A DNA stretch of 64,000 bases from Candidatus Nomurabacteria bacterium (GTDB lineage: Bacteria > Patescibacteriota > WWE3 > UBA101185 > UBA10185), in assembly GCA_020631855.1 (NCBI GenBank), contig JACKGU010000002.1, forward strand, positions 89,188 through 153,187. The letters run 5' to 3'. The notes under the pieces were generated by a model that worked only from the letters and a program-made list of their open reading frames with translations, did no database searches and had not been told where the DNA came from. Positions 1 to 64,000 of the stretch are shown piece after piece (position 1 is the first letter of the stretch; every line of letters begins with the position of its first letter). Both the position numbers and the translations under genes were made by a program.

Positions 1-2
1 GA

Positions 3-221
3 ACGCAGTTATTCAAGGATTTCTTTAAAGGAAGGCTCTATAGCTTTTCTATCCTACTCTTAGGCTTAGTTGGAGCTTTTGTTGAAGTTTATCTACTTTT
101 TATTCAGCACGTAATCCTTAAGGAATATTGTTCGTGGTGCTTGTTGTTGGGTATAGTCGCTCTCGTTGTATTTGTTCTTTCGAATTTTTACTTTTTTTCT
201 AGAAATTATTTTGATAAATAG
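3..221 (+). CDS. 3' end of a membrane protein (VKOR/DsbB-like?, partial at window edge)
   Basis: Frame 3 is open from the window start to TAG at 219-221. Hydrophobic TM segments with a CSWC (CxxC) motif inside the TM region. Not in the ORF track because it is short and partial. Confidence 0.35.
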   Translation, partial: TQLFKDFFKGRLYSFSILLLGLVGAFVEVYLLFIQHVILKEYCSWCLLLGIVALVVFVLSNFYFFSRNYFDK

Positions 222-288
222 CCGCATACATCTTTAATTGCGTCTTTTTACAGTTATTTTGACTCTTAGGCTTTATTTTTTCTGTTTT

Positions 289-410
289 TATAATTTCGTT
301 ACTTAAAACTACTTGCGTGAGCTAGTAGGTATAGTTTACCCAACATGTTGGGCTTTGCGGTGCAAGGAATTACAGCAAACCATCTGTGTAAGCTGGCGGT
401 GGTAGATTAA
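289..410 (+). repeat. ~120-nt structured intergenic repeat, copy A
   Basis: Starts TAATTTCGTTACTYAAA. Contains the GTAGTTTACCCAACATGTTGGG palindrome and an internal direct duplication ACCTRCGYAAGCTRG. Aligns to copies at 16722, 41255, 42243 and 42359. Confidence 0.7.
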
Positions 411-429
411 AGTATGCGTGTGTGGGTAT

Positions 430-438
430 GGGGGGGGG
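430..438. repeat. G9 homopolymer tract
   Basis: Nine consecutive G in an AT-rich intergenic region just before a 13-bp stem hairpin at 443-470. Confidence 0.8.
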
Positions 439-442
439 CGGT

Positions 443-470
443 TGAGGTTGGGGCCGTGGCCCCAACCTCA
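443..470 (-). terminator. Strong hairpin downstream of the hsp20 3' end (no clear U-tract)
   Basis: TGAGGTTGGGGCC/GGCCCCAACCTCA perfect 13-bp inverted repeat lying 3' of the minus-strand gene that ends at 493. Confidence 0.4.
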
Positions 471-492
471 GAATTCTTGGCTAAACCAAACA

Positions 493-933
493 CTAAGATT
501 TCTTTATAGCAATCTTTTTTGGTTGTTCCTCCTCCTTTTTATTGAATGATACTGTCATTACTCCGTTCTTACATACTGCTTCGGGATCGTTTTTAAGATC
601 TACATTGCTTGGTACCGAAACTCTGTACGAAAAGTTAGAGGTAGCTTTTTTGTAATACTTTTTAGATTTATCTTCTGTCTTCGACTCTCCTCTGATCCAT
701 AGTACGTTTTTGTCCAAAGTAACCTCTACTTCTTCGGGATTTATACCCGGTACCGCGGCTTCTACGTATACTTTTTTATCGTCTTCGTAAATAGATACGC
801 CGGACGCTGCTGTGAAATCTTCATCCCAAATTGAGGGAAACTTTGATGTTGAAAGATCCCAAAATGAGCTGGGAACTAAATTTAAGGTCATATTTGCCTC
901 CTTGGAAAATATATACTTATCACTTTTATACAA
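493..933 (-). CDS. Hsp20/alpha-crystallin family small heat-shock protein
   Basis: 146 aa. C-terminal alpha-crystallin domain pattern (VSVPSNVDLKNDPEAVCKNGVMTVSF). Confidence 0.8.
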   Translation of the reverse strand: MYKSDKYIFSKEANMTLNLVPSSFWDLSTSKFPSIWDEDFTAASGVSIYEDDKKVYVEAAVPGINPEEVEVTLDKNVLWIRGESKTEDKSKKYYKKATSNFSYRVSVPSNVDLKNDPEAVCKNGVMTVSFNKKEEEQPKKIAIKKS

Positions 934-982
934 CGAGTGCTAATTGTCTGTCAAGTTTTGAGTAGGCAAATTTCGGATGTGC

Positions 983-988
983 TATTAT
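983..988 (+). promoter_or_regulatory. -10-like TATTAT 7 nt upstream of the tgt ATG (leaderless-type promoter)
   Basis: TATTAT-caacaac-ATG with no Shine-Dalgarno. The same arrangement recurs at 11 or more other genes. Confidence 0.4.
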
Positions 989-995
989 CAACAAC

Positions 996-2093
996 ATGAA
1001 GGAGCTTGAAATCAAAAGAAAAAGCTATAAAACTCCTATATATTTACCGGACGCTACCCTCGGAGTAGTTAGGGGGCTGGATTCAAAAGATCTTCTTGGT
1101 GCAGGAGTTAAAGGAGTTGTAGTTAATACATATCATCTTCACCATCGCCCTGGGCTAGAACATCTTTCCGAGGCCGGCGGGATTAAAGCATTTATGGGCT
1201 TTGATGGTTTGGTAGCATCAGATTCAGGTGGTTGGCAAATTTTTTCTCTAATACACAGACATGGATTGCCAGGAAAAATTTCAGACGAGGGCGTGAAATT
1301 TGCAGATAAAGACGGTGGCAAGAAAATGAAGTTGTTTACACCAGAGGATTCGATAAAAATGCAGTTTGAATTAAAGTCGGATATTGTGGTGTGTCTTGAT
1401 GATTTCACACCGCCGGATGCTGATCGTGTAACGATAGAAAAGTCTGTAAATAGGACTGTTTTGTGGGCTCAAAGAAGTAAGATCGAATACGAACGGCAGT
1501 TGAATATACGAGGCATAGAGCGTGCAAATGCCCCGGTGTTGATGGCAGTAGTTCAAGGAGGATACGATAAATCTTTAAGATTGCAATGTTGCAATGATCT
1601 TTCATCCATAGGGTTTGATATGTACGGTTTTGGCGGTTACGTAGTGAATGAAGATGGGCTGGACCTCGAAATATCTGAATATTTAGCTTCTATTATACCT
1701 TCAGGCGCGTACAAATTTGCTCTTGGGGTGGGAACGCCCTGGCAAATTGCTATGTGCTATAAATTCGGTTGGGATATATTTGATTGCACTTTGCCAACAA
1801 GAGATGCACGGCATGGAAGGCTCTATGTATATACAGGAGACTATTCAAACCCTTCAGATTTACTGACTAAGGGCTTGCATTCTCACATTTCTATAACTAG
1901 TGGAAAATATTTTAAGGACCATTTTCCTATTAGCGATAGCTGCGATTGTTTAACATGTTCGAATTACACCAGATCTTACCTGCACCACCTTTTTAAGGTT
2001 AAAGATGTGTCCGCTTACAGACTGGCAACAATTCACAATCTTCGTACGTACACTCGGCTGATAGAGGCTTTGGTAGCATCGGATATTAGATAG
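996..2093 (+). CDS. tgt: Queuine/tRNA-guanine transglycosylase
   Basis: 365 aa. TGT-family Zn motif CDCLTCSNYTRSYLHHL (CxCxxC...H) followed by the IHNLRTYTRL region that matches E. coli Tgt. Confidence 0.85.
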   Translation: MKELEIKRKSYKTPIYLPDATLGVVRGLDSKDLLGAGVKGVVVNTYHLHHRPGLEHLSEAGGIKAFMGFDGLVASDSGGWQIFSLIHRHGLPGKISDEGVKFADKDGGKKMKLFTPEDSIKMQFELKSDIVVCLDDFTPPDADRVTIEKSVNRTVLWAQRSKIEYERQLNIRGIERANAPVLMAVVQGGYDKSLRLQCCNDLSSIGFDMYGFGGYVVNEDGLDLEISEYLASIIPSGAYKFALGVGTPWQIAMCYKFGWDIFDCTLPTRDARHGRLYVYTGDYSNPSDLLTKGLHSHISITSGKYFKDHFPISDSCDCLTCSNYTRSYLHHLFKVKDVSAYRLATIHNLRTYTRLIEALVASDIR

Positions 2094-2136
2094 TTTAGTG
2101 ATTTAGTATCTTGTTTTTTATGGTTTATGTCGTTGG

Positions 2137-2160
2137 GGCCCCGCGTAGCGGGGCCTTTAC
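2137..2160 (+). terminator. GC-rich hairpin terminator after tgt
   Basis: GGCCCCGC-GTAG-GCGGGGCC followed by TTTACC. Confidence 0.5.
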
Positions 2161-2288
2161 CTTCAAAAGCGAGCTTTGGGGGCCTCAACCCGAAGCATCC
2201 CCCTCCACCACTCTTTAGTAGGTCGGCTTTGCCAGACTTTTACGCCCAGTGTTTCGCGCCGATCGCCCTAAGAGCAGTAACGGTACAA

Positions 2289-2486
2289 TTAGTAGTCATC
2301 GTCATCGCTGTACAGGCCTTCGTCCATATCATCGTCAGGTTCGTCCAATTCGCCGGATTCTATCATATCGTCGTACACCCTTTGATACAGTTCCCAATCC
2401 ATGTCACTTGCATCTTCAGCGGGAACCCATGATGCGTCTCTTAACAAATTTTTTCTGATTTGTTCAGGAGTTAACACAAGTATCAC
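2289..2486 (-). CDS. Small acidic hypothetical protein (65 aa)
   Basis: ORF with a strongly acidic C-terminus (DEPDDDMDEGLYSDDDDY). Followed by an unusually GC-rich ~160-nt segment at 2127-2288. Confidence 0.3.
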   Translation of the reverse strand: MILVLTPEQIRKNLLRDASWVPAEDASDMDWELYQRVYDDMIESGELDEPDDDMDEGLYSDDDDY

Positions 2487-2648
2487 CCCCTCTGAAAGTC
2501 AGTAATTCTTTTTGATTTATAAAAGTATTACAAAGCATTTATTATTTGATCCTACCGTCTTCCCTGATTCTATATTCAGGCTTGATTGTAGAAAATTGCC
2601 TTAAAAGGCACATTTCTTTGGTAATTTTTGCATTAAAAGTTAACTAAA

Positions 2649-3974
2649 TCAATCCTTTTTAGTGAAGAAGTTTTCACTGAAAGTTAAACCTTTTTCCAAG
2701 AGCTTAATATTAAAGTTTTCGTTTACTCCGTGCATGTTGCAGTCGTCATTCCCAAGAGATACAAGAAGTGTGTCTTTTCCAAGTACACTTTTAAAATCAT
2801 TTACTACAGGAATTCCTCCCCCAACTGGTTTAGATAGCGCAGGTTTTCCAAAAGCAGTCTCTAGAACAGTTCTTACTTTAGAGAAGATTTGGCTTGAAGT
2901 GTCTATTTTTATTGGATTATAGGCATTTGTAAATTCCAGCTCATATTTTATGTAAGCGGGTGTGTTTTGTTTCACAAAATCAGCAAATTTATTTTTTATT
3001 TCTTCCGTATTTTGAAACATTACGGTTCGAAAGTTTAATCTTACCTCCGCTTGTGCCGGGACTATATTTGCGTAGCCTTCTTCTGTGTAGCCTGCTTTAA
3101 AGCCTGTAATTTGAATTGTTGGTCTTAGACCTACCTGTGAAAGCAAATCCAGTTCACTTTCAGTAGTAAGCTTTTTTACGCCTATATTGTCCAAGATGCT
3201 TTCCAGATTCTCAACCGCCTTAGTATTTTGTTCTTGTTGCTGCTGGCTTATCTCGTCAACGTCTTTGTAGAACCAATCAAAAGCCACTTTGCCGCTTGTG
3301 AATACTTTATTTAAAAATGCAGACAATTCTTGAGCCGAATTTGGAACAGCCCCTCCGTATAAACCAGAGTGCAGGTTGTTTTTTGCCGTAGTGTAGGTGA
3401 TTTTACAATTAAACCCGCCTCTTAAAGAATATTCAATTACCGGGTTTGTTCCTATAAGTTCGCCATCAGATACCATTATGTAGTCCGCTGTTAGTTTGTC
3501 TTTGTTTTTCTGTAACTGCGAAGCAAGTTCTGTGTTTGAAGTTTCTTCATTGCCTTCTATCAAAAATTTTACATTGTATTTAAGCCGCTTTGTTTTTATC
3601 AACTCACATACCGTATACATATGAATAAAAAATTGCCCTTTATTATCTACCACTCCCCTTGCAATCAGCCTGTCGCCTTTTTCAAACAATTCAAACGGGT
3701 CTTTTTCCCAACCATCGCTAATATTTGCAGGCTGAACATCGTAGTGTCCGTATACCAGTACAGTTTCAAATGCGGGATCAACTTCAATTGTGCCAAAAAC
3801 CACCGGATTAGATATTTCTCCTTGCCAGAGTTCTGTAGTGAATCCCGAATCATTAAGGTATTTTTCTATCCATTTAACTGCTTTTATGATCTCGCTTTTA
3901 TAGGCGGGATCTGTTGAGATGCTTTTAAATGAAATTAATGGTTCAAGTTGTTTAGTGTAATTTTTGTAGTCCAT
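2649..3974 (-). CDS. M20 family metallopeptidase (dipeptidase/DapE-ArgE-like)
   Basis: 441 aa. VYGHYDVQP...GVVDNKGQ metal-binding motifs typical of M20 peptidases. TATAAT 7 nt upstream of the ATG. Confidence 0.85.
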   Translation of the reverse strand: MDYKNYTKQLEPLISFKSISTDPAYKSEIIKAVKWIEKYLNDSGFTTELWQGEISNPVVFGTIEVDPAFETVLVYGHYDVQPANISDGWEKDPFELFEKGDRLIARGVVDNKGQFFIHMYTVCELIKTKRLKYNVKFLIEGNEETSNTELASQLQKNKDKLTADYIMVSDGELIGTNPVIEYSLRGGFNCKITYTTAKNNLHSGLYGGAVPNSAQELSAFLNKVFTSGKVAFDWFYKDVDEISQQQQEQNTKAVENLESILDNIGVKKLTTESELDLLSQVGLRPTIQITGFKAGYTEEGYANIVPAQAEVRLNFRTVMFQNTEEIKNKFADFVKQNTPAYIKYELEFTNAYNPIKIDTSSQIFSKVRTVLETAFGKPALSKPVGGGIPVVNDFKSVLGKDTLLVSLGNDDCNMHGVNENFNIKLLEKGLTFSENFFTKKD

Positions 3975-4033
3975 GTTTTGGATTATAGCAGTTTTTACTT
4001 TACAGTGTCATTTTTGTACTTTATTATTTATTT

Positions 4034-5083
4034 ATGCCTGAAAATTTAAATACTAATAGAATCGAGTCTGAAGATTTACATTCCGGCCAAGTTACAGATA
4101 CTCTCGGCCAGAACTCAAAGAAGTCCCGTAGCAAAGCTAAGCCAATTCTAATTGTTACTTCTCTGGTCCTATTTTTAGGAATTGTGGCTGCAGTTTTTTT
4201 TGCATATAGCTTTAATAAGTCTTACAGCAAGCATGTGGGCATGTTAAAAGATAAGTCTCAGTCGCAATCAAAGCAGCTGGACAGCCTTTCAACTTCATTT
4301 TCAATAGTTGTTAACACCATGAAAGATTCTAATGAAGACGATCTTCAAAGTAGCATTTCTTTAATACAGAACACGGAGAAAGAAAACTCAGGAGAGGTAT
4401 TGGCACTTGAAGATTCCCCTGAGATGAAAAAACTAAGAAAATTATCGGAAGAGTATAGGTCGATAATCGAGACTCTCGGTAAAATTGAAGCTACTAACAA
4501 AGACATAGAAAATTTGCTGGTTGAAAAACCATACGTGAAGTACCTGAACTATAAGAACCCTCAGCTGGATACTCAAGTAATAAAAGATACAAATGAATTT
4601 ACAAAAAATGCCGGAATAATAATGTCGTATTTTAAAGATCAGACCGTGCTTAGCATAGAGGAATCTACGGTAATTTATGATTTAGTTGCAGATGTAGTAA
4701 GCGCTTTTTATAGCGACTTTGATGAATTTTACGTTTCAAGCATAGAGGCAAAGCTAGATAAGTTGGATTCAACTCAAAACAAGTTAGAAAATTTAAACAC
4801 AGATAATCTTCCCGATTCAATCAAGGAAGGGCACAGAGCACATGTAGAAGAACTTGATGCAGGAGTTAAAGACCTTAGAGTATTAGTACAAGCAATGAGA
4901 GATAAAGATTATTATTTTCTTTTAAGTTTTGCTCAAAGTTTAGACACTGCAACAAGTTCGGTAGTAGCTTCAGAAGAAGTTGCTCTGTCTGAGGCAATAA
5001 CTTTTTGGCAGGAAAACGAGACCATAAGATCGGTTCCTGGCTTAGTAAAATCTTGGGAAAATTTTGGCACTAGCATAAAATAA
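4034..5083 (+). CDS. Hypothetical membrane-anchored coiled-coil protein
   Basis: 349 aa with an N-terminal TM (PILIVTSLVLFLGIVAAVFFAY). Its stop overlaps the start of the downstream pseudopilin gene (TAATAATG). Confidence 0.45.
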   Translation: MPENLNTNRIESEDLHSGQVTDTLGQNSKKSRSKAKPILIVTSLVLFLGIVAAVFFAYSFNKSYSKHVGMLKDKSQSQSKQLDSLSTSFSIVVNTMKDSNEDDLQSSISLIQNTEKENSGEVLALEDSPEMKKLRKLSEEYRSIIETLGKIEATNKDIENLLVEKPYVKYLNYKNPQLDTQVIKDTNEFTKNAGIIMSYFKDQTVLSIEESTVIYDLVADVVSAFYSDFDEFYVSSIEAKLDKLDSTQNKLENLNTDNLPDSIKEGHRAHVEELDAGVKDLRVLVQAMRDKDYYFLLSFAQSLDTATSSVVASEEVALSEAITFWQENETIRSVPGLVKSWENFGTSIK

Positions 5084-5084
5084 T

Positions 5085-5618
5085 GTGTCTTTATTAACTG
5101 CCCGCAAGAGAGTCAGAATGCGCTCTAGTTCAAACCGCGTACTTGGATTCACGTTAGTTGAGTTGCTTATGGTCATTTCGATTATCGGCATCTTAGCCTC
5201 AGTGATACTGGTTGCCTATAATCCCTACAAATTTCTACAAAACTCTTATTACAGGCAATCAAAGGCCGATCTGTTATCTATAAGAAAAGGTCTTATGCTC
5301 TATGCCATTAAGTACGGAGAATACCCTCCGGATGTTTGGCGAGATCTTCCCAGCGGAATCGAGGAGTTTATTCAGCATGGCTCGCAATGGCCCAAGGGTC
5401 CTTATCCAGGCAGTGTTTTTGATTATGATAATTGGTCTGACCAGATATGCTGGAACGGAGAAACCGGTATTATTCAAATTACTTTGAGGCAGGTGCCTGG
5501 TTATAATCCTGATGGGAGTGACAATTGGAACATATATGCAGTTATTAAAGGTAAAGGCATTCCCCACTGTTCTGATTCGGCGGCTGTTGGAGAATGTATA
5601 AATTGTCCTGAAGATTAG
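5085..5618 (+). CDS. Prepilin-type N-terminal cleavage/methylation domain protein (pseudopilin)
   Basis: G|FTLVELLMVISIIGILASV class III signal peptide. Confidence 0.7.
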   Translation: MSLLTARKRVRMRSSSNRVLGFTLVELLMVISIIGILASVILVAYNPYKFLQNSYYRQSKADLLSIRKGLMLYAIKYGEYPPDVWRDLPSGIEEFIQHGSQWPKGPYPGSVFDYDNWSDQICWNGETGIIQITLRQVPGYNPDGSDNWNIYAVIKGKGIPHCSDSAAVGECINCPED

Positions 5619-5687
5619 TTTTTTGAGTTGTGTGTTTTAGCAGATCTACATCCTTCTTAACATAGATCTGTGCCGGCAGTGTAAATT

Positions 5688-6053
5688 TTAGGTTAATTTG
5701 TCAATCGCCTCTTTTATCTCAGTCAATAAAGTGTTGCTTTTTATGAAATAGCCTTCTGCTCCTGCCTCTTTTGCCTTCTGTTTTACTTCTGCGCTGGAAA
5801 CGTTTGACGTCATAAGTACCGGAACTGTTTTTGTTTCCGTATTGCTTTTTAGCTCTTTCAGTATCTCTATTCCATCTTTGTGCGGAAGCAGTACATCGAG
5901 CAAAACTAAATCAGGCCCGAATTTGATTGCTTCTGATACTACGTCGCGACCGTTGTATAGTTGCTTTGTAGTGTAGTTAATGTTTCTAAAAAAGGATCTA
6001 TAAGCAGAATTTAGAAGTTCGTCATCTTCTACAATTAATATTCTTTTACTCAT
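5688..6053 (-). CDS. Single-domain response regulator (CheY-like receiver)
   Basis: 121 aa. ILIVEDD ... LVLLDVLLP.KDG ... K receiver-domain signature. Confidence 0.8.
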   Translation of the reverse strand: MSKRILIVEDDELLNSAYRSFFRNINYTTKQLYNGRDVVSEAIKFGPDLVLLDVLLPHKDGIEILKELKSNTETKTVPVLMTSNVSSAEVKQKAKEAGAEGYFIKSNTLLTEIKEAIDKLT

Positions 6054-6219
6054 TATTTAAATAATACAAGATTTATAGACGGTTGTTAATACATGTTAAT
6101 TTAAGCACGTACGTGGTTTTTATGTTGGAAGTAATCCTCTAAGCAAATCCCCGTCTTGTTTAGAAGGTTTTGTGGCTTTTTACAGCGGAGCGTTAATTTT
6201 TTTGGATCGGTAAAGTTTG

Positions 6220-6244
6220 CGGCGCTTGATATTCAAGCGCCGCT
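6220..6244 (-). terminator. Hairpin terminator-like element 3' of the lysine-rich gene
   Basis: GCGGCGCTTGA-TATT-TCAAGCGCCGC perfect 11-bp stem. Confidence 0.4.
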
Positions 6245-6270
6245 ATAATTCAGATTCTATTAAGTGTAGC

Positions 6271-6438
6271 TTATCTTTTTTTTGTTGCTACTTTTGCTTT
6301 TGCTGTTGTTTTTTTAACAACCTTCTTTACTGCTTTTTTAACAGTCTTTTTTGCAGCTACTTTCTTTACTGCTTTTTTAACAGTCTTTTTTGCAACTGGT
6401 TTTTTTGCTACTTTCTTTACAGTCTTTTTTACTGGCAC
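6271..6438 (-). CDS. Lysine/alanine-rich histone H1-like / HU-tail-like small basic protein (55 aa, absent from the ORF track)
   Basis: Minus-strand frame: GGAGGTGA-ttatt-GTG start. Translation VPVKKTVKKVAKKPVAKKTVKKAVKKVAAKKTVKKAVKKVVKKTTAKAKVATKKR, stop TAA. It is built from 39-nt tandem repeats. The + ORF 6217..6459 is its shadow. Confidence 0.6.
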   Translation of the reverse strand: MPVKKTVKKVAKKPVAKKTVKKAVKKVAAKKTVKKAVKKVVKKTTAKAKVATKKR

Positions 6439-6787
6439 AATAATCACCTCCTGAATTAGTTAAAATAAATACGTTTTGATATTCTGATATGGTTGAAGAT
6501 AGTAAGTACTGCCCACCCTGACCACATTCTAGGTCGGCTAGGTTAATTGAATATTTACCTGTGTTTATGGAAAATAAATTTTGAGCAGTTATATTTTTCA
6601 TCTAGTTAGTTTTAAAACTATATATTAAAATTTTCGTTTGTTTCTATATAAAAGTCAATAGTTTCTTTTTATTTCATGTTTTGATAATACAATTCATGTT
6701 TACATGAAAATTTTTTTATGGTCGATTATTTAAAACCATGCTGAGTATTTTTTAGAACGAAAAAAAAATAAAACCTGGTTAAAGCCC

Positions 6788-7672
6788 TTATTTGGTGCTC
6801 TCTACCGGTGTCCAAAGTTTTAGTAAAGGTTCATTTTTTATTTTTACTTTATAAAAAATTAATCCCCAAACATGTAGTCTCGCCAAGAGTAATAAAGAAG
6901 ACCAAAAAAATTCTTTTGGGTTTGTTGCAAATAAAATTACACTTAAACCTCCTTGTCCTATTTCTCCTAAAAAAGATCTATTGTTTTTTTCTGGTTTATA
7001 GATTTCTGCTTGAGTATGTCCGGCGGTTGATCTTGTTTTTTGCTTTAGCCAGTCATAGTAATTCAGTGGGTATTTTACCTTAACTAAGGCTTCCTCCTCG
7101 TAGGCTATTCGATAGCCTGCCTCGTGCACTTTGTACGATATTACTGCATCATCGGCTAAAGAGTTCTCAGGAATTGAGTCGACTATACCCGCTCTTATGG
7201 CATATAAATATCCTGAGCATTGGATATACCGGTTTTGTTTCGACAGAAGTTTACGATTATTATTTAAGATGTTGGTGAGAGCATGCGACCAGTAACCTAA
7301 AATTGTATTTTTTGAGTTTAGGCTTATCGGATGTCCGCACACAGCTCCAATATTTTTATCAAGATATAGATTTTTAACCAGCATGGGTATGGCGTTACTT
7401 TCCAAAAAAACGTCACCATCTGTTAAAACAATTATCTCTCCCTTTGCATGCCTTAAACCAATGTTTAAAGCTGCAGGCTTGCCTTTTCTCTCGTCCTTAA
7501 AAAGTATTATATTTTTATATTGATTTTTTAATTCCTCTACAGATTTAACTGTTTCCGGATCAGGGCATATGACAAGAACCTCATCTTCATGGGAGATTTG
7601 TTTTTGTATCGAATCTATAGCTACTTTTATTGTTTTAGGTTCTCTATATGCTGTCACTATTATACTTAGCAT
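6788..7672 (-). CDS. Family 2 glycosyltransferase
   Basis: 294 aa with GT2 motifs (IIVTAYRE..., DGD in VLTDGDVFLE). Confidence 0.85.
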   Translation of the reverse strand: MLSIIVTAYREPKTIKVAIDSIQKQISHEDEVLVICPDPETVKSVEELKNQYKNIILFKDERKGKPAALNIGLRHAKGEIIVLTDGDVFLESNAIPMLVKNLYLDKNIGAVCGHPISLNSKNTILGYWSHALTNILNNNRKLLSKQNRYIQCSGYLYAIRAGIVDSIPENSLADDAVISYKVHEAGYRIAYEEEALVKVKYPLNYYDWLKQKTRSTAGHTQAEIYKPEKNNRSFLGEIGQGGLSVILFATNPKEFFWSSLLLLARLHVWGLIFYKVKIKNEPLLKLWTPVESTK

Positions 7673-7721
7673 CGTTTTTGTGTAGTTTTTCTTTCGTGTT
7701 AATAATAAAAAACTCTTTGAT

Positions 7722-8462
7722 CTAGCATTTCATTAGTGTTAAGCACTGTTCTTTTGCGTCCCCCTCTGGAAGCTGATCACAGGCGGAACACCCGCTATCT
7801 TTTAGTGAGTTTTCCAATTCCATCATTTGTTGCGATAGATCAATAAACTCTATACCGCTGGGTAAGTCAAACAGCTCGTTGTCAACATCCCAAGTGTTGC
7901 AGTCAAAAGACATCGAAGCTGAGGGGTCTGTTTGTTCTGTTGCTTCGCCAGTGAGATTATTGTTTTCATCTGCGCCTTCTGTTGCCGGCATTAGGTCTTG
8001 AAGAAAAGAATCATTCTCTGTGTCGAGCTTAGTCAGATAACCTTCGTTACGGCCTTCTTCCCACATGTAATTACCCGTCTCGTTTCTTATCATATTCATT
8101 GTTGTCTTATTGGAGTCTTCGTCGATCATTGTGAAAGTGCCTCGCATCCTCATTCCCTCATCTGCTATGTATAGGTTGCCCGAGGTGTAGGGGGGTTCGG
8201 ATTCGTTTCCGTCGCTATAAGTGCAGAAAAGGTTATCTCCGAGTTGAAAAATGTCTTCTAGAGTTCCAATCATTTTTTCTTCCTCGTTGTTTGATCCAGA
8301 TTCTGTCTCAGCTGTTTCTTCTTGAGCATTCCTGTCTATTCTGTTATCGGCAATTTCCTTATTTCGGTCTAATTTTTTTGGTGCAAAAAATTGCACGTAT
8401 GCCATCAGTGCCACTGCAGCTACAATTATAGTTACGATTGGGATTATAAGTTTGTATTTCAT
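7722..8462 (-). CDS. Hypothetical acidic secreted/membrane-anchored protein
   Basis: 246 aa. N-terminal TM/signal anchor (IIPIVTIIVAAVALMAY), acidic low-complexity region, Cys-rich C-terminus. Confidence 0.4.
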   Translation of the reverse strand: MKYKLIIPIVTIIVAAVALMAYVQFFAPKKLDRNKEIADNRIDRNAQEETAETESGSNNEEEKMIGTLEDIFQLGDNLFCTYSDGNESEPPYTSGNLYIADEGMRMRGTFTMIDEDSNKTTMNMIRNETGNYMWEEGRNEGYLTKLDTENDSFLQDLMPATEGADENNNLTGEATEQTDPSASMSFDCNTWDVDNELFDLPSGIEFIDLSQQMMELENSLKDSGCSACDQLPEGDAKEQCLTLMKC

Positions 8463-8528
8463 ATTTAGATTGTAGCAAATTTGATCAATGTTTGCTCTGT
8501 TTATGCTCGTTGTCGTAAACTATAGAAC

Positions 8529-9086
8529 ATGCACAAATCTATAAACCTAGATGGAATCGAAGTAGTTTATGATTTTAAAAGATATTCCGGTTCGAAAAAT
8601 ATTAAAATAACTGTTTTCTCAACACATAGAGTTCTTGTGACTGCTCCAAAAAGAGTTAGAGAGTCGGATGTAAATGCGTTTATTATATCGAGATCCGGGT
8701 GGATCCTGCCTTTACTGGGAAATGAATCAAATGTTAATCATAAGAAAAATTTATTAGAAAAGAAGATGGAGTATAAAAAACTTAAAAGACGTGCGGAGGA
8801 GATACTGTCTGCCCGACTGCGGCATTTTAACGCGATCTATGGATTTAGATTCAAATCAGTTAAGATCCGGAATCAATCATCAAGGTGGGGTAGTTGTTCT
8901 TCGTCGGGCTCAATAAATTTTAATTACAGGCTCATATTATTAGATCAGGAGTTGATAGATTACGTTGTTGTTCACGAATTATGCCATCTGCGCGAAATGA
9001 ATCACTCCCCTGCTTTTTGGAGATTAGTTGAAAAAAGTATTCCAAATTATAAAGTGCTAAAAAAGAAACTAGCCCGCCTGTCATAA
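8529..9086 (+). CDS. YgjP-like metal-dependent hydrolase (DUF45/M48-like, HExxH)
   Basis: 185 aa with VVVHELCHLREMNHSPAFW (HExxH...H) near the C-terminus. Confidence 0.7.
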   Translation: MHKSINLDGIEVVYDFKRYSGSKNIKITVFSTHRVLVTAPKRVRESDVNAFIISRSGWILPLLGNESNVNHKKNLLEKKMEYKKLKRRAEEILSARLRHFNAIYGFRFKSVKIRNQSSRWGSCSSSGSINFNYRLILLDQELIDYVVVHELCHLREMNHSPAFWRLVEKSIPNYKVLKKKLARLS

Positions 9087-9141
9087 GTAAATTTTTAGTC
9101 TGAGATTTTTTCTGAAGTTTGTTTCTTCTCGTCTGGCAAGT

Positions 9142-9870
9142 TTACTCAACAGCTATTGTTTCGCTTAGAGTTGCTATTACAACAAGTCTTTTTAATGTTG
9201 TTCCGGCCGGCCAGCATGTCATTAGTGTTAAGGTGTTTTTATCCTCGTAGCCTTCTAACGTCTTTAGATATGCTAGTTCTTTTGGGCCAACTATTTTAAC
9301 CTCAGAAACCGAATACTTATTTATAAAGTTTTTTTGTGATTCTGAGAACTTTAGATATATTTCATCAGTCGGTGCAAGCTTGTAGAGCAAATAGAATATT
9401 GCATTGTATTTATTTACATTAATAAGCCCGTCTGTTGAATGCGCAAAAACGAAGGTGTTAGTACCGAGGGACAGCCCCGAGGTTGGATAATCACTGCCTT
9501 TGGCGTGAGCTACTCCGTATTTTAAGGCCGTTCCATATTCCTCAGAATTAAACGGATCAATATTTTTCAATATTTTTGCTTTTGCGCCAATTTTGGGTAT
9601 GTAGATTGAATCTTCGTTGTATGGCTGGAAATTACTTAAAAAATCGTTAATGTTTTTATTTGTTGAGTCTTTAGAGATAGTTTGTATGTTTGCACCGTAA
9701 CCTTTTTTGTTAACAAGGTAGTTAAGCTCCTCGCCAAGAACCGGCAGGAACAATAACGCCAGTCCTATAAGTGAGAGTGAAAAGAGTGCGGCTCCTGTGT
9801 GCAGGAGCCGCCTCGACCCATTACCATTCGATTTATTTTTGACTATTTTTAAGTCGTTTCTTTGCCCCAA
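9142..9870 (-). CDS. Sortase family transpeptidase
   Basis: 242 aa. N-terminal TM and catalytic TLxTC motif (LTLMTCWPAG). Lies immediately downstream of the LPATG protein gene. Confidence 0.8.
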   Translation of the reverse strand: MGQRNDLKIVKNKSNGNGSRRLLHTGAALFSLSLIGLALLFLPVLGEELNYLVNKKGYGANIQTISKDSTNKNINDFLSNFQPYNEDSIYIPKIGAKAKILKNIDPFNSEEYGTALKYGVAHAKGSDYPTSGLSLGTNTFVFAHSTDGLINVNKYNAIFYLLYKLAPTDEIYLKFSESQKNFINKYSVSEVKIVGPKELAYLKTLEGYEDKNTLTLMTCWPAGTTLKRLVVIATLSETIAVE

Positions 9871-12800
9871 GGTATAAGCCTAAAACTGCCAAAATTATTA
9901 CTGGAATATAGATTACCGGAGAAGTAAGAGCATTTACCAGTTTAGCTAAGAGTGTTGAGGAATTTCTTTCTCGATCTGTTCTTATGTTGCCGTTTCCCTC
10001 GTCCTCGTTAGTTCCTAGAACAGCACCGTCTCCTTGATCTTGGTCAGCTCCCGTCTGATTCTGATCTTGTTCACCTGCTGTTCCTGTGAGGCTCTGTAAG
10101 CCCCCTGCAGCCCCGATAAATTGTCCCTCGGTAGTAGTAACCTCGCTATCGCTGTCACTATTAACTGTTTTTTCAATTATGGTCTCTTCGGTTATTTCCT
10201 CCACCCTGACATTAGAAGGATTTCCGGCTTCGTCAAAAGCCCTTACTGCGTAGTAAGGTTTTTTACCGCATTTATCGGAAGGAAGGTTATCGGTAAACTC
10301 ATATGTAGCGTCGTTACCTATTGAGATAGTTTTAATCTTAGAGCTGTCATTAACTGTAAACTCTTTGTTAAAAGATCTATACACCTCTACATAGTTTGTG
10401 TCTCCTTCGCTGCTAGTTTTAAATTTTACCTCATATTCACAGGAATTTTTTTTATCCTTTTTGATGTATCTTGGTTTTCCGGGGCCTTTGCTGTCGTATT
10501 TCACACTGACGCTTTCCGAAGTTATTGAAGTTTCGTCAGAAAACACGGCTTTGACGTTAAAGTAGTATGTTCCGTCTTCCGTAAGTACTGAGTTATTAAC
10601 TAAGCAAGAGTCGGTGTTGCCGCCGTCGGCGAGAGACACCTCTTGATATTTTATGTAGTCTGCCGATGTCGGTTTTTTAACATAGCACTCTACGTTTGTG
10701 TTGGGCCTGCTTTCTGTATCTAACAGAACAAATGTAATCGAAAACTCACTGTTTGCAGGGCTTATTGGATCCTCTACTCTTAGTGCGGCGGCTGCGTCTA
10801 CTTTGTTGAAGTTCATTGCGCCTGCGGCCAGCAGGACCAACAAGGATATGAGCGTGACTCTTGCAGTTCTTGTTAATGACATTTTTTTATTCTTTCTAAG
10901 CAGGCCAAATACTATTAATATTATTCCTGAGGCTAAGGACACTAGTAAGGTTGCTAGTATGGCGGTTATTGTTCCTGTTGCAGGTAGCCCCAAAACTTCC
11001 CCACGTTCTGTAGATGCTCCTAAAACCTCTTCAATTATTTCTTTTTTGTTAACCTTTACTTCAGTTTTCGCTTCGTCCGGCTGAGGCTTTTCTTTTACTC
11101 CCACTTCGGTGCCCGAAAAGTTCTCGTCTACGTAGCCCTCGGTTTCCGCTTGTGCCAAGATCTCGTTTTCGTTACTGTCGGAACCTTGAGTCCATGTGAG
11201 GTCTTTATACAGCCCGGGGTCCACTGAAATTGCTGTTTTAGCCTTTAGCGTAAGAGTTACAACTTCTCCGTCCTCCATGTCTCCTAGTTCCCATGTTCCC
11301 GGAGAGGCATAAGTTGGTTCGGTAGTAATATTTCCGGCTTTAAGATCTCCCCTTAAACTCGAGTCTGCAGTATATGATCCTGCGATGTATGTAAATCCCT
11401 CGGGAAGAAGATCTACGACCCTAACATTGTATAGGTAGCTTAGCTTCGCGGTAACTTTTATGGTATACGTGACGACATTCTCAACTTCATTGTCAAGGTA
11501 ATCTCCTGTCCAGTTATTTGTTTTCATTAGATACAACTCAGGAGTTATCGGGGCATTAAAGAAGTCAAAATTTGTCTTTTCAGCTGCTTTGTCGCTGTCA
11601 ATCGCGACCTCTCCGTCGCTAAGGCGAGCTTGGTAGAAACCTTTTTCAGGAGCAATTATGTCGTAGCCCGGAGTTTCATCCTCCCAAATTTTATAGTGCC
11701 CGTCTCTTAAATCATCAAAGAAATATTCGCCCGACTTGTTTGTAGTAGTATCTATGGTTGTATCTTTCAGGCACTCGTAATTGGGACTAATAAGCCCTTT
11801 TTCTGATAGATTCGTTGTTGTACTTAGTACGCTAACTGTCTGTGAAGGCAATTCGCACAAATGTATTGGCCAGTTGGGTAGTGGGTAGTCTGTTTCATCG
11901 TATATTCCGTTTCTGTTTAGATCAGCATACTTGTGTCCTGTTAAAGAGCCGGTTCGCATATTTCCGAAGATACATTCCGCTTCCTCCCCAGGTTTCAGAT
12001 CAATTGTGCATATATCCGGCGAGGTAGTTTGTTTCCATCCTTTTTGCTGTGTTTCTTTAATAGTATATTTTCCCGGATCGAGTTTAATTAGATAGTTGCC
12101 GTTCTCATTTGTAGTTGTTGTATATATACTTTCTTTAGATCCGTCATCTGTGTAAAGCTCAATTCCCCACCCCTCAAGTTTAGGTTCGTTTTCCTCTTTT
12201 GTCCCGTTCCCGTTAAGATCATTAAATTTATAGCCTGTTATTGCGGCAGTGTCGGTTTTCAGGTCCTCGCACACACCCTCTACGGCTAAAAGTGCGTTTA
12301 CATCAAAACCGTCGGCAGAATTGATGTGTGGTGCAAAGTTTGTAGTGTCTATAAGTTTCACATATTTAAACCAGTTCATTTTTGGAAGCTCGTTGCTAAT
12401 ATCAAGATCGTTCGCACCACCTGAAACGTGGTTGGTAACTTCTCCTGCAAAAAACCAGGACGTTCCATTTTGTGAAACGTAAACATCTGCGGTTTCCTCC
12501 GGGTATCCGAACCTTGACTCATATGTAGTTTCGTAAATAGTTAAGTCGGTCCCGCTTACATTTAGTACCGGATCGTCAAATGAAATTACCAACTCACCCT
12601 CTTTTCCAAGGCTTACAAAATCAGAATCAAGCTCAAATAAAGAATTGGCGGGATCTGACCTTTCAGGCAGAACATTGCCGCCTCCTTTAAGAGTGCCTTG
12701 GTCGAAGCTGACGACTGATTGTGCCCACCTTTTGCCTTCTACGCATTGATTTTCTTCGGGCATGTCTACTATTGAATTTGGACATGAGGCCAAGTCATTT

Positions 12801-14311
12801 ACTTGCAAACCCCTCGTATCAGCTACCTCTTTTGCCTCTTCTCCGTTCAAAACATTTTCGTAGGTAAAAGAATAAGCTCTGGATCTAACCGGAGAATCTT
12901 GTGTTGATGATACGTAAAATTTCCCGTCTTTAATTGCTAGGCCGGTTACATTTTTTACGCCAATATTTCCAATGTATTCAGCTACCTTAGTGGTTGAGCG
13001 TAGGACATAGAAATTGCCATCGTAGTCGACAGCAAAAAGCTTATTTTCTGAGTCAAACGCCATATCTCCGCCGAAAGTTTTGAATCCTGTATAAGTTCCT
13101 TTGTATTCCGAAGAGCCGTTGGTTATATCAATAGTATAAAGTTTAAAGTCTTTATTCATTGTATATAGATTTGCATCTGCATCGAAGGCTAGTTTGGGAT
13201 AGCCTTTGTATTTTTCAAGGCCGCTTGTTTCAAGCTCGGTCTGTGTCCCTGTTGCAATATCATATTTAATTAAGACCGGGTTTATTTTTTGACTATTATA
13301 GATATAGTAAACATCTCCAGTTTTTGGATGAAGTGCGCCCCCTGCCGTTGGTTCAATTTGGTCGACTACCTTTTTATATGTACTTTCTCCTAAGTCTAAA
13401 ACAGTCATTTCGCTCTCTAGTCCTACACCAAAAATGTCTTGGCAAATTTTAAATTCGGGCTGTACTGATTCGCCCGGGCAGAGGCCGTTTTCATCTACTG
13501 GCATGTCTTTTTCGTGGCCGGCTCGGGTTGTTCCGTTCTCGCTAAGGTGCCCGGCATTGCCGTTTCCATATAAAGCGTTGCAGGATATTTCTATTTTTAC
13601 ATATTTGTTAGTTTCTGAACTTGTAGCGTGGCAAAGAGTGTATTTCCCACCATAATCATCTTTGCACTCTGTTTCTGTTGGGAATAAGGGGTCTGCTTCT
13701 TCATTACTATTTTTCGAATTTATCGCAAGCGCAGCTTCTGCAGTATTGGCACCGCTGCCGCTCTCATCCTCCTTTGTAGGAGCTTGAATGCTCTCGCCCT
13801 CAGTAAGAGTTGCCTCGTTTTGTTTCGAGAATTCTGTGTCTTTTTCTCTTTCTTCGTTTATTCCTGTCTCGACTTTTTTACCAGCTGTGTTGTTTGAGCC
13901 GTTGTCGTAAGATATCGCCTCATCGCCACTATTTTGTGAGGTTTCGTCGGTTGTTTCGGTCCTGTCTTTATCTTCTTGTTCTAAAATCTTATCCCCGTCT
14001 GTAGCTGAGTCGTTCGTTTCATTCTCTGCTGAATTGTCGGTCGTGGGTTCTTCTGAATCTTTCCTACTACCCTCGTCCTTATCCGAATCTTGTTGCTCGG
14101 GAGAGTCCGCTTTTTCTTTACCTTCTTTGTTTTCTTCATTCGACTTTGCTTCTTTTTTTTCATCACCGTCTTCAGCCATAATGTTCGGAGTGTTGTTGTT
14201 CGTATTGTCGGTTGCAGCATAGACAAGAGGGCTCAAAATATTTAATAAAAGAGATATAAGAGTCAGGGTAGTTAATAGTTTTTTATAGAAACGTATATTT
14301 TTTGTTTTCAT
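9833..14311 (-). CDS. Giant LPXTG-type surface adhesin (signal peptide, acidic linker, beta-propeller-like region, two Cna-B/SdrD-B-type domains, LPATG sorting signal) fused in frame to a second secreted FN3-like membrane protein
   Basis: 1492 aa. Residues ~1115-1143 are LPATG + hydrophobic TM + RKNKK. They are followed in frame by MSLTRTAR + h-region + AAA (a new signal peptide) and a 349-aa module ending in its own TM + KKRLKNSQK. The junction lies on an A7 tract (plus-strand T7 at 10882-10888). Confidence 0.7.
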   Translation of the reverse strand: MKTKNIRFYKKLLTTLTLISLLLNILSPLVYAATDNTNNNTPNIMAEDGDEKKEAKSNEENKEGKEKADSPEQQDSDKDEGSRKDSEEPTTDNSAENETNDSATDGDKILEQEDKDRTETTDETSQNSGDEAISYDNGSNNTAGKKVETGINEEREKDTEFSKQNEATLTEGESIQAPTKEDESGSGANTAEAALAINSKNSNEEADPLFPTETECKDDYGGKYTLCHATSSETNKYVKIEISCNALYGNGNAGHLSENGTTRAGHEKDMPVDENGLCPGESVQPEFKICQDIFGVGLESEMTVLDLGESTYKKVVDQIEPTAGGALHPKTGDVYYIYNSQKINPVLIKYDIATGTQTELETSGLEKYKGYPKLAFDADANLYTMNKDFKLYTIDITNGSSEYKGTYTGFKTFGGDMAFDSENKLFAVDYDGNFYVLRSTTKVAEYIGNIGVKNVTGLAIKDGKFYVSSTQDSPVRSRAYSFTYENVLNGEEAKEVADTRGLQVNDLASCPNSIVDMPEENQCVEGKRWAQSVVSFDQGTLKGGGNVLPERSDPANSLFELDSDFVSLGKEGELVISFDDPVLNVSGTDLTIYETTYESRFGYPEETADVYVSQNGTSWFFAGEVTNHVSGGANDLDISNELPKMNWFKYVKLIDTTNFAPHINSADGFDVNALLAVEGVCEDLKTDTAAITGYKFNDLNGNGTKEENEPKLEGWGIELYTDDGSKESIYTTTTNENGNYLIKLDPGKYTIKETQQKGWKQTTSPDICTIDLKPGEEAECIFGNMRTGSLTGHKYADLNRNGIYDETDYPLPNWPIHLCELPSQTVSVLSTTTNLSEKGLISPNYECLKDTTIDTTTNKSGEYFFDDLRDGHYKIWEDETPGYDIIAPEKGFYQARLSDGEVAIDSDKAAEKTNFDFFNAPITPELYLMKTNNWTGDYLDNEVENVVTYTIKVTAKLSYLYNVRVVDLLPEGFTYIAGSYTADSSLRGDLKAGNITTEPTYASPGTWELGDMEDGEVVTLTLKAKTAISVDPGLYKDLTWTQGSDSNENEILAQAETEGYVDENFSGTEVGVKEKPQPDEAKTEVKVNKKEIIEEVLGASTERGEVLGLPATGTITAILATLLVSLASGIILIVFGLLRKNKKMSLTRTARVTLISLLVLLAAGAMNFNKVDAAAALRVEDPISPANSEFSITFVLLDTESRPNTNVECYVKKPTSADYIKYQEVSLADGGNTDSCLVNNSVLTEDGTYYFNVKAVFSDETSITSESVSVKYDSKGPGKPRYIKKDKKNSCEYEVKFKTSSEGDTNYVEVYRSFNKEFTVNDSSKIKTISIGNDATYEFTDNLPSDKCGKKPYYAVRAFDEAGNPSNVRVEEITEETIIEKTVNSDSDSEVTTTEGQFIGAAGGLQSLTGTAGEQDQNQTGADQDQGDGAVLGTNEDEGNGNIRTDRERNSSTLLAKLVNALTSPVIYIPVIILAVLGLYLGAKKRLKNSQK

Positions 14312-14504
14312 TGGGATTGCAGGAAATAGTTACTTATCCGCAGTATATAATTTTTAAGGACAAAGAGCAATACTACAGGGCACAGTTGGGGAGCACTATT
14401 ATAGTGTACATCTTGTGCTATTTTGTTTTCTAGAAGGTCAGCAATGTTAATAGTCGCAAAATCTATTGACAAAGATTGTATCAATAATTATGATTATATG
14501 ACAT

Positions 14505-16646
14505 ATGTATCTGCCAACAGAAAAATCCCATAAAAAAGCTAATATGTTTTTCAAAAGTTTTACGACTTTTATATCGGTGTTTTCAGCACTTGCCTTTGCT
14601 CTTGTTGTGAAATCGGCCCATGCTGGTGTCTTAGCAGTTCCTGACGAGGTACTTTCTTGGGGGATAAACGGCCAGAACAATGGTGAATTTACTCACGCCA
14701 ATTCTATTACTGTAGATACTTCTGGTAATGTTTATGTTGTTGATGAGAATAACGATTTAGGGCTAGATAGGGTTCAAAAATTTGATTCAGACGGTAATTT
14801 TGTTGATTCTTGGGGAAACACTTCGGGCAGTGGTGACGGTCAGTTTTCATATCCTGTGGGAATAGCCTATTACGCCGGAAATGTATTTGTGGCCGATTTC
14901 AGCAATGCTCGTATACAGTCTTTGACCACTAATGGCGTATTTGTTACTAAATGGGGTGACTATTGTCCATATTCAGGAGGTTGGGTTGAAGAGGATGGAT
15001 GTTTCAATGGAATAAAAGATATCGCCGCAAATGCAAATGATGGAATAATATATGCTCTGGACGGCTTTAATAGGGTTCAGGCTTTTGACGAAGATGGTAA
15101 CTTCTTATTTTCGTGGGGTAGTACAGGTTCCGGAGACGGTCAGTTTCTTGATACTGAATCTATAACCTCATCCACTGTGGGCGGCAATGAAAGAGTTTAC
15201 GTTTCTGATAATTCCAGAAAAGATATTCAGGTATTTGACTTTGAGGGGAACTTTATAACCAAATGGGGTTCTTATGGAACAGGGGACGGTCAGTTTGAAT
15301 CCTTTAATAAAATAAGCGCATTCCAAAATTACATTTTTGTTTCTGATAACACACGAGTTCAAATCTTTGATTTAGATGGTACATTTCTATATTCTATGCC
15401 AGTTGCCGTAACAGGCGTGGCCGCTGCCGGGAACTATCTTTATACAGCTAACCAGCCTTCCTTTCCAATTGACGCAGTACGAGTATTTAATGTATACGCT
15501 GACATGATTATAGAGGAAACAGACGGGTCTACTGATGTTGTTGAATATGGAGCTACCGACGAATACCACGTTTCCATGACTGCAGAACCTGTGGGGGGAG
15601 TAGATATTAGGATAGATTCCGATTTGGGACAGATTTATTTTCCTGATAATCCTGATAACAATCTTCCTGTTAGCACAAGTGTTCAAATGACATTCGGAGC
15701 TGATTATGCTGATGTGAGAACTATAAAAGTAGCAGCTATTGGAGACGCTATAGCAGAAGGCGACCACGAAGACGCTGCAATATTCTCTTTCGTTCCAAGC
15801 AACGATTTTACTGACATTATTACCATGACTGTAAATATCACAGACGGGGAGAACCCTGAAGGTACGGGCTCAGGAGACGAGGACTCCGTCGAGCCTACAT
15901 ACGGAATGGAGATACACTCTATTGACGGTCAAGAAATAGCTTACGTAAAAAGACTAAGAGGGGGATCTGACGATGCCAGACATGAAGTTATTATTAACAC
16001 AGTAAAGCCAGTTATTAAGTTTAAGATGGTTGATGTCGATGGTGTTGAAATAGAAAAATATCAACTAAGGCTAACTAAAACCGACGAGTTTCACAATAAA
16101 ATTAACCCCTCGTTTAATTGGTCTGAGGATATAAAACCCAGAAGCGAAGGTACTTATAAAGAAGATGGTTTCAGGGTTAAGTACAAAAACGGATACATTT
16201 ACGCATACCCGACTTCTAAGAAAACTCAACTTAAAGAGGGGGTTTATTACGTTAATGTAAGGGCCTATGATTCCAACGGTGAGAAAGTTAGTGGAGAAGA
16301 GATCAAGGTAAGGGTCGAGTTAGGTTCTGAAGATGCTGTTTTCACAGTACAGAATATAGGCAGTATTGCATACGAAACAAAGTATACTGAATATCACTAC
16401 ACAGCCCCCTATGTCACATTTATAGGCACAGCTTCTAGCGATACAGAGGTTCAGTTGTTTGTAGATGGTGCCGCTGTCGATACCTTTGTATCTAAAGACG
16501 GGAGTTACTCTTTGAGTACAGTCTTAAGCTCAGGGGTTCACTCTGTAGAGATTCGTTCCGGGGGCCAGGTAATCGCCTTCTCCTTAAATATAGATGAGAC
16601 GGGACAATCTTTTCCGGAAACGCTAAGAAGATTGATTGGTTTATAA
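14505..16646 (+). CDS. Secreted NHL-repeat beta-propeller protein with C-terminal Ig-like domains
   Basis: 713 aa. The likely true start is the Met of the signal peptide MFFKSFTTFISVFSALAFALVVKSAHA (14544). Repeated GDGQF...P.GIA...G.VFVAD..N.RIQ NHL repeats. Upstream TTGACA-17-TATGAT promoter at 14466-14494. Confidence 0.7.
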   Translation: MYLPTEKSHKKANMFFKSFTTFISVFSALAFALVVKSAHAGVLAVPDEVLSWGINGQNNGEFTHANSITVDTSGNVYVVDENNDLGLDRVQKFDSDGNFVDSWGNTSGSGDGQFSYPVGIAYYAGNVFVADFSNARIQSLTTNGVFVTKWGDYCPYSGGWVEEDGCFNGIKDIAANANDGIIYALDGFNRVQAFDEDGNFLFSWGSTGSGDGQFLDTESITSSTVGGNERVYVSDNSRKDIQVFDFEGNFITKWGSYGTGDGQFESFNKISAFQNYIFVSDNTRVQIFDLDGTFLYSMPVAVTGVAAAGNYLYTANQPSFPIDAVRVFNVYADMIIEETDGSTDVVEYGATDEYHVSMTAEPVGGVDIRIDSDLGQIYFPDNPDNNLPVSTSVQMTFGADYADVRTIKVAAIGDAIAEGDHEDAAIFSFVPSNDFTDIITMTVNITDGENPEGTGSGDEDSVEPTYGMEIHSIDGQEIAYVKRLRGGSDDARHEVIINTVKPVIKFKMVDVDGVEIEKYQLRLTKTDEFHNKINPSFNWSEDIKPRSEGTYKEDGFRVKYKNGYIYAYPTSKKTQLKEGVYYVNVRAYDSNGEKVSGEEIKVRVELGSEDAVFTVQNIGSIAYETKYTEYHYTAPYVTFIGTASSDTEVQLFVDGAAVDTFVSKDGSYSLSTVLSSGVHSVEIRSGGQVIAFSLNIDETGQSFPETLRRLIGL

Positions 16647-16721
16647 TCTTAGGGCTTGCAGACTGTTAAACACCGCCCTGTTCGGGCACTTTTAAGGATA
16701 AACCTGTTTTGTACCTGTAAC

Positions 16722-16840
16722 TTCTTTACTTAAAACTTACGTGTGTAAGCTAGTAAATGTAGTTTTCCCAACATGTTAGACTCCGCAACGTAAAATAATT
16801 ACAGCAAACCACCTGCGTAAGCTAGCGGTGGTTGATATTC
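16722..16840 (+). repeat. ~120-nt structured intergenic repeat, copy B
   Basis: CTTACGTGTGTAAGCTAG...TTCCCAACATGTTAGA...CCACCTGCGTAAGCTAGCGGTGG. Same architecture as copies A, C, D and E. Confidence 0.7.
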
Positions 16841-16935
16841 TAAATGTGTGCTATAATGATTATTGCGCTCGTGCTAAATAGATTTGAGAACTTTAGTATC
16901 TAGACAAGTAAGTTTAGATTTACCTCCGGTCCGTT

Positions 16936-18345
16936 TTGGACAAGCCAGATTGGAAAAAAATAATGAATACACAAAAACAGTCTAAAAATAGACGCTATTC
17001 AAGTGCGCCAAGCGGAGCTAGGCCCGGAGGGTTCGGTCGTCGTAATGGTGGTTATAAAGGTAAGAGTAAGTTTTCAACAAGCTCTGGATCTGATGGAGAG
17101 TCAAGGGGCGGCCAAAGGTCAGGAAACTCGTTCGGTTATATAAATAGATCAGGAGAGCAGCAATTTAGCAAGCAAGGTCGTTCAAGGGATAATTGGAAAA
17201 GAAAAAACAGAAGAAAATCAAGCGAGGTTATTGATCATTCCAGATACATATCTAAACCCGTGCAGGCTCAATTAGTTGAGGCCTGTGTAATTGAGAATTC
17301 ATTTAGAGATTTTAATTTGCACCCTACATTATTGAAAAATATCTCTGACCGAGGATACATTCAACCAACAAAAATACAGGATATGTCTATTCCCCACATT
17401 CTAAAAGGAAGAGACGTTTTGGGAACAGGCAATACAGGAACCGGAAAGACTGGTGCATTTTTAATTCCTATGTGCCAGAAAGTATTAAAGAACCCCGAAA
17501 ATAGGGTTCTAATAATAACTCCCACAAGAGAGCTCGCAAGTCAAATTCAGGTAGAGTTTAGAAAATTTACACGTGATACAAAATTAAGGATGGTCCTTGT
17601 TATAGGCGGCGAGAGCATGCACTTTCAAATGCGCGCTCTTCGTGAGAAGCCACAGTTTGTAGTTGCAACTCCCGGAAGGCTTATGGATCTTGAAAAAAGA
17701 AATCAGCTAAGTTTAAAAGGTTTTACAAATATAATATTAGACGAAGTTGATCAAATGTTAGACATGGGATTTGTAGAAGATATTAAAATAGTTTGCGGTA
17801 AATTGCCGGAAAATAGGCAATCTTTGTTCTTTTCCGCAACAATGGCAGGAAAAGAAGAAGCCCTTGCAAATACATTGTTGAGAGATCCCGTAAAAGTTGA
17901 GGCCGACAAACAGTCTCCCCTTAATAGTATCCACCAGGATATTGTGAAGGTTGCTTCTAAAGAGCATAAAATTCAAATATTACACGACCTTCTCAAAAAA
18001 ACAGAGTTCACTAAAGTATTGGTATTTTCCGGAACAAGAATAGGTGCAGATAGGATAACCCAAGAACTAAGAAGCAGGGGCGTTATGGTAGATTCCCTTC
18101 ACGGCAATAAGTCCCAAAGAGTCAGAACAAAAGTACTCACAAATTTTAGAACCGATAAAATAGATGTTCTCGTAGCAACTGATGTCGCCGCCAGAGGAAT
18201 TGATGTTCCCGATATAAGCCACGTCATAAACTTTGATGAGCCGGTAAACTACAATGACTATATTCATAGAATAGGGCGTACCGGAAGAGTTGGTAAAAAA
18301 GGAACAGCACTTACGTTTGTTGTTAGTAAAAGTTTTTCTAAATAG
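16936..18345 (+). CDS. DEAD-box ATP-dependent RNA helicase with an N-terminal RGG/basic tail
   Basis: Motifs GTGKTGAF (I), PTRELA (Ia), DEVD (II), SAT (III), HRIGRTGR (VI). The track start is TTG; the probable ATG is at 16963 (MNTQKQSK). The first ~100 aa are RG/RGG-rich. Confidence 0.9.
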   Translation: MDKPDWKKIMNTQKQSKNRRYSSAPSGARPGGFGRRNGGYKGKSKFSTSSGSDGESRGGQRSGNSFGYINRSGEQQFSKQGRSRDNWKRKNRRKSSEVIDHSRYISKPVQAQLVEACVIENSFRDFNLHPTLLKNISDRGYIQPTKIQDMSIPHILKGRDVLGTGNTGTGKTGAFLIPMCQKVLKNPENRVLIITPTRELASQIQVEFRKFTRDTKLRMVLVIGGESMHFQMRALREKPQFVVATPGRLMDLEKRNQLSLKGFTNIILDEVDQMLDMGFVEDIKIVCGKLPENRQSLFFSATMAGKEEALANTLLRDPVKVEADKQSPLNSIHQDIVKVASKEHKIQILHDLLKKTEFTKVLVFSGTRIGADRITQELRSRGVMVDSLHGNKSQRVRTKVLTNFRTDKIDVLVATDVAARGIDVPDISHVINFDEPVNYNDYIHRIGRTGRVGKKGTALTFVVSKSFSK

Positions 18346-18350
18346 TCTTT

Positions 18351-19166
18351 CTATTTGTGGTTAGTCGCCATAAGCCTTTTGTTGTAATATTGGCAAATAT
18401 CGCAATCTTGCGAACTTTCAGGTATCGATGTTTTGTCTATGCACGCCCTAATATTCTCTAGTTCTTTTTCAACCCAAAAGCAGTCCCCTCTTACCTCTTC
18501 TATAGATAGCAGAAATTCAAGTTTGTTATCAAAATAGTCCGGATCTGTCTGAGCGTTTACAAAAACTATATATCCGGTGTCAGAGACATTAAAGCCGTTT
18601 TGTCTGAATATCCATTGATAAACTTCTATTTGCCTTTTATAGCCTTGGTTATACTTGTATTCCATAGTAAGTTTATAGCTGTCAGAAGTTGCTACAGCTT
18701 TATAGTCCACAATGTAGAGAGTTCCGTTGTCGTCTCTCCATACATCATCGATTTTTCCGCACAGCTCTATTCTAGTCGGGGCGTGCTCGAAACCAAAACC
18801 ATAATAGTTCCCTTCTTCGTCTCCTCGCCAATCAAAAAAATCTTTGTGCTTATAAGGGATAAATTCCAAACCCATCTTCTTTATAGAGGGATGTGTTTGT
18901 TGAAGATTTCTATAATAATCAAATTCTTTTTTCATTAAGGTATCGACCGCAATATTAAGGTTAAAAGGTATGTGTGGGGCTTTTACTCCCAATACTTTCT
19001 GAAGGTAAAAGCACCTAGGGCACTTTAAGAAAGTATCGAGCATCCCTCTGCTAATACGCGTGAATTCCCCGCTTCTCGGTTTATATGTGTACCATCTGTT
19101 TTTGTTTTTATCTATATACATGTATTTTCGACTCTTCTTTATATTTTTCCACGGCCTAGAATGCAT
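18351..19166 (-). CDS. Cas4/RecB-like PD-(D/E)xK nuclease with Fe-S cluster cysteines (stand-alone)
   Basis: 271 aa. N-terminal CPRC, the LYIVDYKA (D..EYK-type) nuclease motif, and C-terminal CxxCx(n)C (CIDK...CDIC). No CRISPR array nearby. Confidence 0.6.
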   Translation of the reverse strand: MHSRPWKNIKKSRKYMYIDKNKNRWYTYKPRSGEFTRISRGMLDTFLKCPRCFYLQKVLGVKAPHIPFNLNIAVDTLMKKEFDYYRNLQQTHPSIKKMGLEFIPYKHKDFFDWRGDEEGNYYGFGFEHAPTRIELCGKIDDVWRDDNGTLYIVDYKAVATSDSYKLTMEYKYNQGYKRQIEVYQWIFRQNGFNVSDTGYIVFVNAQTDPDYFDNKLEFLLSIEEVRGDCFWVEKELENIRACIDKTSIPESSQDCDICQYYNKRLMATNHK

Positions 19167-19321
19167 TGCTGCTTCTTGAGATTTAGATAAGTAGGATGAC
19201 GCATGTTTATTGTATCAAGCATATATTCGGCCTTCAATGTTTTGAGTTGGTCCATTGAGTTTTATACCCTATGTTGCATGCTGAACCTAGTTCAGTCCTT
19301 ATGAAAAACGGTGGTTAGATT

Positions 19322-20110
19322 TTAAATCTCTCCCATAACAATCTTTAGCGGAACGTGGTCTGATCCAGAAATATTTTTTAAATGCGTGAGTTCTTGAACT
19401 GAGCCTTTAAACCTGATGTCTAAAAAGAAGTAGTCTATTCTCCACCCTTTATTTTTTTCTCTTGCGATGTTGTTGATTGAGTATGGAAACCAGCTGTAAG
19501 ATTCTTTTTCCGGGTATAAATATCTGAAAACGTCAAAGAAATTGTTTTCAATTACTTTGTCGACCCATGCTCTTTCTATCAAGGAGAACATGGGAGAGCC
19601 TTTATTCATTTTTGGATTTTGAAGATCAAGGTTTGTATGCGCCACATTGAAGTCCCCAGCTAACACCACTTTCTTTTTTTGCTTTAGTTCGGACGCAAGC
19701 TTTAATAAAGATTCGCAAAAACTCATCTTATACTCTAGCCTTGAGAAGTCTGCTCGGGGGTGAGGTACATACGTATTGATCAAGAAAAAAGACGGGTATT
19801 CAGCAATTTGAACCCTTGCTTCTTCGTCGAACCCTTTTATTCCCAGCCCATTTGTTACTTTTATTGGAGTGTTTTTAGATAGTATAACTAGACCTGAGTA
19901 TCCTTTTCGCGTCGAAGCCGCAAAATTATAGGCGTTATAACCATAAAATACAGGGAACAAGCAGTTTTGCAGTTGGTCGAAGTTTTCTTCAGATATTTTG
20001 CTTTCTTGAAAGCAATATATATCTGATTTGTCGGTTTTTATAAAGTCAGCAAGTCCCTTATTTAAGCAAGACTTTAATCCGTTGATGTTCCACGATACTA
20101 TGTTCATCAT
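19322..20110 (-). CDS. xth: Exodeoxyribonuclease III (AP endonuclease, ExoIII/APE1 family)
   Basis: 262 aa. MNIVSWNINGL ... QESK ... GDFNVAH ... SDHVP signature. Confidence 0.9.
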   Translation of the reverse strand: MMNIVSWNINGLKSCLNKGLADFIKTDKSDIYCFQESKISEENFDQLQNCLFPVFYGYNAYNFAASTRKGYSGLVILSKNTPIKVTNGLGIKGFDEEARVQIAEYPSFFLINTYVPHPRADFSRLEYKMSFCESLLKLASELKQKKKVVLAGDFNVAHTNLDLQNPKMNKGSPMFSLIERAWVDKVIENNFFDVFRYLYPEKESYSWFPYSINNIAREKNKGWRIDYFFLDIRFKGSVQELTHLKNISGSDHVPLKIVMGEI

Positions 20111-20482
20111 TTAAATCAGATACTACTCCAGGCTTGCTGCTCTTACAACAATTTTCCCATTACTTAAAGTCCTGCTATTACTGCCCTCTCCACGCTGTAG
20201 GTTGAATAGGGTACACATTTAGTGCTTGCATAAGAAAAAGGCCTAAGAGAGATCTAGAAAGACTACCCGGTTTGCTATAACCCAAGCAGCGCCTTTAGTT
20301 TATCCGGGAAAGATTGCCCTGTTGTATCGACATTCAAAAGAAATTCTATTGAATCCTGGCCGGATTTAATCTCAATCTTATGTTTATTGCCCTCTAAATT
20401 AAAAGACAGAACATATTCGTTTTGATCCGCTGTTGTGCTATATCTGTCTCTCAGATGTTTACTTGACTGGCAGTACTGTGCG

Positions 20483-21028
20483 CTATCTGAGCCTATTTCC
20501 AGATACTTTCTTTACTAAAACTAAGAACGGGAATCCGATAATATTACCTACAAAACTAGAGATTACCGACAAGAATAACGGAAAAATATTGTAAATAATA
20601 CTAAATCGAGAAAAGGCACTGGTTAAAAGACTCTGCCTCCCTTCTTGAAAATGAGTATAAAGAACCGGTATCGCAAAAAGCTTTATTATTAACTCAGTTA
20701 ATACTAAATACACAATTGCGCTTATGAAAGAAACTACTGTACTGAACAATAAACTTTTATCTGATATAGTGTTTGTAGCTCCAACTACAAATGAAAACAA
20801 CAGAAGACTAAAATACAGATAGTAAATATCAAATCCTGATTTCGAATCACACGCAGGCTCATTACAAGATTCACAACTACCACACATCCCACCTCTAAAT
20901 TGATGTTCATGAGCATCAATAATCTTGTTAGTTCCAAAAATATAATTAACAAAAAGTATCAAAATGTAAACTGGGATCATTACTAGAAGGAAGTGTGAAA
21001 CCGATCTATTTATGTTTTGTATTTTCAT
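20483..21028 (-). CDS. Hypothetical multi-TM membrane protein with a Cys-rich loop
   Basis: 181 aa, 4-5 hydrophobic helices, CGSCESCNEPAC cluster. Confidence 0.4.
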   Translation of the reverse strand: MKIQNINRSVSHFLLVMIPVYILILFVNYIFGTNKIIDAHEHQFRGGMCGSCESCNEPACDSKSGFDIYYLYFSLLLFSFVVGATNTISDKSLLFSTVVSFISAIVYLVLTELIIKLFAIPVLYTHFQEGRQSLLTSAFSRFSIIYNIFPLFLSVISSFVGNIIGFPFLVLVKKVSGNRLR

Positions 21029-21101
21029 ATCTTACCACGGCTGCGAACTGTTGACGAAGTTTGAAACTATTATATAAATAATTGTGTTGAAAATCTAATA
21101 T

Positions 21102-21677
21102 TTATGCCTGTTGTTTTTTTGATTCTATATAGTTTTTTCTGAATTCCAGAAATTGTTTTTTCATGGAATCATACCCAAATATTCCCAGGTCATTACAATC
21201 TAGCCCTTTACCAAAGATTTTGAAATGTCTATAAGCTTTGTAAACATTTATAGACCCGTTTGTAGCGTCAACTGAGAACCATTTACCATTCAAATAGCAC
21301 TCACCAAAGGAATGTCCTTTAATTTTGTTCTCCGAGTCACTATTTTTTGTATCCAACCACTCCTCTGCAATTACTTCCACATACTTTGTAGGTATCTTTT
21401 TACTTCGCATAATTGTTACAAATAGTAAAGTGTAATCTGTGCAACCAGCATGATAGTTACTTTTATAAATATCATCTGCAGTTCTATTCATCAAAACTTC
21501 TTTTAAATCAACTCCCATGTTTGTTGCGTGATTCTCCCCATTGTTAAAATATCCTCTTAGCCATACTAAGCTATTAAATATATAGTCTAAACCTTCTCCT
21601 TCTATTGAACGGGCAAGTTCCGCTATTTCCACGGATATGGCGGTCTGCTTACCTTCCTGTAAATATTTTTCTTTCAT
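21102..21677 (-). CDS. Transglutaminase-like cysteine protease domain protein
   Basis: 191 aa. Cys (HAGCTDYT), His (GHSFGECY), Asp (VDATNG) catalytic triad spacing. TATAAT 6 nt upstream of the ATG. Confidence 0.55.
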   Translation of the reverse strand: MKEKYLQEGKQTAISVEIAELARSIEGEGLDYIFNSLVWLRGYFNNGENHATNMGVDLKEVLMNRTADDIYKSNYHAGCTDYTLLFVTIMRSKKIPTKYVEVIAEEWLDTKNSDSENKIKGHSFGECYLNGKWFSVDATNGSINVYKAYRHFKIFGKGLDCNDLGIFGYDSMKKQFLEFRKNYIESKKQQA

Positions 21678-21876
21678 ATTTGAATTATACCTTAGTTATT
21701 TTTTTTAAGGTTCAAACCTAATATTTCAATTTGATTTTATTGTTATGACAACATCTCGTTACATGTCCTATATACACATTGACCCGATTTGGCTATGTAA
21801 AAAAACACAAGAGTTCGAACTCTAATAAAAGCTTGTATTGCTTGGGTTAGACTTTGTTCCTGGTATTTTATCTCTT

Positions 21877-21909
21877 ACTGGCTGCGCAGAGCGGACGAAG
21901 TTAGAACCC
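21877..21909 (+). repeat. Degenerate tRNA-Gln 3'-end-like att repeat (a)
   Basis: ACTGGCTGCGCAGAGCGGACGAAGTTAGAACC. Compare the antisense of tRNA-Gln, TGGCTGGGGGACAGGGATTCGAACC. Confidence 0.45.
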
Positions 21910-21947
21910 ATATTATTGAAGAAAATATGTCTGTGGGCATACCAATA

Positions 21948-22466
21948 CTAGTGAGTGTTCAGTAGACTGCATACGACTTTGATTGCAGATTCCAAATCTT
22001 TATACGTACTTACCTTGAAGTTATTGTATTCTTTTGGAACGCCCCTTAGCATCCAGGAAAGTTTATCTAGGTTATCTTCATGTACTAAGCAGAGGATAGT
22101 GGTTTTATTTAAACCTCTTTCCTCTTTTAACAATGCTCTCATGATTTCCATACCAACTCCATGACTTGCCCCATCAACTACAGCAATTAGGTAATCAGCT
22201 TCATCGACCCAGTCCATATCTATTTTATATGCGCTTATCCAGGGGTCATTTGTACTAGGATTCCTTCTATCAATCCCAGTTTTTTCAAGAAAGATATCAT
22301 CTTGCTCATCATGGGTTCTTGCGGCTACATGTTCACTAAGTACATCGTAACCATTGCTCTTCATATACTGCACAAGCCCATAACTGAAATTTGGGTCTTT
22401 GTGCTTTATACCTTGAAGAGAACCAGAGAAGTATATTTTGCCTTTAGGGCTTGTATGTTTTGTCAT
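21948..22466 (-). CDS. Nucleoside 2-deoxyribosyltransferase-like protein
   Basis: 172 aa. KIYFSGSL ... AVVDGASHGVGMEIMRAL resembles the NDT/Rcl fold. Low certainty. Confidence 0.4.
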   Translation of the reverse strand: MTKHTSPKGKIYFSGSLQGIKHKDPNFSYGLVQYMKSNGYDVLSEHVAARTHDEQDDIFLEKTGIDRRNPSTNDPWISAYKIDMDWVDEADYLIAVVDGASHGVGMEIMRALLKEERGLNKTTILCLVHEDNLDKLSWMLRGVPKEYNNFKVSTYKDLESAIKVVCSLLNTH

Positions 22467-22794
22467 ATTTTTTGGTCTTTATCTTTGGGAGCTTTTTGTA
22501 GAAGTATTTCTCAATGTCAATGTTGGACTTATGCGCAAGCCTTAAAAGATAGAATAATACATCAACAAATTCATAACCAAGTTCTTCTTTATCACTTTTA
22601 CTTAATTTATCTATTTTGGAAAAATCATTTTGCCACTGATAATGTTCTGCTAGCTCTGCTAATTCAATCATTATTGAAGATATAAGCTGGTTGGGGTCGG
22701 TGTTGTTCCAATTTCTTTCATTGCATACTCTTATTACATCCTTCTCAATATCTTTTAGTGATTTTGACATGAGTTGATTATACACCAGGTTCAA
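22444..22794 (-). CDS. MazG-like nucleotide pyrophosphohydrolase
   Basis: ELAELAEHYQW ... EELGYEFVDVLFYLLRLA MazG motif. The track start is TTG; the probable ATG is at 22770 (MSKSLKD), with TATAAT 6 nt upstream. Confidence 0.65.
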   Translation of the reverse strand: MNLVYNQLMSKSLKDIEKDVIRVCNERNWNNTDPNQLISSIMIELAELAEHYQWQNDFSKIDKLSKSDKEELGYEFVDVLFYLLRLAHKSNIDIEKYFYKKLPKIKTKKYDKTYKP

Positions 22795-22985
22795 ACTTTT
22801 TTTGGGTCGAACTTTTGTAGGTGTAACAAAAGGACAAATCTTGACTGGGGAACAGGGAGTCGGTCACGAGTTCTCGCCTGCTGGCGATCCTCTCGACCCC
22901 AGCTCGATGCCGTCGCATCTGCGCTATTCTCCTCCAATTTCCTGTCAAGAAACTGCTCACCAGAACTTGTGCTGATGACCACTTC

Positions 22986-23016
22986 CCTGGCCGGGCGTTA
23001 GGGTCCAAGTTCGAGC
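22986..23016 (+). repeat. Degenerate tRNA-Gln 3'-end-like att repeat (b), inside a GC-rich ~220-nt noncoding island
   Basis: CCTGGCCGGGCGTTAGGGTCCAAGTTCGAGC. The surrounding 22800-23040 region is about 55% GC and has overlapping spurious ORFs on both strands. Confidence 0.45.
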
Positions 23017-23049
23017 AGCTTACTGTTGTTTCAATTTATAGACCTGGCT

Positions 23050-23415
23050 CTAGTAATATCCCCCGCCTGATATACTTGATACATGCATAAATATGTAATT
23101 GCCCACTTTATAAATGAAAAAACGTACAGCCCGAATTCCAAGTGAATAAGTGGCCTTTACACGTAACTTTATTAGGAATAAGTCCATCATAGATACACCG
23201 TCTATTTTTTGGAAGACGATACCAACTCTATCGTTTAGGGTTACAAGTTCTAGGGGTTCAGGTATTTGAACATTTTTACACTTATATATTGTTTTTGTTT
23301 TGAAGTACTCGTTTTGTATTTTTTCTTTTGGAAAGTCCTTATCATAAAGTTTCAAAATTGTATCTTTGGAATAGTCGTATATCTCAGATCTTCTGCCATG
23401 TGAAAGGATTTTCAT
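23050..23415 (-). pseudogene. Truncated phosphotransferase (APH/choline-kinase-like) N-lobe fragment
   Basis: RRSEIYDYSKDTILKLYDK ... VFQKIDGVSMMD resembles a kinase N-lobe, then degenerates. A 40-aa HAD-hydrolase N-terminal fragment (MIKAICFDLDGVYF) lies just upstream at ~23416-23540. Confidence 0.35.
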
Positions 23416-23501
23416 ATGAAATACCTAAATTTACTAACTCTTTTATAAAATTGGATTTACCGTTAACAAAGTAAACTCCATCTAGGTCGAAACATATTGC
23501 T

Positions 23502-24027
23502 TTAATCATTTTTATCCCTCAAAACTTTATATCTTAACTGCACTAGTTCATTGTCAATTTTTTTTGTACCAAGTAGCTGAAGTGATACATCAAAATCTGA
23601 TTTTCCAAACAGTGTTAAACCATTACCTATGACCAACGGGTGTACACTTAGTACAATTTCATCTATTAGGCCTGCTTTTAGAAACTGGCCGTTTGTATTT
23701 TCACCACCTATAATCAATAGGTTTTTAAAGCCTTTTTCTTTTGCGAAATCAACTATTTCATCTGTAGTGCCGTCTCTAATTGAAAGATTTTCTGTCTCTT
23801 TGTGTAAATCCTCGTTTGAGCTTAAAACAATATTAAACAAACCTTCTATTGGAAAATCATCAGAACCAAATTGTTCCATGGGTTTTTCTACCCATAATTA
23901 CTGCATCATTAGCTTTTATATAGGAGTAAAATTGATCCCAATCTAATTCTGAAACCCAATCACTATTGTTTTGACCTCTTGTTATATAACCATCTATTGA
24001 AGTAGCCATGTATAAAGTGATTTTCAT
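23502..24027 (-). pseudogene. RibD-C/DHFR-like reductase gene interrupted by a frameshift near 23880
   Basis: N-terminal MKITLYMATSIDGYITRGQNNSDW...VIMGRKT is in one frame (24027 to ~23885). The 125-aa ORF MEQFGSDD...LLIIGGENTNGQFLKAGLIDEI continues in another frame. Confidence 0.5.
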
Positions 24028-24030
24028 AAG

Positions 24031-25077
24031 TTATGCCTCCACGTAATTAGAACTTTCTAACCAAGGGTCTAAGCCACCATAAAAATTTCTTTCCCAAGTA
24101 TGCTCTTTCAATTTTTCCAAAAGCTCAGAGGACAAACCACCTTCGTCCGAAAACGCAGTGTTTTGTTCTACATACTTAGTTACTCTCATGCCTGGAATGA
24201 CTGTAGAAACCTCGTCAAAAGAAAGGATGTACCTTAAGGCTAGTTCTACCATTGAATCTACTTCATCAGTTTCATCAACAAGTTTTTGTAACTTTTCGAC
24301 TCTATCTACAAGTTTCTTTTTTCTATCGCCAGAAAAATAGTGGGTTCTAAAGTCCCCTTCTTCAAACTCCCTGCCCATTGTTATTTTTCCTGACAAACCA
24401 CCCTCGTCTAATGGAACACGAGCAATAAGTCCAATATTGTTTTCTTTAGCATAAGGAAGAAGTTTCTCTGTTGGTTTTTGATGAAAAATGTTAAATATAA
24501 ATTGTATTGTTGATATTAATCCTGTGTCTAAAGTTTTCAGACAGTTACCCGGTTGGTAATCGTTAGTAGATATACCCCAATACTTAATCTTTCCTTCTTT
24601 TGTTAGTTTTTCAGTAGCTTCTTTCCATTCATCTATGTCTGCCCAATCATCTTGCCACACATGAAACTGCATTAAATCTATAGTTTCAACTCCTAATCTT
24701 GTTAAAGACTCGTGTACTAGTTTTTCAACATGTTCTGTAGGGAATACCTCAGTAAATGGAATATCTTTGAATGCAGGCCATTTCCAGTTCTTTGGGGCTA
24801 CTTTTGAGGCAATGATTAAGTCATCTCTTTTACCTGATTCCTTTAGGTATTTGCCAATAAGTTCTTCTGAAGTAGGGGTTACCTGTTCATCTGCTACGCC
24901 ATAAACCCATGCAGTATCTATAAAATTTCCGCCTAACTCAACATACTTTGCTAGTGCCTTTAAACTTTCGTTTAGATCTCCTCCTACCCACATCTCTGGG
25001 TCATTAGCTAGTTGCCAAGTTCCTATTCCAACATCTGCGATTTTAAAATTAGTTTTACCTAGTGTTCTGTATTTCAT
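24031..25077 (-). CDS. Aldo/keto reductase
   Basis: 348 aa. GTWQ...D...FIDTAWVYG AKR signature. TATAAT 6 nt upstream of the ATG. Confidence 0.9.
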   Translation of the reverse strand: MKYRTLGKTNFKIADVGIGTWQLANDPEMWVGGDLNESLKALAKYVELGGNFIDTAWVYGVADEQVTPTSEELIGKYLKESGKRDDLIIASKVAPKNWKWPAFKDIPFTEVFPTEHVEKLVHESLTRLGVETIDLMQFHVWQDDWADIDEWKEATEKLTKEGKIKYWGISTNDYQPGNCLKTLDTGLISTIQFIFNIFHQKPTEKLLPYAKENNIGLIARVPLDEGGLSGKITMGREFEEGDFRTHYFSGDRKKKLVDRVEKLQKLVDETDEVDSMVELALRYILSFDEVSTVIPGMRVTKYVEQNTAFSDEGGLSSELLEKLKEHTWERNFYGGLDPWLESSNYVEA

Positions 25078-25170
25078 AAGAACATTATATCATTCCTCAG
25101 TCCGCACTATTCTCGTCCCTGCCCAATAAAGCAAAACATCTTTGTATCTTACGACACAGGGATATTTTCC

Positions 25171-25200
25171 GTGGCTGGGCATTAGAGAACAAGTTCGAAC
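25171..25200 (+). repeat. tRNA-Gln 3'-end-like att repeat (c)
   Basis: GTGGCTGGGCATTAGAGAACAAGTTCGAAC. 29/30 identical to copy d. Shares TGGCTGGG and TTCGAAC with the tRNA-Gln antisense. Confidence 0.55.
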
Positions 25201-25212
25201 TTAAGTTTTGTT

Positions 25213-25884
25213 TTAGTGTTTCTGCTTTTCAAGTAGATATTTGGCTCCGGCGGCAACTGCTTCGTCCAAAGAACTCCAGATTTTCGACCCAAATAACTCT
25301 CTCAAAGGTTTCTCGTTAGGTTTTCCTCCTTGCTCGGGATTTGAGAAAAATGTTAAGGACTCTTTCAATAATTCATATCTTTCTTTTCCGAGAGTTTCTA
25401 AAAGTTCAGGATAGTAATAGTAAAACATAAAATGGTTTAGTTCGTGTTTTGCAGTACCAAGTTGTGGCATCAGAAATTTATAATTTGCAAAAAAATACCT
25501 ATTCTCATAACTGTATGGAAATATGTTATTGGTCGTCAGATATGCTGTAATAGTTTCAAATGGAAATGGTTTTTTGTACAGGAACTCCAGAGAATATATT
25601 ATGGAGTCTCCTACATTTTCCCACGAATCCTGTAGCCTTTTTATGCCTTTTTCTATATTATCCGGATCATTTTCATAGATATTTTTTAAATGATTGTACA
25701 CTTGTTCATAAACAGCTTCCGCGTTTTCTGCATTTATTAAAATTTCTTGAAGCTTAAGATCGAGTTTTTCAAGCAATTTGCTTTTCGGGCCATCTCTTCC
25801 ATGTTTAAACGCCTTGAAGGTATATACAAAATCAACATAAGTTCGAGCATCCTTTTCTAGTGAGTACTTTACTAATAGTTTCAT
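25213..25884 (-). CDS. Hypothetical protein
   Basis: 223-aa ORF. -10 TATAAT 12 nt upstream. A C15 tract abuts its -35 region. Confidence 0.4.
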   Translation of the reverse strand: MKLLVKYSLEKDARTYVDFVYTFKAFKHGRDGPKSKLLEKLDLKLQEILINAENAEAVYEQVYNHLKNIYENDPDNIEKGIKRLQDSWENVGDSIIYSLEFLYKKPFPFETITAYLTTNNIFPYSYENRYFFANYKFLMPQLGTAKHELNHFMFYYYYPELLETLGKERYELLKESLTFFSNPEQGGKPNEKPLRELFGSKIWSSLDEAVAAGAKYLLEKQKH

Positions 25885-25924
25885 AGTTGTGAAGGTATTA
25901 TATCAATTTTTATGCAAAAGACCT

Positions 25925-25939
25925 CCCCCCCCCCCCCCC
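25925..25939. repeat. C15 homopolymer tract (G15 on the coding strand of the gene at 25884)
   Basis: 15 consecutive C. Lies 22 nt upstream of the -10 hexamer of the minus-strand gene. Confidence 0.85.
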
Positions 25940-26014
25940 TAGCGAGGCGGGAAACGCAAACCTTACAAATTGGCTGGCCGTAGCGTGCGACGTTAGAACT
26001 GTTTTTAGGAGTAA

Positions 26015-26458
26015 TTAATCTGTGTCTAATACTAAATAGGCGTAAACAGGTAATTCAAAAGTAGATAGTTCAATCATCTCGTAACCTTTCCTTAGTATAA
26101 TATCCCAACCTTTTTCAAGTGCTTGTTTTCGAATATCCTTGTATATTTCTTCTGTGTGAGAAAAGTCACAACAACCTATTTCTGATCTATGAATGTCTGG
26201 TTTTCTTACCCTGATTAGTGTTATGTTTTCATTATCAATAGCTAAAGGCTCTGATAAGGTATACTTTTTCCCATTGTTAGCGTCCTGTTCATTCCCAAGT
26301 TGTTTTAATTCATTCTGTAAATATTCATAGTCGGCATCATTTTTTGAAAATAATGTTAGATAATCAATTTTCAAATCATGGTTAGGTATACATGTATTTC
26401 CTAATTTATGTATGTTATCTATTAATACTTCAATACGATTAATAATTTCTTTTGTCAT
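26015..26458 (-). CDS. Hypothetical protein
   Basis: 147-aa ORF immediately downstream of the SDR gene (1-nt gap). Confidence 0.4.
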   Translation of the reverse strand: MTKEIINRIEVLIDNIHKLGNTCIPNHDLKIDYLTLFSKNDADYEYLQNELKQLGNEQDANNGKKYTLSEPLAIDNENITLIRVRKPDIHRSEIGCCDFSHTEEIYKDIRKQALEKGWDIILRKGYEMIELSTFELPVYAYLVLDTD

Positions 26459-26459
26459 T

Positions 26460-27158
26460 TCATTTTTTCATTTCAATAATTTGACCATTTAGTCGATTGT
26501 CTAAGGCAATTTCAACAAATTTTTTGGCTACACTCATCGGTTCTAATGCTTCAGTAGGTTCTACATCTGGGAAAAACTTTTTAACATTTTCGGTATAAAC
26601 AAAACCAGGTCTTAAAGCATTAACTCTAATACCTTTGTCCTTTAACTCAATGGGTAATTGCTTTGTAAAGATTTCAATACCGTGCTTTGTAATAAAGTCA
26701 GAAATAACACCAGTTTCACCTTCATCAAACGAACCTGACATATTAACTATGCTGGAATCTTTATCCATAAACTGTACTAAATACTTTGTAAGTAAAATAT
26801 GACCAACTAAAATGGCATTAATATTTTTTATAATCGCGTCATCAGGATATTGTTCAAAAGGTATTCCAAAAAAATGTTTTTCATCATCATGATACATACC
26901 CGCAATATTAGCTAATATATCCAAATGGTCTGTTTTTTCTTTAATCAGGTTGGGTACTGTTTTAATACTTTCTAAAGATAGCAAATCAAGTGCAACTATT
27001 TCTGCATTTCCACCGTTAATACTTATTTCTAATTTAACTTGCTCCAGTGCTCCCAAATCTCTTCCTGCTATAAACACGAAATAATCTTTGGAAGCTAATT
27101 CTTTAGCCACCTCTTTACCTACCCCCCTACTTGCTCCAGTTGCAAATGCGTATTTCAT
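26460..27158 (-). CDS. Short-chain dehydrogenase/reductase (SDR) family oxidoreductase
   Basis: TGASRGVGKEVA Rossmann motif, NIAG, YxxxK. TATAAT 8 nt upstream of the ATG. Confidence 0.85.
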   Translation of the reverse strand: MKYAFATGASRGVGKEVAKELASKDYFVFIAGRDLGALEQVKLEISINGGNAEIVALDLLSLESIKTVPNLIKEKTDHLDILANIAGMYHDDEKHFFGIPFEQYPDDAIIKNINAILVGHILLTKYLVQFMDKDSSIVNMSGSFDEGETGVISDFITKHGIEIFTKQLPIELKDKGIRVNALRPGFVYTENVKKFFPDVEPTEALEPMSVAKKFVEIALDNRLNGQIIEMKK

Positions 27159-27233
27159 ATTAAGTAATTATACCTTAGTTCGAATCCCTATTGGGTAGGG
27201 TCTGTTTTATGTTGTTTTGACAAGGAGATTTTA

Positions 27234-27263
27234 CTGGCTGGGCATTATAGAACAAGTTCGAAC
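27234..27263 (+). repeat. tRNA-Gln 3'-end-like att repeat (d)
   Basis: CTGGCTGGGCATTATAGAACAAGTTCGAAC. A sense-oriented GTTCGAATCCCT piece lies at 27176-27189. Confidence 0.55.
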
Positions 27264-27313
27264 TGCTGTATTGGTTTAGTTTCATTGTTTTATCCTTTTA
27301 GTATAATGCTTTT

Positions 27314-27820
27314 ATGAGTACCAAAGGCGGTAAATATAAAGGACATAAATTTCATGGTGATCCTCAAAGATTTGAGGTTGTTGCTGATTTTGTATTTGAT
27401 ACCTTTGGAAGAAATATTGAATACATAGCAGATGTTGCAGGAGGACGTGGGATGTTATCTAGGATTTTGAACAAGAAGTATAACTACAAATCAACTGTTT
27501 TTGATCCTAGGGGGTATACATTAGTGGGTGTAGATAGTAGAACTGATGAATTTAAGCCAGAAGACGCTTCATATTATGATTTGGTAATAGGATTACATCC
27601 TGATGAAGCTACTCGCCCTGTTGCAGAATCTGCCCTAGCAACGAATACTCTTGTAATACCCTGTTGTAACTTTTGGGATCAAACTAAGAAACTCGGTAGA
27701 GATGCTCTTATTGAGGAGATCTCAAAGTATTATGATGAGAATGGAATAAGGTATAAGAAGGTTGAGCTTGACTTTGAAGGACCAAAAAATATCGGCTTAG
27801 TTAGTTTTCATCAGAAGTAA
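27314..27820 (+). CDS. Hypothetical protein (possible SAM-MTase-like motif IADVAGGRGMLS)
   Basis: 168-aa ORF with TATAAT 6 nt upstream of the ATG. Confidence 0.4.
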   Translation: MSTKGGKYKGHKFHGDPQRFEVVADFVFDTFGRNIEYIADVAGGRGMLSRILNKKYNYKSTVFDPRGYTLVGVDSRTDEFKPEDASYYDLVIGLHPDEATRPVAESALATNTLVIPCCNFWDQTKKLGRDALIEEISKYYDENGIRYKKVELDFEGPKNIGLVSFHQK

Positions 27821-28316
27821 TATACTTTTTAATCCAAGAATTTAGATCCATTTTGTTGTTATACAATATGGGATCCTCATCCACCTGTGGTTCTTGCCAA
27901 AATCCATATGCTGTATCCAGTCCTTTTCGGCTCAGTTGTCCCCTGGCCTTTGTTGTTTCATTTTCCTCCCACCTTTTTTCAATCTCCTCTTTAGGAGTAT
28001 TTATATAAACAAGTTTATGGTTTACACCACAGTCTTTTGCAATTGCTCTTGCAGTGTTTCTTTCGGATCTTTTTAGATGTCCCATATCAAATATCACGCT
28101 TTTTCCAGCCCTTAGGTCTTTTTTTAAATTCTCATAAGCTTCTGAGTAAACAAGATTCCAATCGTCTTGAGTCATCTCATCCGTATCCATTTTGTATTTG
28201 TCTATTTGGTTATCTACTGAACAAACTTCAAATTTGTGCCGTTTAACAAGTTCCCTTGTTAATGTGGATTTACCACAGTACGGAAGTCCGCAAAGGATAT
28301 ACAGTGTCGGCTTCAT
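27801..28316 (-). CDS. P-loop kinase (AAA_33 / polynucleotide-kinase-like ATP-binding protein)
   Basis: Walker A LCGLPYCGKSTL. Confidence 0.6.
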   Translation of the reverse strand: MKPTLYILCGLPYCGKSTLTRELVKRHKFEVCSVDNQIDKYKMDTDEMTQDDWNLVYSEAYENLKKDLRAGKSVIFDMGHLKRSERNTARAIAKDCGVNHKLVYINTPKEEIEKRWEENETTKARGQLSRKGLDTAYGFWQEPQVDEDPILYNNKMDLNSWIKKYITSDEN

Positions 28317-29167
28317 TTGACTTCTATTCCAAATTCACTAAACACTTTTTGTATGTGTTCATAAAAATCTGGGTAAGCCATATAATCCTTTAGTTCGTTA
28401 AGTTTTACCCATTTGTATTCTTCAAGTTCCTCATCTTGTAGTGCAATATCGTCATCTTTTCCAGTAAAAGCCAATATAATAAAGCTTTGTTCCTGTCCTC
28501 TCATTAATTTCCCTGATTTCTTTATATTCTTTTCAATTTCTTTAAGAGGCCAGTCGTAAGAATATTTGTGTTGACTATTGTGTAAAACCTCAAAGGCGTC
28601 TGTACCTAATTCTTCTAACAATTCTCTTTTTACAGCTTGTTCTGGTGTTTCGTTTTCATCAATTCCGCCACCAGGACAATCCCAAACTCCACTGTTCTTC
28701 TTTAAAACCATTAAAATTGAATCCCTGCCTTCATTTAGAACTAATGCATAAACTCCTTGCCTATATGGTAGTTTTGCTTTGTCATTTGCACTGATGTGAT
28801 CTTCTAAGTCCCATCCTGGTTCTGAATAATACTCAAGCCAAGTTTCCTCGCCTTCTGCCCAATGCGGGTTTCCTGGTTTAATTACATAGCTTTCACCTTC
28901 TTTAAGATCAATCGTTTCTTTTCCTACCTGCAGTGTTAATGTACCTTTCGTAACCTTATAAGTTTCTGTTGTCTTGTAGTGTATATGGGGAATACTTTTA
29001 TCAATTACTGCTACCGCATTACTGTAATCAGGGTGTTCAGATGCAGGATCGATTTCACAAAGTATTTCTGTGGTGTTTTCCTCATCATTTTTGAATATAG
29101 CCTTACCTGGGTATTTTTTATTTAGTTCTGAAACTACTTGTGATACATTCATACGAAAATTATACAA
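28313..29167 (-). CDS. NUDIX hydrolase with an N-terminal cupin-like domain
   Basis: Nudix box GGGIDENETPEQAVKRELLEELG. The track start is TTG at 29167; the probable ATG is at 29152 (MNVSQ), with TATAAT 6 nt upstream. Confidence 0.8.
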   Translation of the reverse strand: MYNFRMNVSQVVSELNKKYPGKAIFKNDEENTTEILCEIDPASEHPDYSNAVAVIDKSIPHIHYKTTETYKVTKGTLTLQVGKETIDLKEGESYVIKPGNPHWAEGEETWLEYYSEPGWDLEDHISANDKAKLPYRQGVYALVLNEGRDSILMVLKKNSGVWDCPGGGIDENETPEQAVKRELLEELGTDAFEVLHNSQHKYSYDWPLKEIEKNIKKSGKLMRGQEQSFIILAFTGKDDDIALQDEELEEYKWVKLNELKDYMAYPDFYEHIQKVFSEFGIEVK

Positions 29168-29224
29168 TAGTTCGAATTCCCTGATGGCCCATACTCGGAA
29201 ATGCTGTTGTTAACGGAAGAAAAT

Positions 29225-29245
29225 CCTGGCTGGAAGCCTGGCACA
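29225..29245 (+). repeat. Degenerate tRNA-Gln 3'-end-like att repeat (e), left boundary of the integrated element
   Basis: TCCTGGCTGGAAGCCTGGCAC, with AGTTCGAATTCCCTGATGGCCC at 29169-29190 (compare tRNA-Gln GGTTCGAATCCCTGTCCCCC). Confidence 0.4.
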
Positions 29246-29313
29246 CATACAGAATGGCTAATTGGCTTGATTTAATAAATGCCCCAGAGCTAGTTTATGC
29301 TTATGCCGAAAGC

Positions 29314-31026
29314 CTACTTGTTAAATAGTATCTTCTTTGAAAGAATAAAAACTTCGTCAAACCTCTTTTTAAGGAAATCATTACGAGGCTCTACTTCCCC
29401 AAATTTCAATGCAAGTAAAAAATGCTTCATAGGTTTATATTTGAATTCATTTCTCATAAGGCGATTAACAATTAAATCTCCAAACGAATACTCTGTATTA
29501 GTATAGGCTTCCATCATTTCAGTCTCTTCTGCGCTTAATATCGTTAATGATTCAACGTTTTTACCATTAAGATATTTATTATTTTCAATTAGTGGCAATA
29601 TCTCTTCAATCCAAATTAAGTCTGCTTGTGGGAAAGGGTTTATAGTTACTATTATTGGAACAAATGCCTTTATGTCTTTAGATTCAACTCCCTCTAATCT
29701 AAACTCTTTTCTTTTAAAGTCTTTTATACTTCTATCAATTTGCTTAACACTATTTAATACAATTTTCTCTAAATCTTTTCTGTAGCCTTCCAGGTCTCCG
29801 TTTATTGCGGTGTCTACCATTTTTAATTTTGAAGTGTTTATTTCAGCAAAAAAAGCAACATTTTTATATACAATTATAATATCTGATGTTTTTTTATGAC
29901 TTTTTCCATATGTTAATTCATTAAAAACCTTATATTCGTTATCATTACCCAACATCCTTTGGAACAAATTCTGTTCATACTCTTCGAAAAGTTCTCCATA
30001 GAATCGTGCAAGTCTATATCTTTCACTTTTTTCTAAAGAATCCCAAATGTCCCAAAATATCCCAGAAGAAATTCTTTCTTTTACAAAGCGAACACTTGTT
30101 GGCATATATACATCTTTACTTATCTTTATTAAAGGTTTTTGCCTAAGAGTTATGAAGTCATAAATCTTATTAGATGAGTCTAAAGAGTTGGATAATGTCA
30201 GTTTGTTAAGATATTTTATAGCCTTATATTTTGAATATTTGAGCTCGTTAAAATATACATTTTTGTTTATCTCAAAGTTATTCAAATCAATTTTGTCCTT
30301 ATAAATATTTACGTTTGCATAGTGGGCCAATAATGAAAAACCTAAAACATAGGCTTCTTCTAAGGTGTGATTCTTTGCTTTCTTGTATAGGGATTCTAAA
30401 TCTATATAATTTTCAGACTTTATAGCTCTGTCGCTTTTCGCAATATTAAAAAGTATTTCATAGTTTCTTGTAAATAAATATCTAAACTGCTCTGTAGAAT
30501 TAAAATATGCATTCCGAATAACTTCTTTTAATAGTGCATCTAATTGCAAGCGCCTATTGGGATTATCCATGTTTTTGTCGCTTTCATATTCTCTATTTAG
30601 CAGGTCACCGCAAGGGATGACACATTTTTTAAGGTATAAATCAAAGTTAGCTGTGTCGTTTAATTTCTTCTTAGCATATGGATTGCCGTGTTCCAATGTA
30701 AGTTTAATTAGGTGAAGTAATTGCTGTTCGAAGAAGAGAAATCTATCTGGGCTTGATTTGAAAACCTTTAATATTTTGCTTTTATCCTGTTCATTGTGAA
30801 ATAGTTCGTTTATTAAACCGTGTTGTAGCTCTCTATTCATATGTCCATGATTTTCCAACACATTTCCTAATTTACATGTTGCAGCTAATACTTCTCGTTT
30901 ATTAAGAGATTTAATTGTTTTTATAACCTCTTGCTCTGTGATTTCCTCGTTAAATATATCTCTATATGGCATCATAATCGCAAAGCCGTCACTGAGTGTA
31001 TAGTTTTTGTTGTTACTTAGAGGCAT
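29314..31026 (-). CDS. Large hypothetical protein (570 aa) co-transcribed downstream of the LexA-like gene
   Basis: Overlaps the lexA-like stop by 14 nt. No recognisable catalytic motif. Confidence 0.5.
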   Translation of the reverse strand: MPLSNNKNYTLSDGFAIMMPYRDIFNEEITEQEVIKTIKSLNKREVLAATCKLGNVLENHGHMNRELQHGLINELFHNEQDKSKILKVFKSSPDRFLFFEQQLLHLIKLTLEHGNPYAKKKLNDTANFDLYLKKCVIPCGDLLNREYESDKNMDNPNRRLQLDALLKEVIRNAYFNSTEQFRYLFTRNYEILFNIAKSDRAIKSENYIDLESLYKKAKNHTLEEAYVLGFSLLAHYANVNIYKDKIDLNNFEINKNVYFNELKYSKYKAIKYLNKLTLSNSLDSSNKIYDFITLRQKPLIKISKDVYMPTSVRFVKERISSGIFWDIWDSLEKSERYRLARFYGELFEEYEQNLFQRMLGNDNEYKVFNELTYGKSHKKTSDIIIVYKNVAFFAEINTSKLKMVDTAINGDLEGYRKDLEKIVLNSVKQIDRSIKDFKRKEFRLEGVESKDIKAFVPIIVTINPFPQADLIWIEEILPLIENNKYLNGKNVESLTILSAEETEMMEAYTNTEYSFGDLIVNRLMRNEFKYKPMKHFLLALKFGEVEPRNDFLKKRFDEVFILSKKILFNK

Positions 31027-31633
31027 GCCTTAGAAGTCCCAGAAATTTTCCTCTAATTTCTAGTTCCTTGGGATAAATATTGTTTAGTTCTGGATTTCTT
31101 GGTTCCAGTCTTATCTCACCCCTTTGTTTGTAAAATCTCTTAAGTGTTGCCCCGTTTTCTGTAATGGCTACAACGGTTTCCCCATTTTCTGCTGTATTTT
31201 GATGTTTTACTAACACAATATCTCCATCAGCAATACCATCATCAATCATACTGTTTCCAGATACTTTTAAGGCATAACACATCTCCGGTCTTCTAGGTAA
31301 CATAGTGGAAGGAACATCTATCGGCTCTGGAATCTCAACTGGTTCAATACCTGGACCCGCAGAGATAGTTCCTAGTAATGGTATTTTTATGAGTTCACTA
31401 CCTGTATTAAGCAATTTAATGCCTCTATTCAATGTAGTTTTTTTTATGTAACCTTTTTCTTCCAAAGCATCTAAATATTGAGCCACAGAGGAATCTGATT
31501 TGTAACCAAATTGTTCCGCTATTTCCTTATATGTGGGGCAAAATCCATGTTTAACAAAATGTTTTTCGAGGAAATCTAAAATATCTTTTTGCTTTGGAGT
31601 TAGAGGCAATTTTTCTTGACCTTTGTAATCCAT
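31013..31633 (-). CDS. lexA: LexA-type repressor (N-terminal winged-HTH plus C-terminal S24 peptidase Ser-Lys dyad)
   Basis: 206 aa. GNSMIDDGIADGDIVLV (catalytic Ser) and ATLKRFYKQRGEIRLEPRNPE (Lys), collinear with E. coli LexA. A TACTCGTA-TAA-TACTCGTA direct repeat and TATTAT lie 6 nt upstream of the ATG. Confidence 0.7.
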   Translation of the reverse strand: MDYKGQEKLPLTPKQKDILDFLEKHFVKHGFCPTYKEIAEQFGYKSDSSVAQYLDALEEKGYIKKTTLNRGIKLLNTGSELIKIPLLGTISAGPGIEPVEIPEPIDVPSTMLPRRPEMCYALKVSGNSMIDDGIADGDIVLVKHQNTAENGETVVAITENGATLKRFYKQRGEIRLEPRNPELNNIYPKELEIRGKFLGLLRHASK

Positions 31634-31744
31634 ACTCGTATAATACTCGTAATTAGTCCAACAGTCAAATGGACAAAAAAGGCAACAGACTTTCTTGCCC
31701 GTTGCCCTTCTTACGTACTTTAAGTTTATTAGTTAAGCAGATAT

Positions 31745-32011
31745 ATGGCAAGAGTATATGCGGAAAGGCATGTTATGGCAAAACAAATACACGTTACGCA
31801 TAACAAAGAAACCGGAAGGTGGCAAACCAGAGATGCCGGGTCGAAAGACGTTAATTCATCTCATAGAACAAAGGATTTAGCAGTCGAAAGAGCAGTTCGT
31901 GATGCAAAACAAACTCGCTCTGAGGTATTTATCCATAATAAAGATGGAAAGATATCTGATAGGGATAGTTATGGTAATGACCCTAGAAGTGTCAAAGACA
32001 GGGTTCATTAA
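31745..32011 (+). CDS. DUF2188-like small protein
   Basis: GRWQ ... IHNKDGKISDRDSYGNDP matches the DUF2188 pattern. Divergent from lexA. Confidence 0.5.
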   Translation: MARVYAERHVMAKQIHVTHNKETGRWQTRDAGSKDVNSSHRTKDLAVERAVRDAKQTRSEVFIHNKDGKISDRDSYGNDPRSVKDRVH

Positions 32012-32098
32012 TTAGTTTCTTTTGACTGTTGGCTAATTTCTATTCAGAATAGAGTTCATATGCTTATTTATAAAATTATATGATGTATTATAAAAACT

Positions 32099-33031
32099 AT
32101 GCGAGAAAATATTAAACTCATATCCCTTTTTAGTGGGTGTGGGGGCACAGATTTAGGATTTGAAGGTGGTTTTACTTTTAATTCAAAAAAATATGAAAAA
32201 TTACCTTACGATTTAGTTTGGGCAAATGAGATAAATAGTAAAGCCTGTATTACTTTTAAGGAAAACCTTAAAAAGGATATAGTCTGTGATGATATATGGA
32301 ATGTTGATTTAGATACACTACCCGATGCAGATATAGTTACTGGTGGTTTTCCATGCCAAGACTTTAGTGTTGCCGGATTACGTAAAGGATTTAACTCTAA
32401 AAGAGGCCTTTTATATTTGGCAATGCTTAATGTTGTAAATAAAGTTAAGCCAAGAGTTTTTGTTGCTGAGAATGTTAAGGGTTTGTTATCCATGGACAAA
32501 GGATGTGCTATTCAGAAGATAGTTTCAGATTTTTCACAAGCTGGTTCTGGCTATAAAGTCACAACACACCTATTAAAAGCCCCTGATTATGGGATTTCTC
32601 AAACAAGAGAGCGTGTTTTAATCGTAGGGGTAAGGTCTGATATTAATATGAATTTTGAACCTCCAGTACCAACTACATTAGATACACCTGTTCCTGTTTC
32701 AGATATATTAAGAGATTTGGAAGACCTAGCTGAGGGAGACATACCTAATCATTATTGGTCAAAAGCGAAACTATATCCAGGTAGACAAGGAAACATTACA
32801 ATAGACCCGAGTAAACCGGGCCCAACGATGAGAGCCGAACATCATGGGAACATAGAATTCCACTATAATAAGGGTAGAAGGTTAAGTGCACGTGAAGCTG
32901 CTAGGATACAGTCTTTTCCCGATGAATTTATATTCTATAATTCAACTTCTGATGCCTATCGCCAGATAGGTAATGCAGTACCCCCTGTATTAGCCTGGCA
33001 TATTGCAAAAACATTACTCCCATTTTTTTAA
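32099..33031 (+). CDS. DNA (cytosine-5)-methyltransferase
   Basis: 310 aa. Motif I FSGCGG, motif IV GFPCQDFS, ENV, C-terminal QIGNAVPP. Confidence 0.9.
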   Translation: MRENIKLISLFSGCGGTDLGFEGGFTFNSKKYEKLPYDLVWANEINSKACITFKENLKKDIVCDDIWNVDLDTLPDADIVTGGFPCQDFSVAGLRKGFNSKRGLLYLAMLNVVNKVKPRVFVAENVKGLLSMDKGCAIQKIVSDFSQAGSGYKVTTHLLKAPDYGISQTRERVLIVGVRSDINMNFEPPVPTTLDTPVPVSDILRDLEDLAEGDIPNHYWSKAKLYPGRQGNITIDPSKPGPTMRAEHHGNIEFHYNKGRRLSAREAARIQSFPDEFIFYNSTSDAYRQIGNAVPPVLAWHIAKTLLPFF

Positions 33032-33088
33032 GAATAGTGCTTAGATTCTTTTGATGTTAGACTTGTAACAGTAGGACATTTTACTGTT

Positions 33089-34201
33089 ATGGCTAATTTA
33101 AGAACATCTTTAAGAGAATTAAGCTTCATCTATGGGCTAATTGCCCATGATTTTTCTGTGCCCAAATTTAAGGACTTCTGTAGTACCCTAGCTGATAATG
33201 GTATTGAACATGGCTTAGAATCTAAAGATTCAGTTTTTTATAGCAAAGTTGTTTTTGACCAAATTGTAAAAAATGGTATACGACTAGGAATATTTGTAAG
33301 AGATAATTTGAAAATAACTAAAATAGATACTCTTAACTGGACTGGAAATGATACTCAATCAGATACTCCTTACGATGTAATCGTTAACAATATTCCAATT
33401 TCACTTAAAGAGGACAGTTTTATCTTAGAAAATATGGGCTTATATAAATTACTTTCTCTATTAACTGAAAACACTTATAAAAGAGGCGAGGTACACATTT
33501 TCAAGAAATTTGCCCCAAGAGAGTATGAAGAATGGTTTGATGTTGCTTGGCACAGTATGTTCTATAAAATAAGGAGACATGGTCCTTGGGTATATAAAGG
33601 TAAAGGATACACATCTACAATAAAAGAACAGGATAATAAAATAGTATTTATCTATAAATCACCCGAAAAGACACTGAGTTGCAGTCTTCCCTTCAAGTCG
33701 TACGTCTCTTTAGATGAGTTTGAAAAAGAAACAAATTCAATTCTTAGAGAAAAAGTTTTTTCAAAATGGATTTCTAGTATTGGGGCATATGTAGGGGAAT
33801 ATAAGGTTTATAAGAATATTTGTTCTACGAAGGCGGGTGAGGAATTGACCAAATTTATACATAAAAACATTAAGGTTGAATCCTTTTCTAGAATTTTTAG
33901 AATTTTGGAAACACCTTATTATTATGCAAAAGTTACAAATAATAGTATGGAATTATATAAAGTTCCAGGGAAACAAGATTTTAAGAATAACTTTGAAATT
34001 ATGGCATTTGAATATTCAGTGCCCTCATCACAATTAAACCTATTAACTACGATAAAAAACATTAAACTAGGCACCGAAATAACTTTTAGAAATGAATTAC
34101 GTTTTTCACATGGTCAGTTTAATGGTACTCCAGAAGCAAAATTATACTACACAAAAGACTCAAGCTTAGAAGCAATATACGAATTAGTCGCTACTCAATA
34201 A
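33089..34201 (+). CDS. Hypothetical protein, candidate cognate restriction endonuclease
   Basis: 370-aa ORF 57 nt downstream of the MTase on the same strand. No detectable motif. Called by position only. Confidence 0.3.
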   Translation: MANLRTSLRELSFIYGLIAHDFSVPKFKDFCSTLADNGIEHGLESKDSVFYSKVVFDQIVKNGIRLGIFVRDNLKITKIDTLNWTGNDTQSDTPYDVIVNNIPISLKEDSFILENMGLYKLLSLLTENTYKRGEVHIFKKFAPREYEEWFDVAWHSMFYKIRRHGPWVYKGKGYTSTIKEQDNKIVFIYKSPEKTLSCSLPFKSYVSLDEFEKETNSILREKVFSKWISSIGAYVGEYKVYKNICSTKAGEELTKFIHKNIKVESFSRIFRILETPYYYAKVTNNSMELYKVPGKQDFKNNFEIMAFEYSVPSSQLNLLTTIKNIKLGTEITFRNELRFSHGQFNGTPEAKLYYTKDSSLEAIYELVATQ

Positions 34202-34236
34202 TATTTCCTGATATAATCAAATAGTAATTAAACACA

Positions 34237-34322
34237 GCTTGGCAGCTTTACTTAAACATGCTTAAAAAAGCAATGGACCCATGAAGGGGCAACCTTTCCA
34301 TAGGGTCTATTGCTGCCAAGCT
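34237..34322. repeat. Nested inverted repeat (multi-layer hairpin)
   Basis: Outer CAGCTTGGCAGC/GCTGCCAAGCTG, inner CAATGGACCC/GGGTCTATTG, innermost GAAGG/CCTTT. Lies 3' of the putative REase gene. Confidence 0.6.
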
Positions 34323-34546
34323 GTGGATACCGGAAGGTTGTCCCTTTATGTTTGGAATAAAAAGCATTAAAACGAAATATTTTGACTTCATTTTCTATTG
34401 GCTATATCAAATGCCACTTTATACTCCAAAACTCAATATAACGTGTTCTGGGACTTCTGGTAGCTATATTTTTTCTACTCTGTCTCAGATATTTAGCGTG
34501 GTTGAGCCAATAAGTATAAATTTCTATAAATTAAGGAATAAAGAAA

Positions 34547-34867
34547 ATGAATAAAAAAGAACAAATTGCATGCCCTAAGTGTGGTCAGTTTAGAGTTGTG
34601 ACTAAAGATACTGCTTCTGCAGCGTTGTTCGGCATTGGTTGTATGTACTTAACGCTTGTCCCAATTATAGGGATAGTTTTAAGTTTGATTGGTTTAGGTA
34701 TTTTTGGTTTGGTTATTGGTTTTGCATTAGGTATTGGTTTATTAATCTCTGCATTAGTTAAGAAAACAAAAGGAAAAGCCACATTTACCTGTCTTAATTG
34801 TGGTTATAAGTGGGAACCTGTACTAGATAAAGCAAATAATTCCAAGGGGAATAAAAATAAACAATAA
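34547..34867 (+). CDS. Zinc-ribbon membrane protein
   Basis: CPKCG ... two TM helices ... CLNCG. Confidence 0.45.
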   Translation: MNKKEQIACPKCGQFRVVTKDTASAALFGIGCMYLTLVPIIGIVLSLIGLGIFGLVIGFALGIGLLISALVKKTKGKATFTCLNCGYKWEPVLDKANNSKGNKNKQ

Positions 34868-35210
34868 TAAAGTTAGGCAACCTGAATTTTTAGCTAACTT
34901 ATCTGCACTGATAGTGGTTCTATTGTAAACTTTGTTATAGATAGCTTTTTTTGGATTGGTAACAATCCCCATTCCTCTTGGGACTCTAACTTTGGAACGA
35001 ACCATTCTTTTTACAGATGTTCTTGCTGATAGTCTTCTTTTTAATGAGGGTGTTCTAACGCCAAATTTCATATCTAAATTATATACATATATGTTTGAAA
35101 TGTCAGAAAAATTGTGTGTGAAATGAGAGAAAATGAAGGGGTTATTTTTTGTATAAAGTGGCAGAAATGACAAAAAAACAGGGGGTACAAATTAATAAAA
35201 CCTTAGAGAA

Positions 35211-35882
35211 ATGAGAGAAAGTAAGTGGTTTGTTTTCATCATATCCTTGTACCTAAATATTGTAGTAACAATAAATACCTTAATGTCACAGCACATTTTT
35301 AAGATATCGTACTTTAATTACATGAAACATGTAAATGAAGATACAAAACATAATATATTAGATGAAGTTTTTTCCTTTGAAGATAAAACAAAGAACGATA
35401 TATATTTCGCAGATGACCGAAGATTTAAAATATATTCTGGTTTTACTAAGCTTTATCATGCTTTAGCTCATGCCATTTTGGCTGATAATACTCTTACTGC
35501 CAGAGAGATTAAGGTATTACTTCTATATATTAGGGTCGGATATGGTTGCCAAGTTAGGGATGAGTACGGTGTGAAGAAACACGCTAGAAGCGTATATTTT
35601 TGTCCAAAAGAAGTATCAAAAATTTTAAATTATAGAACAAATGATGTTTCAAAAGTTTTTAAGTCTTTGTTTGATAAAGGTTGGTTTGATTTTTTGTATT
35701 ACAAAGAAACAGGCAGAACAAAAATTCACCCACAAATAGTTGATAATGTACTAGATGTAAAAACAGGTGCAGGTTGGGATGAAACGTTTAATATTGAACT
35801 TAGAAATGTAATTTCTAGAAATCTAGGGTTCAATCTGGTACCTGTTATCTATTCAAAAGACCCTTTCAAGTTACTCAAATAG
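35211..35882 (+). CDS. Hypothetical protein (possible winged-helix/replication-like, weak)
   Basis: 223-aa ORF in the integrated element. The probable start is an internal Met (MKHVNEDTK). Confidence 0.35.
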   Translation: MRESKWFVFIISLYLNIVVTINTLMSQHIFKISYFNYMKHVNEDTKHNILDEVFSFEDKTKNDIYFADDRRFKIYSGFTKLYHALAHAILADNTLTAREIKVLLLYIRVGYGCQVRDEYGVKKHARSVYFCPKEVSKILNYRTNDVSKVFKSLFDKGWFDFLYYKETGRTKIHPQIVDNVLDVKTGAGWDETFNIELRNVISRNLGFNLVPVIYSKDPFKLLK

Positions 35883-36150
35883 TTTTAATACATATACCAT
35901 TAAAAAATATGATATTCCCTAATACATGATTTATGCAGGTTTTGCAGACATATTTACATTTATTAAGTATCAGTTAACGAGAATTACGCAATATTTTACT
36001 TGAAACGTGTAATTTTTAAGATTTATTTGCTTTAAAAACAGCCAAAAAGCATGGTTAGTATATAAAAAAGATAAGTAAAATAGTTTATGTATAGATAGTA
36101 AGATGAAGAGTTGTAAAAATGTAAAAACATGGAAGGTATAATGTGTTTAG

Positions 36151-37098
36151 ATGAAAAATGTAGATGAAATTAAATCAAGGAAACCAACATGGTCACTTTC
36201 TGAGGTAATGATAAAGTCTGGATTGTTTAGTGAAAAAGGTGTTACTTGGTATAAGGATAAACCAGAAACTGATAGAGATGTATTAATTAGAAGCTATTGG
36301 GATTTAGTATACAAATCTGGCATGTTAGATTTCCTTATAAAACGTGAGAGAGAAGTTTTAGGTATACCAAACAATCTACGTGCTTTAAGAAGAAAGTTTC
36401 CTTTAGTGGCTTATAGAACTGATATAGGTGACCCAAACGAAGTAAATCTTGAACAAGGTATTGATAACTATCATGGTTATTATGGAAGAGACCCTAAGCT
36501 AGTAGCATCAATTGATGATAGTGTTAATAGAATTTTGGATGATTCAAAACTTCCGCCAATGTATTTCAAGGTAGTGCTATTTTTATTACTACGGGGGCAA
36601 CTAATTAAAGATGGTGAACTTTTTTTCTATACACGGTTAATGGACTCTATAGCTTTAAAAGAGGACTATGATAAACGTATCTATAACCATTTTACTCAAA
36701 ATGAATTTATTCAATATGCCGGATTTTACTTAATGGCTATTTCAACAAAACTTACAAAACAAGATTTTAGAGAAAGAATGTCCAATTTGGAAAAAGTAAT
36801 ACCTAATTTTAATAGAAAATATCGTCCAATTAGAAAATGGAATACTTACTACAAAATAATTAAGGTTATATTGAAAAGTTATAATATTGAACAAAAAACA
36901 AATCATGGGGAATCGGATAGCATGAGTGAAGGTTTAATGCATACGAGTAAATCTTTGATTTATGATTTATGTAATAAAGATTTAACTAAAGAACAGGAAC
37001 AAAGAGAAGCCTATAAATTGCGAAAAGACATTGAACGCCTCAAAAAAGAATACCCATTCCTAGTCGAAATGTTCCCTCACCTACAACAAAAAGCTTAA
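36151..37098 (+). CDS. Hypothetical protein
   Basis: 315-aa ORF, no recognisable motif. Confidence 0.4.
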   Translation: MKNVDEIKSRKPTWSLSEVMIKSGLFSEKGVTWYKDKPETDRDVLIRSYWDLVYKSGMLDFLIKREREVLGIPNNLRALRRKFPLVAYRTDIGDPNEVNLEQGIDNYHGYYGRDPKLVASIDDSVNRILDDSKLPPMYFKVVLFLLLRGQLIKDGELFFYTRLMDSIALKEDYDKRIYNHFTQNEFIQYAGFYLMAISTKLTKQDFRERMSNLEKVIPNFNRKYRPIRKWNTYYKIIKVILKSYNIEQKTNHGESDSMSEGLMHTSKSLIYDLCNKDLTKEQEQREAYKLRKDIERLKKEYPFLVEMFPHLQQKA

Positions 37099-37136
37099 TG
37101 TCACAACCCTAAATTTTTAAGCTGTAAGCTGATGGC

Positions 37137-37400
37137 ATGAATATGAAATCATGCCTAACAAATGAAGACCCTAATATCTTTTCAACAAGTGATTTGCATT
37201 TAGCAATTTCCTTATCTTTTTTTCACAATATTGTTGGATTAGATAATTCATCACCAAACAGAATCAAATTTCTTTTTGATTACTCTGCATCTCTAGAAAA
37301 AACAATTGAAGATTATTGGAATGGAAAACTCCTAGTAGACCCAAAAGGTTTTAGTAATAAATTATCCGAGTTCAAAACTCGTATTCGAACAGGTCTTTGA
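37137..37400 (+). CDS. Hypothetical small protein
   Basis: 87-aa ORF. Confidence 0.3.
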   Translation: MNMKSCLTNEDPNIFSTSDLHLAISLSFFHNIVGLDNSSPNRIKFLFDYSASLEKTIEDYWNGKLLVDPKGFSNKLSEFKTRIRTGL

Positions 37401-37401
37401 A

Positions 37402-37569
37402 ATGGAGCTAAGTAGTAATTTAGTTAACGAATTGAAACAGATTCTCAAAGAAGAGTTTGGATTGGACTTAACATCCGAGCAAATTTTGGCTCTTGGTTCA
37501 AACCTAACCCAACTTTTTGAGGCTTTGTTAGAGATTGTTACTAAGAAAGGAAGTGATTCAAACATGTGA
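37402..37569 (+). CDS. Small helical protein (55 aa) immediately upstream of the integrase; candidate recombination directionality factor
   Basis: ATG at 37402; MELSSNLVNELKQILKEEFGLDLTSEQILALGSNLTQLFEALLEIVTKKGSDSNM. Not in the track (<60 aa). Confidence 0.3.
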   Translation: MELSSNLVNELKQILKEEFGLDLTSEQILALGSNLTQLFEALLEIVTKKGSDSNM

Positions 37570-37646
37570 AACCCAAGTCAAATGCTACTTACAAAGTAGC
37601 CCATGCGTTGCATTATGTAATAAATTGATATGAAAGTAATATTGAA

Positions 37647-39308
37647 ATGAAAAAATACGAAAATAAAACAGCTGTTATCCTCTGCCGAGTAAGTTCAAAA
37701 GAACAAGAAAAAGAGGGTTATTCTCTACCTTCCCAAGAAAAATTGTTAAAAAGTTATAGCGATAAAGAGAAGCTAAATGTTGTTAAGACTTATACGTTCT
37801 CTGAATCTGCTAGAGCCTCTTCTGAAAGGGTGTATTTTAAGCAAATGATGGAGTATGTAAAAAAGCAAAACATACACGTTATTGTTTGTGAAAAAGTAGA
37901 CCGCGCAACTAGAAATTTAAAAGATACTCAGGTTTTATACGATTGGCTAGAGGGCAACCCAGATAGACAAATACACTCTGTAAAAGATTCAATTGTTCTA
38001 CATAAAAACTCTAAATCTCAGGAAAAGCTAAATTGGGATATTAGAGTAATTTTTGCAAAGAACTATGTAGATAACCTATCTGAGGAAGTTAAAAAAGGTC
38101 AAATTGAAAAGCTAGAGAAAGGTTGGTTACCTACAAGTCCTCCTTTAGGTTATAAGACAATTGGTGAGGAAGGTAAAAGAATTCATATTCCAGATGAAGC
38201 CACAAAGCACTTTGCTAAAAGTCTTTTCGAACTATATGGAAGTGGTACCTATACATTATCTCAATTAGTGGATTTATTGTTTGAAGAGGGCCTTAGAACA
38301 CCGACTGGTAAAAAATACTCAAAGAGTATGCTTTATAGATGTTTACAGAATCCTTTTTATATTGGTTACAACAGATGGAATGGAAATGATTTTCCAGGTA
38401 ATCAAGAAACATTTATTAGCCCATCTTTATATGAAACTGTTCAATCAAGACTAAAAAGAAATGGTTCTCAAAAATTCATTAAACATAACCACTTATTGCG
38501 TAGCATGGCTGTCTGTAAAGAATGTGGAGGAACAATTACATGGGAACTAAAGAAAGGAACTGTCTACGGCCATTGTGGTCGTAGGCAGGGCTGTTCCCAA
38601 ACAAAATGTGGTAAAGAACATGAATTTGAAGAAAAGATTATAAATGAGATGGAAAATCTAGTAATCAAGAATAAACGTGTCTTAGATTGGGTAAGCAAAG
38701 CTCTTAAAGAGAATCACAAAGATGAAATTAATGCCTACAACTACTCGGTTGAAGAATTAACTAAACAAGAAGAAAAAATAACAGAAAGACTTAGCCAAAT
38801 TTACGATGATAAGTTAGATGGCAAGATAGATGAGTCTTTTTATAACTTAAAAATGGAACAATACACCACTGAAAGAACTGAAATTCAAAAACAAAGGACA
38901 AGATTAGCAGATAGAAACACAAAGTATTATGAGATAGGTTCCCTAATATATGATATCGCTCAAAATGCGCCAAAGATTTATAAAGAGTGTAAAGATGTTG
39001 ATAAAAAGAGAAAAATTTTAGGAATAATCTTCAGAACTTTTCAACAAGAAAATGGCGAACTTGTAGAATTGCAGTTATCAAAGCCTTTTGAAACGCTCAA
39101 AAAAGCAGTAAGTATTACTAACAGTTCGAACTTGGTTAAAAATGAGGAGTTGCAAAAAGAGATTTTAGAACTCGGGGATTTTGTTGCTGTGGAAGCAAAT
39201 AAAGAGTCTTTTTCTGATGATTGTTCTCCATGGCTGGGGGACAGGGATTCGAACCCCAATTTTCGGGACCAAAACCCGACGTGCTACCCTTACACCATCC
39301 CCCAATGA
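37647..39308 (+). CDS. Large serine recombinase (integrase)
   Basis: 553 aa. N-terminal resolvase catalytic domain (AVILCRVSSKEQ), recombinase domain, zinc ribbon CKECGG...CGRRQGCSQTKCG, coiled coil. The last ~25 codons are antisense to tRNA-Gln. Confidence 0.85.
   Translation: MKKYENKTAVILCRVSSKEQEKEGYSLPSQEKLLKSYSDKEKLNVVKTYTFSESARASSERVYFKQMMEYVKKQNIHVIVCEKVDRATRNLKDTQVLYDWLEGNPDRQIHSVKDSIVLHKNSKSQEKLNWDIRVIFAKNYVDNLSEEVKKGQIEKLEKGWLPTSPPLGYKTIGEEGKRIHIPDEATKHFAKSLFELYGSGTYTLSQLVDLLFEEGLRTPTGKKYSKSMLYRCLQNPFYIGYNRWNGNDFPGNQETFISPSLYETVQSRLKRNGSQKFIKHNHLLRSMAVCKECGGTITWELKKGTVYGHCGRRQGCSQTKCGKEHEFEEKIINEMENLVIKNKRVLDWVSKALKENHKDEINAYNYSVEELTKQEEKITERLSQIYDDKLDGKIDESFYNLKMEQYTTERTEIQKQRTRLADRNTKYYEIGSLIYDIAQNAPKIYKECKDVDKKRKILGIIFRTFQQENGELVELQLSKPFETLKKAVSITNSSNLVKNEELQKEILELGDFVAVEANKESFSDDCSPWLGDRDSNPNFRDQNPTCYPYTIPQ
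39231..39304 (-). tRNA. tRNA-Gln (anticodon UUG)
   Basis: Sense: TGGGGGA-TG-GTG-TAAGGGTAG-CAC-G-TCGGG-TTTTGGT-CCCGA-AAAT-TGGGG-TTCGAAT-CCCTG-TCCCCCA-G-CCA. U1-A72 is typical of Gln. CCA is encoded. Confidence 0.85.
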
Positions 39309-39462
39309 ATACATAAATACCCGAATATTATAACATCAAGTTATTGTTTTTAGCTATAACAGTCATCTTTCGCCAGCCTCAAGTACTTTAAATGCAAATA
39401 TAGCCTCTTGGTAGTGCTTTCAGTACGGTGTAATTTCTCTCTGATCTGTGTAGAATATTTGT

Positions 39463-40449
39463 ATGGGGACGGATATTGCCACAAGAATTAAAAGTGCTTC
39501 AAATACTGCAGTTATAAATAAGGTGCGATATTTAACAGCTACTGTTCTTGAAATAACACTCTCCCCTGCTCCGGTATTTATTCCGGGGCAATTTATAAAT
39601 GTGCTCATACCAAATAACGAAGTCCCTAAAGCACTTGTTCCGGGCAATTTAGTAGGAAAGCTGGGTATTGAAAATATTTTAGTTTCAAAAGCTGGTTTGC
39701 AAAACGGCTTCTCCGGCCCTGATTTTACAAGAAATCCAAAATTTCGTTCGTACTCTATCTGTACCACGAACTACAGTTCAAACACATTTAGGCTCATAAT
39801 TTCAGTTGGGCATATCGGTTTAGGCTCTTTGTATTTTAAGAGTTTAAAGCAGGGAGATTCTATTTCGTATATCGGGCCAACAGGAAAATTTAGTTTTCAT
39901 ACATCCGCTATCTCTGTCGACGTAAGTTTAGCCGATGCACAGAAAAATCGTCCGCGTTCTGCAAGCGTATCGGCGTCTTACCCGTCTCCTGTTTTGGATT
40001 CTGCTTCTAGCGAATCCTCTGTTGGCGATAGAGCAGTTTTTATAGTAACGGGCACCGGCATTTCGCCCATTATATCTATGCTGGCTTATTCTAAAGAGCA
40101 CGACATTAGTGGAGATTTTAAGCTATATTGGGGCTTGAGATCAGAGAAAGACATTTTTTATCTTAGTGAGCTTGAATATTTTTCTCGGGAATTAGGCTTA
40201 ACTTACAAAATTTGCCTCTCAAAGCCTTTAGGGTCCCCGGCGGGCCGAATCCTCGGCGAATCGAATTTTGCTGATGGCAGGGTAACAGAAAATATCTTAG
40301 GGCTTTTTAATTGCGATAAGTATTTAAATTACACATATTATGTTTGTGGCAACCCCTCGGCTGTGTTGGACGTTATTGAACTGCTGAGAAAAAAAGGCAT
40401 ATGCGCTTCTAACATCTATAGCGAGGGCTTTACTCAAGCAAGTAGTTAA
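39463..40449 (+). CDS. Ferredoxin-NADP reductase-like oxidoreductase (FAD-binding FR-type plus NAD-binding domain)
   Basis: RSYSI ... GPTGKF FAD-binding motifs and IVTGTGISP NAD-binding motif. Contains a Ser-rich low-complexity insert. Confidence 0.65.
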   Translation: MGTDIATRIKSASNTAVINKVRYLTATVLEITLSPAPVFIPGQFINVLIPNNEVPKALVPGNLVGKLGIENILVSKAGLQNGFSGPDFTRNPKFRSYSICTTNYSSNTFRLIISVGHIGLGSLYFKSLKQGDSISYIGPTGKFSFHTSAISVDVSLADAQKNRPRSASVSASYPSPVLDSASSESSVGDRAVFIVTGTGISPIISMLAYSKEHDISGDFKLYWGLRSEKDIFYLSELEYFSRELGLTYKICLSKPLGSPAGRILGESNFADGRVTENILGLFNCDKYLNYTYYVCGNPSAVLDVIELLRKKGICASNIYSEGFTQASS

Positions 40450-40491
40450 AATTTACTGCGTAATTTTTTTATTTAATGGTTGCGCAAAATT

Positions 40492-40568
40492 TGGTGGGCT
40501 CACCAGGGCTCGAACCTGGGACCTCTCGGATGTAAACCGAACGCTCTAACCAACTGAGCTATGAGCCC
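40492..40568 (-). tRNA. tRNA-Val (anticodon UAC)
   Basis: Sense: GGGCTCA-TA-GCTCAGTTGGTTAGAGC-G-TTCGG-TTTACAT-CCGAG-AGGTC-CCAGG-TTCGAGC-CCTGG-TGAGCCC-A-CCA. Confidence 0.9.
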
Positions 40569-40576
40569 GAACAATT

Positions 40577-40612
40577 AAAAAGGGCAGTTGGATGGGTTTG
40601 TATTTCGCCCTT
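40577..40612 (-). terminator. Rho-independent terminator of the gene ending at 40629
   Basis: On the minus strand: AAGGGC-(22-nt loop)-GCCCTT followed by TTTTTTAATT. Confidence 0.55.
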
Positions 40613-40628
40613 AAGCAACCAAATAGTA

Positions 40629-41240
40629 TCATATTTTTATATCTTCACAAACAATATTTTCCAGCCTATTACTAATAATATTGTCGCCGCCAATTTCTGC
40701 GAATCTTCTTGCAAGATAGTCACAATCAATTTTAACCTTTTTCATAATTTGAAGTATATCTTCACGGTCACGTTTGTATTTCTCTTTACCCCTAAATAAA
40801 ATTGCTTTAAACAAGATTAGATCCGCAGGATTAAGTATCGTAATTTCCAATTCCCCTAGCTGCGCTTTTAAGGCATGCTCTTGTGAAAGTTTTGTAAATT
40901 CAAAATTATAGCTTCTTCCAACTGAGTACACCTCCCCTCCTTCCACTACCTCAATATCTTTGTGAGCAAAAGGGAAAATTGAAGCCCCCTCAAAATTTTC
41001 TTTATCGTATGTAATTATGCTCCTGGGAAATAGTTCCAAGAACTTTTTAGTTTGAGTTCTATCTAAAATAAAGTCTCCGTCTGTGGGCTTTCTGTAGCCG
41101 GTAAGCAGTGATACCAGAGAGCCCGATGTAAGTGCATATTTTATGTTATTCGTATTCGCGATCTTAATAAAGTTTGCAAAATTATTTAGCTTTAATAGTT
41201 CGTTAATACAAAAAACTTTGAGCACCTTACTTTTTCGCAC
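40629..41240 (-). CDS. Nucleotidyltransferase-fold protein (hG[GS]...DxD)
   Basis: YALTSGSLVSLLTGYRKPTDGDFIL resembles the NTase motif. Low certainty. Confidence 0.4.
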   Translation of the reverse strand: MRKSKVLKVFCINELLKLNNFANFIKIANTNNIKYALTSGSLVSLLTGYRKPTDGDFILDRTQTKKFLELFPRSIITYDKENFEGASIFPFAHKDIEVVEGGEVYSVGRSYNFEFTKLSQEHALKAQLGELEITILNPADLILFKAILFRGKEKYKRDREDILQIMKKVKIDCDYLARRFAEIGGDNIISNRLENIVCEDIKI

Positions 41241-41254
41241 CCCTTTTACATTTA

Positions 41255-41372
41255 TAATTTAGTTACTCAACACTACCTGCATAAGCTAACCGATGTAGTT
41301 TACCCAACATGTTAGTCTTTGCACAGCAAAGATACTACGGCAAACCTCCTCCGTAAGCTGTTGAATGCTGGT
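41255..41372 (+). repeat. ~120-nt structured intergenic repeat, copy C
   Basis: TAATTTAGTTACTCAACACTACCTGCATAAGCTAACCGATGTAGTTTACCCAACATGTTAGT...CCTCCTCCGTAAGCTG. Confidence 0.7.
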
Positions 41373-41585
41373 TTTTGATTCGGGAAGGTCGTTTTAAGTT
41401 TAAGCGATTGAGTAGATATTGTTTTTGTAGAATAATCTGGGCGGACGTTTTCTGTCATTGTAAAAAGTATAGCAACTTTATCTTTAAGGGTATATGCCTA
41501 TTAAAGCACCCGACTCGAGCTTTTCTTAATTGAGGCGTGTTTTTGAAATTCTTGTAAGAATCCATAACTATGTGAGCAACTGTTC

Positions 41586-42218
41586 TTAAAGTGTTATTAC
41601 TAACTCTTGTTCTTCTAGTCTCACCTTACTTCTTTTTGCAGCCTCGTCCTCGCTTGATCTGAAACCGAGCGCGCAGCAAACTGAAGATTTTAAATTGTAG
41701 TCCTTAAGAGATAGTATCTCATCGACAGAATCCTTGTTAAATCCTTCCATGGGGCACGCATCAATCTTATTTTGTGCTGCCGCATCAAGAAGAAATCCTA
41801 GTGCTATATAGACCTGCCTCGAGGCCCAGGTCTGTACTTGTTCTGGGGACATTGATTCAATAGCTTTTAGCATTCCTGTTCTGTATCCTTCCAGGCTCTC
41901 TTCAGAAACTTTTCTAACTTCCGAAATCTTCCTTATGTAGTTGTCTACCATTTTTTCATTAATGTCTGTTCTGTAGCAAAGAACTACAAACATCGATGAC
42001 TCTGTTACCTGGGGCTGGTTATAGCAAGCTTCCCTAAGCTTCTCGAGAAGTTGAGCATCTTCAACTAAAATAAACTTGTAGGGCTGTAGACCGAACGAAG
42101 ATGGGGCAAGAATGAGAGTATTAATTAAAAGTTGCATTTGATCTGCAGTTAATTTTCTTGAAACATCAAATTTTTTTGTTGCGTATCTGTTTTTTAGATT
42201 ATTTATGTATTCTTCCAT
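41586..42218 (-). CDS. Nitroreductase family protein
   Basis: 210 aa. N-terminal RYATKKF ... APSSFGLQPYKFILV nitroreductase signature. Confidence 0.85.
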   Translation of the reverse strand: MEEYINNLKNRYATKKFDVSRKLTADQMQLLINTLILAPSSFGLQPYKFILVEDAQLLEKLREACYNQPQVTESSMFVVLCYRTDINEKMVDNYIRKISEVRKVSEESLEGYRTGMLKAIESMSPEQVQTWASRQVYIALGFLLDAAAQNKIDACPMEGFNKDSVDEILSLKDYNLKSSVCCALGFRSSEDEAAKRSKVRLEEQELVITL

Positions 42219-42242
42219 TACTATATATTATCTTATTTTTTA

Positions 42243-42358
42243 TAATTTCGTTACTCAAACCTACCTACGCAAACTGGCAGATGTAGTTTACCCAACATGT
42301 TGAGCTTTGCAGCGCAAAGAAATTACAGTAAGCCACCTGCGTAAGCTGGTGGTAGTTG
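42243..42358 (+). repeat. ~120-nt structured intergenic repeat, copy D (complete)
   Basis: TAATTTCGTTACTCAAACCTACCTACGCAAACTGGCAGATGTAGTTTACCCAACATGTTGAGCTTTGCAGCGCAAAGAAATTACAGTAAGCCACCTGCGTAAGCTGGTGGTAGTTGA. Confidence 0.75.
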
Positions 42359-42448
42359 ATAATTTCGTTACTCAAACCTACCTACGCAAGCTAGCAGATG
42401 TAGTTTACCCAACATGTTGGGTTTTGCAGCGTAAAGAAATTACAGCAG
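42359..42448 (+). repeat. ~120-nt repeat, copy E (tandem to D, 3'-truncated)
   Basis: Same 5' 90 nt as copy D. Lacks the terminal CCACCTGCGTAAGCTGG arm. Confidence 0.7.
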
Positions 42449-42526
42449 GAAATTAGGGATTTTCGTAGATATCGGTTGGTTGTTTTAAAGGTTAAATAGT
42501 TGTAATCTAATAATCGCAGATAACTT

Positions 42527-43270
42527 ATGTTTACTACTTTTATATATATATTCTCATCTACCATTTTACTTAGCGCTCTTTCCTTTTTTGGTGCGGTTAT
42601 CTTGGCAGTAAACCGTAAAAGCTTAACTAGAATACTTTTTGGGTTTGTGGCTTTATCGGCAGGCACCCTACTGGGAGGGGCTTTTTTACATCTTATGCCG
42701 GAGGGAGTTAGATCGCTGGATCCTGTACTTTTTTTTAGAATCACTCTAGTTTCTTTTGTCGCATTTTTTGTTGTTGAGAAAATAATACATTGGCACCACT
42801 GCCATGACAGCGACTGCGACGTGCACTCTTTTGGGTACATGAACTTATTTGGAGACGCAGTGCATAATTTTATGGACGGGCTCATTATTGCCTTGGCATT
42901 TTTAACAAGTCCTGTTATTGGAGTAACTACTACCCTTGCCTTGGCTTTACATGAGTTACCTCAAGAAATAGGAGATTTTGGAGTATTGTTGCATGCCGGA
43001 TTTAGTGCTCAGAAGGCGTTATTCTATAACTTTATGGTGGGTCTTTTCTCTTTGTTGGGGGGTGTGCTTGGTTTTTTTCTACTTAGCAGAACGCCTTCTA
43101 TAATTTCTTATCTATTACCCGTTGCTACGGCGTCTTTATTATATGTTGCCACTTCTGATCTTCTGCCTGAACTAAAAAATGAAACCGGCCTAAAAAACAC
43201 TTTTATTTTAACCTCAATTATCTTTTTCGGTATCTGTCTAATGTATGTGCTGTCACTTTACTCTGGTTAA
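42527..43270 (+). CDS. zupT: ZIP family zinc transporter
   Basis: 247 aa, 8 TM. HHCHDSDCDVH and ALHELPQEIGDFGVL ZIP signature. Confidence 0.85.
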   Translation: MFTTFIYIFSSTILLSALSFFGAVILAVNRKSLTRILFGFVALSAGTLLGGAFLHLMPEGVRSLDPVLFFRITLVSFVAFFVVEKIIHWHHCHDSDCDVHSFGYMNLFGDAVHNFMDGLIIALAFLTSPVIGVTTTLALALHELPQEIGDFGVLLHAGFSAQKALFYNFMVGLFSLLGGVLGFFLLSRTPSIISYLLPVATASLLYVATSDLLPELKNETGLKNTFILTSIIFFGICLMYVLSLYSG

Positions 43271-43390
43271 GGTTTGTTAAATAAGAACATGCAAAAAGCT
43301 AATAAGACATGAAGCTTTCTTATTACGTGCTTTGGCGCCATTGCTATAATAACTAATTTGCACTTGTTGCATAATTCAAATATATGCTAT

Positions 43391-43423
43391 ATTCTAGAAT
43401 TTTAGAATGCAAAATTCTAAAAT
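43391..43423. promoter_or_regulatory. Operator-like palindromes
   Basis: ATTCTAGAAT is self-complementary. TTTTAGAAT-gcaaa-ATTCTAAAA is a 9-bp inverted repeat. AAATTCTAAAAG recurs at 43547. Confidence 0.4.
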
Positions 43424-43558
43424 TAAGACCTTATTTAATCAAAACGCTACAAACATTCGTCAACTAAAACTTATAATTACGGAACTCTCCTCTAAAATAC
43501 ACGAAAAGTTGCGTATTTTGTTTTTATATGGCCGTTTTTCTACGGACAAAAATTCTAA

Positions 43559-43584
43559 AAGAACCTTCGGGTTCTTTTTTTTAT
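43559..43584 (+). terminator. Rho-independent terminator
   Basis: GAACCTTCGGGTTC hairpin followed by T8. Lies within the dubious ORF 43407..43682. Confidence 0.6.
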
Positions 43585-43641
43585 TTTATATAGCTTTGAT
43601 CTTTTCTTCACTATCAAACAAATTAGGTAATAATTTCGCGC

Positions 43642-44751
43642 TTGTGCGCACTAAGAACGGAGAATTGTATGCAGGATATTAACATGACAGTTCAAGGAAG
43701 CCCGGTATCTATTTCTTATAAGGAGCACTTTTCAAACCTCGTAAAGGTTGCTGAGGCTCTTTCTTTTGGTTTTTCGGAACACTACAGAAGTTCAGGGCTT
43801 ACTTATGTAGACGCCCCGGAAATCGTTGGAATTACCGGTGCTTGCGAAAATGTAGATACTTTATTTAGAGTCAAGGGTAAAAAGGACATTCCGCTATTTT
43901 TTACACAGACCGGTCAGTTATCTCTTGAACAAGCGTTACAAAGTTTTAGTGGTGTATTTACTGTTATTCATTCCGGCAGAGACGAGGATAAAGAAGACTC
44001 CCGTCACTTAAGGCAGTTTAGATTGACTGAAGAGGAGTTTGATTGCACGATGATAGGAATGACCAGGGATAGCTACGACGAAGACGCAATGTATGAGGCG
44101 CTGCTTAGTCACATTGAAGCAGCCATAAAATCCGGTATTTCTTCAGTTTTGAAGTGTACCCCGGAGATACTTGAGCGTTATGGAAGAGATATTTCTACGC
44201 TTGAGAACGCGATTATCCAAGATTTTCATAGAATTAGTTATGAAGATTCAATTAAGCTTCTGAATGATAATGGTTACCCTGAGTTAGTTTTTGGAGACGA
44301 TCTTAAAGAGCACCACGAGGCTGAAATAATAAAACTTATGAACTCGTCAGAGCCTCGTTTGCCCGTATTTATCATGAAATACCCCGAAGAGATTAAATTT
44401 TTTAACATGAAGGAGTATACAAAAGATCCAAAAGTCGTGCTGTCAGCAGATTTAATACTTCCATATTCCGGTGAATCTGTTGGTTCAGCTGTCAGAGAAC
44501 ATGACTATGAGAAGCTGAATGATAGGCTGTTAAGGTCCACAATGTATTCCTTACACGTAAAAAGAGGCGGCTCTTACAAGGACTATGAATGGTACCTAGA
44601 TATTATGAAGAATAAAAAAACAAATCCTCACGCCGGCTATGGCATTGGTAATGAAAGAGTTTTGCAATACATCTTTGGTGAGATAGATATCCGAAACGTG
44701 TCGGTATTCTCCCTACTGAATATTCAAAACAGAGACTGGGAAAAGAAATAA
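43642..44751 (+). CDS. Class-II aminoacyl-tRNA-synthetase-like catalytic-core protein (AsnA / aspartate-ammonia ligase-like)
   Basis: Motif-2-like QFRLTEEEF and motif-3-like GYGIGNERVLQYIFG, with no anticodon-binding domain. The probable start is MTVQGSP rather than 43642. Confidence 0.45.
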   Translation: MCALRTENCMQDINMTVQGSPVSISYKEHFSNLVKVAEALSFGFSEHYRSSGLTYVDAPEIVGITGACENVDTLFRVKGKKDIPLFFTQTGQLSLEQALQSFSGVFTVIHSGRDEDKEDSRHLRQFRLTEEEFDCTMIGMTRDSYDEDAMYEALLSHIEAAIKSGISSVLKCTPEILERYGRDISTLENAIIQDFHRISYEDSIKLLNDNGYPELVFGDDLKEHHEAEIIKLMNSSEPRLPVFIMKYPEEIKFFNMKEYTKDPKVVLSADLILPYSGESVGSAVREHDYEKLNDRLLRSTMYSLHVKRGGSYKDYEWYLDIMKNKKTNPHAGYGIGNERVLQYIFGEIDIRNVSVFSLLNIQNRDWEKK

Positions 44752-44790
44752 TATCTAAAGCGCTTTGTTTTAAACCTCCATTTTTATGGT

Positions 44791-46491
44791 ATGATTTTTT
44801 TACGCATGAAACGTGAATCAGGCATTATTCATATAATTTTTATACTTTTGTTCGTTACTTCTATTATATGTGTTATTGCTCTGGGCATTATCTTTTACCG
44901 TGACTACGCCCGCAACGAACTAATCTCCACGCCCCTAGCTCAAAATTCTGTATCTAAGCCTTGGGTTCGTTCCTTTAGCCCTTTGAGAACTTTTTATGTT
45001 TCTCCCTCCGGCACAGGGGCTGGACACACCATGGCCGATCCTATGAGTTTAAGATCCGCTGTAGTAAATTCTATGCCCGGAGACTTGTACTATCTTCTTG
45101 AAGGAGAGTACGTTCCTGATGTCGCTGGTGAGAGCATGCGAGGCACACTGCTTTTATCCGGAGTAGGTACTGAAGAGAATCCTATTGTCTATAGAGCATT
45201 CCCCGGACACCGGGCGGTTATAATGGGTAATGTTTCAATTGGAAGCTCTGCCCTTAGTGAGGAAAGCGGTAAATATAATTGGGTTTGGGGCCTAGAGATT
45301 ACGGATCCCCAGAACTCGGTCGATGTTGGCCGAGAGCAGGGCTCGGGACTTGTAATGTTTTCCGAAGGATCGACAGCCATAAATAATATTATTCATGATC
45401 AAGCGCTTAAGAACGGTATAGGGGCCTGGGGAAACCCCTTAGGAAACGGCTACGATACAGGCACCTTACGAAATCACGTAGTATACGGCAACATCGTATA
45501 CCGTAATGGTTTGGGCACTAATACTTCTCAGTGTAATAGTGCTCCTAACCATAATGTTTATGGGCACCATAGCTACGCTGACGACAACGGCATTACATAT
45601 GGTTATAGATATTTCGTAGATAATATAATTTTTGATGCCGCAGAAGACTGCGGCAAAAGCAAAAACATTCTAATGAGAAGTAGTGCGGGCGAAGTAAGCG
45701 GGTTCTATCTAGACGGCAACGTTATCTTTAATGGTGGGGTGGCCGCCAATCCTGAGGGCCGCCCTTCATATAACATGAAGTTTCAAAGTAATTGGCTTGT
45801 TGATTCCCATTTCTTGATTGGCGGCAGACCTTTTCAGGGCGAGATTATTGGTAACACTTTGATTAACACTGTCCTGGAGATTCAGTCTTTATGGGGCAAC
45901 GAGCCGAGCATACCCAGAACAGTTGGTAATACAGTAGTAAGAAACAATAAAATTTATTCAGACACATACACATATCAAATTATTACCGCAATTAAATCCG
46001 ATGCTTCTTCTAGCGGTCAAGCGCCGATTCGTAGCTCTGACGTATGGGATTACAACGTTTACGGACCTTTTGCTCTAAATGAACCTCACTTTAGAGCTGG
46101 AGTTATTGCAAACGGCCGTACTCTGAACTCAGGACACACCCAGAGCCTAGAAGCTTTTAGACAAGCAACTAGGGGGATAAGGTTTTCTTCTCCTGAAGGT
46201 TTAGACGCTTCTTCCTCTGTTGTCGGCAAGCCCGCATCCGTAGATTATAAGCTTATTAGGAACGTTTACGATCAGGATTTAAGTTACCTAGTGGTGTACA
46301 ATTGGAGTTCTCAAGCCTCTGTTACGCTCAATTTACAGCGTGAGTTGCCCAGTGCTCGAAGGGTTGGTGTTTATTCAGTGCACGATATGTTCGGTTCGCC
46401 TGTTGTTGCAGCGTCTCCTAGAAATATTACAATTCCGCTAGAGGGAGATAGCGCTTATTCCATATACGTTGTTCGTAGCATTAGTAAATAG
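44791..46491 (+). CDS. Membrane-anchored right-handed parallel beta-helix repeat protein
   Basis: 566 aa. N-terminal TM, then repeated Gly/Asn-rich beta-helix rungs (NNIIHD, GNIVYRNG, GNVIFNGG). Confidence 0.5.
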   Translation: MIFLRMKRESGIIHIIFILLFVTSIICVIALGIIFYRDYARNELISTPLAQNSVSKPWVRSFSPLRTFYVSPSGTGAGHTMADPMSLRSAVVNSMPGDLYYLLEGEYVPDVAGESMRGTLLLSGVGTEENPIVYRAFPGHRAVIMGNVSIGSSALSEESGKYNWVWGLEITDPQNSVDVGREQGSGLVMFSEGSTAINNIIHDQALKNGIGAWGNPLGNGYDTGTLRNHVVYGNIVYRNGLGTNTSQCNSAPNHNVYGHHSYADDNGITYGYRYFVDNIIFDAAEDCGKSKNILMRSSAGEVSGFYLDGNVIFNGGVAANPEGRPSYNMKFQSNWLVDSHFLIGGRPFQGEIIGNTLINTVLEIQSLWGNEPSIPRTVGNTVVRNNKIYSDTYTYQIITAIKSDASSSGQAPIRSSDVWDYNVYGPFALNEPHFRAGVIANGRTLNSGHTQSLEAFRQATRGIRFSSPEGLDASSSVVGKPASVDYKLIRNVYDQDLSYLVVYNWSSQASVTLNLQRELPSARRVGVYSVHDMFGSPVVAASPRNITIPLEGDSAYSIYVVRSISK

Positions 46492-46510
46492 CAGTTTCAG
46501 TAAAATTGTC

Positions 46511-46963
46511 CTATCTGGTTACTGATATTGTTTCAGAAAGCTCTGCGCTGGGTGCTGAAACAGTGATTCGATTGTCAGTTGAGCTTTTTGATATTTCATA
46601 TCCCGAATCATAAGATGCACAGCTTGTATAACTGCCGTCTATTGGATCGAAGGGCATTTCAGCTATGTATGTCGGAACAAGGTCATCGCAAAGATCTATA
46701 TCAGTATTCCCGCTTCCTATGTTAGTTGCTGTGTTGGTTATTGCTGAGGGAGGGGTGCCATTGTTGTCTGCCATGTATTGATGGGTTGCATTTAGTATAG
46801 CGCTAACGTCGCTTCTTCTTTGGGTGTTATTGGCCTGCTGGAACTGTCTGGAAGGATTTATAGCTATCAAAACTATAGATAGAAGAATTGTAAGTATTCC
46901 GATTACAACCAAAAGTTCAATTAATGTAAAACCTTTATTATTTCTGGACAGATTATTTTTCAT
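46511..46963 (-). CDS. Type IV pilin (prepilin N-terminal methylation domain)
   Basis: KGFTLIELLVVIGILTILLSIV class III signal peptide. 150 aa. Confidence 0.8.
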   Translation of the reverse strand: MKNNLSRNNKGFTLIELLVVIGILTILLSIVLIAINPSRQFQQANNTQRRSDVSAILNATHQYMADNNGTPPSAITNTATNIGSGNTDIDLCDDLVPTYIAEMPFDPIDGSYTSCASYDSGYEISKSSTDNRITVSAPSAELSETISVTR

Positions 46964-46983
46964 AGATTAATTGTTTCAAATTG

Positions 46984-47979
46984 CTAATATGAAGTCAACA
47001 GGCCTCTTGGGCTTATAACTATAGAGTATTCTTGCATGTTGATATCTTGAATTGTTCTAATGTTCTCAAACATAGGGCTGTAAAATTTTTTAAGCTCGTC
47101 CACACTAGCAACTAGTTTCTCAGAAGAGTAGTAGATGATAAGTTCCGACGGGCTCTGTGGGTTTTCTTCAGAATTTGCATCACGAAGCACTTCTGTTTGA
47201 ATTTTAGAATATCCCATTTCGTTCAAGTTTCGGATCTCATTCTCGTAGTCTATTTCTTCGTTGTCGCTTTGTATAAGAACTATATTTATGTCACTTTTAG
47301 CTATAGTGTCAGCTAGTATTGGATCTGTGGGTACTAAACCCCCTAATTCTCTATTCTCTATGGGGGCCGATTCCGATTCTCGTGAGTTTATGGTCATTGT
47401 GATCAAGGCAACGCCTATTAAAACGAAAAGAAGGGCCGTAATAAGTACAAGCCCGTTTCTCTCTTTAGATTTTTCTGGGACCCTTTGTATAGACAATTTT
47501 TTCAACTCACTGCTTTTTTTTAATATTTTTAGCAACGGCGCTTTATTTTTTGGCAAGAGCATGTCTGGAACAACACTTGTTATAGCAATGTTGTAAAGTT
47601 CTAGTTCTTTTTGAATCTGAGTACAGAGATTGTTGTTTATTGCTATTATTATATTTTCATTCTGGTTGTAGACTTTGTAGGATATTTTATTTTTTTCGAA
47701 GGGGACCTCGTTTATAAATTCTTCGATCTGTTTCTCAAGATTATCGCCTGTCAGTGTTTTGCTGAACGAACATTCCTCTCCTACTATCAGTGGCCCTTGT
47801 AGGTTGTGTAGATTATTGTCGGATAGAAACTTATTTATTTCCGACTTGAATTTTTCAGCATCAACGAGCTCTTCGTTTTTCACAGCTTCTTCGGAGAACA
47901 CCAGAGATTTTATCTCCCCGTTTTCAGAAGAAAAAGCTAGCTTATTTCTTAGAAGATAGATAAATATTTTCTTTTTCAT
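46984..47979 (-). CDS. Hypothetical pilus-assembly-associated bitopic protein (PilM/N-like?)
   Basis: 331 aa with one central TM. Position within the pilus operon. Confidence 0.3.
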   Translation of the reverse strand: MKKKIFIYLLRNKLAFSSENGEIKSLVFSEEAVKNEELVDAEKFKSEINKFLSDNNLHNLQGPLIVGEECSFSKTLTGDNLEKQIEEFINEVPFEKNKISYKVYNQNENIIIAINNNLCTQIQKELELYNIAITSVVPDMLLPKNKAPLLKILKKSSELKKLSIQRVPEKSKERNGLVLITALLFVLIGVALITMTINSRESESAPIENRELGGLVPTDPILADTIAKSDINIVLIQSDNEEIDYENEIRNLNEMGYSKIQTEVLRDANSEENPQSPSELIIYYSSEKLVASVDELKKFYSPMFENIRTIQDINMQEYSIVISPRGLLTSY

Positions 47980-47980
47980 T

Positions 47981-48349
47981 TTATAACTCGTCCCAGGAAG
48001 TGACGTTTAAAACCCCTCCTACCCTTTCCATGACAGACTGTATTCTTCTCGTAAAATCTGTGTTTTGTACTACTGATTCTATGGTGAGAGGATTTGTTCC
48101 CGATACACTAATTGTAACAGTGTCATTTCCAACACTCAAATTATTCCCTGAATATGAGGGGTCCCTCAGCATTAGCAATGCGGCATTTTCTACCCCCGCC
48201 TCGCTGATAGCTAGAAGCCTTTCAGCTTGAGAATAGTCGCTTGTTCCTTGGGTATTTATTACGGATACAACAACTGCCCCCGACAGAACTGTAATTGCAA
48301 CAACAGAAAATACTAATACTGTTATCATGATCGAGCCTGCTTGTTTCAT
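47981..48349 (-). CDS. Minor pilin-like protein (PilX-like?)
   Basis: 122 aa. N-terminal hydrophobic helix without a canonical GFxxxE. Operon context. Confidence 0.4.
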   Translation of the reverse strand: MKQAGSIMITVLVFSVVAITVLSGAVVVSVINTQGTSDYSQAERLLAISEAGVENAALLMLRDPSYSGNNLSVGNDTVTISVSGTNPLTIESVVQNTDFTRRIQSVMERVGGVLNVTSWDEL

Positions 48350-48864
48350 CTTAGTCCTAATGTTGTTACAAAATTTCTACTTTCTTTTCCGCTATTTTTC
48401 TCTGCTATGCTTGTTACTGTAAACATAATTTTTATTGTTTCTTGGCCTCCCGGAACGCCGTATTTAGTAAATGAAACGTTGGAAATGGTAGTTCTGTTGC
48501 TGTTTAGGTTATATGCTCCGTCAGAAGTTGCCAAAAGAAGATTATCCATGCTTGTGCTGTAGGTGTATTTATTTATTCCTATATCGAGTTCTAGCGTTCC
48601 GCTGGAAGAGCCGACTACTTCGGGCATCGCTATGGCTTCGGCTCTGTATACGTCATATGAGATCCTGTTTAGTATGTATGTTCCATCCTGTTCGACTGAT
48701 GATACCGAATCGGATTCCAGCTTTATATTCGCTATTCCAACAAGCATGTCTGTTACAACGACAAGCAATATACTCATTAAGCCCATGTATAAAAGTAATT
48801 CCACCAAAGTCATTCCTTTCTGGTTGTGTCCTTTTTTGATGTGTAATCTGTTTTTAATAATCAT
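48346..48864 (-). CDS. Minor pilin (prepilin-type N-terminal domain)
   Basis: KGMTLVELLLYMGLMSILLVVV. Confidence 0.7.
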   Translation of the reverse strand: MIIKNRLHIKKGHNQKGMTLVELLLYMGLMSILLVVVTDMLVGIANIKLESDSVSSVEQDGTYILNRISYDVYRAEAIAMPEVVGSSSGTLELDIGINKYTYSTSMDNLLLATSDGAYNLNSNRTTISNVSFTKYGVPGGQETIKIMFTVTSIAEKNSGKESRNFVTTLGLR

Positions 48865-50714
48865 GGTGAGTAATTTATCCTTGCCTCGTATAAAATTGGC
48901 GTGTTGCTGCCGTCGCTACTTAAGTAGGTTTTAAATCTAAAGTATCTGCCTTCCACCGAGTTAAGCGGAATAGCTCCCGAAGCGGAGTAAAGTGTATTGT
49001 TTGTACCATCGGGCCCCACATAGTTCCAGGTAGAATTATCTGTGTTGGTAGCGATTTGAACAGAGACGCCAGTATTTGTAGGCAAACTAGAAATAAAATC
49101 AAAATAGTTAAAACCAACTGACCCCCCTGCATCAAATGTTTGGGAAGTGTATTGTCCGTTGTTTGCGTAGGCGCTACCCCCGAGATCCGCACATAATACA
49201 ATAAACTCTTTTGAATTGTCGTCGGTTGCGCCGAAAGCGCAGCCCTCTTTAACAAAAAGCGAATTAATACCTCCGGCTCCGGTATCGTAAGAACTCAGTT
49301 CTACAGGATTTGATTTATCCGATATGTCTACAACAAGAAATTCTTTAGTAACCGAATCAGTTCCAAGAAAAGCCAGATCTCCAACAACAAACACTGTATC
49401 CGAATAGGCTCCTATGTTCATAGATCCTACAAGAGAAGTGTTGTTGGGAGAAGACACATCTACTATATAAAATTCTGCCCCCGAGCCATTATTGGATGTA
49501 GTTATATATGCGTAATTCCCATCGAAATATACTCCAGACCCATCTGAATTTGAAGGTGTGTCGAAGATGCCCGCAGATGTTGGAGAGTTAACGTTTGAAA
49601 TGTCAATAATTCTAAGCTCGGCAGAATCTTCTATTGTTGACAAATATACATAGTTTCCTTGTGGATAAACATCCAAAACGTCGTTGTTTACTTCGTAGCT
49701 TCCTACAAGAGAAAGAGATGGTGCGTTTGAAGAATCAAATATTAAAAGTTCCGGTTCAGCGGGAGTTGCGTCTCGACCTGCGACTATGTAATTTCCGAAC
49801 TTCCCGATAGAATAAAGGTCGTTATTTCTGTTTAAATTTATGCTCGACGCTTGCACCGGATTCGCTTTGTTTGATATGTCAACCACAACAATCTCGCTGG
49901 AGTTTATGCCGGTCGCCAGGTACGCATAGTTATTGGAAACAACAATTGCGTATATTGTTCCCCCAGGAGAATAACTTCCTACTAGAGTAGTATTGTATGG
50001 ATCTGAAATATCAAATATATACAACGTGCTAGTGCCCATGTACGCAAAATCTCCTTCAACAAAAATTGCCAGGGAGTTTGTGTTGCCCGGAGAGTTGTAC
50101 GAATATGCTAAATTAGGTGTGCTCCAGTCTGCGCTTGGAAGCTGCTCCAGCTCAATCTCTCCGCCCGCATTATTTTTAGATACTGTATTGTCGAAAGTTC
50201 CTTGAATGAATTGCTCTTGTGTAGTTTGCTCCCACAGCGTATTTCCAAGGTATCTAGTTAGGTATGTGCTAGTAAAAACTTCGGATGCTATTGGTGTTTG
50301 CCAACTCACGGATATTTCGGCATATTTGGTTGAAGGGTCTAGTGTGCCTCCTGCAGATACTATAGTACCCGTATTGTCTCTGTAAACGTCTGAAATAACT
50401 ATGCTTCGTGTGAAAATGCCCAGATTTTCGGGGCCGCTTTCTAGGTTCCAAGAACTGCCGTCAGTTGAAGGATGAAAAATTCCCGGAGACGCTATCTTAT
50501 ACCAGTTTTCTTCGCGGGCACTGCGCAAAGCTTCGTAGGTCTCGCGTACAAGTGCTGTAGCAGCAACTCTATTTTCCTTTTGCGGCCTTCCTTCCCTACT
50601 TGCTACGAAGCCGGTAAGTAGTGCAGGAAGTAAGATTGCTAGAATCCCAAAAGACACCAACACCTCTATTAAGGATTGGCCAAACTCTATAGAAGTGTTA
50701 GTTTTTAATGACAT
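48861..50714 (-). CDS. Pilin-like N-terminus fused to an LVIVD-repeat beta-propeller (candidate pilus tip adhesin)
   Basis: N-terminal GQSLIEVLVSFGILAILL prepilin-like helix. At least 6 repeats of the form YIFDISDP..LVGSY...NYAYLA / IVVVDISNKANP (LVIVD family). Confidence 0.65.
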   Translation of the reverse strand: MSLKTNTSIEFGQSLIEVLVSFGILAILLPALLTGFVASREGRPQKENRVAATALVRETYEALRSAREENWYKIASPGIFHPSTDGSSWNLESGPENLGIFTRSIVISDVYRDNTGTIVSAGGTLDPSTKYAEISVSWQTPIASEVFTSTYLTRYLGNTLWEQTTQEQFIQGTFDNTVSKNNAGGEIELEQLPSADWSTPNLAYSYNSPGNTNSLAIFVEGDFAYMGTSTLYIFDISDPYNTTLVGSYSPGGTIYAIVVSNNYAYLATGINSSEIVVVDISNKANPVQASSINLNRNNDLYSIGKFGNYIVAGRDATPAEPELLIFDSSNAPSLSLVGSYEVNNDVLDVYPQGNYVYLSTIEDSAELRIIDISNVNSPTSAGIFDTPSNSDGSGVYFDGNYAYITTSNNGSGAEFYIVDVSSPNNTSLVGSMNIGAYSDTVFVVGDLAFLGTDSVTKEFLVVDISDKSNPVELSSYDTGAGGINSLFVKEGCAFGATDDNSKEFIVLCADLGGSAYANNGQYTSQTFDAGGSVGFNYFDFISSLPTNTGVSVQIATNTDNSTWNYVGPDGTNNTLYSASGAIPLNSVEGRYFRFKTYLSSDGSNTPILYEARINYSP

Positions 50715-51195
50715 TTGTGCCTCCCATTTTATTTAACGAAATGGTTATAGATTGCCCTCCGCTGTGCGAAATTGTGATAGAGCTGTTGCCACTGATGTAC
50801 CCGCTTATCTCGCCGCTAAGATGCTCAAACACTAATTGATTTGAAGGGAGGTTAATGCTTGTAAGTGTTGTTCCTTCCTCTACATTAATAGTAAAGTTGT
50901 TCGGATCCTCGGCATTATATGAGTTTCCAGAAAATAATGTATAAGAGTTTGTTTCAAAGTATATTCCTTTGTTCTCTGTTGAATCTGAGGTGTATTTCCC
51001 TACCATGGCGTCAAGTTGTTGCTTTTTAATATCTGCTATTATCGTGTTGGCGTTTTTGTCAACAGAAGATGTCACTTGCGGGCGTGCTAGGTTTACAGCT
51101 ACAAAAGAAGATAGTACAGCAAAAAGTCCTATGACTAGCATGAGCTCTATTAGCGTAAATCCGGAGTCAGGAGAAAAAATAAATTTATGATTCAT
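50698..51195 (-). CDS. Pseudopilin (GspH/FimT-like)
   Basis: SGFTLIELMLVIGLFAVLSSF. Confidence 0.7.
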   Translation of the reverse strand: MNHKFIFSPDSGFTLIELMLVIGLFAVLSSFVAVNLARPQVTSSVDKNANTIIADIKKQQLDAMVGKYTSDSTENKGIYFETNSYTLFSGNSYNAEDPNNFTINVEEGTTLTSINLPSNQLVFEHLSGEISGYISGNSSITISHSGGQSITISLNKMGGTNVIKN

Positions 51196-51196
51196 A

Positions 51197-51631
51197 TCAT
51201 CTAGGCGTTATCTCCCCTATCAGCTTGTATATTGGGGCTATTATCGATAGCATAATACTTCCTACAAATATTCCGATAATAATTAATAACACTGGTTCAA
51301 GAACCACTGTAATGGTTTTGAGATTCTCGTCTATGTCCTTGTTGAATTTTTCTGCTAAAGTTGACATGCTTTGCTCTAGTGAACCACTTTTCTCGCCGAC
51401 CTCAGTGATTCGTATCATTGACGTTGGAAATACGTTTTTACTTTTTCTCAGGCCGTCGGCCAAGCTCGCCCCTTCCCCTACTGCCTCGGCCGATTTTTTA
51501 ATAGCATTTGCAGTCTTTTTTTGCAAAACCACATCCCCGGAATAATCGAGCGCTTGATTTATAGGCATTCCTGATCGTAACAGCACCTCAAAGTCCCCTG
51601 TGAATCTTGCAAGATCAAGTTTTTTTGCCAA
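51197..51631 (-). CDS. pilC: PilC/GspF C-terminal T2SS-F domain (second half of a split pilC)
   Basis: T2SSF domain (GMPINQALDYS...) and terminal TM ...PIYKLIGE. TTG start inside an A7 tract. Overlaps the upstream half by 73 nt in another frame. Confidence 0.7.
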   Translation of the reverse strand: MAKKLDLARFTGDFEVLLRSGMPINQALDYSGDVVLQKKTANAIKKSAEAVGEGASLADGLRKSKNVFPTSMIRITEVGEKSGSLEQSMSTLAEKFNKDIDENLKTITVVLEPVLLIIIGIFVGSIMLSIIAPIYKLIGEITPR

Positions 51632-52245
51632 ATTTCCATTAATGGTAACGAAAAGGTAAGTGTCTGTAATGATCTTTTTTTAAAGTGGTACAGAACCGAA
51701 ACCATTACAGATATGAAAAGTAAGCCAGAAAGTATTGCAACTGTATTTTCTACGAAGAAGTTTGAGACTATTATTAAAACCCTTGTTGTGATAGGAATAT
51801 CAACCTTTAATTTATAGAATACACTGCTAATTCTGGGAATTACGTAGTATAAAATGATCAGCAGTATTCCTAAAAACAAAGCTACTACCATGGTTGGGTA
51901 AAGAAGGGCGGCCTTGATTTTAGAAGAGAACTCCTCTGATCTTTTTAAAAATATAATAATGTCTTTCAATGTTTCTTCCAAACTTCCTGACTGCTCTGCC
52001 GATTTTATAAGGTTGAGAGTTACCTTATCCATTGTATTTTCAAGAGCATCTAGAGATGAAAAAAGGCTTTTCCCTTCACTCACATCGTGGCGAACACTAA
52101 GCAAAACTTTGTGAACAGGACCTTTAGATTCTTCAATTAACTCATCTAGCGCAGTAATAATAGGAATTCCTGCCACTAGCAGTGTGCGAAGATTGTCTAG
52201 CATTTCAATTTTCTCTTTTGTTCTTAAATTAATTGTTTTTCTCAT
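51559..52245 (-). CDS. pilC: PilC/GspF N-terminal T2SS-F domain (first half of a split pilC)
   Basis: T2SSF domain (GIPIITALDEL ... SLDALENTMDKV ... IKSAEQSGSLEETL) plus TMs. An A8 instead of A7 at plus 51620-51626 would read ...EIWQKKLDLARFTGDFEVLL... and give one ~350-aa PilC. Confidence 0.7.
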   Translation of the reverse strand: MRKTINLRTKEKIEMLDNLRTLLVAGIPIITALDELIEESKGPVHKVLLSVRHDVSEGKSLFSSLDALENTMDKVTLNLIKSAEQSGSLEETLKDIIIFLKRSEEFSSKIKAALLYPTMVVALFLGILLIILYYVIPRISSVFYKLKVDIPITTRVLIIVSNFFVENTVAILSGLLFISVMVSVLYHFKKRSLQTLTFSLPLMEIWQKNLILQDSQGTLRCCYDQECL

Positions 52246-53924
52246 TTATCAACCTCTGTTACTCTGTAAAGCTCTTCGAGGGTCGTAAGTCCTTGAGCCA
52301 CTTTCCTTAATCCATTTTCGAACATGGTTTCCATGCCCAACGTTATTGCTACTGATTTCAGTTCCCCAGAACTGGACTTTTGCGCGATAAGTTTTTTTAA
52401 TTCGTCTGTTATCTCCAGTACTTCAAATATTCCAACCCTTCCCACGTAACCAGAGTTATGGCAATATTCGCAGCCTTTACCCTCATATACTCTTATTTGG
52501 GCATTCTCCCCAAAATATTTTTTAATTTTTTCTTCCGAAATCATGTCTATTAATTGCTCACGTTTTATTTCTTCCGAAACTCTACAGTCTGAGCATATTT
52601 TTCGCACAAGCCTTTGAGCAATTATTACATTAACAGTTGACGCCACTAAAAAAGGCTCTATGCCCATATCTGTAAGTCTGGGAAGCGTGGTGACCGCGTC
52701 ATTCGTGTGTAATGTTGAAAGAACTAAATGTCCTGTCATGGCTGAATTTACAGCTATGCCGGCGGTGTCCTGGTCTCTTATTTCTCCAACAAAGATAACA
52801 TCAGGGTCTTGCCTTAGTATCGCTCTAAGTCCTGATGAAAAAGTTAGGTTAGTTTTGGGGTTCACTTGAATTTGGTTAATTCCCTCTATGTCGTACTCTA
52901 CCGGATCTTCTATTGTAGCAATATTTACTTCCTTTGAGTTAATTATTTTTAGAATAGAATAAATGGTTGTAGTTTTTCCAGAACCTGTGGGACCTGTTGC
53001 AAGTACCATCCCATTCGGTCTTTTATATGCTTTTTGAACCTTTTGTAGATCTTCTTCATCCATGCCCAGATCTTGAAGTGAGAATTGCCTAGAGTTTGAT
53101 GAGAGTAATCTAAGAACTATCTTCTCCCCTTTTACAATTGGGACTATGGATACTCTAATATCTAGGTTCTCCATTTGCAGGGCTACGTTTAGTTTGCCGT
53201 CTTGAGCGCTCATGTGTTCGTCGGTGCGTAATTTTGACATCACCTTGATTCTGGATGTTATTTTTTCATGCAGCTCCAGAGGTATTGAAAGAACTTCATG
53301 CAAAACCCCATCAATTCTAAATCTTATTGTAGACGCATTGTCTTTCGGTTCGATGTGAATGTCTGATGCTTTATTCTGATATGCGTACTGGACCAATGTA
53401 TCTACTATCTTAGACACAGGAACCTCTGTGTTTTTGTCTTTCTCTGAATTTTTAATATGTGTTATCAGCAAGCTCTCATAAGCTTTTTGTAGGGGCTCGT
53501 TGTATAAGGACAGTGCTTCTTGAATATTTTTCTCTGTAGTGTAGTAAATAGATAAAAATTCGCCGGTTTTTTTCCTAATCATGTCAAAGAACTCATTATT
53601 TAAAGGATTTGTTGTCGCAAGCTTTAGTCCCTCTTTATTTTTATCGAAAAGCACGGCGCTTTGTTTTTTTGCTACTATCTCGGGGATTATATTGAGAATA
53701 TCTTTTGGTATTGACTCGTCCTTTATTGTTACATATGGAAACGAAATCAACTCTGATATCAATCTTCCCACATCGTTATCTTTAATGAGATCTTTCTTTG
53801 TTAGAATAACATCCAGAGGTAAGTTTTGAGATTCCGCCTCTTTTAAGCAACTTTCCAGTGACTTGGAATCGATCACATTTAACTCTTTGATCTTGTTGTA
53901 GAGGGCAGTGTTCTGGTAAAGCAT
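52242..53924 (-). CDS. pilB: Type IV pilus assembly ATPase PilB (GspE family)
   Basis: 560 aa. Walker A GPTGSGKTTT, T2SS-E signature, tetracysteine CSDC...CEYC. Confidence 0.9.
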   Translation of the reverse strand: MLYQNTALYNKIKELNVIDSKSLESCLKEAESQNLPLDVILTKKDLIKDNDVGRLISELISFPYVTIKDESIPKDILNIIPEIVAKKQSAVLFDKNKEGLKLATTNPLNNEFFDMIRKKTGEFLSIYYTTEKNIQEALSLYNEPLQKAYESLLITHIKNSEKDKNTEVPVSKIVDTLVQYAYQNKASDIHIEPKDNASTIRFRIDGVLHEVLSIPLELHEKITSRIKVMSKLRTDEHMSAQDGKLNVALQMENLDIRVSIVPIVKGEKIVLRLLSSNSRQFSLQDLGMDEEDLQKVQKAYKRPNGMVLATGPTGSGKTTTIYSILKIINSKEVNIATIEDPVEYDIEGINQIQVNPKTNLTFSSGLRAILRQDPDVIFVGEIRDQDTAGIAVNSAMTGHLVLSTLHTNDAVTTLPRLTDMGIEPFLVASTVNVIIAQRLVRKICSDCRVSEEIKREQLIDMISEEKIKKYFGENAQIRVYEGKGCEYCHNSGYVGRVGIFEVLEITDELKKLIAQKSSSGELKSVAITLGMETMFENGLRKVAQGLTTLEELYRVTEVDK

Positions 53925-53926
53925 TT

Positions 53927-54409
53927 TTATTCAGTTAGCTTTCTAATTTTGTCCAATATTTCTCCCATCGAGTAGTCGCTTTTTATAATGTAGTCGTTAG
54001 CACCAAGTTTTATACCTCTATCAATATCTTCTTTTTGTCCAAGATTTGAAGCTATTAAAATTGGAATGTCTTTGAGGCTAGGTTGCTGTTTTATTTCTTC
54101 CAGGGTAGCGAAGCCGTCCTTTTTTGGCATTATAAGGTCTAAAATGATCAGACAAAAATCTGAACCTTTTGATAATTCTTCCATCGCTTCTACCCCATCC
54201 CTTGCTAGCGTTACTTGATAGCCGCTTTTCTCCAACTTTACCCTATACGCGTTTCCTAAGAATTTATCATCCTCTGCAATCAGCACATGTTTATTATTTG
54301 AGGCGCCTTTAGTATCTTTGTTTGTAGGTACACTCTGGTCAGGTCGCTGGTTTAATGAGGGGCTGCCCTTATTTATAAAACTGCTGTCTGTTATGTTATT
54401 CATTTTCAA
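53927..54409 (-). CDS. Single-domain response regulator (receiver)
   Basis: VLIAEDD ... LIILDLIMPKKDG ... K. Confidence 0.8.
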   Translation of the reverse strand: MKMNNITDSSFINKGSPSLNQRPDQSVPTNKDTKGASNNKHVLIAEDDKFLGNAYRVKLEKSGYQVTLARDGVEAMEELSKGSDFCLIILDLIMPKKDGFATLEEIKQQPSLKDIPILIASNLGQKEDIDRGIKLGANDYIIKSDYSMGEILDKIRKLTE

Positions 54410-54815
54410 CTAGTTCTCCAAAAATATTTACTATCTCGTCTAGCCTGTGCTCAGCTTTTAAAAGGTATTTTTTTGCTCCTAAGGCAAGCATACTCTCAAC
54501 TTTGTCGTTGGACGCGCTGTTACTTACTATTATTACCGGTATTTTAGAAAGCTCGGGGTTTTTTCTTATAGCGCTCATAAACTGAAGACCGTCCATGTCT
54601 TTGAGATGATAGTCAAGCCAAATTGCATCCGGCAGGGCGGAGTATTGCTGTAGGTTTTCGAGGTAGTCTAGGGCCTGAGCTCCGCTTGTTACTGTGACGG
54701 CTTCAATGCCAAGTTTATTTAGTTTTGCTGAGATTGCTGTCAATAGTAACGCTTCGTCTTCTACAACTAGAATTGTGCTAAGGTTTTTTGGTTTTTGTTT
54801 AGAGCTTGTGTTCAT
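54396..54815 (-). CDS. Single-domain response regulator (receiver)
   Basis: ILVVEDE ... IWLDYHLKDMDG ... K. Confidence 0.8.
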   Translation of the reverse strand: MNTSSKQKPKNLSTILVVEDEALLLTAISAKLNKLGIEAVTVTSGAQALDYLENLQQYSALPDAIWLDYHLKDMDGLQFMSAIRKNPELSKIPVIIVSNSASNDKVESMLALGAKKYLLKAEHRLDEIVNIFGELVENE

Positions 54816-54827
54816 AAAAATATATTA

Positions 54828-57800
54828 TCAAGAATCTATTGATACTTCACCTTTCTTTTTCATGGAACCTTTCTTAGGCAAACTAAACCAAAAAGTAGTT
54901 CCTTCACCTTCAGTACTGGAAAACCACACTTTTCCTCCGGAAGACTCTACAATTGCTTTAACTAAGTATAAGCCCAATCCATTGCCTTCTGTTTCAACCT
55001 TTATGACATTGTCTGCCCTAAAGAACTTCTGGAAAATTCTATCTTGCTGTTCTTTAGGTATGCCTATGCCGTCGTCGCTAATCGCAGATATTACCTCGGT
55101 ATCGTTATGTGAGACAAAAATCTGTATCTCGCCGTTTTTTGAGGTGTATTTTACGGCGTTTGAAATCAAATTAAGATAAACATTTCTTATTAGTTTTGGA
55201 TCTATTGAAATTTTTTCCATGTTGTCGCCGATGCTTACAATTGTAGATATTTCTTTCTCTTTTATCTGAGGAGTTAGCTCCATAAGTACTCCGTCAATTA
55301 AGTCTTTCAACTCAGTGGGTTCGGGGTCAATTATTATTCTTCCCGATTCTATTCTTGATACATTTAATAACGAGTTTACTAAGGATATCATTCTCTCGTT
55401 TGAGGTATTTACGTCCAGTAAAGTTTTTTGCTGTTCCTCATTCAATGTACCAAGATCGCCGTCTATAAGCATCTCCAAAAACCACTTAATTGCAGAAAGG
55501 GGAGTTCTAAGTTGATGAGATGCTAATGAAATAAATTCGGTTTTCATCTTGTCAACCTCTGCCTCTTTGGTAATGTCCCTTTCGACCCCAAGGAAGAATA
55601 TTGTTTCTCCCTTATCGTTTAGTATCGGTACTATAGTGACGGAGGCTGTGTACTCTTCGCCAGACTTTTTCCTATTTTTTATTTGTCCTTTGAATAGCAC
55701 TTTTTCTTTTTTTATTTTAGTCCACATAACTTCGTAGAATTCAGGCTCCATTATTCCTCCCCACAGTTCGCGCGAGCCTGCTTTTTTTCCAACACTTTCT
55801 TCTACCGAAAAGCCTGTTATTTTTTCCAGTATTGGATTTGCATACAATATATAACCCTCCGGGTCCGTAATGACTATTTGGTCTGAAGAGTTTTCGACCG
55901 CAAGTTTGAACTTTATAAGTTCTGTCGAATGCTGTTCGGCCTTTTGTTTCTCCTCTTGAACGTCTTCAAGTACATTCATTAGTGCTTTTTGTTGTTCTTT
56001 GAGCTTATCCTCATTGTTTTTTATTTGACGAACTTGGTTATCTACTGTTTTTTGTATTTCATTATTCGTAAGATTTATTTTTCTTGCCCATTCGTTAAGT
56101 AATATTGAAATTTCTCCTATTTCGTCGTGGGAATTTATTGTGAGATATTCTATTTCTTTTGTTTTATTTATTCTTTCTACTGTTTTTCTGATTTCAATTA
56201 AATTTTTAACAACAAAACCAGAAGCAATTTCAGCAAAAACAAGAGAAAGTATCGAGTACAGTGCTCCTAAAGATAGCAGAGAGATTTGGAGGTTATTAAT
56301 GTCCTGCAATATTACGCTGTAATCAAGTGCTGTATATACAAAAAAAGTATTGTTATATAGCGTGAGTTTATTAGCATAAACCAGTCCTTGCTGTCCTTTA
56401 CTATAATATGTTTGTTCTGATCTCATTCCTTCTATATCTTGACTGCTAAGCTCCAGCGAGAAATTATAGCCGGTATCGAAGTCTGCAGGACTTCCCCACT
56501 CAAGCTCACTATTAGGGTGCGCAATAAAATAACCGGATTCGTCCGTAAACCTCACGTCATTGTTGTGGTTAAGGCTCTCTAGCAACTTATTAGCATGGAC
56601 ATTTAGAATCACAATGCCTAGCTTTTCACCATCGGGGCTATAAAAAGGGGTTGCAAATCGCACTGTAGGATTAATTGGAATTTCTATTTGTGGAGGACTG
56701 CCTTCCCTGTTTAAATCAATTTTCGACATATATACCTCTTTTTGATTCAAAACGATGCTGTCAGTGAAGTAATACCTATCTACTTTATTCTGAAGCTTGT
56801 CCTCATCTATGATTCGAGTACTTTTTTCGTCCGAGTCCACCCGCACAATTTCTTGGTCATTAATGTCTATGAGCCTCACTTGCATATAGTCCGAGTTTGA
56901 TTCTGCAAGAGAGAAAAATTCGTTTTGAATTTGATCAATCTCTAGTCTTCGCACTGTGCCGAGATTAGAAAGAAATAAAGCATCCGATGCGTACTCGTCT
57001 AAAAAAGTATTGATGTCTTTTGAAGCGTTTTCGACTTGTATTGAAATGTTTTTTGCCTGAGTTCTCTCGCTTAGATTTTTAAGTAAAGTGGAGGTTGGTA
57101 TAGCGGTCAAGATCACAGCGCCGAGCGAGATTAGCGCGAAAACAAAAATAAACTTTGTTTTAATAGAAATATACTGCTTTGATAGAATGATTGAGCTTTT
57201 TTCACTGACGGCTTTGTAGAAGAAAAAAACAACGAATATTATACTTATTTGTCCAATTCTTACTGTAGGTAGATTAAATATTGGAAAAATAACTCCAAAA
57301 AGAATCTGCGGTAAGATAACCGAAATTACTCCAAACATAAGAAAACGAATCGAGGCTCTTTTAACTGAATTTATCTTTAAGGCATTGACTATAAAGCCTA
57401 AGGAGAGAAGAAGCAGGGCGACCAGCAAGATGTTATGCCCAATCCCGGCCGAAATGCTTCCTTTTTCAAAAAGAGTCTGTCCGTTGCTTGTTTTGTATGT
57501 TGCTGATATCACATTTTGTGTAAATAGGACATTTATAGTTTCTATGAAGACAAGTAATGTTGAGATGTAGAGTATGCGTCTATTTTTAATCTGTAGAAAA
57601 TTGACTATAAAATATAGAGTTGAGAGTGCAGCTGTTATAGATAATGACAGTGTAATTTTCCATAATATCGCGCTTTGTTCTTGCTGCAGGCTTAGGTTTA
57701 CTGCCATAAATTCGCTTGTTTGCCAGGAAAAAACGAAGAATATGAGATACACCAAATGTTTGTAATTTTTAATGTTTTTTTCCGCAACATTCTCCTTATT

Positions 57801-57878
57801 TCTCAGCAAATATATCGCGAAGGCTAGCGTGGTGTATATGCAAAGTATTGAAATATAAGGAGGCAGTAAAATATTCAT
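54828..57878 (-). CDS. Sensor histidine kinase (N-terminal 7TM, periplasmic Cache-like domain, coiled coil, PAS, HisKA, HATPase_c)
   Basis: 1016 aa. H-box SHQLRTPLSAI, G-boxes GNGLGLYLVKAIVESSGGKV. Confidence 0.9.
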   Translation of the reverse strand: MNILLPPYISILCIYTTLAFAIYLLRNKENVAEKNIKNYKHLVYLIFFVFSWQTSEFMAVNLSLQQEQSAILWKITLSLSITAALSTLYFIVNFLQIKNRRILYISTLLVFIETINVLFTQNVISATYKTSNGQTLFEKGSISAGIGHNILLVALLLLSLGFIVNALKINSVKRASIRFLMFGVISVILPQILFGVIFPIFNLPTVRIGQISIIFVVFFFYKAVSEKSSIILSKQYISIKTKFIFVFALISLGAVILTAIPTSTLLKNLSERTQAKNISIQVENASKDINTFLDEYASDALFLSNLGTVRRLEIDQIQNEFFSLAESNSDYMQVRLIDINDQEIVRVDSDEKSTRIIDEDKLQNKVDRYYFTDSIVLNQKEVYMSKIDLNREGSPPQIEIPINPTVRFATPFYSPDGEKLGIVILNVHANKLLESLNHNNDVRFTDESGYFIAHPNSELEWGSPADFDTGYNFSLELSSQDIEGMRSEQTYYSKGQQGLVYANKLTLYNNTFFVYTALDYSVILQDINNLQISLLSLGALYSILSLVFAEIASGFVVKNLIEIRKTVERINKTKEIEYLTINSHDEIGEISILLNEWARKINLTNNEIQKTVDNQVRQIKNNEDKLKEQQKALMNVLEDVQEEKQKAEQHSTELIKFKLAVENSSDQIVITDPEGYILYANPILEKITGFSVEESVGKKAGSRELWGGIMEPEFYEVMWTKIKKEKVLFKGQIKNRKKSGEEYTASVTIVPILNDKGETIFFLGVERDITKEAEVDKMKTEFISLASHQLRTPLSAIKWFLEMLIDGDLGTLNEEQQKTLLDVNTSNERMISLVNSLLNVSRIESGRIIIDPEPTELKDLIDGVLMELTPQIKEKEISTIVSIGDNMEKISIDPKLIRNVYLNLISNAVKYTSKNGEIQIFVSHNDTEVISAISDDGIGIPKEQQDRIFQKFFRADNVIKVETEGNGLGLYLVKAIVESSGGKVWFSSTEGEGTTFWFSLPKKGSMKKKGEVSIDS

Positions 57879-58834
57879 GCTTTCCTTTCTTCAATTTCTT
57901 TAAGTTGTTTTTTTAGTTCCATCATCTTTAATTCTCTGGAAATAAGTTTCGAGTTAATCTTTTCAAGCATCTGTGTTCTTTCCTGTATAGTGTTTTCTAG
58001 AATATCTCTCTTTTCATCCAGTGTTTTAGATAGGGCAGTCATACTTTTTGCTATGCTGTAAAGCTCGTCATTTGAAGCCTCCAGTTCTATATTACACTCT
58101 TTTCCTTCTGCCATGTCTTTTGCTGCATTTGTGATTTTTTTAATCGGCGCCGATATGGAGTCAGAAAATACAACCGCTATATAAAATGTGGACATCATGA
58201 TCATAGTCGCCATAAAAATGTTTGTAATTAAAAAATCACTAATAAGTTTATTTGATGTCTCAATCTTCTCCTTTAAGGAGTTTTTGGTAGATTCTGTTAT
58301 TGTTTTGTAATCCTTCGATTTACTTGCTTGTAATGTATTCAAAGCCTCTGAGTATTCGTTCTTATAGAAAAAGTATTCCTCGCTATCGATGGTTTGCTGT
58401 GCCATGTAGTAATTTCCTTCATCTGCGTAGGCTATTGCTTTAAGCTCCAGTTCAACAAGCTTAGCATTTGAGGCCGAAATTTTGTTTATAAAATCATTTA
58501 CGCTGGCATCTTGTAAATTTTGGGCCTCCTCAAAAATTCTTTCGAGGGATGCAGCATGTTCTTGGTAATTATCCTTCCACGTCGTATTCTGTGTAAATAT
58601 ATAATTGCGCGCCGATTGAGTTAGAACCTCGTCGTGATATTTAATCTCCTCTATAACAAAGTCAAGCTTTCCGGCGCGCTCTAGTTGATTTATAATGTTT
58701 TCAGATTCAGCCTGAGTTGCTGTGTTTATTACTTTCCACTGATTTTGAATTAAAAAAGATACGAGCATTACAGGAAACATAACTGCAAGCGCCGCCGCAG
58801 CCACCTTTTGTTTTATGTTTAAATACCTAAACAT
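57875..58834 (-). CDS. Membrane signalling protein with a periplasmic sensor domain and HAMP-like linker
   Basis: Two TMs flanking a ~170-aa domain, then an amphipathic HAMP-like segment and a coiled coil. Its stop overlaps the kinase start. Confidence 0.45.
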   Translation of the reverse strand: MFRYLNIKQKVAAAALAVMFPVMLVSFLIQNQWKVINTATQAESENIINQLERAGKLDFVIEEIKYHDEVLTQSARNYIFTQNTTWKDNYQEHAASLERIFEEAQNLQDASVNDFINKISASNAKLVELELKAIAYADEGNYYMAQQTIDSEEYFFYKNEYSEALNTLQASKSKDYKTITESTKNSLKEKIETSNKLISDFLITNIFMATMIMMSTFYIAVVFSDSISAPIKKITNAAKDMAEGKECNIELEASNDELYSIAKSMTALSKTLDEKRDILENTIQERTQMLEKINSKLISRELKMMELKKQLKEIEERKA

Positions 58835-58861
58835 GATAAAAGTTATCCTTGTAAATAAACA

Positions 58862-59560
58862 TTAATGATCGCCTATTCTTCCCGAGGCAAGCATTGCTGC
58901 TCCGGAAACAATTAAAGAAACACCGGTATATATTGACATTGGGGAGCTGACACCTTGAATATCGAAATACAGCACCGGTACACCTATTATGTAACCTGTT
59001 ACTGCCGTTAGCCCTATTAGGCAAAGTATGTTACCAACTATTAACATGCTAAATTTATAGTTCGATTTTCCGCTTATAGCTTGTATAGCTATTGCACAAA
59101 TCAGTGAAAAAGAAAAAGCAGTTCCAATAGACTGTTTTTGAACAAGAATGTCCGAGAACGACGTGTTACTGCTGTTTTTTGTGAATATAAATTCTGCGCC
59201 GGTATTAATTTGAGTCACAAAACCAAAGATTATAATTGCCAGTATGTGGATGAATAGCATCGTAACGGCGATATGTATAAGTGTTAAAAGAGGCGGGCGA
59301 GCGTTGTTATCATAAGAAAGAGACAATATTATAATGCTCACGCACACAAAAGATATCGCTGCAATTAGTTTAGTAGGAGACTCGCTGGTAAAAGGGTCTA
59401 TGAGCCATTTGATGTCTAAAATCCATCCCAAAACAAAGATAGAGTTGATAATACCAAGCGATGCGGAAAGCGCTAAGGAAAAACCCAGAGGCGTTTTTTT
59501 CTTATATAATAGAGAAGTTACGTATTCGTGGTGGGGCATTATTAAAATTATAGACAACAA
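58862..59560 (-). CDS. Hypothetical polytopic membrane protein
   Basis: 232 aa, 6-7 TMs. First gene of the minus-strand pilus/two-component operon. Confidence 0.4.
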   Translation of the reverse strand: MLSIILIMPHHEYVTSLLYKKKTPLGFSLALSASLGIINSIFVLGWILDIKWLIDPFTSESPTKLIAAISFVCVSIIILSLSYDNNARPPLLTLIHIAVTMLFIHILAIIIFGFVTQINTGAEFIFTKNSSNTSFSDILVQKQSIGTAFSFSLICAIAIQAISGKSNYKFSMLIVGNILCLIGLTAVTGYIIGVPVLYFDIQGVSSPMSIYTGVSLIVSGAAMLASGRIGDH

Positions 59561-59589
59561 GTGTTACAAAATAAAGCAATTGGGAAACG

Positions 59590-59612
59590 AAAAAACCACC
59601 TTGCGGTGGTTT
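59590..59612 (-). terminator. Rho-independent terminator of the dockerin-protein gene
   Basis: Minus strand: AAACCACC-GCAA-GGTGGTTT followed by a T-run. Confidence 0.6.
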
Positions 59613-59764
59613 CTTCGGCGCCCCTGCGAGAGGAACTCTCACTGGGACAATGTTTAATATACAACACTTATACTACTCTGTCAACATTTTTGTAGTCTAT
59701 TTTTTTAAGTTGCCGAACCTTCTGTTTAGGTCCTCATGAAAGGCTTTTCTCTCTATTACCTACT

Positions 59765-61078
59765 TTACTTCTTTTCTTTAGTCGTGTTTTTTGAAGCTTT
59801 TTTTGATTTTTTTACAACCGTTTCTTCAATTTTTGTGGCCATCTCTTTTGTCCCATTCTGTACTTCCGGGGCGTTACCAGTATTCTGATTCGAGAGGATA
59901 AGTAGGTGCTTTTTGTTTATTCTATGAAGAACCAGAATTAGCATTGTTGCTAGAGCAAGCAGCAGAAGTTTTAATACGCCCATTTGAGCATTAGTGCTCT
60001 CATTTAATTCCGAAAGCTGTCTTTGAGCTTCTGCTATTTTTGTATTTATCGCGCTGTCATTATTAACAACTTCAATCTTTGCGATTTCGGTTTCCTCAGA
60101 CATGCTGTCGTCCCAATTAAAGTATGCTACGGTAATCCTGTGTTCCCCCGCCGGAAGTGTGTCAGGGGCCAATTCATATTCCCAGTTTCCGTTTTCGTCA
60201 CTGGTTAGCTCGTTTCGTATTGGATCGCTGTATATTGTCAACATAAAACGAGTGTTTGGAACAATTGTTTTACCAAAGAGTTTTATTGTTTTTGCTTTAT
60301 CTTGAGGGTTTACAATTAAGCTTTCATCTAAGGTTACTGTTTGTGCAACACTAGGGCTTGCTTGAGTGTTTAAGTTTTGACTCCCCTCGTTGTTGGTAGA
60401 AGCCTCATTTTTATCGGAATCTTTTTCATCTTTGTTATCTTTGTTGTCATTATCCTTGTCTTTATCTTTATCTTTTGATGTTGGGCTAGAGGTATTAGTA
60501 GTTGTTTGCGTGTCTTCCGGGGCAGTACTTGATGAAGAGTCCTCGTCGCAATCCGGCATTACCGGAAAGCAGCTTATTAATCCTACTTCTTCCTGAAGAA
60601 TAAGGTTTGCATCTTCCGTATTCACCGAGTCTGATGCGTTGACATCTGAAATGTACAGCTGTAAAAGATTTAGAGAAATCATATTCTGCGCATATTGCTC
60701 AATTTTTAATGCGTCAACAGAATTTACATCTCCGTTACCGTCGGTGTCACCAAATAAAACGTTGTTGTAGGCAAAATCATCTTCTTCGTATGGCAATGTG
60801 GTTATTATTCCAATGTCGCGCTGCATTATCATGTCGGCATCATTTGTTGAAAGCTCACCATTACCGTCAACATCTCCGGCCCATTTTTGAGCCAGTGAGA
60901 TATTTTTTATTCCGTCCAAATACTGCCTAATTAAGAGAGCGTCTAGAACATTAGTTGTTCCGTCTTTGTTTACGTCTCCGTTTCCCGGTTCAACCTCTCT
61001 CGCATAAGTTGAACTAGTTAGTATCGTGGAAGACAGTACGAGCGAGGCGGCTATGAGAAGATATTTTTTAGTATTCAT
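59765..61078 (-). CDS. Surface protein with dockerin-type repeats, Asp/Lys-rich linker, Ig-like domain and C-terminal TM anchor
   Basis: Signal peptide, then four GDVNKDGTTNVLDAL / GDVDGNGELSTNDAD / GDTDGNGDVNSVDAL-type EF-hand-like dockerin repeats, then KDKDKDKDNDNKDNKDEKD, then a C-terminal hydrophobic anchor. Confidence 0.65.
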   Translation of the reverse strand: MNTKKYLLIAASLVLSSTILTSSTYAREVEPGNGDVNKDGTTNVLDALLIRQYLDGIKNISLAQKWAGDVDGNGELSTNDADMIMQRDIGIITTLPYEEDDFAYNNVLFGDTDGNGDVNSVDALKIEQYAQNMISLNLLQLYISDVNASDSVNTEDANLILQEEVGLISCFPVMPDCDEDSSSSTAPEDTQTTTNTSSPTSKDKDKDKDNDNKDNKDEKDSDKNEASTNNEGSQNLNTQASPSVAQTVTLDESLIVNPQDKAKTIKLFGKTIVPNTRFMLTIYSDPIRNELTSDENGNWEYELAPDTLPAGEHRITVAYFNWDDSMSEETEIAKIEVVNNDSAINTKIAEAQRQLSELNESTNAQMGVLKLLLLALATMLILVLHRINKKHLLILSNQNTGNAPEVQNGTKEMATKIEETVVKKSKKASKNTTKEKK

Positions 61079-61257
61079 GTGTAGATTATAGCAAAAGTGT
61101 CAACCCAAAGCCTTGTTGCAGTATTACTGGTTCCGATTCAGCATATCGCGCCATTTCACCTATTCTGTTACAGAGTTTCTGTTTCTTTGATCTACTAAAA
61201 CAATCTGTGCTAAATTAACCACCACCACCTTTTACAGGCGGCTTGCTATACTTTCTT

Positions 61258-61305
61258 TACGTGCAAAGCGCAAAATGCTAAGTAAACTACACCTGCTAGC
61301 CCATG
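61258..61305 (+). repeat. Possible partial, degenerate copy of the 3' half of the 120-nt repeat
   Basis: GTGCAAAGCGCAAAATGCTAAGTAAACTACACCTGCTAGCCC, versus TGCAGCGCAAAGAAATTACAGTAAGCCACCTGCGTAAGCTGG. Confidence 0.3.
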
Positions 61306-61314
61306 TAATACGAC

Positions 61315-61941
61315 TTATTCTAGATTGTGTGCGGGCGTTACTTTTTGCTTTATATGTAAATCGTAAATGTCGCTAAGTCCGAATATTACTGAAATTAAAT
61401 ATAGTATTGGAATGCCCCCGATGTAGTTTATAATCTGCGGATTACTTTCAAAAAAGAGGTTCATTTCATGTGTATATTGTTGTAGAGCGACAAAAAGTAT
61501 GGTAAGTATAAAGAGCATTATATGTTTAAACCTGTAATATAACTTTGAAGATCCTATCACGGATAAAATAATAATACCTATGAAAGCTGCTGCCGACTGA
61601 ATAAATAAACTTTTTGGCAGTAAATTTATTATTTTTGCGTCAATGCCTAAAACATATAAAAAATACGCCAGGCACAGATATGAAAATAATAGAATTGCAA
61701 ACTCTCCGATATATTTTCTTTGAATTGTTCTGCTTGCATATTTTTTTCTAATTAATTTGCCGGAAAAATAAATTAACAACGGAGAAAGTAAATAATATAC
61801 TTTTGCTTCAGAAAGAGAATAATATATAAAGTACATGGCCCCTATAAAAAGAAAGGAAGTTAAAGCAAAGTTGTAGGCTCCGCCTAATAGGTTTCCATTT
61901 TCGTATTTTTTGCGCTCTTCTCTTTTAGTGAGATCTTTCAT
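61315..61941 (-). CDS. Hypothetical polytopic membrane protein
   Basis: 208 aa, 5-6 TMs. Confidence 0.4.
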   Translation of the reverse strand: MKDLTKREERKKYENGNLLGGAYNFALTSFLFIGAMYFIYYSLSEAKVYYLLSPLLIYFSGKLIRKKYASRTIQRKYIGEFAILLFSYLCLAYFLYVLGIDAKIINLLPKSLFIQSAAAFIGIIILSVIGSSKLYYRFKHIMLFILTILFVALQQYTHEMNLFFESNPQIINYIGGIPILYLISVIFGLSDIYDLHIKQKVTPAHNLE

Positions 61942-62305
61942 AAAGATCGGCCTCTTCTTTATTTTTATGTATGGTTCCTTCAGGATGATTTGGCGGAGAG
62001 TAGAGTGTGTACATTTTCAATACTTCCGTCTCGGATGCATTGATAACATTATGCTCTGTTCCTGCAGTTATTATTATGGCGTAGTCATCTTCTGCGAAGA
62101 ATTCTTGCCCATCCATAATAATTTTAGCTTGGCCTTGTTCAATTCTGAAAAACTGATCTGTATCCGGATGTATCTCTAGTCCAATTTCCTCACCTGGCAA
62201 AAGAGACATTATTACAAGCTGCGTGTGTTTTCCAGTGAAAAGGACCTTTCTAAAGTTTTTGTTCTCTAAGGTTAGTTTTTGGATATTGTCTAAATAATTA
62301 TTCAT
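61925..62305 (-). CDS. Cupin domain protein
   Basis: 126 aa. Cupin-2 motif G.EIGLEIHPDTDQFFRIEQGQAKI ... H. Confidence 0.7.
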   Translation of the reverse strand: MNNYLDNIQKLTLENKNFRKVLFTGKHTQLVIMSLLPGEEIGLEIHPDTDQFFRIEQGQAKIIMDGQEFFAEDDYAIIITAGTEHNVINASETEVLKMYTLYSPPNHPEGTIHKNKEEADLYERSH

Positions 62306-62355
62306 ACACTAAGTATAGCATCGTATAGGATTTTTTGTGAAAGTTCTCTTAGCAT

Positions 62356-62751
62356 TTATCTATTAAGATAGGTTATCGAAATCTGTAGAGCTGTTGCAAA
62401 TAAAACCCAAAGCAGATAAGGAATTTGTGCTAAAAAAACAATCTGAGAATGCTTGTAGATAGAAAACATCCCCCATATTAATGTTATCAGCACAAGAATA
62501 ATATCCACTAAAGCCAGATAATTATTTTTTAAACCAAACTGCAGCGGCGTAAAGGCTATATTAAATGCCAAGTTAAGCAAAAACGGAGCTACTTCGGCAA
62601 CAGTTAAAGATTTTTTAAAGAAAAGATAGAAAACATAACTATAACTTACGAATATAATAAGATATAGAAAGCCCCAGACTGGCCCAAAAACGTTGCTGGG
62701 TGGGGCGAAAAAAGGCTTTTTTAAAGTAGAGTACCACTCATAGGACGTCAC
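62356..62751 (-). CDS. tspO: TspO/MBR family tryptophan-rich sensory protein
   Basis: 131 aa, 4-5 TMs. WYSTLKKPFFAPPSNVFGPVWGFLY matches the TspO N-terminal signature. Confidence 0.65.
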   Translation of the reverse strand: MTSYEWYSTLKKPFFAPPSNVFGPVWGFLYLIIFVSYSYVFYLFFKKSLTVAEVAPFLLNLAFNIAFTPLQFGLKNNYLALVDIILVLITLIWGMFSIYKHSQIVFLAQIPYLLWVLFATALQISITYLNR

Positions 62752-62915
62752 GAATTAATTATATCAGTTTCTTTGGCGTAAGGTACGAGTAAAAATCTGC
62801 CAATTTGCATTTTGCTTTATTGAGTCGGTAAAGTTTTGTATACTACAGGTGCGCGTATAGTTTTCTTTCTGCAGCGGGAAGACCCCGTGCTTCAGTCGGA
62901 GTTCAAGGCGAAATT

Positions 62916-63536
62916 ATGAATCTAAAATATCCTGTTGATCACACAAAATACATTATTTTTCAAGAATTTGGCAATGACAATACAAATAACCAAACAAGAA
63001 AAGAATTCTACACCGTTTTTGATAATAAACATCCTGGCGTGGATTTCTTAACACCTGTAGGTGTGACAGTGCGGGCTTCATTTGAAGGTATTGTTGTAAG
63101 AAAAGAATTTCATAAGGGAATGGGGAATGTTATTGGAATAAGAAATGGCAATATTGTGGCTCTGTATGCTCATTTAAAGGATTTTTCAGTTGAACTTGGA
63201 GATATTGTTAAACAAAAACAAGATGTTGGGCATTCAGGAGAAACCGGATCGGCTTGTATACTTCCCCATTTACACTTTGAGCTAAGAGATATATCAAAAA
63301 ATTCCTTGAAGGAGATGGTTTTTAAGCCGGAATTTCTTTCGGAAGTCTCGTTATATAGTGAGCACTTTTATTATACTGTTAACAATACAAATACCCAAAA
63401 AACCTTAGCCAAGCTGTCAGTGCTTTACTTTGGGACTACGAAGTACTGGATGAATATTGCTCAGTTTAATAAGCTAAGTCAGTCTCAAGACGAAGACCTT
63501 CAGAATGGTAAAAAGCTTCTAATACCTAACTACTGA
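62916..63536 (+). CDS. M23 family (LytM-like) metallopeptidase
   Basis: HPGVDF ... D ... and GHSGETG...HLHFE M23 motifs. Confidence 0.85.
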   Translation: MNLKYPVDHTKYIIFQEFGNDNTNNQTRKEFYTVFDNKHPGVDFLTPVGVTVRASFEGIVVRKEFHKGMGNVIGIRNGNIVALYAHLKDFSVELGDIVKQKQDVGHSGETGSACILPHLHFELRDISKNSLKEMVFKPEFLSEVSLYSEHFYYTVNNTNTQKTLAKLSVLYFGTTKYWMNIAQFNKLSQSQDEDLQNGKKLLIPNY

Positions 63537-63632
63537 AATTTTTGTGAATCTTATTTGTATTTTCATAGGCCTTTGTTTTTAATGCCGGAAGACTTGCTAA
63601 GACGCGTTTTTATTTCAAGCTAAATGTTTAAA

Positions 63633-63977
63633 CTAACATTCTTGTGAATAATCAAAACATAGTTTTGCACATCGAGATAGTACCTCGGATGTTGCACGTT
63701 TGTCGTTTTGATCATCTGAATAGAAACAAAATATAAAAGGATTTTTTGAACGAATTAAACCAATTTCGTGCACCGCTTGCTCCAAAGACCCGTTTTTATA
63801 AGAAATATCTATATTGTTAGGTAAATAAAGAGGTATTCTAGTCCTATCAAGCTGTTCTTGCATAATCTTTAAAATTTGCTCAGAGCCGAATAACTCATTT
63901 TTATACATCTTTTCTAATAAAATCCCCATGTCGTTGGGGGTGGTCAAGTTTGGGCCTTTTCCTGCTTTTATCATCAT
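63633..63977 (-). CDS. Serine-hydrolase/beta-lactamase-like C-terminal region (gene may continue past the window end)
   Basis: 114 aa. YKNGS...HEIGLI resembles the KTG-box region. Lies within 23 nt of the window edge. Confidence 0.3.
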   Translation of the reverse strand: MMIKAGKGPNLTTPNDMGILLEKMYKNELFGSEQILKIMQEQLDRTRIPLYLPNNIDISYKNGSLEQAVHEIGLIRSKNPFIFCFYSDDQNDKRATSEVLSRCAKLCFDYSQEC

Positions 63978-64000
63978 CTTGTGCCTAACCGTTGTATTTT

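Follow-up and report, generated by a model that had tools for sequence, protein, structure and literature searches.

PATEs (palindrome-associated transposable elements) are non-autonomous "peel-and-paste" elements derived from IS200/IS605-type transposons, as in the HqIRS families of Haloquadratum walsbyi (PMC3119063). The gene-less relatives of ISGst in Geobacillus stearothermophilus are also PATEs, and some PATEs carry the omega-RNA (reRNA) of TnpB/IscB (PMC10055086). For the mechanism of the IS200/IS605 family, the models are IS608 of Helicobacter pylori and ISDra2 (PMC3201880, PMC3597680). The linkers of IS608 are 19 and 10 nt long; lengths of 15-16 and 8 nt are the mode in the family, with the left linker the longer (PMC3597680). 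In the IS608 circle, the abutted right-end/left-end junction keeps the right cleavage site (PMC3201880). REPs, which are found with TnpA-REP in enterobacteria and pseudomonads, are single hairpins of 30-40 nt in which GTAG is conserved 5′ to the foot, and BIMEs pair REPs inversely (PMC3333891).

An uncultured Candidatus Nomurabacteria bacterium is the source of the repeat described here, which appears to be a family of tiny, non-coding mobile elements in decay. The window, that is, the whole 64,000-nt stretch of DNA that was analysed, was searched with an nhmmer profile built from five copies. The same five were matched on the + strand, with E-values from 1.7e-37 to 1.7e-28, at 42243-42359, 291-406, 41255-41371, 16718-16835 and 42360-42448. 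These positions agree within about 5 nt with those of a preliminary description of this DNA, and the exact unit limits of c1 to c5 were set from all copies together. The same description suspected a sixth, partial copy and placed every copy on the + strand. The sixth copy is real, and it runs from 61307 to 61215 on the minus strand, the only one of the window's six to do so; the + strand assignment holds for the other five. Throughout the rest of the 64 kb window, c6 aside, the five-copy profile gave E > 0.01. The features are:

288-292, + strand: TTATA, the left-flank pentanucleotide of c1, a proposed target or transposon-adjacent motif
293-409, + strand: c1, full length (nhmmer E 1.9e-35)
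16720-16837, + strand: c2, full length, 118 nt, left flank CTGTA (nhmmer E 6.3e-33)
41257 to ~41380, + strand: c3, right hairpin and right end degenerate (nhmmer E 6.2e-34)
42245-42361, + strand: c4, 117 nt, the best preserved of the copies (nhmmer E 1.7e-37)
42245-42260, + strand: left linker of c4 (this and the next five features from the consensus structure)
42261-42280, + strand: left hairpin of c4
42282-42289 and 42320-42327, + strand: closing-stem arms of c4
42291-42304 and 42305-42319, + strand: the two core hairpins of c4
42333-42352, + strand: right hairpin of c4
42353-42361, + strand: right linker of c4, terminating in TGATA
42362 to ~42448, + strand: c5, truncated, right hairpin missing (nhmmer E 1.7e-28)
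61215-61307, minus strand: c6, old and degenerate, without the left linker (nhmmer E 1.7e-14, or 5.3e-16 with an improved profile)

Some 105 kb were surveyed in all (the window, its flanking DNA and a second contig, L092, of the same Candidatus Nomurabacteria MAG), giving 16 copies or fragments. Every one is intergenic, and gene calls confirm what was said earlier on this point. The neighbours of c1 are convergent VKOR-like (+) and Hsp20 (-) genes, and those of c2 are an NHL-repeat gene and the DEAD-box helicase gene (start 16963), which this copy precedes, as had been reported. Of the other gene contexts given earlier, that of c4 and c5, which occupy the divergent nitroreductase/ZIP region, stands; c3 is to be placed between the gene for a 203-aa hypothetical protein and the nitroreductase gene, antisense to both of these minus-strand genes. 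A mechanical ORF at 42391..42885 (minus strand) overlaps c5 and is absent from the called genes. A unit of 113-118 nt has no room for a transposase gene, and none of the copies falls within a real gene. Breaks in independent assemblies fall inside copies, and seven independent short-read contigs end inside c5.

The unit, ATTTCGTTACT...GGTTGATA, has defined limits. At 14 left junctions, the flanking bases from -5 to -1 are T (13/14), T or G (11 and 3), A (13/14), T (14/14) and A (14/14); the consensus T[T/G]ATA is thus present at 13-14 of the 14 junctions, and the sequence is variable at -7 and beyond. On the other side, TGATA is the terminus of the unit itself in seven of the nine intact right ends listed, and the flank is variable from base +1. 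Comparison of the 5′ end, ATTTCGTTACT, with the reverse complement of the 3′ end, TATCAACCACC, gave no match, so there are no terminal inverted repeats. Nor is there a target-site duplication, since right flanks do not repeat left flanks, and the consistent difference between TTATA on the left and TGATA on the right means that the pentamers are not a duplication either. Three independent head-to-tail tandems (c4/c5 and, in L092, 18091/17977 and 4820/4701) all have the junction ...GTTGATA|ATTTCG..., with no TTATA between the units. It is only through these tandem junctions that TTATA can be separated from a part of the element. We infer that TTATA and TGATA are cleavage sites.

The left hairpin, CTACYTGC-GNRA-GCTAGYAG, spans unit positions 17-36; the right one, CCACCTGC-GTAA-GCTGGTGG, spans positions 89-108. 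The two are near-identical, imperfect and in direct orientation on the same strand, and their T.T mismatch is kept in 14 of 15 copies on the left and in 13 of 13 on the right. The linkers are asymmetric, 16 nt on the left and 8-9 nt on the right. The left hairpin is followed by a second one at the left end, and the core of the unit comprises two small hairpins within an 8-bp closing stem. Folded as single-stranded DNA, the top strand of the consensus has an energy of -23.8 kcal/mol (z -4.8), which none of 200 shuffles equals. The consensus, internal direct duplication, CCCAACATGTTGGG palindrome and CTTTGC-NNN-GCAAAG hairpin of the preliminary description are all present. Its CTTTGC-ACA-GCAAAG variant, read there as compensatory-looking, differs in the loop only, and therefore is not a compensatory change.

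Much of this anatomy is that of IS608 and ISDra2, which likewise have subterminal imperfect hairpins on one strand, asymmetric linkers, strand-biased insertion, a fixed tetra- or pentanucleotide 5′ of the insertion point, and a target-like right cleavage motif (putative in our case) that is encoded by the element. IS608 further shares the second left-end hairpin and the abutted right-end/left-end junction. The four bases 5′ of the hairpin feet are AAA[A/C] on the left and CAA[A/G] on the right. They could act as guides, TATA pairing with AAA[A/C] and GATA with CAA[A/G], with two canonical pairs each in a register picked post hoc, in which the lone T/G difference is matched by A/C; in contrast to IS608 and ISDra2, such guide/cleavage pairing is at most suggestive in the Nomurabacteria unit. 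Another difference is that IS608 has tnpA and tnpB, whereas the Nomurabacteria unit contains no gene.

The closest resemblance is to the PATEs. All four of the descriptive features in their definition are present (PMC3119063), together with a targeting sequence and with the longer of the two end-to-palindrome distances at the 5′ end. In common with the PATEs, the Nomurabacteria repeat has no inverted ends, no target duplication, mutually similar palindromes near its termini, a targeting sequence of 4-5 nt on the 5′ side, a distance from end to palindrome that is longer at 5′ than at 3′, and wide sequence divergence among copies. It differs in its host, a small-genome bacterium of the Patescibacteria (CPR), in the motif pair TTATA/TGATA, which is particular to it, and in its compact core of two small hairpins and an 8-bp closing stem. 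Its sequence is unrelated to any element compared, and no parent IS or transposase was identified. Precomputed Pfam calls and our own scans of the ~105 kb showed no gene for a Y1 transposase, TnpB or RAYT, and the repeat had no match in plasmid and phage collections.

The orientation of the copies is biased. In the 84 kb around the window, eight of nine copies are on the + strand, and in L092 all seven are on the minus strand. The gene contexts are convergent, divergent, sense and antisense, several copies being antisense to both neighbours; the earlier claim that orientation is independent of the flanking genes is thus correct, while that of one orientation for all copies fails at c6. Read on the + strand, the third-codon AT skew of + and - genes alike is negative where copies occupy the + strand, and positive where they occupy the minus strand. 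Because the sign of the skew tracks the strand of the copies, the top strand is the T-rich strand at 12 of 13 independent sites (one-sided binomial p ~0.002, two regions sampled). Copy orientation therefore follows the T-rich DNA strand, not the neighbouring genes. From the skew in two regions, the T-rich strand would be the lagging-strand template; against this, GC skew is weak.

Copies are 71-93% identical (median 81%), and some are truncated or decayed (c3, c5, c6 and the L092 copy at 1087). Given the median identity, the family may have ceased to be active. In all other assemblies, these loci are 99.8-100% identical over shared stretches and the copies are the same, with no empty sites or presence/absence polymorphism among them. 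The loci have no close relatives, the next homologues being 57% and 29-32% identical.

We think it probable that each copy is a PATE of the IS200/IS605 type, reduced to its two ends, left and right. A Y1 (HUH) transposase encoded elsewhere in the genome would bind, on the top strand (the window's + strand), the two imperfect hairpins that are almost identical, and would cleave on the left after the flanking TTATA and on the right after the element's own terminal TGATA. Occasional pasting behind a resident copy's TGATA would produce head-to-tail tandems, and inserted copies, being free of selection, would decay. The anatomy of the unit, the strand bias, the intergenic spread and the decay are observed, whereas the Y1 enzyme and the single-strand chemistry are inferred.

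The preliminary description offered a small-RNA family or a MITE/REP-like element. The mobile-element side of that proposal is supported and can be narrowed to an element with IS200/IS605-type ends, which is neither a classical MITE nor a REP/BIME; the small-RNA side is not supported. If the copies were small-RNA genes or cis-acting structured RNAs, an RNA of ~110 nt with four hairpins would start from the TATAAT at the junction and act in trans or on a neighbouring gene. Left junctions reading TTATA|AT do contain a perfect TATAAT, the consensus is strongly structured with GNRA-type loops, the copies are intergenic, and c2 is just upstream of the DEAD-box helicase gene as c4/c5 are of the ZIP gene. 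However, at the loci scanned (c2, c3 and c4/c5), there is neither a -35 partner to make a two-hexamer promoter nor an intrinsic terminator. Rfam, a check named at the outset, gave no family at gathering or permissive thresholds: two tRNAs were the sole matches at the gathering threshold, and permissive scans of three copies gave unrelated matches only (E 0.27-8.7). Covarying stems, another such check, do not exceed what column composition gives. The test took 33 pairs in 15 copies: paired cells make up 84.5%, while shuffles give 83.9 +/- 0.5 (89/500 are as high), and the covariation score is 0.127 against 0.123 (150/500 as high); an earlier test with 12 copies had given 35/500 and 37/500 shuffles. 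Moreover, G.T and A.C cells are equal in number (35 and 38), and the decayed copies and an orientation indifferent to neighbouring genes also speak against an RNA function, which we regard as quite unlikely.

A REP/BIME-like domesticated repeat, spread and kept up by a RAYT (TnpA-REP) and serving the host in, e.g., mRNA 3′ protection or nucleoid-protein binding, would have HUH/Y1 logic in common with REPs: imperfect hairpins with a conserved mismatch, many copies, placed between genes, and amplification in tandem (PMC3333891). Five copies begin 8-72 nt past the stop codon of a same-strand gene, as such a role would have it. Still, the Nomurabacteria unit is 117 nt long with conserved linkers and core, its tandems are head-to-tail, the bases 5′ of the hairpin feet are not the GTAG of REPs, and its fixed flank and end motifs contrast with the scattered C|T cleavage of TnpA-REP; no such pentamers are fixed at the flanks or ends of REPs. 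We consider this reading rather unlikely, and identity with a REP or BIME proper is ruled out by a 117-nt unit with two hairpins that are direct, not inverse. A classical cut-and-paste MITE (e.g., IS630/Tc1-like, with a TA target) would be of this size and in such intergenic places, and TA is found at both boundaries (TTATA|, TGATA|). Against it, neither end is an inverted copy of the other, a variable target duplication is missing, the pentamers on the left and on the right are consistently different, and tandem junctions have no shared TA between complete ends. MITE identity was rejected on the absence of both inverted ends and target duplication. As for a repeat made by recombination or duplication only, segmental duplication does not account for copies whose contexts, on two contigs, are unrelated; a MITE or a repeat of this origin is extremely improbable.

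Known omega-RNA scaffolds are roughly 100-150 nt or more. The Nomurabacteria unit is shorter, has no tnpB or iscB nearby and has no Rfam match; it shares with omega-RNAs a structured right-end-proximal part, and any transcript would exit via the right end into flanking DNA. There is a very slim chance that the copies are guide-RNA-bearing PATEs, in which the TATAAT of the junction would drive an unusually small omega-RNA-like scaffold, or else a domesticated, replichore-oriented structural repeat. Under the guide-RNA reading, transcription would pass through the right end into flanking DNA, and the scaffold would serve, in trans, a TnpB/IscB-type nuclease of the CPR bacterium. In sum, the repeat family is real, and it looks like a family of the known IS200/IS605 PATE type, not one of small-RNA genes. 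If, on the other hand, the guide-RNA PATE or the structural repeat were true, Patescibacteria would have a new class of RNA or of chromosome architecture.

The five plus-strand copies reported in the preliminary description align with one another over about 117 nt, and a profile made from their alignment detects all five with E-values of 1.7e-37 to 1.7e-28; a repeat finder run on the window recovered the same five-member family independently. One more site in the 64 kb reached significance in the profile search (E 1.7e-14); it lies on the minus strand, at 61307-61215, and shows that the suspected partial copy is real, though diverged. The claim of a single orientation therefore holds for five copies of the window and fails for the sixth. 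The copies are as follows:

293-409, plus strand: copy 1
16720-16837, plus strand: copy 2
41257 to about 41380, plus strand: copy 3
42245-42361, plus strand: copy 4
42362 to about 42448, plus strand: copy 5, abutting copy 4
61215-61307, minus strand: copy 6, diverged

Inspection of the neighboring genes confirmed that every copy is intergenic. The adjoining genes encode Hsp20, TGT, an NHL-repeat protein, a DEAD-box helicase (true start, ATG 16963), a nitroreductase, a ZIP transporter, and a dockerin protein. The helicase (16963-18345) has an R-, G-, K-, and S-rich extension of some 120 residues N-terminal to its helicase core. The catalogue was widened to 10 kb on either side of the window and to a second locus of the same organism, L092 (contig JACKGT010000005.1), giving 16 copies or fragments in about 105 kb, or about 1.6% of the DNA examined. 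A fragment with the left end only, at 1019-1087 of L092, lies 170 nt past the tmRNA gene (448-851), whose tag is AEDNSIAYAGVGAYAPAMALV and which adjoins smpB.

Aligned with their flanks, the copies define a unit, ATTTCGTTACT...GGTTGATA, of 113-118 nt, with no inverted ends in the unit and no target duplication at the copy junctions. The five bases 5′ of the unit read T[T/G]ATA in 13-14 of 14 left junctions and those farther out vary, as does the base after the terminal TGATA at the right end. Three independent head-to-tail tandems share the junction ...GTTGATA|ATTTCG..., so that the second copy uses the TGATA of the first in place of TTATA. The consensus, internal direct duplication, central palindrome, and small hairpin noted earlier are all present. 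The duplication consists of two near-identical imperfect hairpins in direct orientation, each with a 5-bp stem, a T.T mismatch, and then GC-GNRA-GC, the mismatch being kept in 14 of 15 and 13 of 13 copies of the two hairpins. The left hairpin is preceded by a 16-nt linker, and the right one is followed by 8-9 nt before the unit ends. Between them lies a core in which an 8-bp stem, TGTAGTTT/AAATTACA, closes the two small hairpins of the preliminary description; the ACA variant, which had looked compensatory, is a change in the loop only.

Each of these anatomical features is also a feature of the IS200/IS605 elements, IS608 and the wider family alike. In place of inverted ends, such elements have subterminal imperfect palindromes, the left end carrying a second hairpin; their cleavage motifs are recognized by bases lying 5′ of each hairpin foot. 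Insertion takes place into the lagging-strand template, on the 3′ side of a fixed tetra- or pentanucleotide, and excision is strand-specific, as a single-stranded circle in which the right and left ends abut and the right cleavage motif is retained (PMC3201880, PMC3597680). In the ISGst elements, the transposon-adjacent motif (TAM) is TTTAT and the TEM is TTCAC, a pair to which the flank and end motifs of the repeat correspond, the two members of such a pair differing from each other at one or two positions (PMC10055086). PATEs (palindrome-associated transposable elements) are gene-less derivatives of IS200/IS605 with four defining criteria, and the repeat displays all four, together with a targeting oligonucleotide on the 5′ side and a greater distance from end to palindrome there (PMC3119063). 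Given this anatomy, we read the family as PATE-like. It is probable that such a gene-less element would be mobilized in trans by a Y1 HUH transposase, with both enzyme and chemistry inferred from the IS200/IS605 likeness; the approximately 105 kb examined contain no Y1 transposase, TnpB, or RAYT genes.

Orientation follows the DNA strand, not the neighboring genes. Around the window, eight of nine copies are on the plus strand and, in L092, seven of seven are on the minus strand, in convergent, divergent, sense, and antisense contexts. For most bacteria, the strand rich in T and G carries the leading-strand sequence, which makes it the lagging-strand template. Whole-window GC skew tracks gene direction and is uninformative. 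Third-codon AT skew is informative: read on the plus strand, it is -0.08 to -0.13 in the window and its flanks and +0.13 and +0.16 in L092, with the same sign for plus- and minus-strand genes in both. With tandem partners entered once, the top strand of the element lies on the T-rich strand at 12 of 13 sites (binomial, one-sided p ~0.002). Third-codon GC skew, read on the plus strand, is mixed in L092; of the six gene sets of the window and flanks, five show positive values.

The preliminary description had left the choice between a small-RNA gene family and a MITE- or REP-like element, and it is the mobile-element half that is supported, probably in neither of the two forms named. Folded as single-stranded DNA, the top strand of the consensus reaches -23.8 kcal/mol (z -4.8, none of 200 shuffles being as stable) and the bottom strand z -3.2; single copies are unexceptional, and as RNA, whichever strand is folded, they are no more stable than shuffles (z +0.5 to -1.5). 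Identity between copies is 71-93% (median 81%), with tandem partners among the closest pairs, and copies 3, 5, and 6 and those at L092 17977 and 1087 are truncated or degenerate. Such a pattern belongs to a structured founder with neutral decay in its inserted copies rather than to RNA genes that are being maintained. The suggested test for covarying stems (15 copies, 33 pairs) gave no support either, since 84.5% of cells are paired against 83.9 ± 0.5% with shuffled partners (89 of 500 reach it); the covariation score is 0.127 against 0.123 (150 of 500), 12 copies gave a similar result, and counts of G.T and A.C cells, 35 and 38, hold no signal for a structured strand. Rfam returned no match at gathering or permissive thresholds. 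Neither a two-hexamer promoter nor an intrinsic terminator was found at copies 2, 3, and 4/5, the loci scanned. A small-RNA family is, then, quite unlikely, even with the -10-like TATAAT that TTATA|AT makes at every left junction.

A REP/BIME family with its RAYT would draw on the same enzyme superfamily as the PATE-like element, but a REP is a single hairpin of 30-40 nt with a 5′ GTAG, and REPs pair in inverse orientation (PMC3333891); we consider this reading doubtful. A classical MITE, which requires the inverted ends and target duplication that the repeat lacks, is scarcely credible. That the units are very small guide-RNA-bearing PATEs, or a domesticated replichore marker, seems to us highly improbable. 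Integron attC sites, Helitron/IS91-type ends, a tRNA-derived element (ARAGORN and Rfam find only two tRNAs), and att sites of a 10-kb island were rejected on anatomy.

Copies lie in the promoter regions of several genes, among them those for the DEAD-box helicase, the ZIP transporter, and a glycosyltransferase. Since the left junction supplies a -10-like TATAAT and the right end an outward-facing TTGATA, a 5/6 match to the -35 hexamer, the copies may alter expression. At the right end of copy 2, in the stretch 16832-16860, the TTGATA is paired with an AATGAT 17 nt downstream, ahead of the helicase gene, and judging from such motifs insertions might create hybrid promoters. Directly right of copy 1, at 428-470, a run of nine G precedes a GC-rich hairpin, GAGGTTGGGGCC-GT-GGCCCCAACCTC, downstream of the minus-strand hsp20 and possibly its terminator. 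Elsewhere, two intergenic regions beside reductase genes share a 57-nt direct repeat, 81% identical (25172-25228 and 27235-27291), holding GAACAAGTTCGAAC, in which AAGTTCGAACTT is a perfect 12-nt palindrome; the repeat has the appearance of an operator site common to both.

Further copies in other genomes, for which a wider search had been proposed, did not appear: the 18-nt core TAGTTTWCCCAACATGTT, scanned against one genome per GTDB species with nhmmer covering the seeded core only, gave 10 single matches, all due to chance. The same core has 50 matches in JGI metagenomes; only three contigs among them are genuine, and each belongs to the species of the window. Viral contigs, scanned with two patterns, yielded nothing real, and plasmid and phage collections no blastn match. 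The closest homologues of the ZIP and Wzy_C proteins are 57% and 29-32% identical, so there is no related species for comparison of orthologous loci. NCBI assigns proteins of the window to Candidatus Nomurabacteria bacterium (Patescibacteria/CPR). Contig JACKGV010000006.1 of GCA_020631795.1 is 99.9-99.99% identical to the window, and GCA_020427845.1 carries both the window and L092; as all other assemblies are of the same strain at these loci, they offer no empty sites.

These assemblies differ elsewhere. A block of about 10 kb (29234-39226), adjoining a minus-strand tRNA (39234-39304), is missing from two of them, GCA_020631795.1 and L016. It encodes a large serine recombinase (37647-39308), a LexA-like S24 repressor, a C5 DNA methylase, a RepO-like protein, and several family-less ORFs, and is probably an integrated mobile element or small prophage remnant. 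A 39-nt tandem repeat at 6309-6430 (3.2 copies, 84% matches), where BLAST pieces of L084, L085, and L087 overlap (6320-6431), suggests an array whose length varies between assemblies. A break at the repeat in contig JAGQNY010000002.1 of GCA_020427845.1 was considered and rejected: the contig diverges from L092 at 16790, inside groEL (15927..17579), and runs on into genes of the GH97 and 7TMR-DISM families. This MAG contig looks chimeric, its two parts joined at a conserved gene, and unrelated to the repeat.

Many independent short-read contigs do terminate inside copies; the repeat breaks short-read assemblies of Candidatus Nomurabacteria and so bears on the quality of these MAGs. By these sequence searches, the sequence family is new; the kind of element is already known, and no new category is required. 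If our reading is correct, the strand-locked orientation would serve as an inexpensive indicator of the direction of replication in genomes with weak GC skew, and the family would point to a Y1 transposase, possibly a TnpB system, with the motif pair TTATA/TGATA. A streamlined, host-dependent CPR bacterium would then have about 1.6% of the DNA examined taken up by the relic of a single-strand transposon.

Follow-up and report, generated by a model that had tools for sequence, protein, structure and literature searches.

In the leaderless genomes that GeneMarkS-2 assigns to its 'group C', the Pribnow box lies 6–8 nt from the gene start and predicted leaderless transcripts amount to 25–50% (PMC6028130). 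Mycobacteria and Deinococcus are well-known examples of the pattern; for the CPR group we found no published report of it. In the Actinobacteria and Deinococcus-Thermus members (M. tuberculosis, D. deserti) TANNNT stands 6–8 nt before operon-first starts, and Shine-Dalgarno (SD) motifs are found at internal genes. Group C genomes that use code 11 are nearly all high-GC, according to the MetaGeneMark-2 preprint, and the code 4 Mycoplasma/Mollicutes members, with reduced genomes of low GC, have predicted leaderless transcripts at 30–60%. In E. coli and Gram-positive bacteria, extended -10 (TGn) promoters have a TG upstream of the hexamer and a weak -35, normally followed by a 5' UTR with SD, and the low-GC Bacteroidota of 'group B' have a Kozak-like A-rich upstream region, with few SD motifs before many genes; this group B motif, which is no -10 box, occurs before first genes and internal genes without distinction.

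Here we describe a 64,000-nt stretch of DNA (the window), matched to the small, metagenome-assembled genome of a member of the Patescibacteria (CPR) with 37% GC. Its architecture is that of the group C leaderless type, in a low-GC lineage. As in the Actinobacteria and Deinococcus-Thermus genomes, TANNNT lies 6–8 nt before operon-first starts and SD motifs mark internal genes, and the operon-first share carrying the hexamer, 58%, is at or slightly above the published group C range (PMC6028130); compared with those genomes, leaderlessness is here a prediction from sequence. The host differs from most code-11 group C genomes in its GC content, and its -10 element, near full TATAAT and often with an extended -10 TG, differs from the looser TANNNT of the high-GC members. 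Reduced genome and low GC are shared with the code 4 Mollicutes, which are however unrelated, of a different phylum and a different genetic code: TGA is a stop throughout the window, and the clean reading indicates the standard code. Unlike the TGn promoters of E. coli and Gram-positives, the promoter here abuts the start codon, and unlike the Bacteroidota motif the signal marks first genes specifically, SD being used elsewhere.

Results

Gene starts were set by a mechanical rule blind to the hexamer, namely the first ATG no more than 40 codons into the longest ORF. The rule gave 64 genes for counts by offset and 65 for the pooled count at spacers 6–8, the spacer being the nucleotides between hexamer end and start codon, and motifs were scored as TANNNT or TAT[AT]AT. 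An earlier note on this DNA had described such hexamers at 12 or more genes, with no SD in the spacer. All 12 that it located read back correctly in position and spacing, none has GGAG or GAGG between hexamer and ATG (12/12), and about 15 further hexamer sites are present across the window (Table 1), so that the pattern extends past that reader's range of 983–31645, as far as 62763.

A scan of the window against shuffled sequence shows TANNNT to be clearly enriched near starts: it stands at spacer 6–8 before 27 of the 65 genes (about 41%), against 7.7±2.5 (maximum 17) after local shuffling of the proximal 30 nt. By offset, spacer 6 accounts for 18/64 genes and spacer 7 for 8/64, with about 1.5–2 at each remaining offset. 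All ATGs taken together have a rate of 7.9% at the same spacers (binomial p = 1e-13 for the observed count), and intergenic ATGs that are not starts 10.8% (p = 2e-10). For TAT[AT]AT, 17 occurrences are observed at spacers 6–8, where the all-ATG control expects about 0.8 and the proximal shuffles give 0.72±0.80 (maximum 5); upstream of in-frame internal ATGs there are none at these spacers. With the public gene calls of this genome the peak is unchanged (spacer 6, 19/67; spacer 7, 8/67), although these calls may come from a motif-modelling gene finder and are then not fully independent of the hexamer; in most cases, though, the ATG is the first start available in its ORF. These calls also bear on the earlier proposal that starts be re-called at the nearest hexamer-proximal ATG, which holds against a longest-ORF list (TTG 22794, 29167, 59560 and 16936) but is superfluous against the public calls, already placed at ATGs 22770, 29152, 59539 and 16963, respectively. 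The hexamer pattern is real and far above chance.

Table 1. Putative -10 elements and SD counter-examples in the window. Distance, nucleotides between the element and the start codon.
Element	Position	Strand	Distance (nt)	Start	Gene and remarks
SD GGAGG	897..901	-	5	ATG 891	HSP20; counter-example, leadered operon-first gene
-10 box TATTAT, TGc upstream	983..988	+	7	ATG 996	tgt
-10 box TATAAT, TGc upstream	3982..3987	-	7	ATG 3974	M20 peptidase; -35 ATGACA, 18-nt spacer
-10 box TATTAT	4022..4027	+	6	ATG 4034	-35 TTTACA, 17-nt spacer
-10 box TATTAT	6061..6066	-	7	ATG 6053	response regulator; -35 TTAACA, 17-nt spacer
-10 box TACAAT, TGc upstream	8469..8474	-	6	ATG 8462	
weaker -10-like TAAACT	8516..8521	+	7	ATG 8529	divergent partner of preceding, 66-bp intergenic region
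-10 box TATGAT	14489..14494	+	10	ATG 14505	perfect -35 TTGACA, 17-nt spacer
-10 box TATAAT	21684..21689	-	6	ATG 21677	transglutaminase-like
-10 box TATAAT	22777..22782	-	6	ATG 22770	MazG-like
-10 box TATAAT, TGa upstream	25084..25089	-	6	ATG 25077	aldo-keto reductase (AKR)
-10 box TATAAT, TGa upstream	25897..25902	-	12	ATG 25884	
-10 box TATAAT	27167..27172	-	8	ATG 27158	SDR
-10 box TATAAT	27302..27307	+	6	ATG 27314	
-10 box TATAAT	29159..29164	-	6	ATG 29152	cupin-Nudix
-10 box TATTAT	31640..31645	-	6	ATG 31633	LexA/S24-type repressor; -35 TTGACT, 17-nt spacer
-10 box TATTAT	32086..32091	+	7	ATG 32099	C5 DNA methylase; in mobile element
-10 box TATAAT	35078..35083	-	6	ATG 35071	82-aa ORF; in mobile element
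-10 box TATAAT	36137..36142	+	8	ATG 36151	in mobile element
-10 box TAGAAT	39451..39456	+	6	ATG 39463	FAD/NAD-binding oxidoreductase
-10-like TAATAT	42225..42230	-	6	ATG 42218	nitroreductase
-10 box TAGAAT	43395..43400	+	6	ATG 43407	91-aa ORF
SD GGAGG	50720..50724	-	5	ATG 50714	counter-example, operon-internal, type IV pilus-like cluster
-10-like TAATAT	54822..54827	-	6	ATG 54815	response regulator; upstream gene ends only 12 nt away
-10 box TATAAT	59547..59552	-	7	ATG 59539	
-10 box TATAAT, TGc upstream	61085..61090	-	6	ATG 61078	dockerin-domain protein
-10 box TATACT	62312..62317	-	6	ATG 62305	cupin
-10 box TATAAT, TGa upstream	62758..62763	-	6	GTG 62751	TspO/MBR; sole strong hexamer case with a non-ATG start

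The signal depends on operon position. It precedes 22 of 38 operon-first genes, compared with 4/38 when the same test is made at displaced offsets, and only 3 of 19 operon-internal genes (Fisher p = 0.004 against first genes). SD-like 4-mers are distributed the other way, at 8/19 internal genes, where the background of GGAGG-type SD in random 14-mers is 7.5%, and at 4/38 first genes; among the 38 operon-first genes none has hexamer and SD motif together. HSP20, which carries aaGGAGGcaaatATG, is operon-first yet SD-led. Because the hexamer stands at about 41% of all and 58% of first genes, SD motifs are enriched at internal genes and some first genes are SD-led, the initiation regime is mixed, and the earlier suggestion of an SD-independent default was overstated.

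The hexamer matrix is T A t a a T, and at -15/-14, the extended -10 position, T/G is over-represented; about half of the window's hexamer sites have a TG 0–1 nt upstream. For six promoters there is a -35 at 5/6 identity to TTGACA with a spacer of 17–18 nt, while the overall -35 signal is weak (mean best score 3.2 vs 2.95 shuffled, reached by 44 of 500 shuffles). A generic sigma-70 scan as a whole is not enriched (52 sites vs 49±8 shuffled). Of the best seven sigma-70-like sites in 1–20000, five end 0–10 nt before a called ATG, at the M20, 4034, response-regulator and 14505 genes (spacers 6–10) and at the 16963 gene, where an AATAAT hexamer abuts the ATG. Of the 27 hexamer-positive genes 22 have a pyrimidine at -1, compared with 18 of the 38 genes without a hexamer (p = 0.009), which fits the known preference for pyrimidine at -1 and purine at +1 of transcription starts. 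Between the M20 peptidase and 4034 genes the 59-bp divergent intergenic region (3975–4033) holds two complete back-to-back promoters with each -10 box 6–7 nt from its own ATG, and there is no room for leaders.

The arrangement is conserved in relatives. Pooled over 80 metagenome loci with tgt relatives (41–58% identity), the counts are 93 at spacer 6, 73 at spacer 7 and about 25 elsewhere, and the spacer 6–7 peak is present in each identity class; in the closest class, 20 of 29 hexamers have a TG no more than 3 nt upstream. In divergent tgt orthologues TGnTA(A/C)AAT is retained at a distance of 7 nt from the ATG, with unrelated spacer sequences. The tgt alignment begins at residue 1 with 26 homologues.

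Discussion

The position of the signal, its specificity, its distribution over gene classes and its evolutionary conservation are observed directly. The positional peak, the restriction to operon-first genes, the exclusion of SD, the extended -10, the -1 pyrimidine and the tgt conservation together argue that the hexamers are sigma-70-type -10 elements giving leaderless mRNAs at most operon-first genes, a reading to which we assign a probability of about 0.8. They would belong to housekeeping promoters, many of extended -10 type with the -35 weak or absent, and 6–8 nt, most often 6, separate hexamer and start codon. RNA polymerase usually initiates at a purine about 7 nt beyond the -10, so at these spacers the A of the ATG would itself be the transcription start, as the earlier note had proposed in letting the mRNAs begin on the start codon or a few nucleotides from it; every sequence test run agrees with this. 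From these observations we infer the transcript 5' ends and the mode of ribosome loading: the mRNA would have neither 5' UTR nor SD sequence, and the ribosome with initiator tRNA would read its 5'-terminal AUG directly, a step that rests on findings for leaderless mRNAs of Mycobacterium, Deinococcus and E. coli. Downstream genes of an operon would rely on SD pairing or on overlapping stop/start coupling.

A different view would take the hexamer as an A/U-rich, non-SD ribosome-binding or enhancer element in the 5' UTR of leadered mRNAs, akin to Bacteroidota group B. The upstream regions are indeed A/T-rich, and given the short bS1 of CPR bacteria and the lack of the anti-SD motif in part of the Parcubacteria (PMC9297842), odd initiation signals are conceivable. 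We nevertheless consider this very unlikely, as a ribosome signal would be expected at internal genes too, whereas the hexamer strongly favours first genes; the motif moreover matches the T-A-n-n-n-T invariants of a -10 exactly, with TG at the extended position, canonical GGAGG at internal genes indicates SD pairing is in use, and the 59-bp divergent region offers no space for upstream promoters. The pattern could also be attributed to chance in A/T-rich intergenic DNA, helped by picking ATGs close to hexamers, given that TATAAT and TATTAT total about 200 on the window's two strands and that in two cases an internal ATG had been picked. The probability of this is negligible: the hexamer-blind rule still yields 27/65, the all-ATG, intergenic-ATG, displaced-offset and shuffle controls, at 8–12%, refute a chance origin, and the peak recurs in unrelated loci of the relatives.

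It is unlikely, if somewhat less remote, that the promoters are real but produce mostly short leaders or are accompanied by alternative upstream starts, strictly leaderless translation being a minority route beside leadered mRNAs from other promoters. The longer spacers at the SDR, 14505 and 25884 genes (8, 10 and 12 nt) are in keeping with this, as are a second TATAAT at 27244–27249, 72 nt upstream of the SDR -10 box, and the fact that start-site choice can shift by 1–2 nt. Yet the modal spacer of exactly 6 nt makes the ATG's A the canonical +1 position, the -1 pyrimidine bias points to that same base, and the intergenic regions concerned are mostly short (59–160 bp).

Leaderless transcription from abutting -10 elements, our preferred reading, would not extend to every site in Table 1. 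The hexamers upstream of operon-internal genes, at 48872 and 54822, may be chance matches, and the latter, TAATAT, may, with some uncertainty, be an internal promoter. As to identity, the LexA/S24-type repressor gene, which lies inside a strain-variable mobile element, is probably not the host's SOS lexA. The 14505 and 25884 genes are expected from their spacing to have short leaders, of about 3 nt and about 5 nt respectively, rather than to be leaderless. At the 25884 gene, a poly-G tract of variable length is also present 22 nt upstream.

Position and specificity of the hexamer

Twelve TATAAT-like hexamers, lying between 983 and 31645 a few nucleotides upstream of start codons, had been listed in an earlier note; when the sequence was read back each was found where it had been placed, with the same spacer (the number of nucleotides between the end of the hexamer and the start codon). 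The signal is indeed present within this range, but its actual extent is far larger, reaching 62763. Start codons were assigned by a rule blind to the hexamer, in which the first ATG no more than 40 codons into the longest ORF was taken, giving 65 non-overlapping ORFs. Under this rule the -10 box pattern TANNNT occurs at spacer 6 in 18/64 genes and at spacer 7 in 8/64, against about 2 at any other offset. Spacers of 6-8 together account for 27/65 genes, compared with 7.9% of all window ATGs (p = 1e-13) and 10.8% of intergenic non-start ATGs (p = 2e-10). A positional scan against shuffled controls, for which the note had called genome-wide, likewise shows enrichment at gene starts within the window, as shuffling of the proximal 30 nt leaves 7.7±2.5 TANNNT-positive genes, with a maximum of 17. 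The form TAT[AT]AT is present at spacer 6-8 in 17 cases, where about 0.8 are predicted by the all-ATG control, and at none of the in-frame internal ATGs. The peak recurs in public gene calls for this genome (spacer 6, 19/67; spacer 7, 8/67), which reveal more hexamer cases in 9 kb of upstream sequence outside the window.

In-frame stop codons (TAA or TAG at -12) were considered as a source of the spacer-6 peak, and rejected because TAT[AT]AT makes up most of the window hexamers, a spacer of 7 lies out of frame, and no peak is seen at spacers 3 and 9. Direct reading bears out the claim that no Shine-Dalgarno (SD) sequence intervenes between hexamer and start codon, which is AUG in all but one case, a GTG at 62751. 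This GTG begins the TspO/MBR gene, in which a strong TGaTATAAT box lies at spacer 6, and, judged by sequence, it is the one good candidate in the window for a leaderless mRNA that starts with a codon other than AUG.

A probable promoter adjoining the start codon

Five lines of sequence evidence, namely gene class, motif, start-site context, anatomy and conservation, indicate that the hexamer is a promoter element. It is found at 22/38 operon-first genes, compared with 4/38 at displaced offsets, and at only 3/19 internal genes, i.e. those following another gene within 30 nt. SD-like 4-mers occur at 4/38 first genes and 8/19 internal genes (7.5% of random 14-mers carry one), and none of the 38 operon-first genes combines hexamer and SD. 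The aligned matrix reads T-A-t-a-a-T, with T/G enriched at -15/-14 in the extended -10 pattern. Good -35 elements are evident at the M20 peptidase, response regulator and lexA-like genes and at the unnamed gene starting at 4034, though the element is weak overall, barely beats shuffled sequence, and is not claimed by us to be conserved. A generic sigma-70 scan gave no excess of total sites (52 vs 49 in shuffles), and only its top scorers are informative.

RNA polymerase favours a pyrimidine at -1 and a purine at +1. Spacer 6, the mode, sets the canonical +1 (the seventh base past the -10 box) on the A of the ATG, and a pyrimidine occupies -1 in 22/27 hexamer-positive genes vs 18/38 hexamer-negative genes. 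The M20 peptidase and 4034 genes diverge from a 59-bp gap that accommodates two complete promoters placed back to back. The -10 box is 7 nt from the ATG of the M20 gene and 6 nt from that of the 4034 gene, the -35 boxes meet mid-gap, and the same arrangement is seen in a 66-bp gap at 8463-8528.

As to where transcripts begin and how ribosomes load, we infer as the most likely mechanism that housekeeping-sigma promoters adjoin the start codons, that transcripts would start at the AUG, and that this 5'-terminal AUG would be decoded without SD pairing, as leaderless mRNAs in Mycobacterium and Deinococcus are known to be. Internal genes would be initiated by SD or by stop/start overlap; gene overlaps of 4 nt are many in the window. 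The proposal that SD-independent initiation is the default goes too far, the regime being mixed, with SD at internal genes, including GGAGG in the pilus cluster, and at the operon-first HSP20 gene (ATG 891), which carries aaGGAGGcaaatATG. The unnamed gene starting at 25884, one of the twelve originally listed, has the hexamer but is not predicted to be leaderless, since its spacer of 12 implies a leader of a few nucleotides; a leader of a few nucleotides is also predicted for the unnamed 14505 gene (TTGACA, 17 nt, TATGAT, spacer 10). Re-calling of starts at the ATG nearest a hexamer, as had been suggested, is right when compared with the longest-ORF list, though public gene calls are already at ATG 22770 (MazG-like), 29152 (Nudix), 59539 and 16963. 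The conserved 16S rRNA 3' region was not found in the window or the fetched loci, and Rfam identified two tRNAs only on the window. Evidence for a functional anti-SD (CCUCC at the 16S 3' end) is thus solely indirect, namely the enrichment of GGAGG ahead of internal genes.

Conservation in relatives

The analysis covers about 73 kb of this genome and about 0.7 Mb from relatives. The window has a GC content of 37%, and the standard code reads cleanly throughout. Its proteins have exact sequence matches on the 630-kb contig JACKGV010000006.1 (GCA_020631795.1, metagenome-assembled, labelled "Candidatus Nomurabacteria bacterium" by NCBI), and its gene content, with a type IV pilus-like cluster, a sortase and giant surface protein, and numerous small accessory genes, fits CPR/Patescibacteria. 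In protein searches the nearest relatives of tgt (ATG 996) are no more than 60% identical and, where labelled, are assigned to WWE3 or "Patescibacteria group", while the nearest species-representative genome by tgt is a WS6 genome of only 38% identity, of no use for detailed comparison.

In 80 pooled metagenome loci with tgt relatives (41-58% identity) the hexamer occurs 93 times at spacer 6 and 73 times at spacer 7, against about 25 elsewhere, and the spacer 6-7 peak is present in each of three identity classes of these loci; high-GC non-relatives show no such peak. By label, it is clear in one "Patescibacteria group" contig, weak in a WWE3 locus and ambiguous in a Moranbacteria locus. A TG no more than 3 nt upstream of the hexamer is seen in 20/29 cases in the closest identity class. 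At many loci the tgt orthologues have TGnTA(A/C)AAT, seven unrelated bases, and then ATG, which is the true start given that the tgt N-termini of 27 sequences align from residue 1. What these sequences show directly is where the signal lies, how specific it is and that it is conserved.

Relation to known systems

Leaderless initiation is well known from other phyla, so the system is not new in kind. In group C, the GeneMarkS-2 class of leaderless-type genomes, a Pribnow box is placed 6-8 nt from the start of the gene and the remaining genes use SD (PMC6028130), and the window conforms to this, with TANNNT at spacer 6-8 confined mainly to first genes and SD at internal genes. It differs from the non-SD class, group B (Bacteroidota type), in which the non-SD motif is found at first and internal genes alike and SD is essentially unused, whereas here the hexamer is scarce at internal genes, where GGAGG is found, as it is at HSP20. 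Leaderless-rich bacteria are mainly Actinobacteria and Deinococcus-Thermus (PMC6028130), and group C genomes using code 11 are nearly all high-GC, the low-GC cases being code-4 Mycoplasma (MetaGeneMark-2 preprint). A survey of CPR ribosomes describes a short bS1, and anti-SD motifs absent in part of Parcubacteria, and does not discuss leaderless mRNAs (PMC9297842). The only CPR set of transcription start sites that we found in the literature is that of Nanosynbacter lyticus, listed in PMC12641261. No report of leaderless transcription in CPR was found in the literature searched, which was not exhaustive, the hits being unrelated or mentions in reference lists. Standard annotation software would silently model the hexamer motif.

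The CPR form a vast radiation, largely uncultured and with unusual ribosomes, in which translation start has, to our knowledge, received little study. It is possible, at roughly one chance in three, that leaderless initiation is the main operon-first route across much of the low-GC CPR, as a lineage trait tied to a reduced translation apparatus, in which bS1 is short, ribosomal proteins are missing and some clades have lost the anti-SD motif. If so, CPR would join Actinobacteria and Deinococcus-Thermus as a third large bacterial radiation with a leaderless regime, and would be the first that is low-GC with the standard code. It also becomes testable whether ribosome reduction and initiation mode are linked, the leaderless signature can guide gene callers' choice of starts in CPR genomes, and the compact promoter and start modules are ready for use in the genetic systems now under construction for Saccharibacteria.

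Mobile element and repeats

Contig JACKGV010000006.1, otherwise 99.9% identical, lacks a low-GC segment of some 10 kb. This absence, its insertion at the 3' end of tRNA-Gln with the core TGGCTGG at both junctions, and its gene content (Table) identify it as a strain-variable integrative element. Four leaderless-type promoters lie inside it, including that of the lexA-like gene listed in the earlier note.

Table. Coordinates of the mobile element, repeats and other sites in the window
Feature	Position	Strand	Remark
TspO/MBR box and GTG start	62751-62763	-	
Low-GC segment	29234-39226		
tRNA-Gln	39231-39304	-	
Large serine recombinase	37647-39308		in segment
LexA-DNA-binding/S24 repressor			in segment; overlaps 570-aa ORF without Pfam match
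DUF2188 protein			in segment
C5 DNA methylase			in segment
Phage Rep-O-like protein			in segment; weak match
29-nt repeat	21038-21066	-	
29-nt repeat	21879-21907	-	
29-nt repeat	22988-23016	-	
29-nt repeat	25172-25200	-	
29-nt repeat	25971-25999	-	
29-nt repeat	27235-27263	-	contains TATAAT (27244-27249)
TTCGAAC/TTTGAAC, Nudix	29170-29176		
TTCGAAC/TTTGAAC, SDR	27178-27184		
TTCGAAC/TTTGAAC, MazG	22789-22795		
G tract, 25213-25884 gene	25925-25939	-	
G9 run and hairpin	430-480		

A 29-nt repeat, GTTCGAACTT-N10-GCCCAGCCA, is present in five copies with no more than 3 mismatches, where 0.01 are expected, and in one degenerate copy; five copies lie 12-40 nt past the stop codon of a small gene on the minus strand. 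At its two ends the repeat looks like the T-loop and the 3' end of the neighbouring tRNA-Gln, and the copies are oriented as the tRNA. As a working hypothesis, they may be relics of earlier tRNA-Gln integrations bounding a cassette-like array of accessory genes at 20.4-29.2 kb. TTCGAAC or TTTGAAC also occurs 5-6 nt upstream of the -10 box at the Nudix, SDR and MazG genes, preceded at the first two by aGGGA(A), resembling a tRNA T-arm. TTCGAAC had been considered as an odd -35 or an operator, and is provisionally assigned instead to the repeat family resembling a tRNA 3' end, from which these three promoters may be derived.

The G tract beside the 25884 gene ends 22 nt upstream of its TATAAT and varies between assemblies, with 15 Gs in the window, 10 in GCA_020631795.1 and 12 in the SRR12358675 assembly, reflecting either slipped-strand length variation beside a promoter or homopolymer assembly noise. 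A perfect GC-rich hairpin, ggttgaggttggggcc-gt-ggccccaacctcag, comes after a run of G9 near the 3' end of HSP20 and is probably a terminator.

Follow-up and report, generated by a model that had tools for sequence, protein, structure and literature searches.

A lysine-rich mini-gene with histone H1 tail-like composition in a probable Patescibacteria-type genome

Lysine-rich proteins resembling the tails of histone H1 occur in a few bacteria and are thought to be related to the origin of linker-histone tails. A preliminary description of the 64-kb stretch of DNA analyzed here (the window) pointed to a very small candidate of this kind, which raises the question of whether a lysine-rich frame of 55 codons is a gene at all and, if it is, what its product might do. 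The window is ~37% GC, and its genes include a sortase, a type IV pilin-like gene, and PMT-type glycosyltransferases. Together with a best listed response-regulator match of 41% to a Patescibacteria genome, these properties point to an uncultivated, probably Patescibacteria-type bacterium as the source. The immediate neighbors of the frame encode a glycosyltransferase and a response regulator. Coordinates of the features discussed below are collected in Table 1.

Table 1. Features of the mini-gene locus (positions in the window) and gene orders that recur among similar mini-genes in metagenomes (locus handles)
Feature	Position or locus	Strand	Details
Lys-rich mini-protein CDS	6271..6438	-	55 aa; starts GTG, stops TAA; same product length annotated in the source assembly
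Extended Shine-Dalgarno AGGAGGTGAT	6443..6452	-	GGAGG core 6447-6451, 8 nt 5′ of GTG
In-frame tandem repeat	6309..6430	-	Tandem Repeats Finder: 39-nt (13-aa) period, 3.2 copies, 84% matches
51-nt unit encoding VKKVAKKPVAKKTVKKA	6370..6420	-	Once here; exact tandem copy in other strains, giving the 72-aa allele
GC-rich hairpin GCGGCGCTTGA-ATA-TCAAGCGCCGC	6219..6243	-	Perfect 11-bp stem, 3-nt loop; begins 27 nt past the stop codon
Weak candidate promoters	6617..6658	-	TTGACT-17-GAAAAT and TAGAAA-18-TATAGT, 9/12 matches each
Response-regulator gene promoter	6061..6089	-	TTAACA-17-TATTAT, 7 nt before ATG at 6053
Spurious 80-aa Cys/Phe-rich ORF	6217..6459	+	Codon-aligned antisense frame of the Lys-rich CDS
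74-aa ORF, probably spurious	6377..6601	-	Shares 62 nt with the 5′ end of the CDS in another frame; called in the ENA assembly only, not in the NCBI MAGs
Synteny: GlyRS, mini-gene, ComEC-type MBL	L108, L132 (both 61 aa)		GlyRS 52%, MBL protein 37% identical
Synteny: mini-gene directly upstream of secA	L135, L153, L121 (58, 46, 46 aa)		SecA 55-57% identical
Synteny: mini-gene convergent with prmC	L093, L137 (60, 30 aa)		PrmC 46% identical

Translation of the minus-strand frame gives VPVKKTVKKVAKKPVAKKTVKKAVKKVAAKKTVKKAVKKVVKKTTAKAKVATKKR, a peptide identical to the one originally quoted for this position. Read on that strand, the DNA runs TTCAGGAGGTGATTATT-GTG-CCA-GTA-AAA at the start of the gene, and the last codons are AGA-TAA, ending at 6271. 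The Shine-Dalgarno (SD) sequence reported earlier, GGAGGTGA-TTATT-GTG, is present upstream of the CDS, and the actual match is longer: AGGAGGTGAT can pair over 10 nt with the canonical 16S 3′ end, the longest such stretch in the window, the anti-SD being assumed canonical in a window that holds no 16S gene. The GTG that can serve as the start is at 6436-6438; the ORF list gives 6271..6447 (58 aa) only because another GTG in the same frame, at 6445-6447, falls within the SD, where it is no start. The SD is the longest in the window and not its sole strong one, contrary to what had been claimed, since AAGGAGG precedes the ATG of an HSP20 CDS (493..891, minus strand) by 5 nt and GGGAGG precedes that of the CDS at 48861..50714 by the same distance. 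The accompanying remark that neighboring genes are mostly SD-less or leaderless was borne out: a -10-like hexamer (TATAAT, TATTAT, and similar) is found 4 to 10 nt, mostly 6 to 8 nt, before the ATG in 22 of 64 crude window genes, compared with 7 of 255 internal in-frame ATGs taken as a control. Because these hexamers sit just before the ATGs, most first genes in the window are probably leaderless.

The frame had also been called unannotated, which does not hold. Its 55-aa product is annotated in the source assembly (ENA ERZ27248703, 285-kb contig), ERZ795048 carries the gene too, and in the NCBI metagenome-assembled genomes (MAGs) products of 72 or 75 aa are called at the locus.

Both strands are open across the gene. 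The plus-strand ORF and the Lys-rich CDS are aligned codon by codon (both 1 mod 3). Codons AAR, GYN, and ACN read YTT, NRC, and NGT on the opposite strand, and since none of these can be a stop, the plus-strand frame is open automatically. Its product would be far richer in Cys (15%) and Phe (22%) than the long ORFs of the window (0.9% and 4.7%). We therefore agree with the preliminary description that the plus-strand ORF is spurious, given its antisense register, its implausible Cys and Phe content, and an SD that belongs to the Lys frame. Within the Lys frame, all 29 codons for Val, Ala, Thr, and Pro end in A or T and 17 of the 24 Lys codons are AAA, in agreement with the preferences of the window, these counts not being independent observations because the repeats copy one another. 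A further minus-strand ORF of 74 aa overlaps the start of the CDS (Table 1), and all strains are identical over its length.

The same locus was recovered by exact-protein look-up of two neighboring genes in several sources: the NCBI MAGs GCA_020631795.1 (630-kb contig), GCA_020631805.1, and GCA_020427845.1, a JGI metagenome, and several Logan assemblies. These copies are 99.9 to 100% identical to the window across 3 to 4 kb, and they differ in the length of the Lys-rich gene. The 39-nt tandem repeat reported earlier was found by Tandem Repeats Finder and is itself made of 12-nt units encoding K-K-x-x tetrads (a 12-nt subperiod). Four assemblies carry an allele of 72 aa (annotated at 72 or 75 aa) that arises by an exact in-frame duplication of 51 nt, the ~650 nt around the duplication being otherwise identical between the 55- and 72-aa alleles. 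The 55-aa allele is found on three contigs, among them one with a MEGAHIT-style name (k141) and one with a SPAdes-style name (NODE), the assembler being inferred from the contig names. Logan contigs break within the Lys-rich repeat, and we take these contig ends to be repeat-induced assembly breaks. The length polymorphism between near-clonal strains is probably real rather than an assembly artifact, and it matches the variation in repeat number among strains that had been predicted, with the reading frame kept.

Searches with the neighboring glycosyltransferase and response regulator found no sister species with an orthologous context among the matches listed. The one glycosyltransferase match at 88% lies on a contig that stops short of the locus, and its sequence is that of the window itself apart from a 1-nt gap; the remaining glycosyltransferase matches were all at most 52% identical. 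Response-regulator relatives in GTDB genomes were at most 41% identical among the matches listed, the best of these being to a Patescibacteria genome, and none shared the context.

The perfect 11-bp hairpin described after the gene is present (Table 1). With a folding energy of -21.4 kcal/mol (z = -4.29), it is more stable than all 200 shuffled sequences; no U-tract follows it, and a scan for consensus terminators of the locus returned 0 sites. The hairpin is a probable transcript end or stabilizer. On the 5′ side, the region between the candidate promoters and the gene is unstructured (z = +0.49), and neither an Rfam search nor folding gave a leader RNA or riboswitch there. Since the next gene has a promoter of its own beyond the hairpin, the mini-gene forms its own transcription unit. 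A role as leader peptide or attenuator of the downstream response regulator was considered and ruled out, that gene's own promoter following the hairpin.

Considering that the SD is correctly spaced, that codon usage fits, that independent pipelines call the gene, and that the sole length change among strains is in frame, we conclude that the Lys-rich minus-strand frame is a real small protein-coding gene. No second ORF like it is present within the 64-kb window, and none of its kind was found in 810 kb comprising 80 unrelated bacterial control loci.

Metagenome contigs were scanned for DNA encoding KKTVKK[AV][AV]KK, and the at least 120 stretches that were obtained are ascertained on this single peptide motif. 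At least 22 of them are stand-alone ORFs no longer than 80 aa, and about half of these lie on contigs of ~40% GC or lower (median 41%), and many of the stand-alone Lys-rich mini-genes among the matches listed are 30 to 62 aa long. The motif was also found in stand-alone Lys/Ala-rich proteins of ~80 to 420 aa (mostly 100 to 200), chiefly on high-GC contigs, and this set is the classical proteobacterial H1-like type. In other cases it is fused as a tail or N-terminal region to ribosomal protein L17, RpoD, topoisomerase I (TopA), DksA-like, or SWIB proteins, with further fusions to Obg, adenylate kinase, and HtpG, and one match is a true eukaryotic H1. The small stand-alone genes begin M-[PA]-x-K-K and finish KK[KR], several of them (L110, L132, and L108) have SDs of the GGAGGTGA type, and many are followed by a strong hairpin (z from -3 to -8.4). 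Three gene orders recur among them (Table 1), and because the peptide motif was the sole criterion by which the loci were picked, their shared gene orders are independent evidence for maintained genes.

The stand-alone Lys-rich mini-genes are thus a conserved class. In ORF length, in its M-[PA]-x-K-K start, and in its SD and hairpin the window gene conforms to this class, and its context is shared with none of the three synteny groups; we therefore claim it as a member of the class and not as an orthologue. The idea that the Lys-rich frame is kept in relatives was upheld to the extent that position is kept in divergent genomes of the same class, but not for an orthologous context.

The 55-aa protein has a mass of 6.0 kDa, a pI of 11.8, and a net charge of +24, which rises to +32 in the 72-aa allele. 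It is composed of 24 Lys (44%), 12 Val (22%), 9 Ala (16%), 6 Thr (11%), and 2 Pro (4%) residues, with only Arg and Met besides, and contains no acidic, aromatic, Cys, or His residues, no SPKK motif, and no folded domain. The sequence consists almost wholly of K-K-x-x tetrads in which x is Val, Ala, Thr, or Pro, with Lys pairs every four and sometimes five residues and autocorrelation peaks at lags of 4, 8, and 13. AlphaFold2, run with no alignment, predicted three helices broken at Pro14 and Ala29-Ala30 (mean pLDDT 82.7), which for a sequence of this kind indicates helical propensity rather than a fold. The hydrophobic moment peaks at 85 to 90 degrees per residue (z ~6) and is nonsignificant at 100 degrees (z = 0.7), and on an alpha-helix the stripe of Lys residues would wind about the axis and not make one face. 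This spiraling stripe argues against a classical membrane-active amphipathic peptide and is compatible with the wrapping of a polyanion. An amphipathic, antimicrobial-like helix was rejected on the hydrophobic-moment profile.

Profile and motif searches placed the protein in none of the known families. It scored 9 bits (E = 1.9) against the Hc2/HctB profile PF07382, for which the cut-off is 40 and for which the 72-aa allele was not listed, and 8.6 bits against the Hc2-type NF038052, for which the cut-off is 135. Neither allele matched Hc1/HctA (PF07432) at E ≤ 10. The window protein did not match the Burkholderia/Bordetella-type NF038053 (cut-off 80 bits), the best score for which was 46 bits, obtained only with a 134-aa protein of a high-GC metagenome. 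It likewise failed to match linker histone H1/H5 (PF00538), having neither Ser nor TPKK, and the HU/IHF fold of HupB and HupS type (PF00216), the whole protein being repeat. By the family definition of AlgP and PhaF (PMC9239181) it is not a member, having no KPAA, two Pro residues, and no nonrepeat domain. Sequence searches of Pfam, NCBIfam, and the PDB gave nothing near threshold.

A protein homology search with the 55-aa protein found 1683 word-sharing candidates, none with E ≤ 0.01; the single weak match was P0001 (66 aa; E = 0.014), and the results contained no copy of the query. The composition correction in this search removes the signal for such a protein. In metagenomes, 600 pattern matches to the protein were all discarded at tblastn confirmation (E ≤ 1e-3), which may reflect low-complexity masking. 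Exact sequences of the window protein and of eight similar mini-proteins are absent from a collection of 15 billion proteins, as are those of the 72- and 75-aa products. The protein does have the sequence features of a descriptive class, bacterial H1-tail-like lysine-rich low-complexity protein, namely short tandem repeats and a Lys content of at least ~40% alongside small residues, with Asp and Glu lacking. The label histone H1-like thus stands for composition and architecture and fails, on profiles and motifs, for membership of Hc1, Hc2, AlgP, HU, or the linker histones.

The likeness to H1 is to its tail. The C-terminal domain of eukaryotic H1 shares with the window protein ~40 to 45% Lys, small residues, the lack of acidic residues, and an expected disorder until DNA is bound, and the H1 of kinetoplastids is short, without a domain, and consists of the tail only. 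Compared with linker histone H1, the window protein has no winged-helix domain and no S/TPKK and is rich in Val. Lys-repeat tails are also known on bacterial nucleic-acid enzymes (actinobacterial TopA, HupB/HupS, Ku, and DdbA), where they anchor a catalytic or folded domain to DNA, whereas the window protein has nothing attached.

The Hc2 proteins of Chlamydia (hctB) and the Hc2-like proteins of Bordetella and Burkholderia are similarly Lys-rich and of low complexity, with nested tandem repeats and no folded domain. Hc2 binds DNA, and its repeat number differs between strains (PMC2848022); Hc2 and the window protein thus both vary in length between strains by in-frame gain or loss of repeats. 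At 55 to 72 aa, however, the window protein is three to four times shorter than Hc2 (165 to 237 aa), it is built of K-K-x-x tetrads rich in Val and Thr rather than of Ala/Pro-rich pentamers, and the developmental context of Hc2 is not known for it. The C-terminal KPAA domains of Pseudomonas AlgP and PhaF are likewise polycationic tetrapeptide repeats with a composition like that of the H1 tail. The window protein differs from them in having two Lys per tetrad rather than one, no KPAA, and two Pro residues, and it is the repeat alone, whereas AlgP and PhaF have a structured N-terminal domain that gives location and function. KPAA peptides and the AlgP tail bind DNA; AlgP, which is H1-like with a net charge of +55, sits on polyphosphate granules, and its repeat domain is needed for granule spacing (PMC9239181). 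The Lys-rich disordered repeat region of PhaF binds mRNA and activates translation (PMC12818456). Judged by its sequence, the window protein is set apart from all the systems compared here by consisting of repeat only, by being three to six times shorter, and by its richness in Val and Thr with two Lys per tetrad. A search of a paper library found no paper joining H1-like proteins and Patescibacteria. The product of the window gene is of a kind already known from bacteria, is unusually small for that kind, and is missed by standard searches.

What would such a protein do? By analogy with the C-terminal domain of H1, we favor with moderate confidence the reading that it is an abundant polycation that binds nucleic acid nonspecifically, chiefly chromosomal DNA. 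This reading draws on the composition, the repeat architecture, the strong SD, the separate transcription unit, and the frequent fusion of the same module to DNA- and RNA-handling proteins; the functional assignment rests on composition, the protein having no detectable homology to characterized ones. That it is highly expressed, binds DNA, and acts in the nucleoid or its compaction is what we infer for it. In the mechanism that we propose, the 10-nt SD would drive translation of the 55-residue protein (72 residues in other strains) from a monocistronic mini-gene. The free chain would be disordered through charge repulsion and could become helical once a polyanion neutralizes its charge. Contacts between Lys and phosphate would give sequence-independent binding to nucleic acid, and the protein would then act as an abundant counterion and condensing protein, like the H1 C-terminal domain, Hc2, and the tails of AlgP and PhaF.

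Several observations count against this reading. The repeat is rich in Val and Thr (22% Val, 4% Pro) rather than in Ala and Pro and has neither KPAA nor SPKK. Related Lys-rich regions are reported to bind RNA (PhaF) or to associate with polyphosphate granules (AlgP), which counts against DNA as the only candidate ligand. The neighbors of the mini-genes in other lineages (secA, prmC, and glyS) are translation and secretion genes, and these fit a ribosome-related role equally.

The main rival to DNA binding, and a serious one, is binding to RNA or the ribosome, in which case the protein might chaperone RNA, modulate translation, or act as a hibernation-type factor on rRNA or mRNA; we consider this rather unlikely, and the other alternatives less likely still. 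Elsewhere the mini-gene stands directly before secA, a position held by hpf in Firmicutes, beside prmC, or after glyS. Adjacency is weak evidence, since small genomes are dense in translation genes, and the neighbors in the window, the glycosyltransferase and response regulator, are unrelated to translation. A Lys-rich tail of the same kind is carried by ribosomal protein L17, and the homolog of ribosomal protein L19 beside the mini-gene L110 has a Lys/Glu-rich C terminus; the window protein, however, has no similarity to known ribosomal or hibernation proteins. The activation of translation by the mRNA-binding repeat region of PhaF (PMC12818456) is a precedent for such a role.

That the protein is instead a scaffold that binds polyphosphate appears improbable. 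Any peptide with a charge of +24 binds polyphosphate electrostatically, and AlgP does sit on polyphosphate granules, which its repeat domain spaces (PMC9239181), but the window protein has neither the N-terminal domain nor the KPAA repeats of AlgP, and the crude list of window ORFs gave no polyphosphate kinase or granule gene near the locus.

We find it very improbable that the product is an exported cationic peptide, membrane-active or host-interacting, that serves an epibiotic bacterium as an antimicrobial-like effector. Patescibacteria live on host cells, and the protein is short, cationic, and predicted to be helical. Against this, it has no signal peptide, no hydrophobic segment, and no Leu, Ile, Phe, or Trp, its charge of +24 over 55 residues far exceeds that of typical antimicrobial peptides, its hydrophobic moment is nonsignificant at the angle of an alpha-helix, and no transporter or immunity gene adjoins it.

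Least credible of all is that there is no functional protein here, but an A-rich tandem DNA repeat open by chance or a plus-strand product, for although repeat DNA keeps frames open, the exact-locus copies are near-clonal and so yield no substitution pattern, and profile searches came back empty, the 10-nt SD is ideally spaced, the frame survives a 51-nt indel, the architecture recurs and holds its position where neighbors are ~50% identical, the control loci contain no such ORF, and the obligatorily open plus-strand frame has an implausible composition.

On its own, this gene is a modest finding, a real small gene of recognizable kind whose function is inferred, and it would become more interesting if the class proves general and abundant. 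We suggest, as a doubtful but tentative generalization, that mini-proteins of 30 to 70 residues rich in Lys may be widespread, conserved, and highly expressed in ultra-small, small-genome Patescibacteria-type bacteria, where they could be a principal polycation of the chromosome, the ribosome, or both. If this is true, the class would have been overlooked since ORF length cut-offs exclude such genes and composition-bias filters remove their products, and trypsin, which would cut them to very short peptides, would also hide them. Fast in-frame change of repeat number would then tune the charge carried per molecule. The same blind spot may mean that the inventory of chromatin- and ribosome-associated proteins in small-genome bacteria is incomplete. 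The ligands of bacterial H1-tail-like proteins are still debated, with DNA, RNA, and polyphosphate all proposed, and a domain-free form of 55 to 72 residues that keeps its position in divergent uncultivated lineages and varies in repeat number among near-clonal strains would be a minimal natural system for polycation function.

The exact sequences of both Lys-rich alleles (55 and 72 aa) and of six other mini-proteins were absent from a 15-billion protein collection, and a phmmer-based search with the Lys-rich protein did not recover the query itself in any copy. Lys-rich mini-proteins appear to be systematically invisible to both the exact look-up collection and the phmmer-based search. Among the motif-scan matches listed, the KKTVKK[AV][AV]KK module also forms the tail or N-terminal region of other proteins, namely ribosomal protein L17, RpoD, topoisomerase I, Obg, adenylate kinase, HtpG, SWIB-domain and DksA-like proteins, and it is contained in one eukaryotic H1 (metagenome loci, including that of H1: L088, L156/L173, L201, L106, L112/L172, L168, L094/L151/L198/L164, L104/L122, and L179). 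Some HNH-like phage-type proteins carry it as well (L091, L099, and L178). Across divergent low-GC genomes, stand-alone Lys-rich mini-genes keep their place: flanked by glyS and a ComEC-type MBL gene (L108 and L132), immediately upstream of secA (L135, L153, and L121), where a DUF192-like gene sometimes flanks the opposite side, and convergent with prmC (L093 and L137); a further example is L098.

The A8 run just 5′ of the Lys-rich stop codon (6277-6284) is A7 in one assembly, L209 (SRR17907852), changing the protein C terminus from KKR-stop to KKDKLHLIESEL-stop. Either an error of sequencing or assembly or a genuine slip in the homopolymer could account for this difference. The lone "close homologue" (88%) of the neighboring glycosyltransferase, P0002 at L218, is equivalent to 6761..9494 of the window. 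Its DNA is that of the window itself, at 99.9% identity with a 1-nt gap; P0002 is either a frameshift variant or an error and does not represent a sister species. No sequenced close relative of the organism was found in the collections searched.

A short ORF overlapping the Lys-rich gene (listed below) was called in the ENA assembly and is absent from the gene calls of the NCBI MAGs. Neither an SD nor a −10 hexamer at leaderless spacing was found at its start, and its region is identical in all strains compared. Lying 3 kb from the mini-gene, a sortase gene and a surface-protein gene encoding SdrD_B and SpaA-type domains constitute a locus for an anchored adhesin or a pilus in the Gram-positive style.

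Features of the window and their start signals
Feature	Position	Strand	Remark
74-aa ORF	6377..6601	-	other frame; overlaps first 62 nt of Lys-rich CDS
Sortase gene and 1492-aa surface-protein gene	9142..14311	-	sortase gene overlaps end of surface-protein gene
HSP20 (alpha-crystallin) gene	493..891	-	strong SD AAGGAGG at 897-903, 5 nt before ATG
Gene	2649..3974	-	hexamer before ATG
Gene	59765..61078	-	hexamer before ATG
Gene	21102..21677	-	hexamer before ATG
Gene	27314..27820	+	hexamer before ATG
Gene	5688..6053	-	hexamer before ATG

Across the whole window, a TATAAT-like hexamer ends 4-10 nt (mostly 6-8 nt) 5′ of the ATG in 22 of 64 crude genes, whereas only 7 of 255 internal in-frame ATGs have one at that spacing. 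This excess suggests that, in this organism, first genes are as a rule expressed from leaderless mRNAs. Only a few genes of the window have a canonical SD, and only three gene starts there have a clear GGAGG-type SD. That of HSP20 is one of these three, so strong-SD genes may form a small set for high expression or stress.
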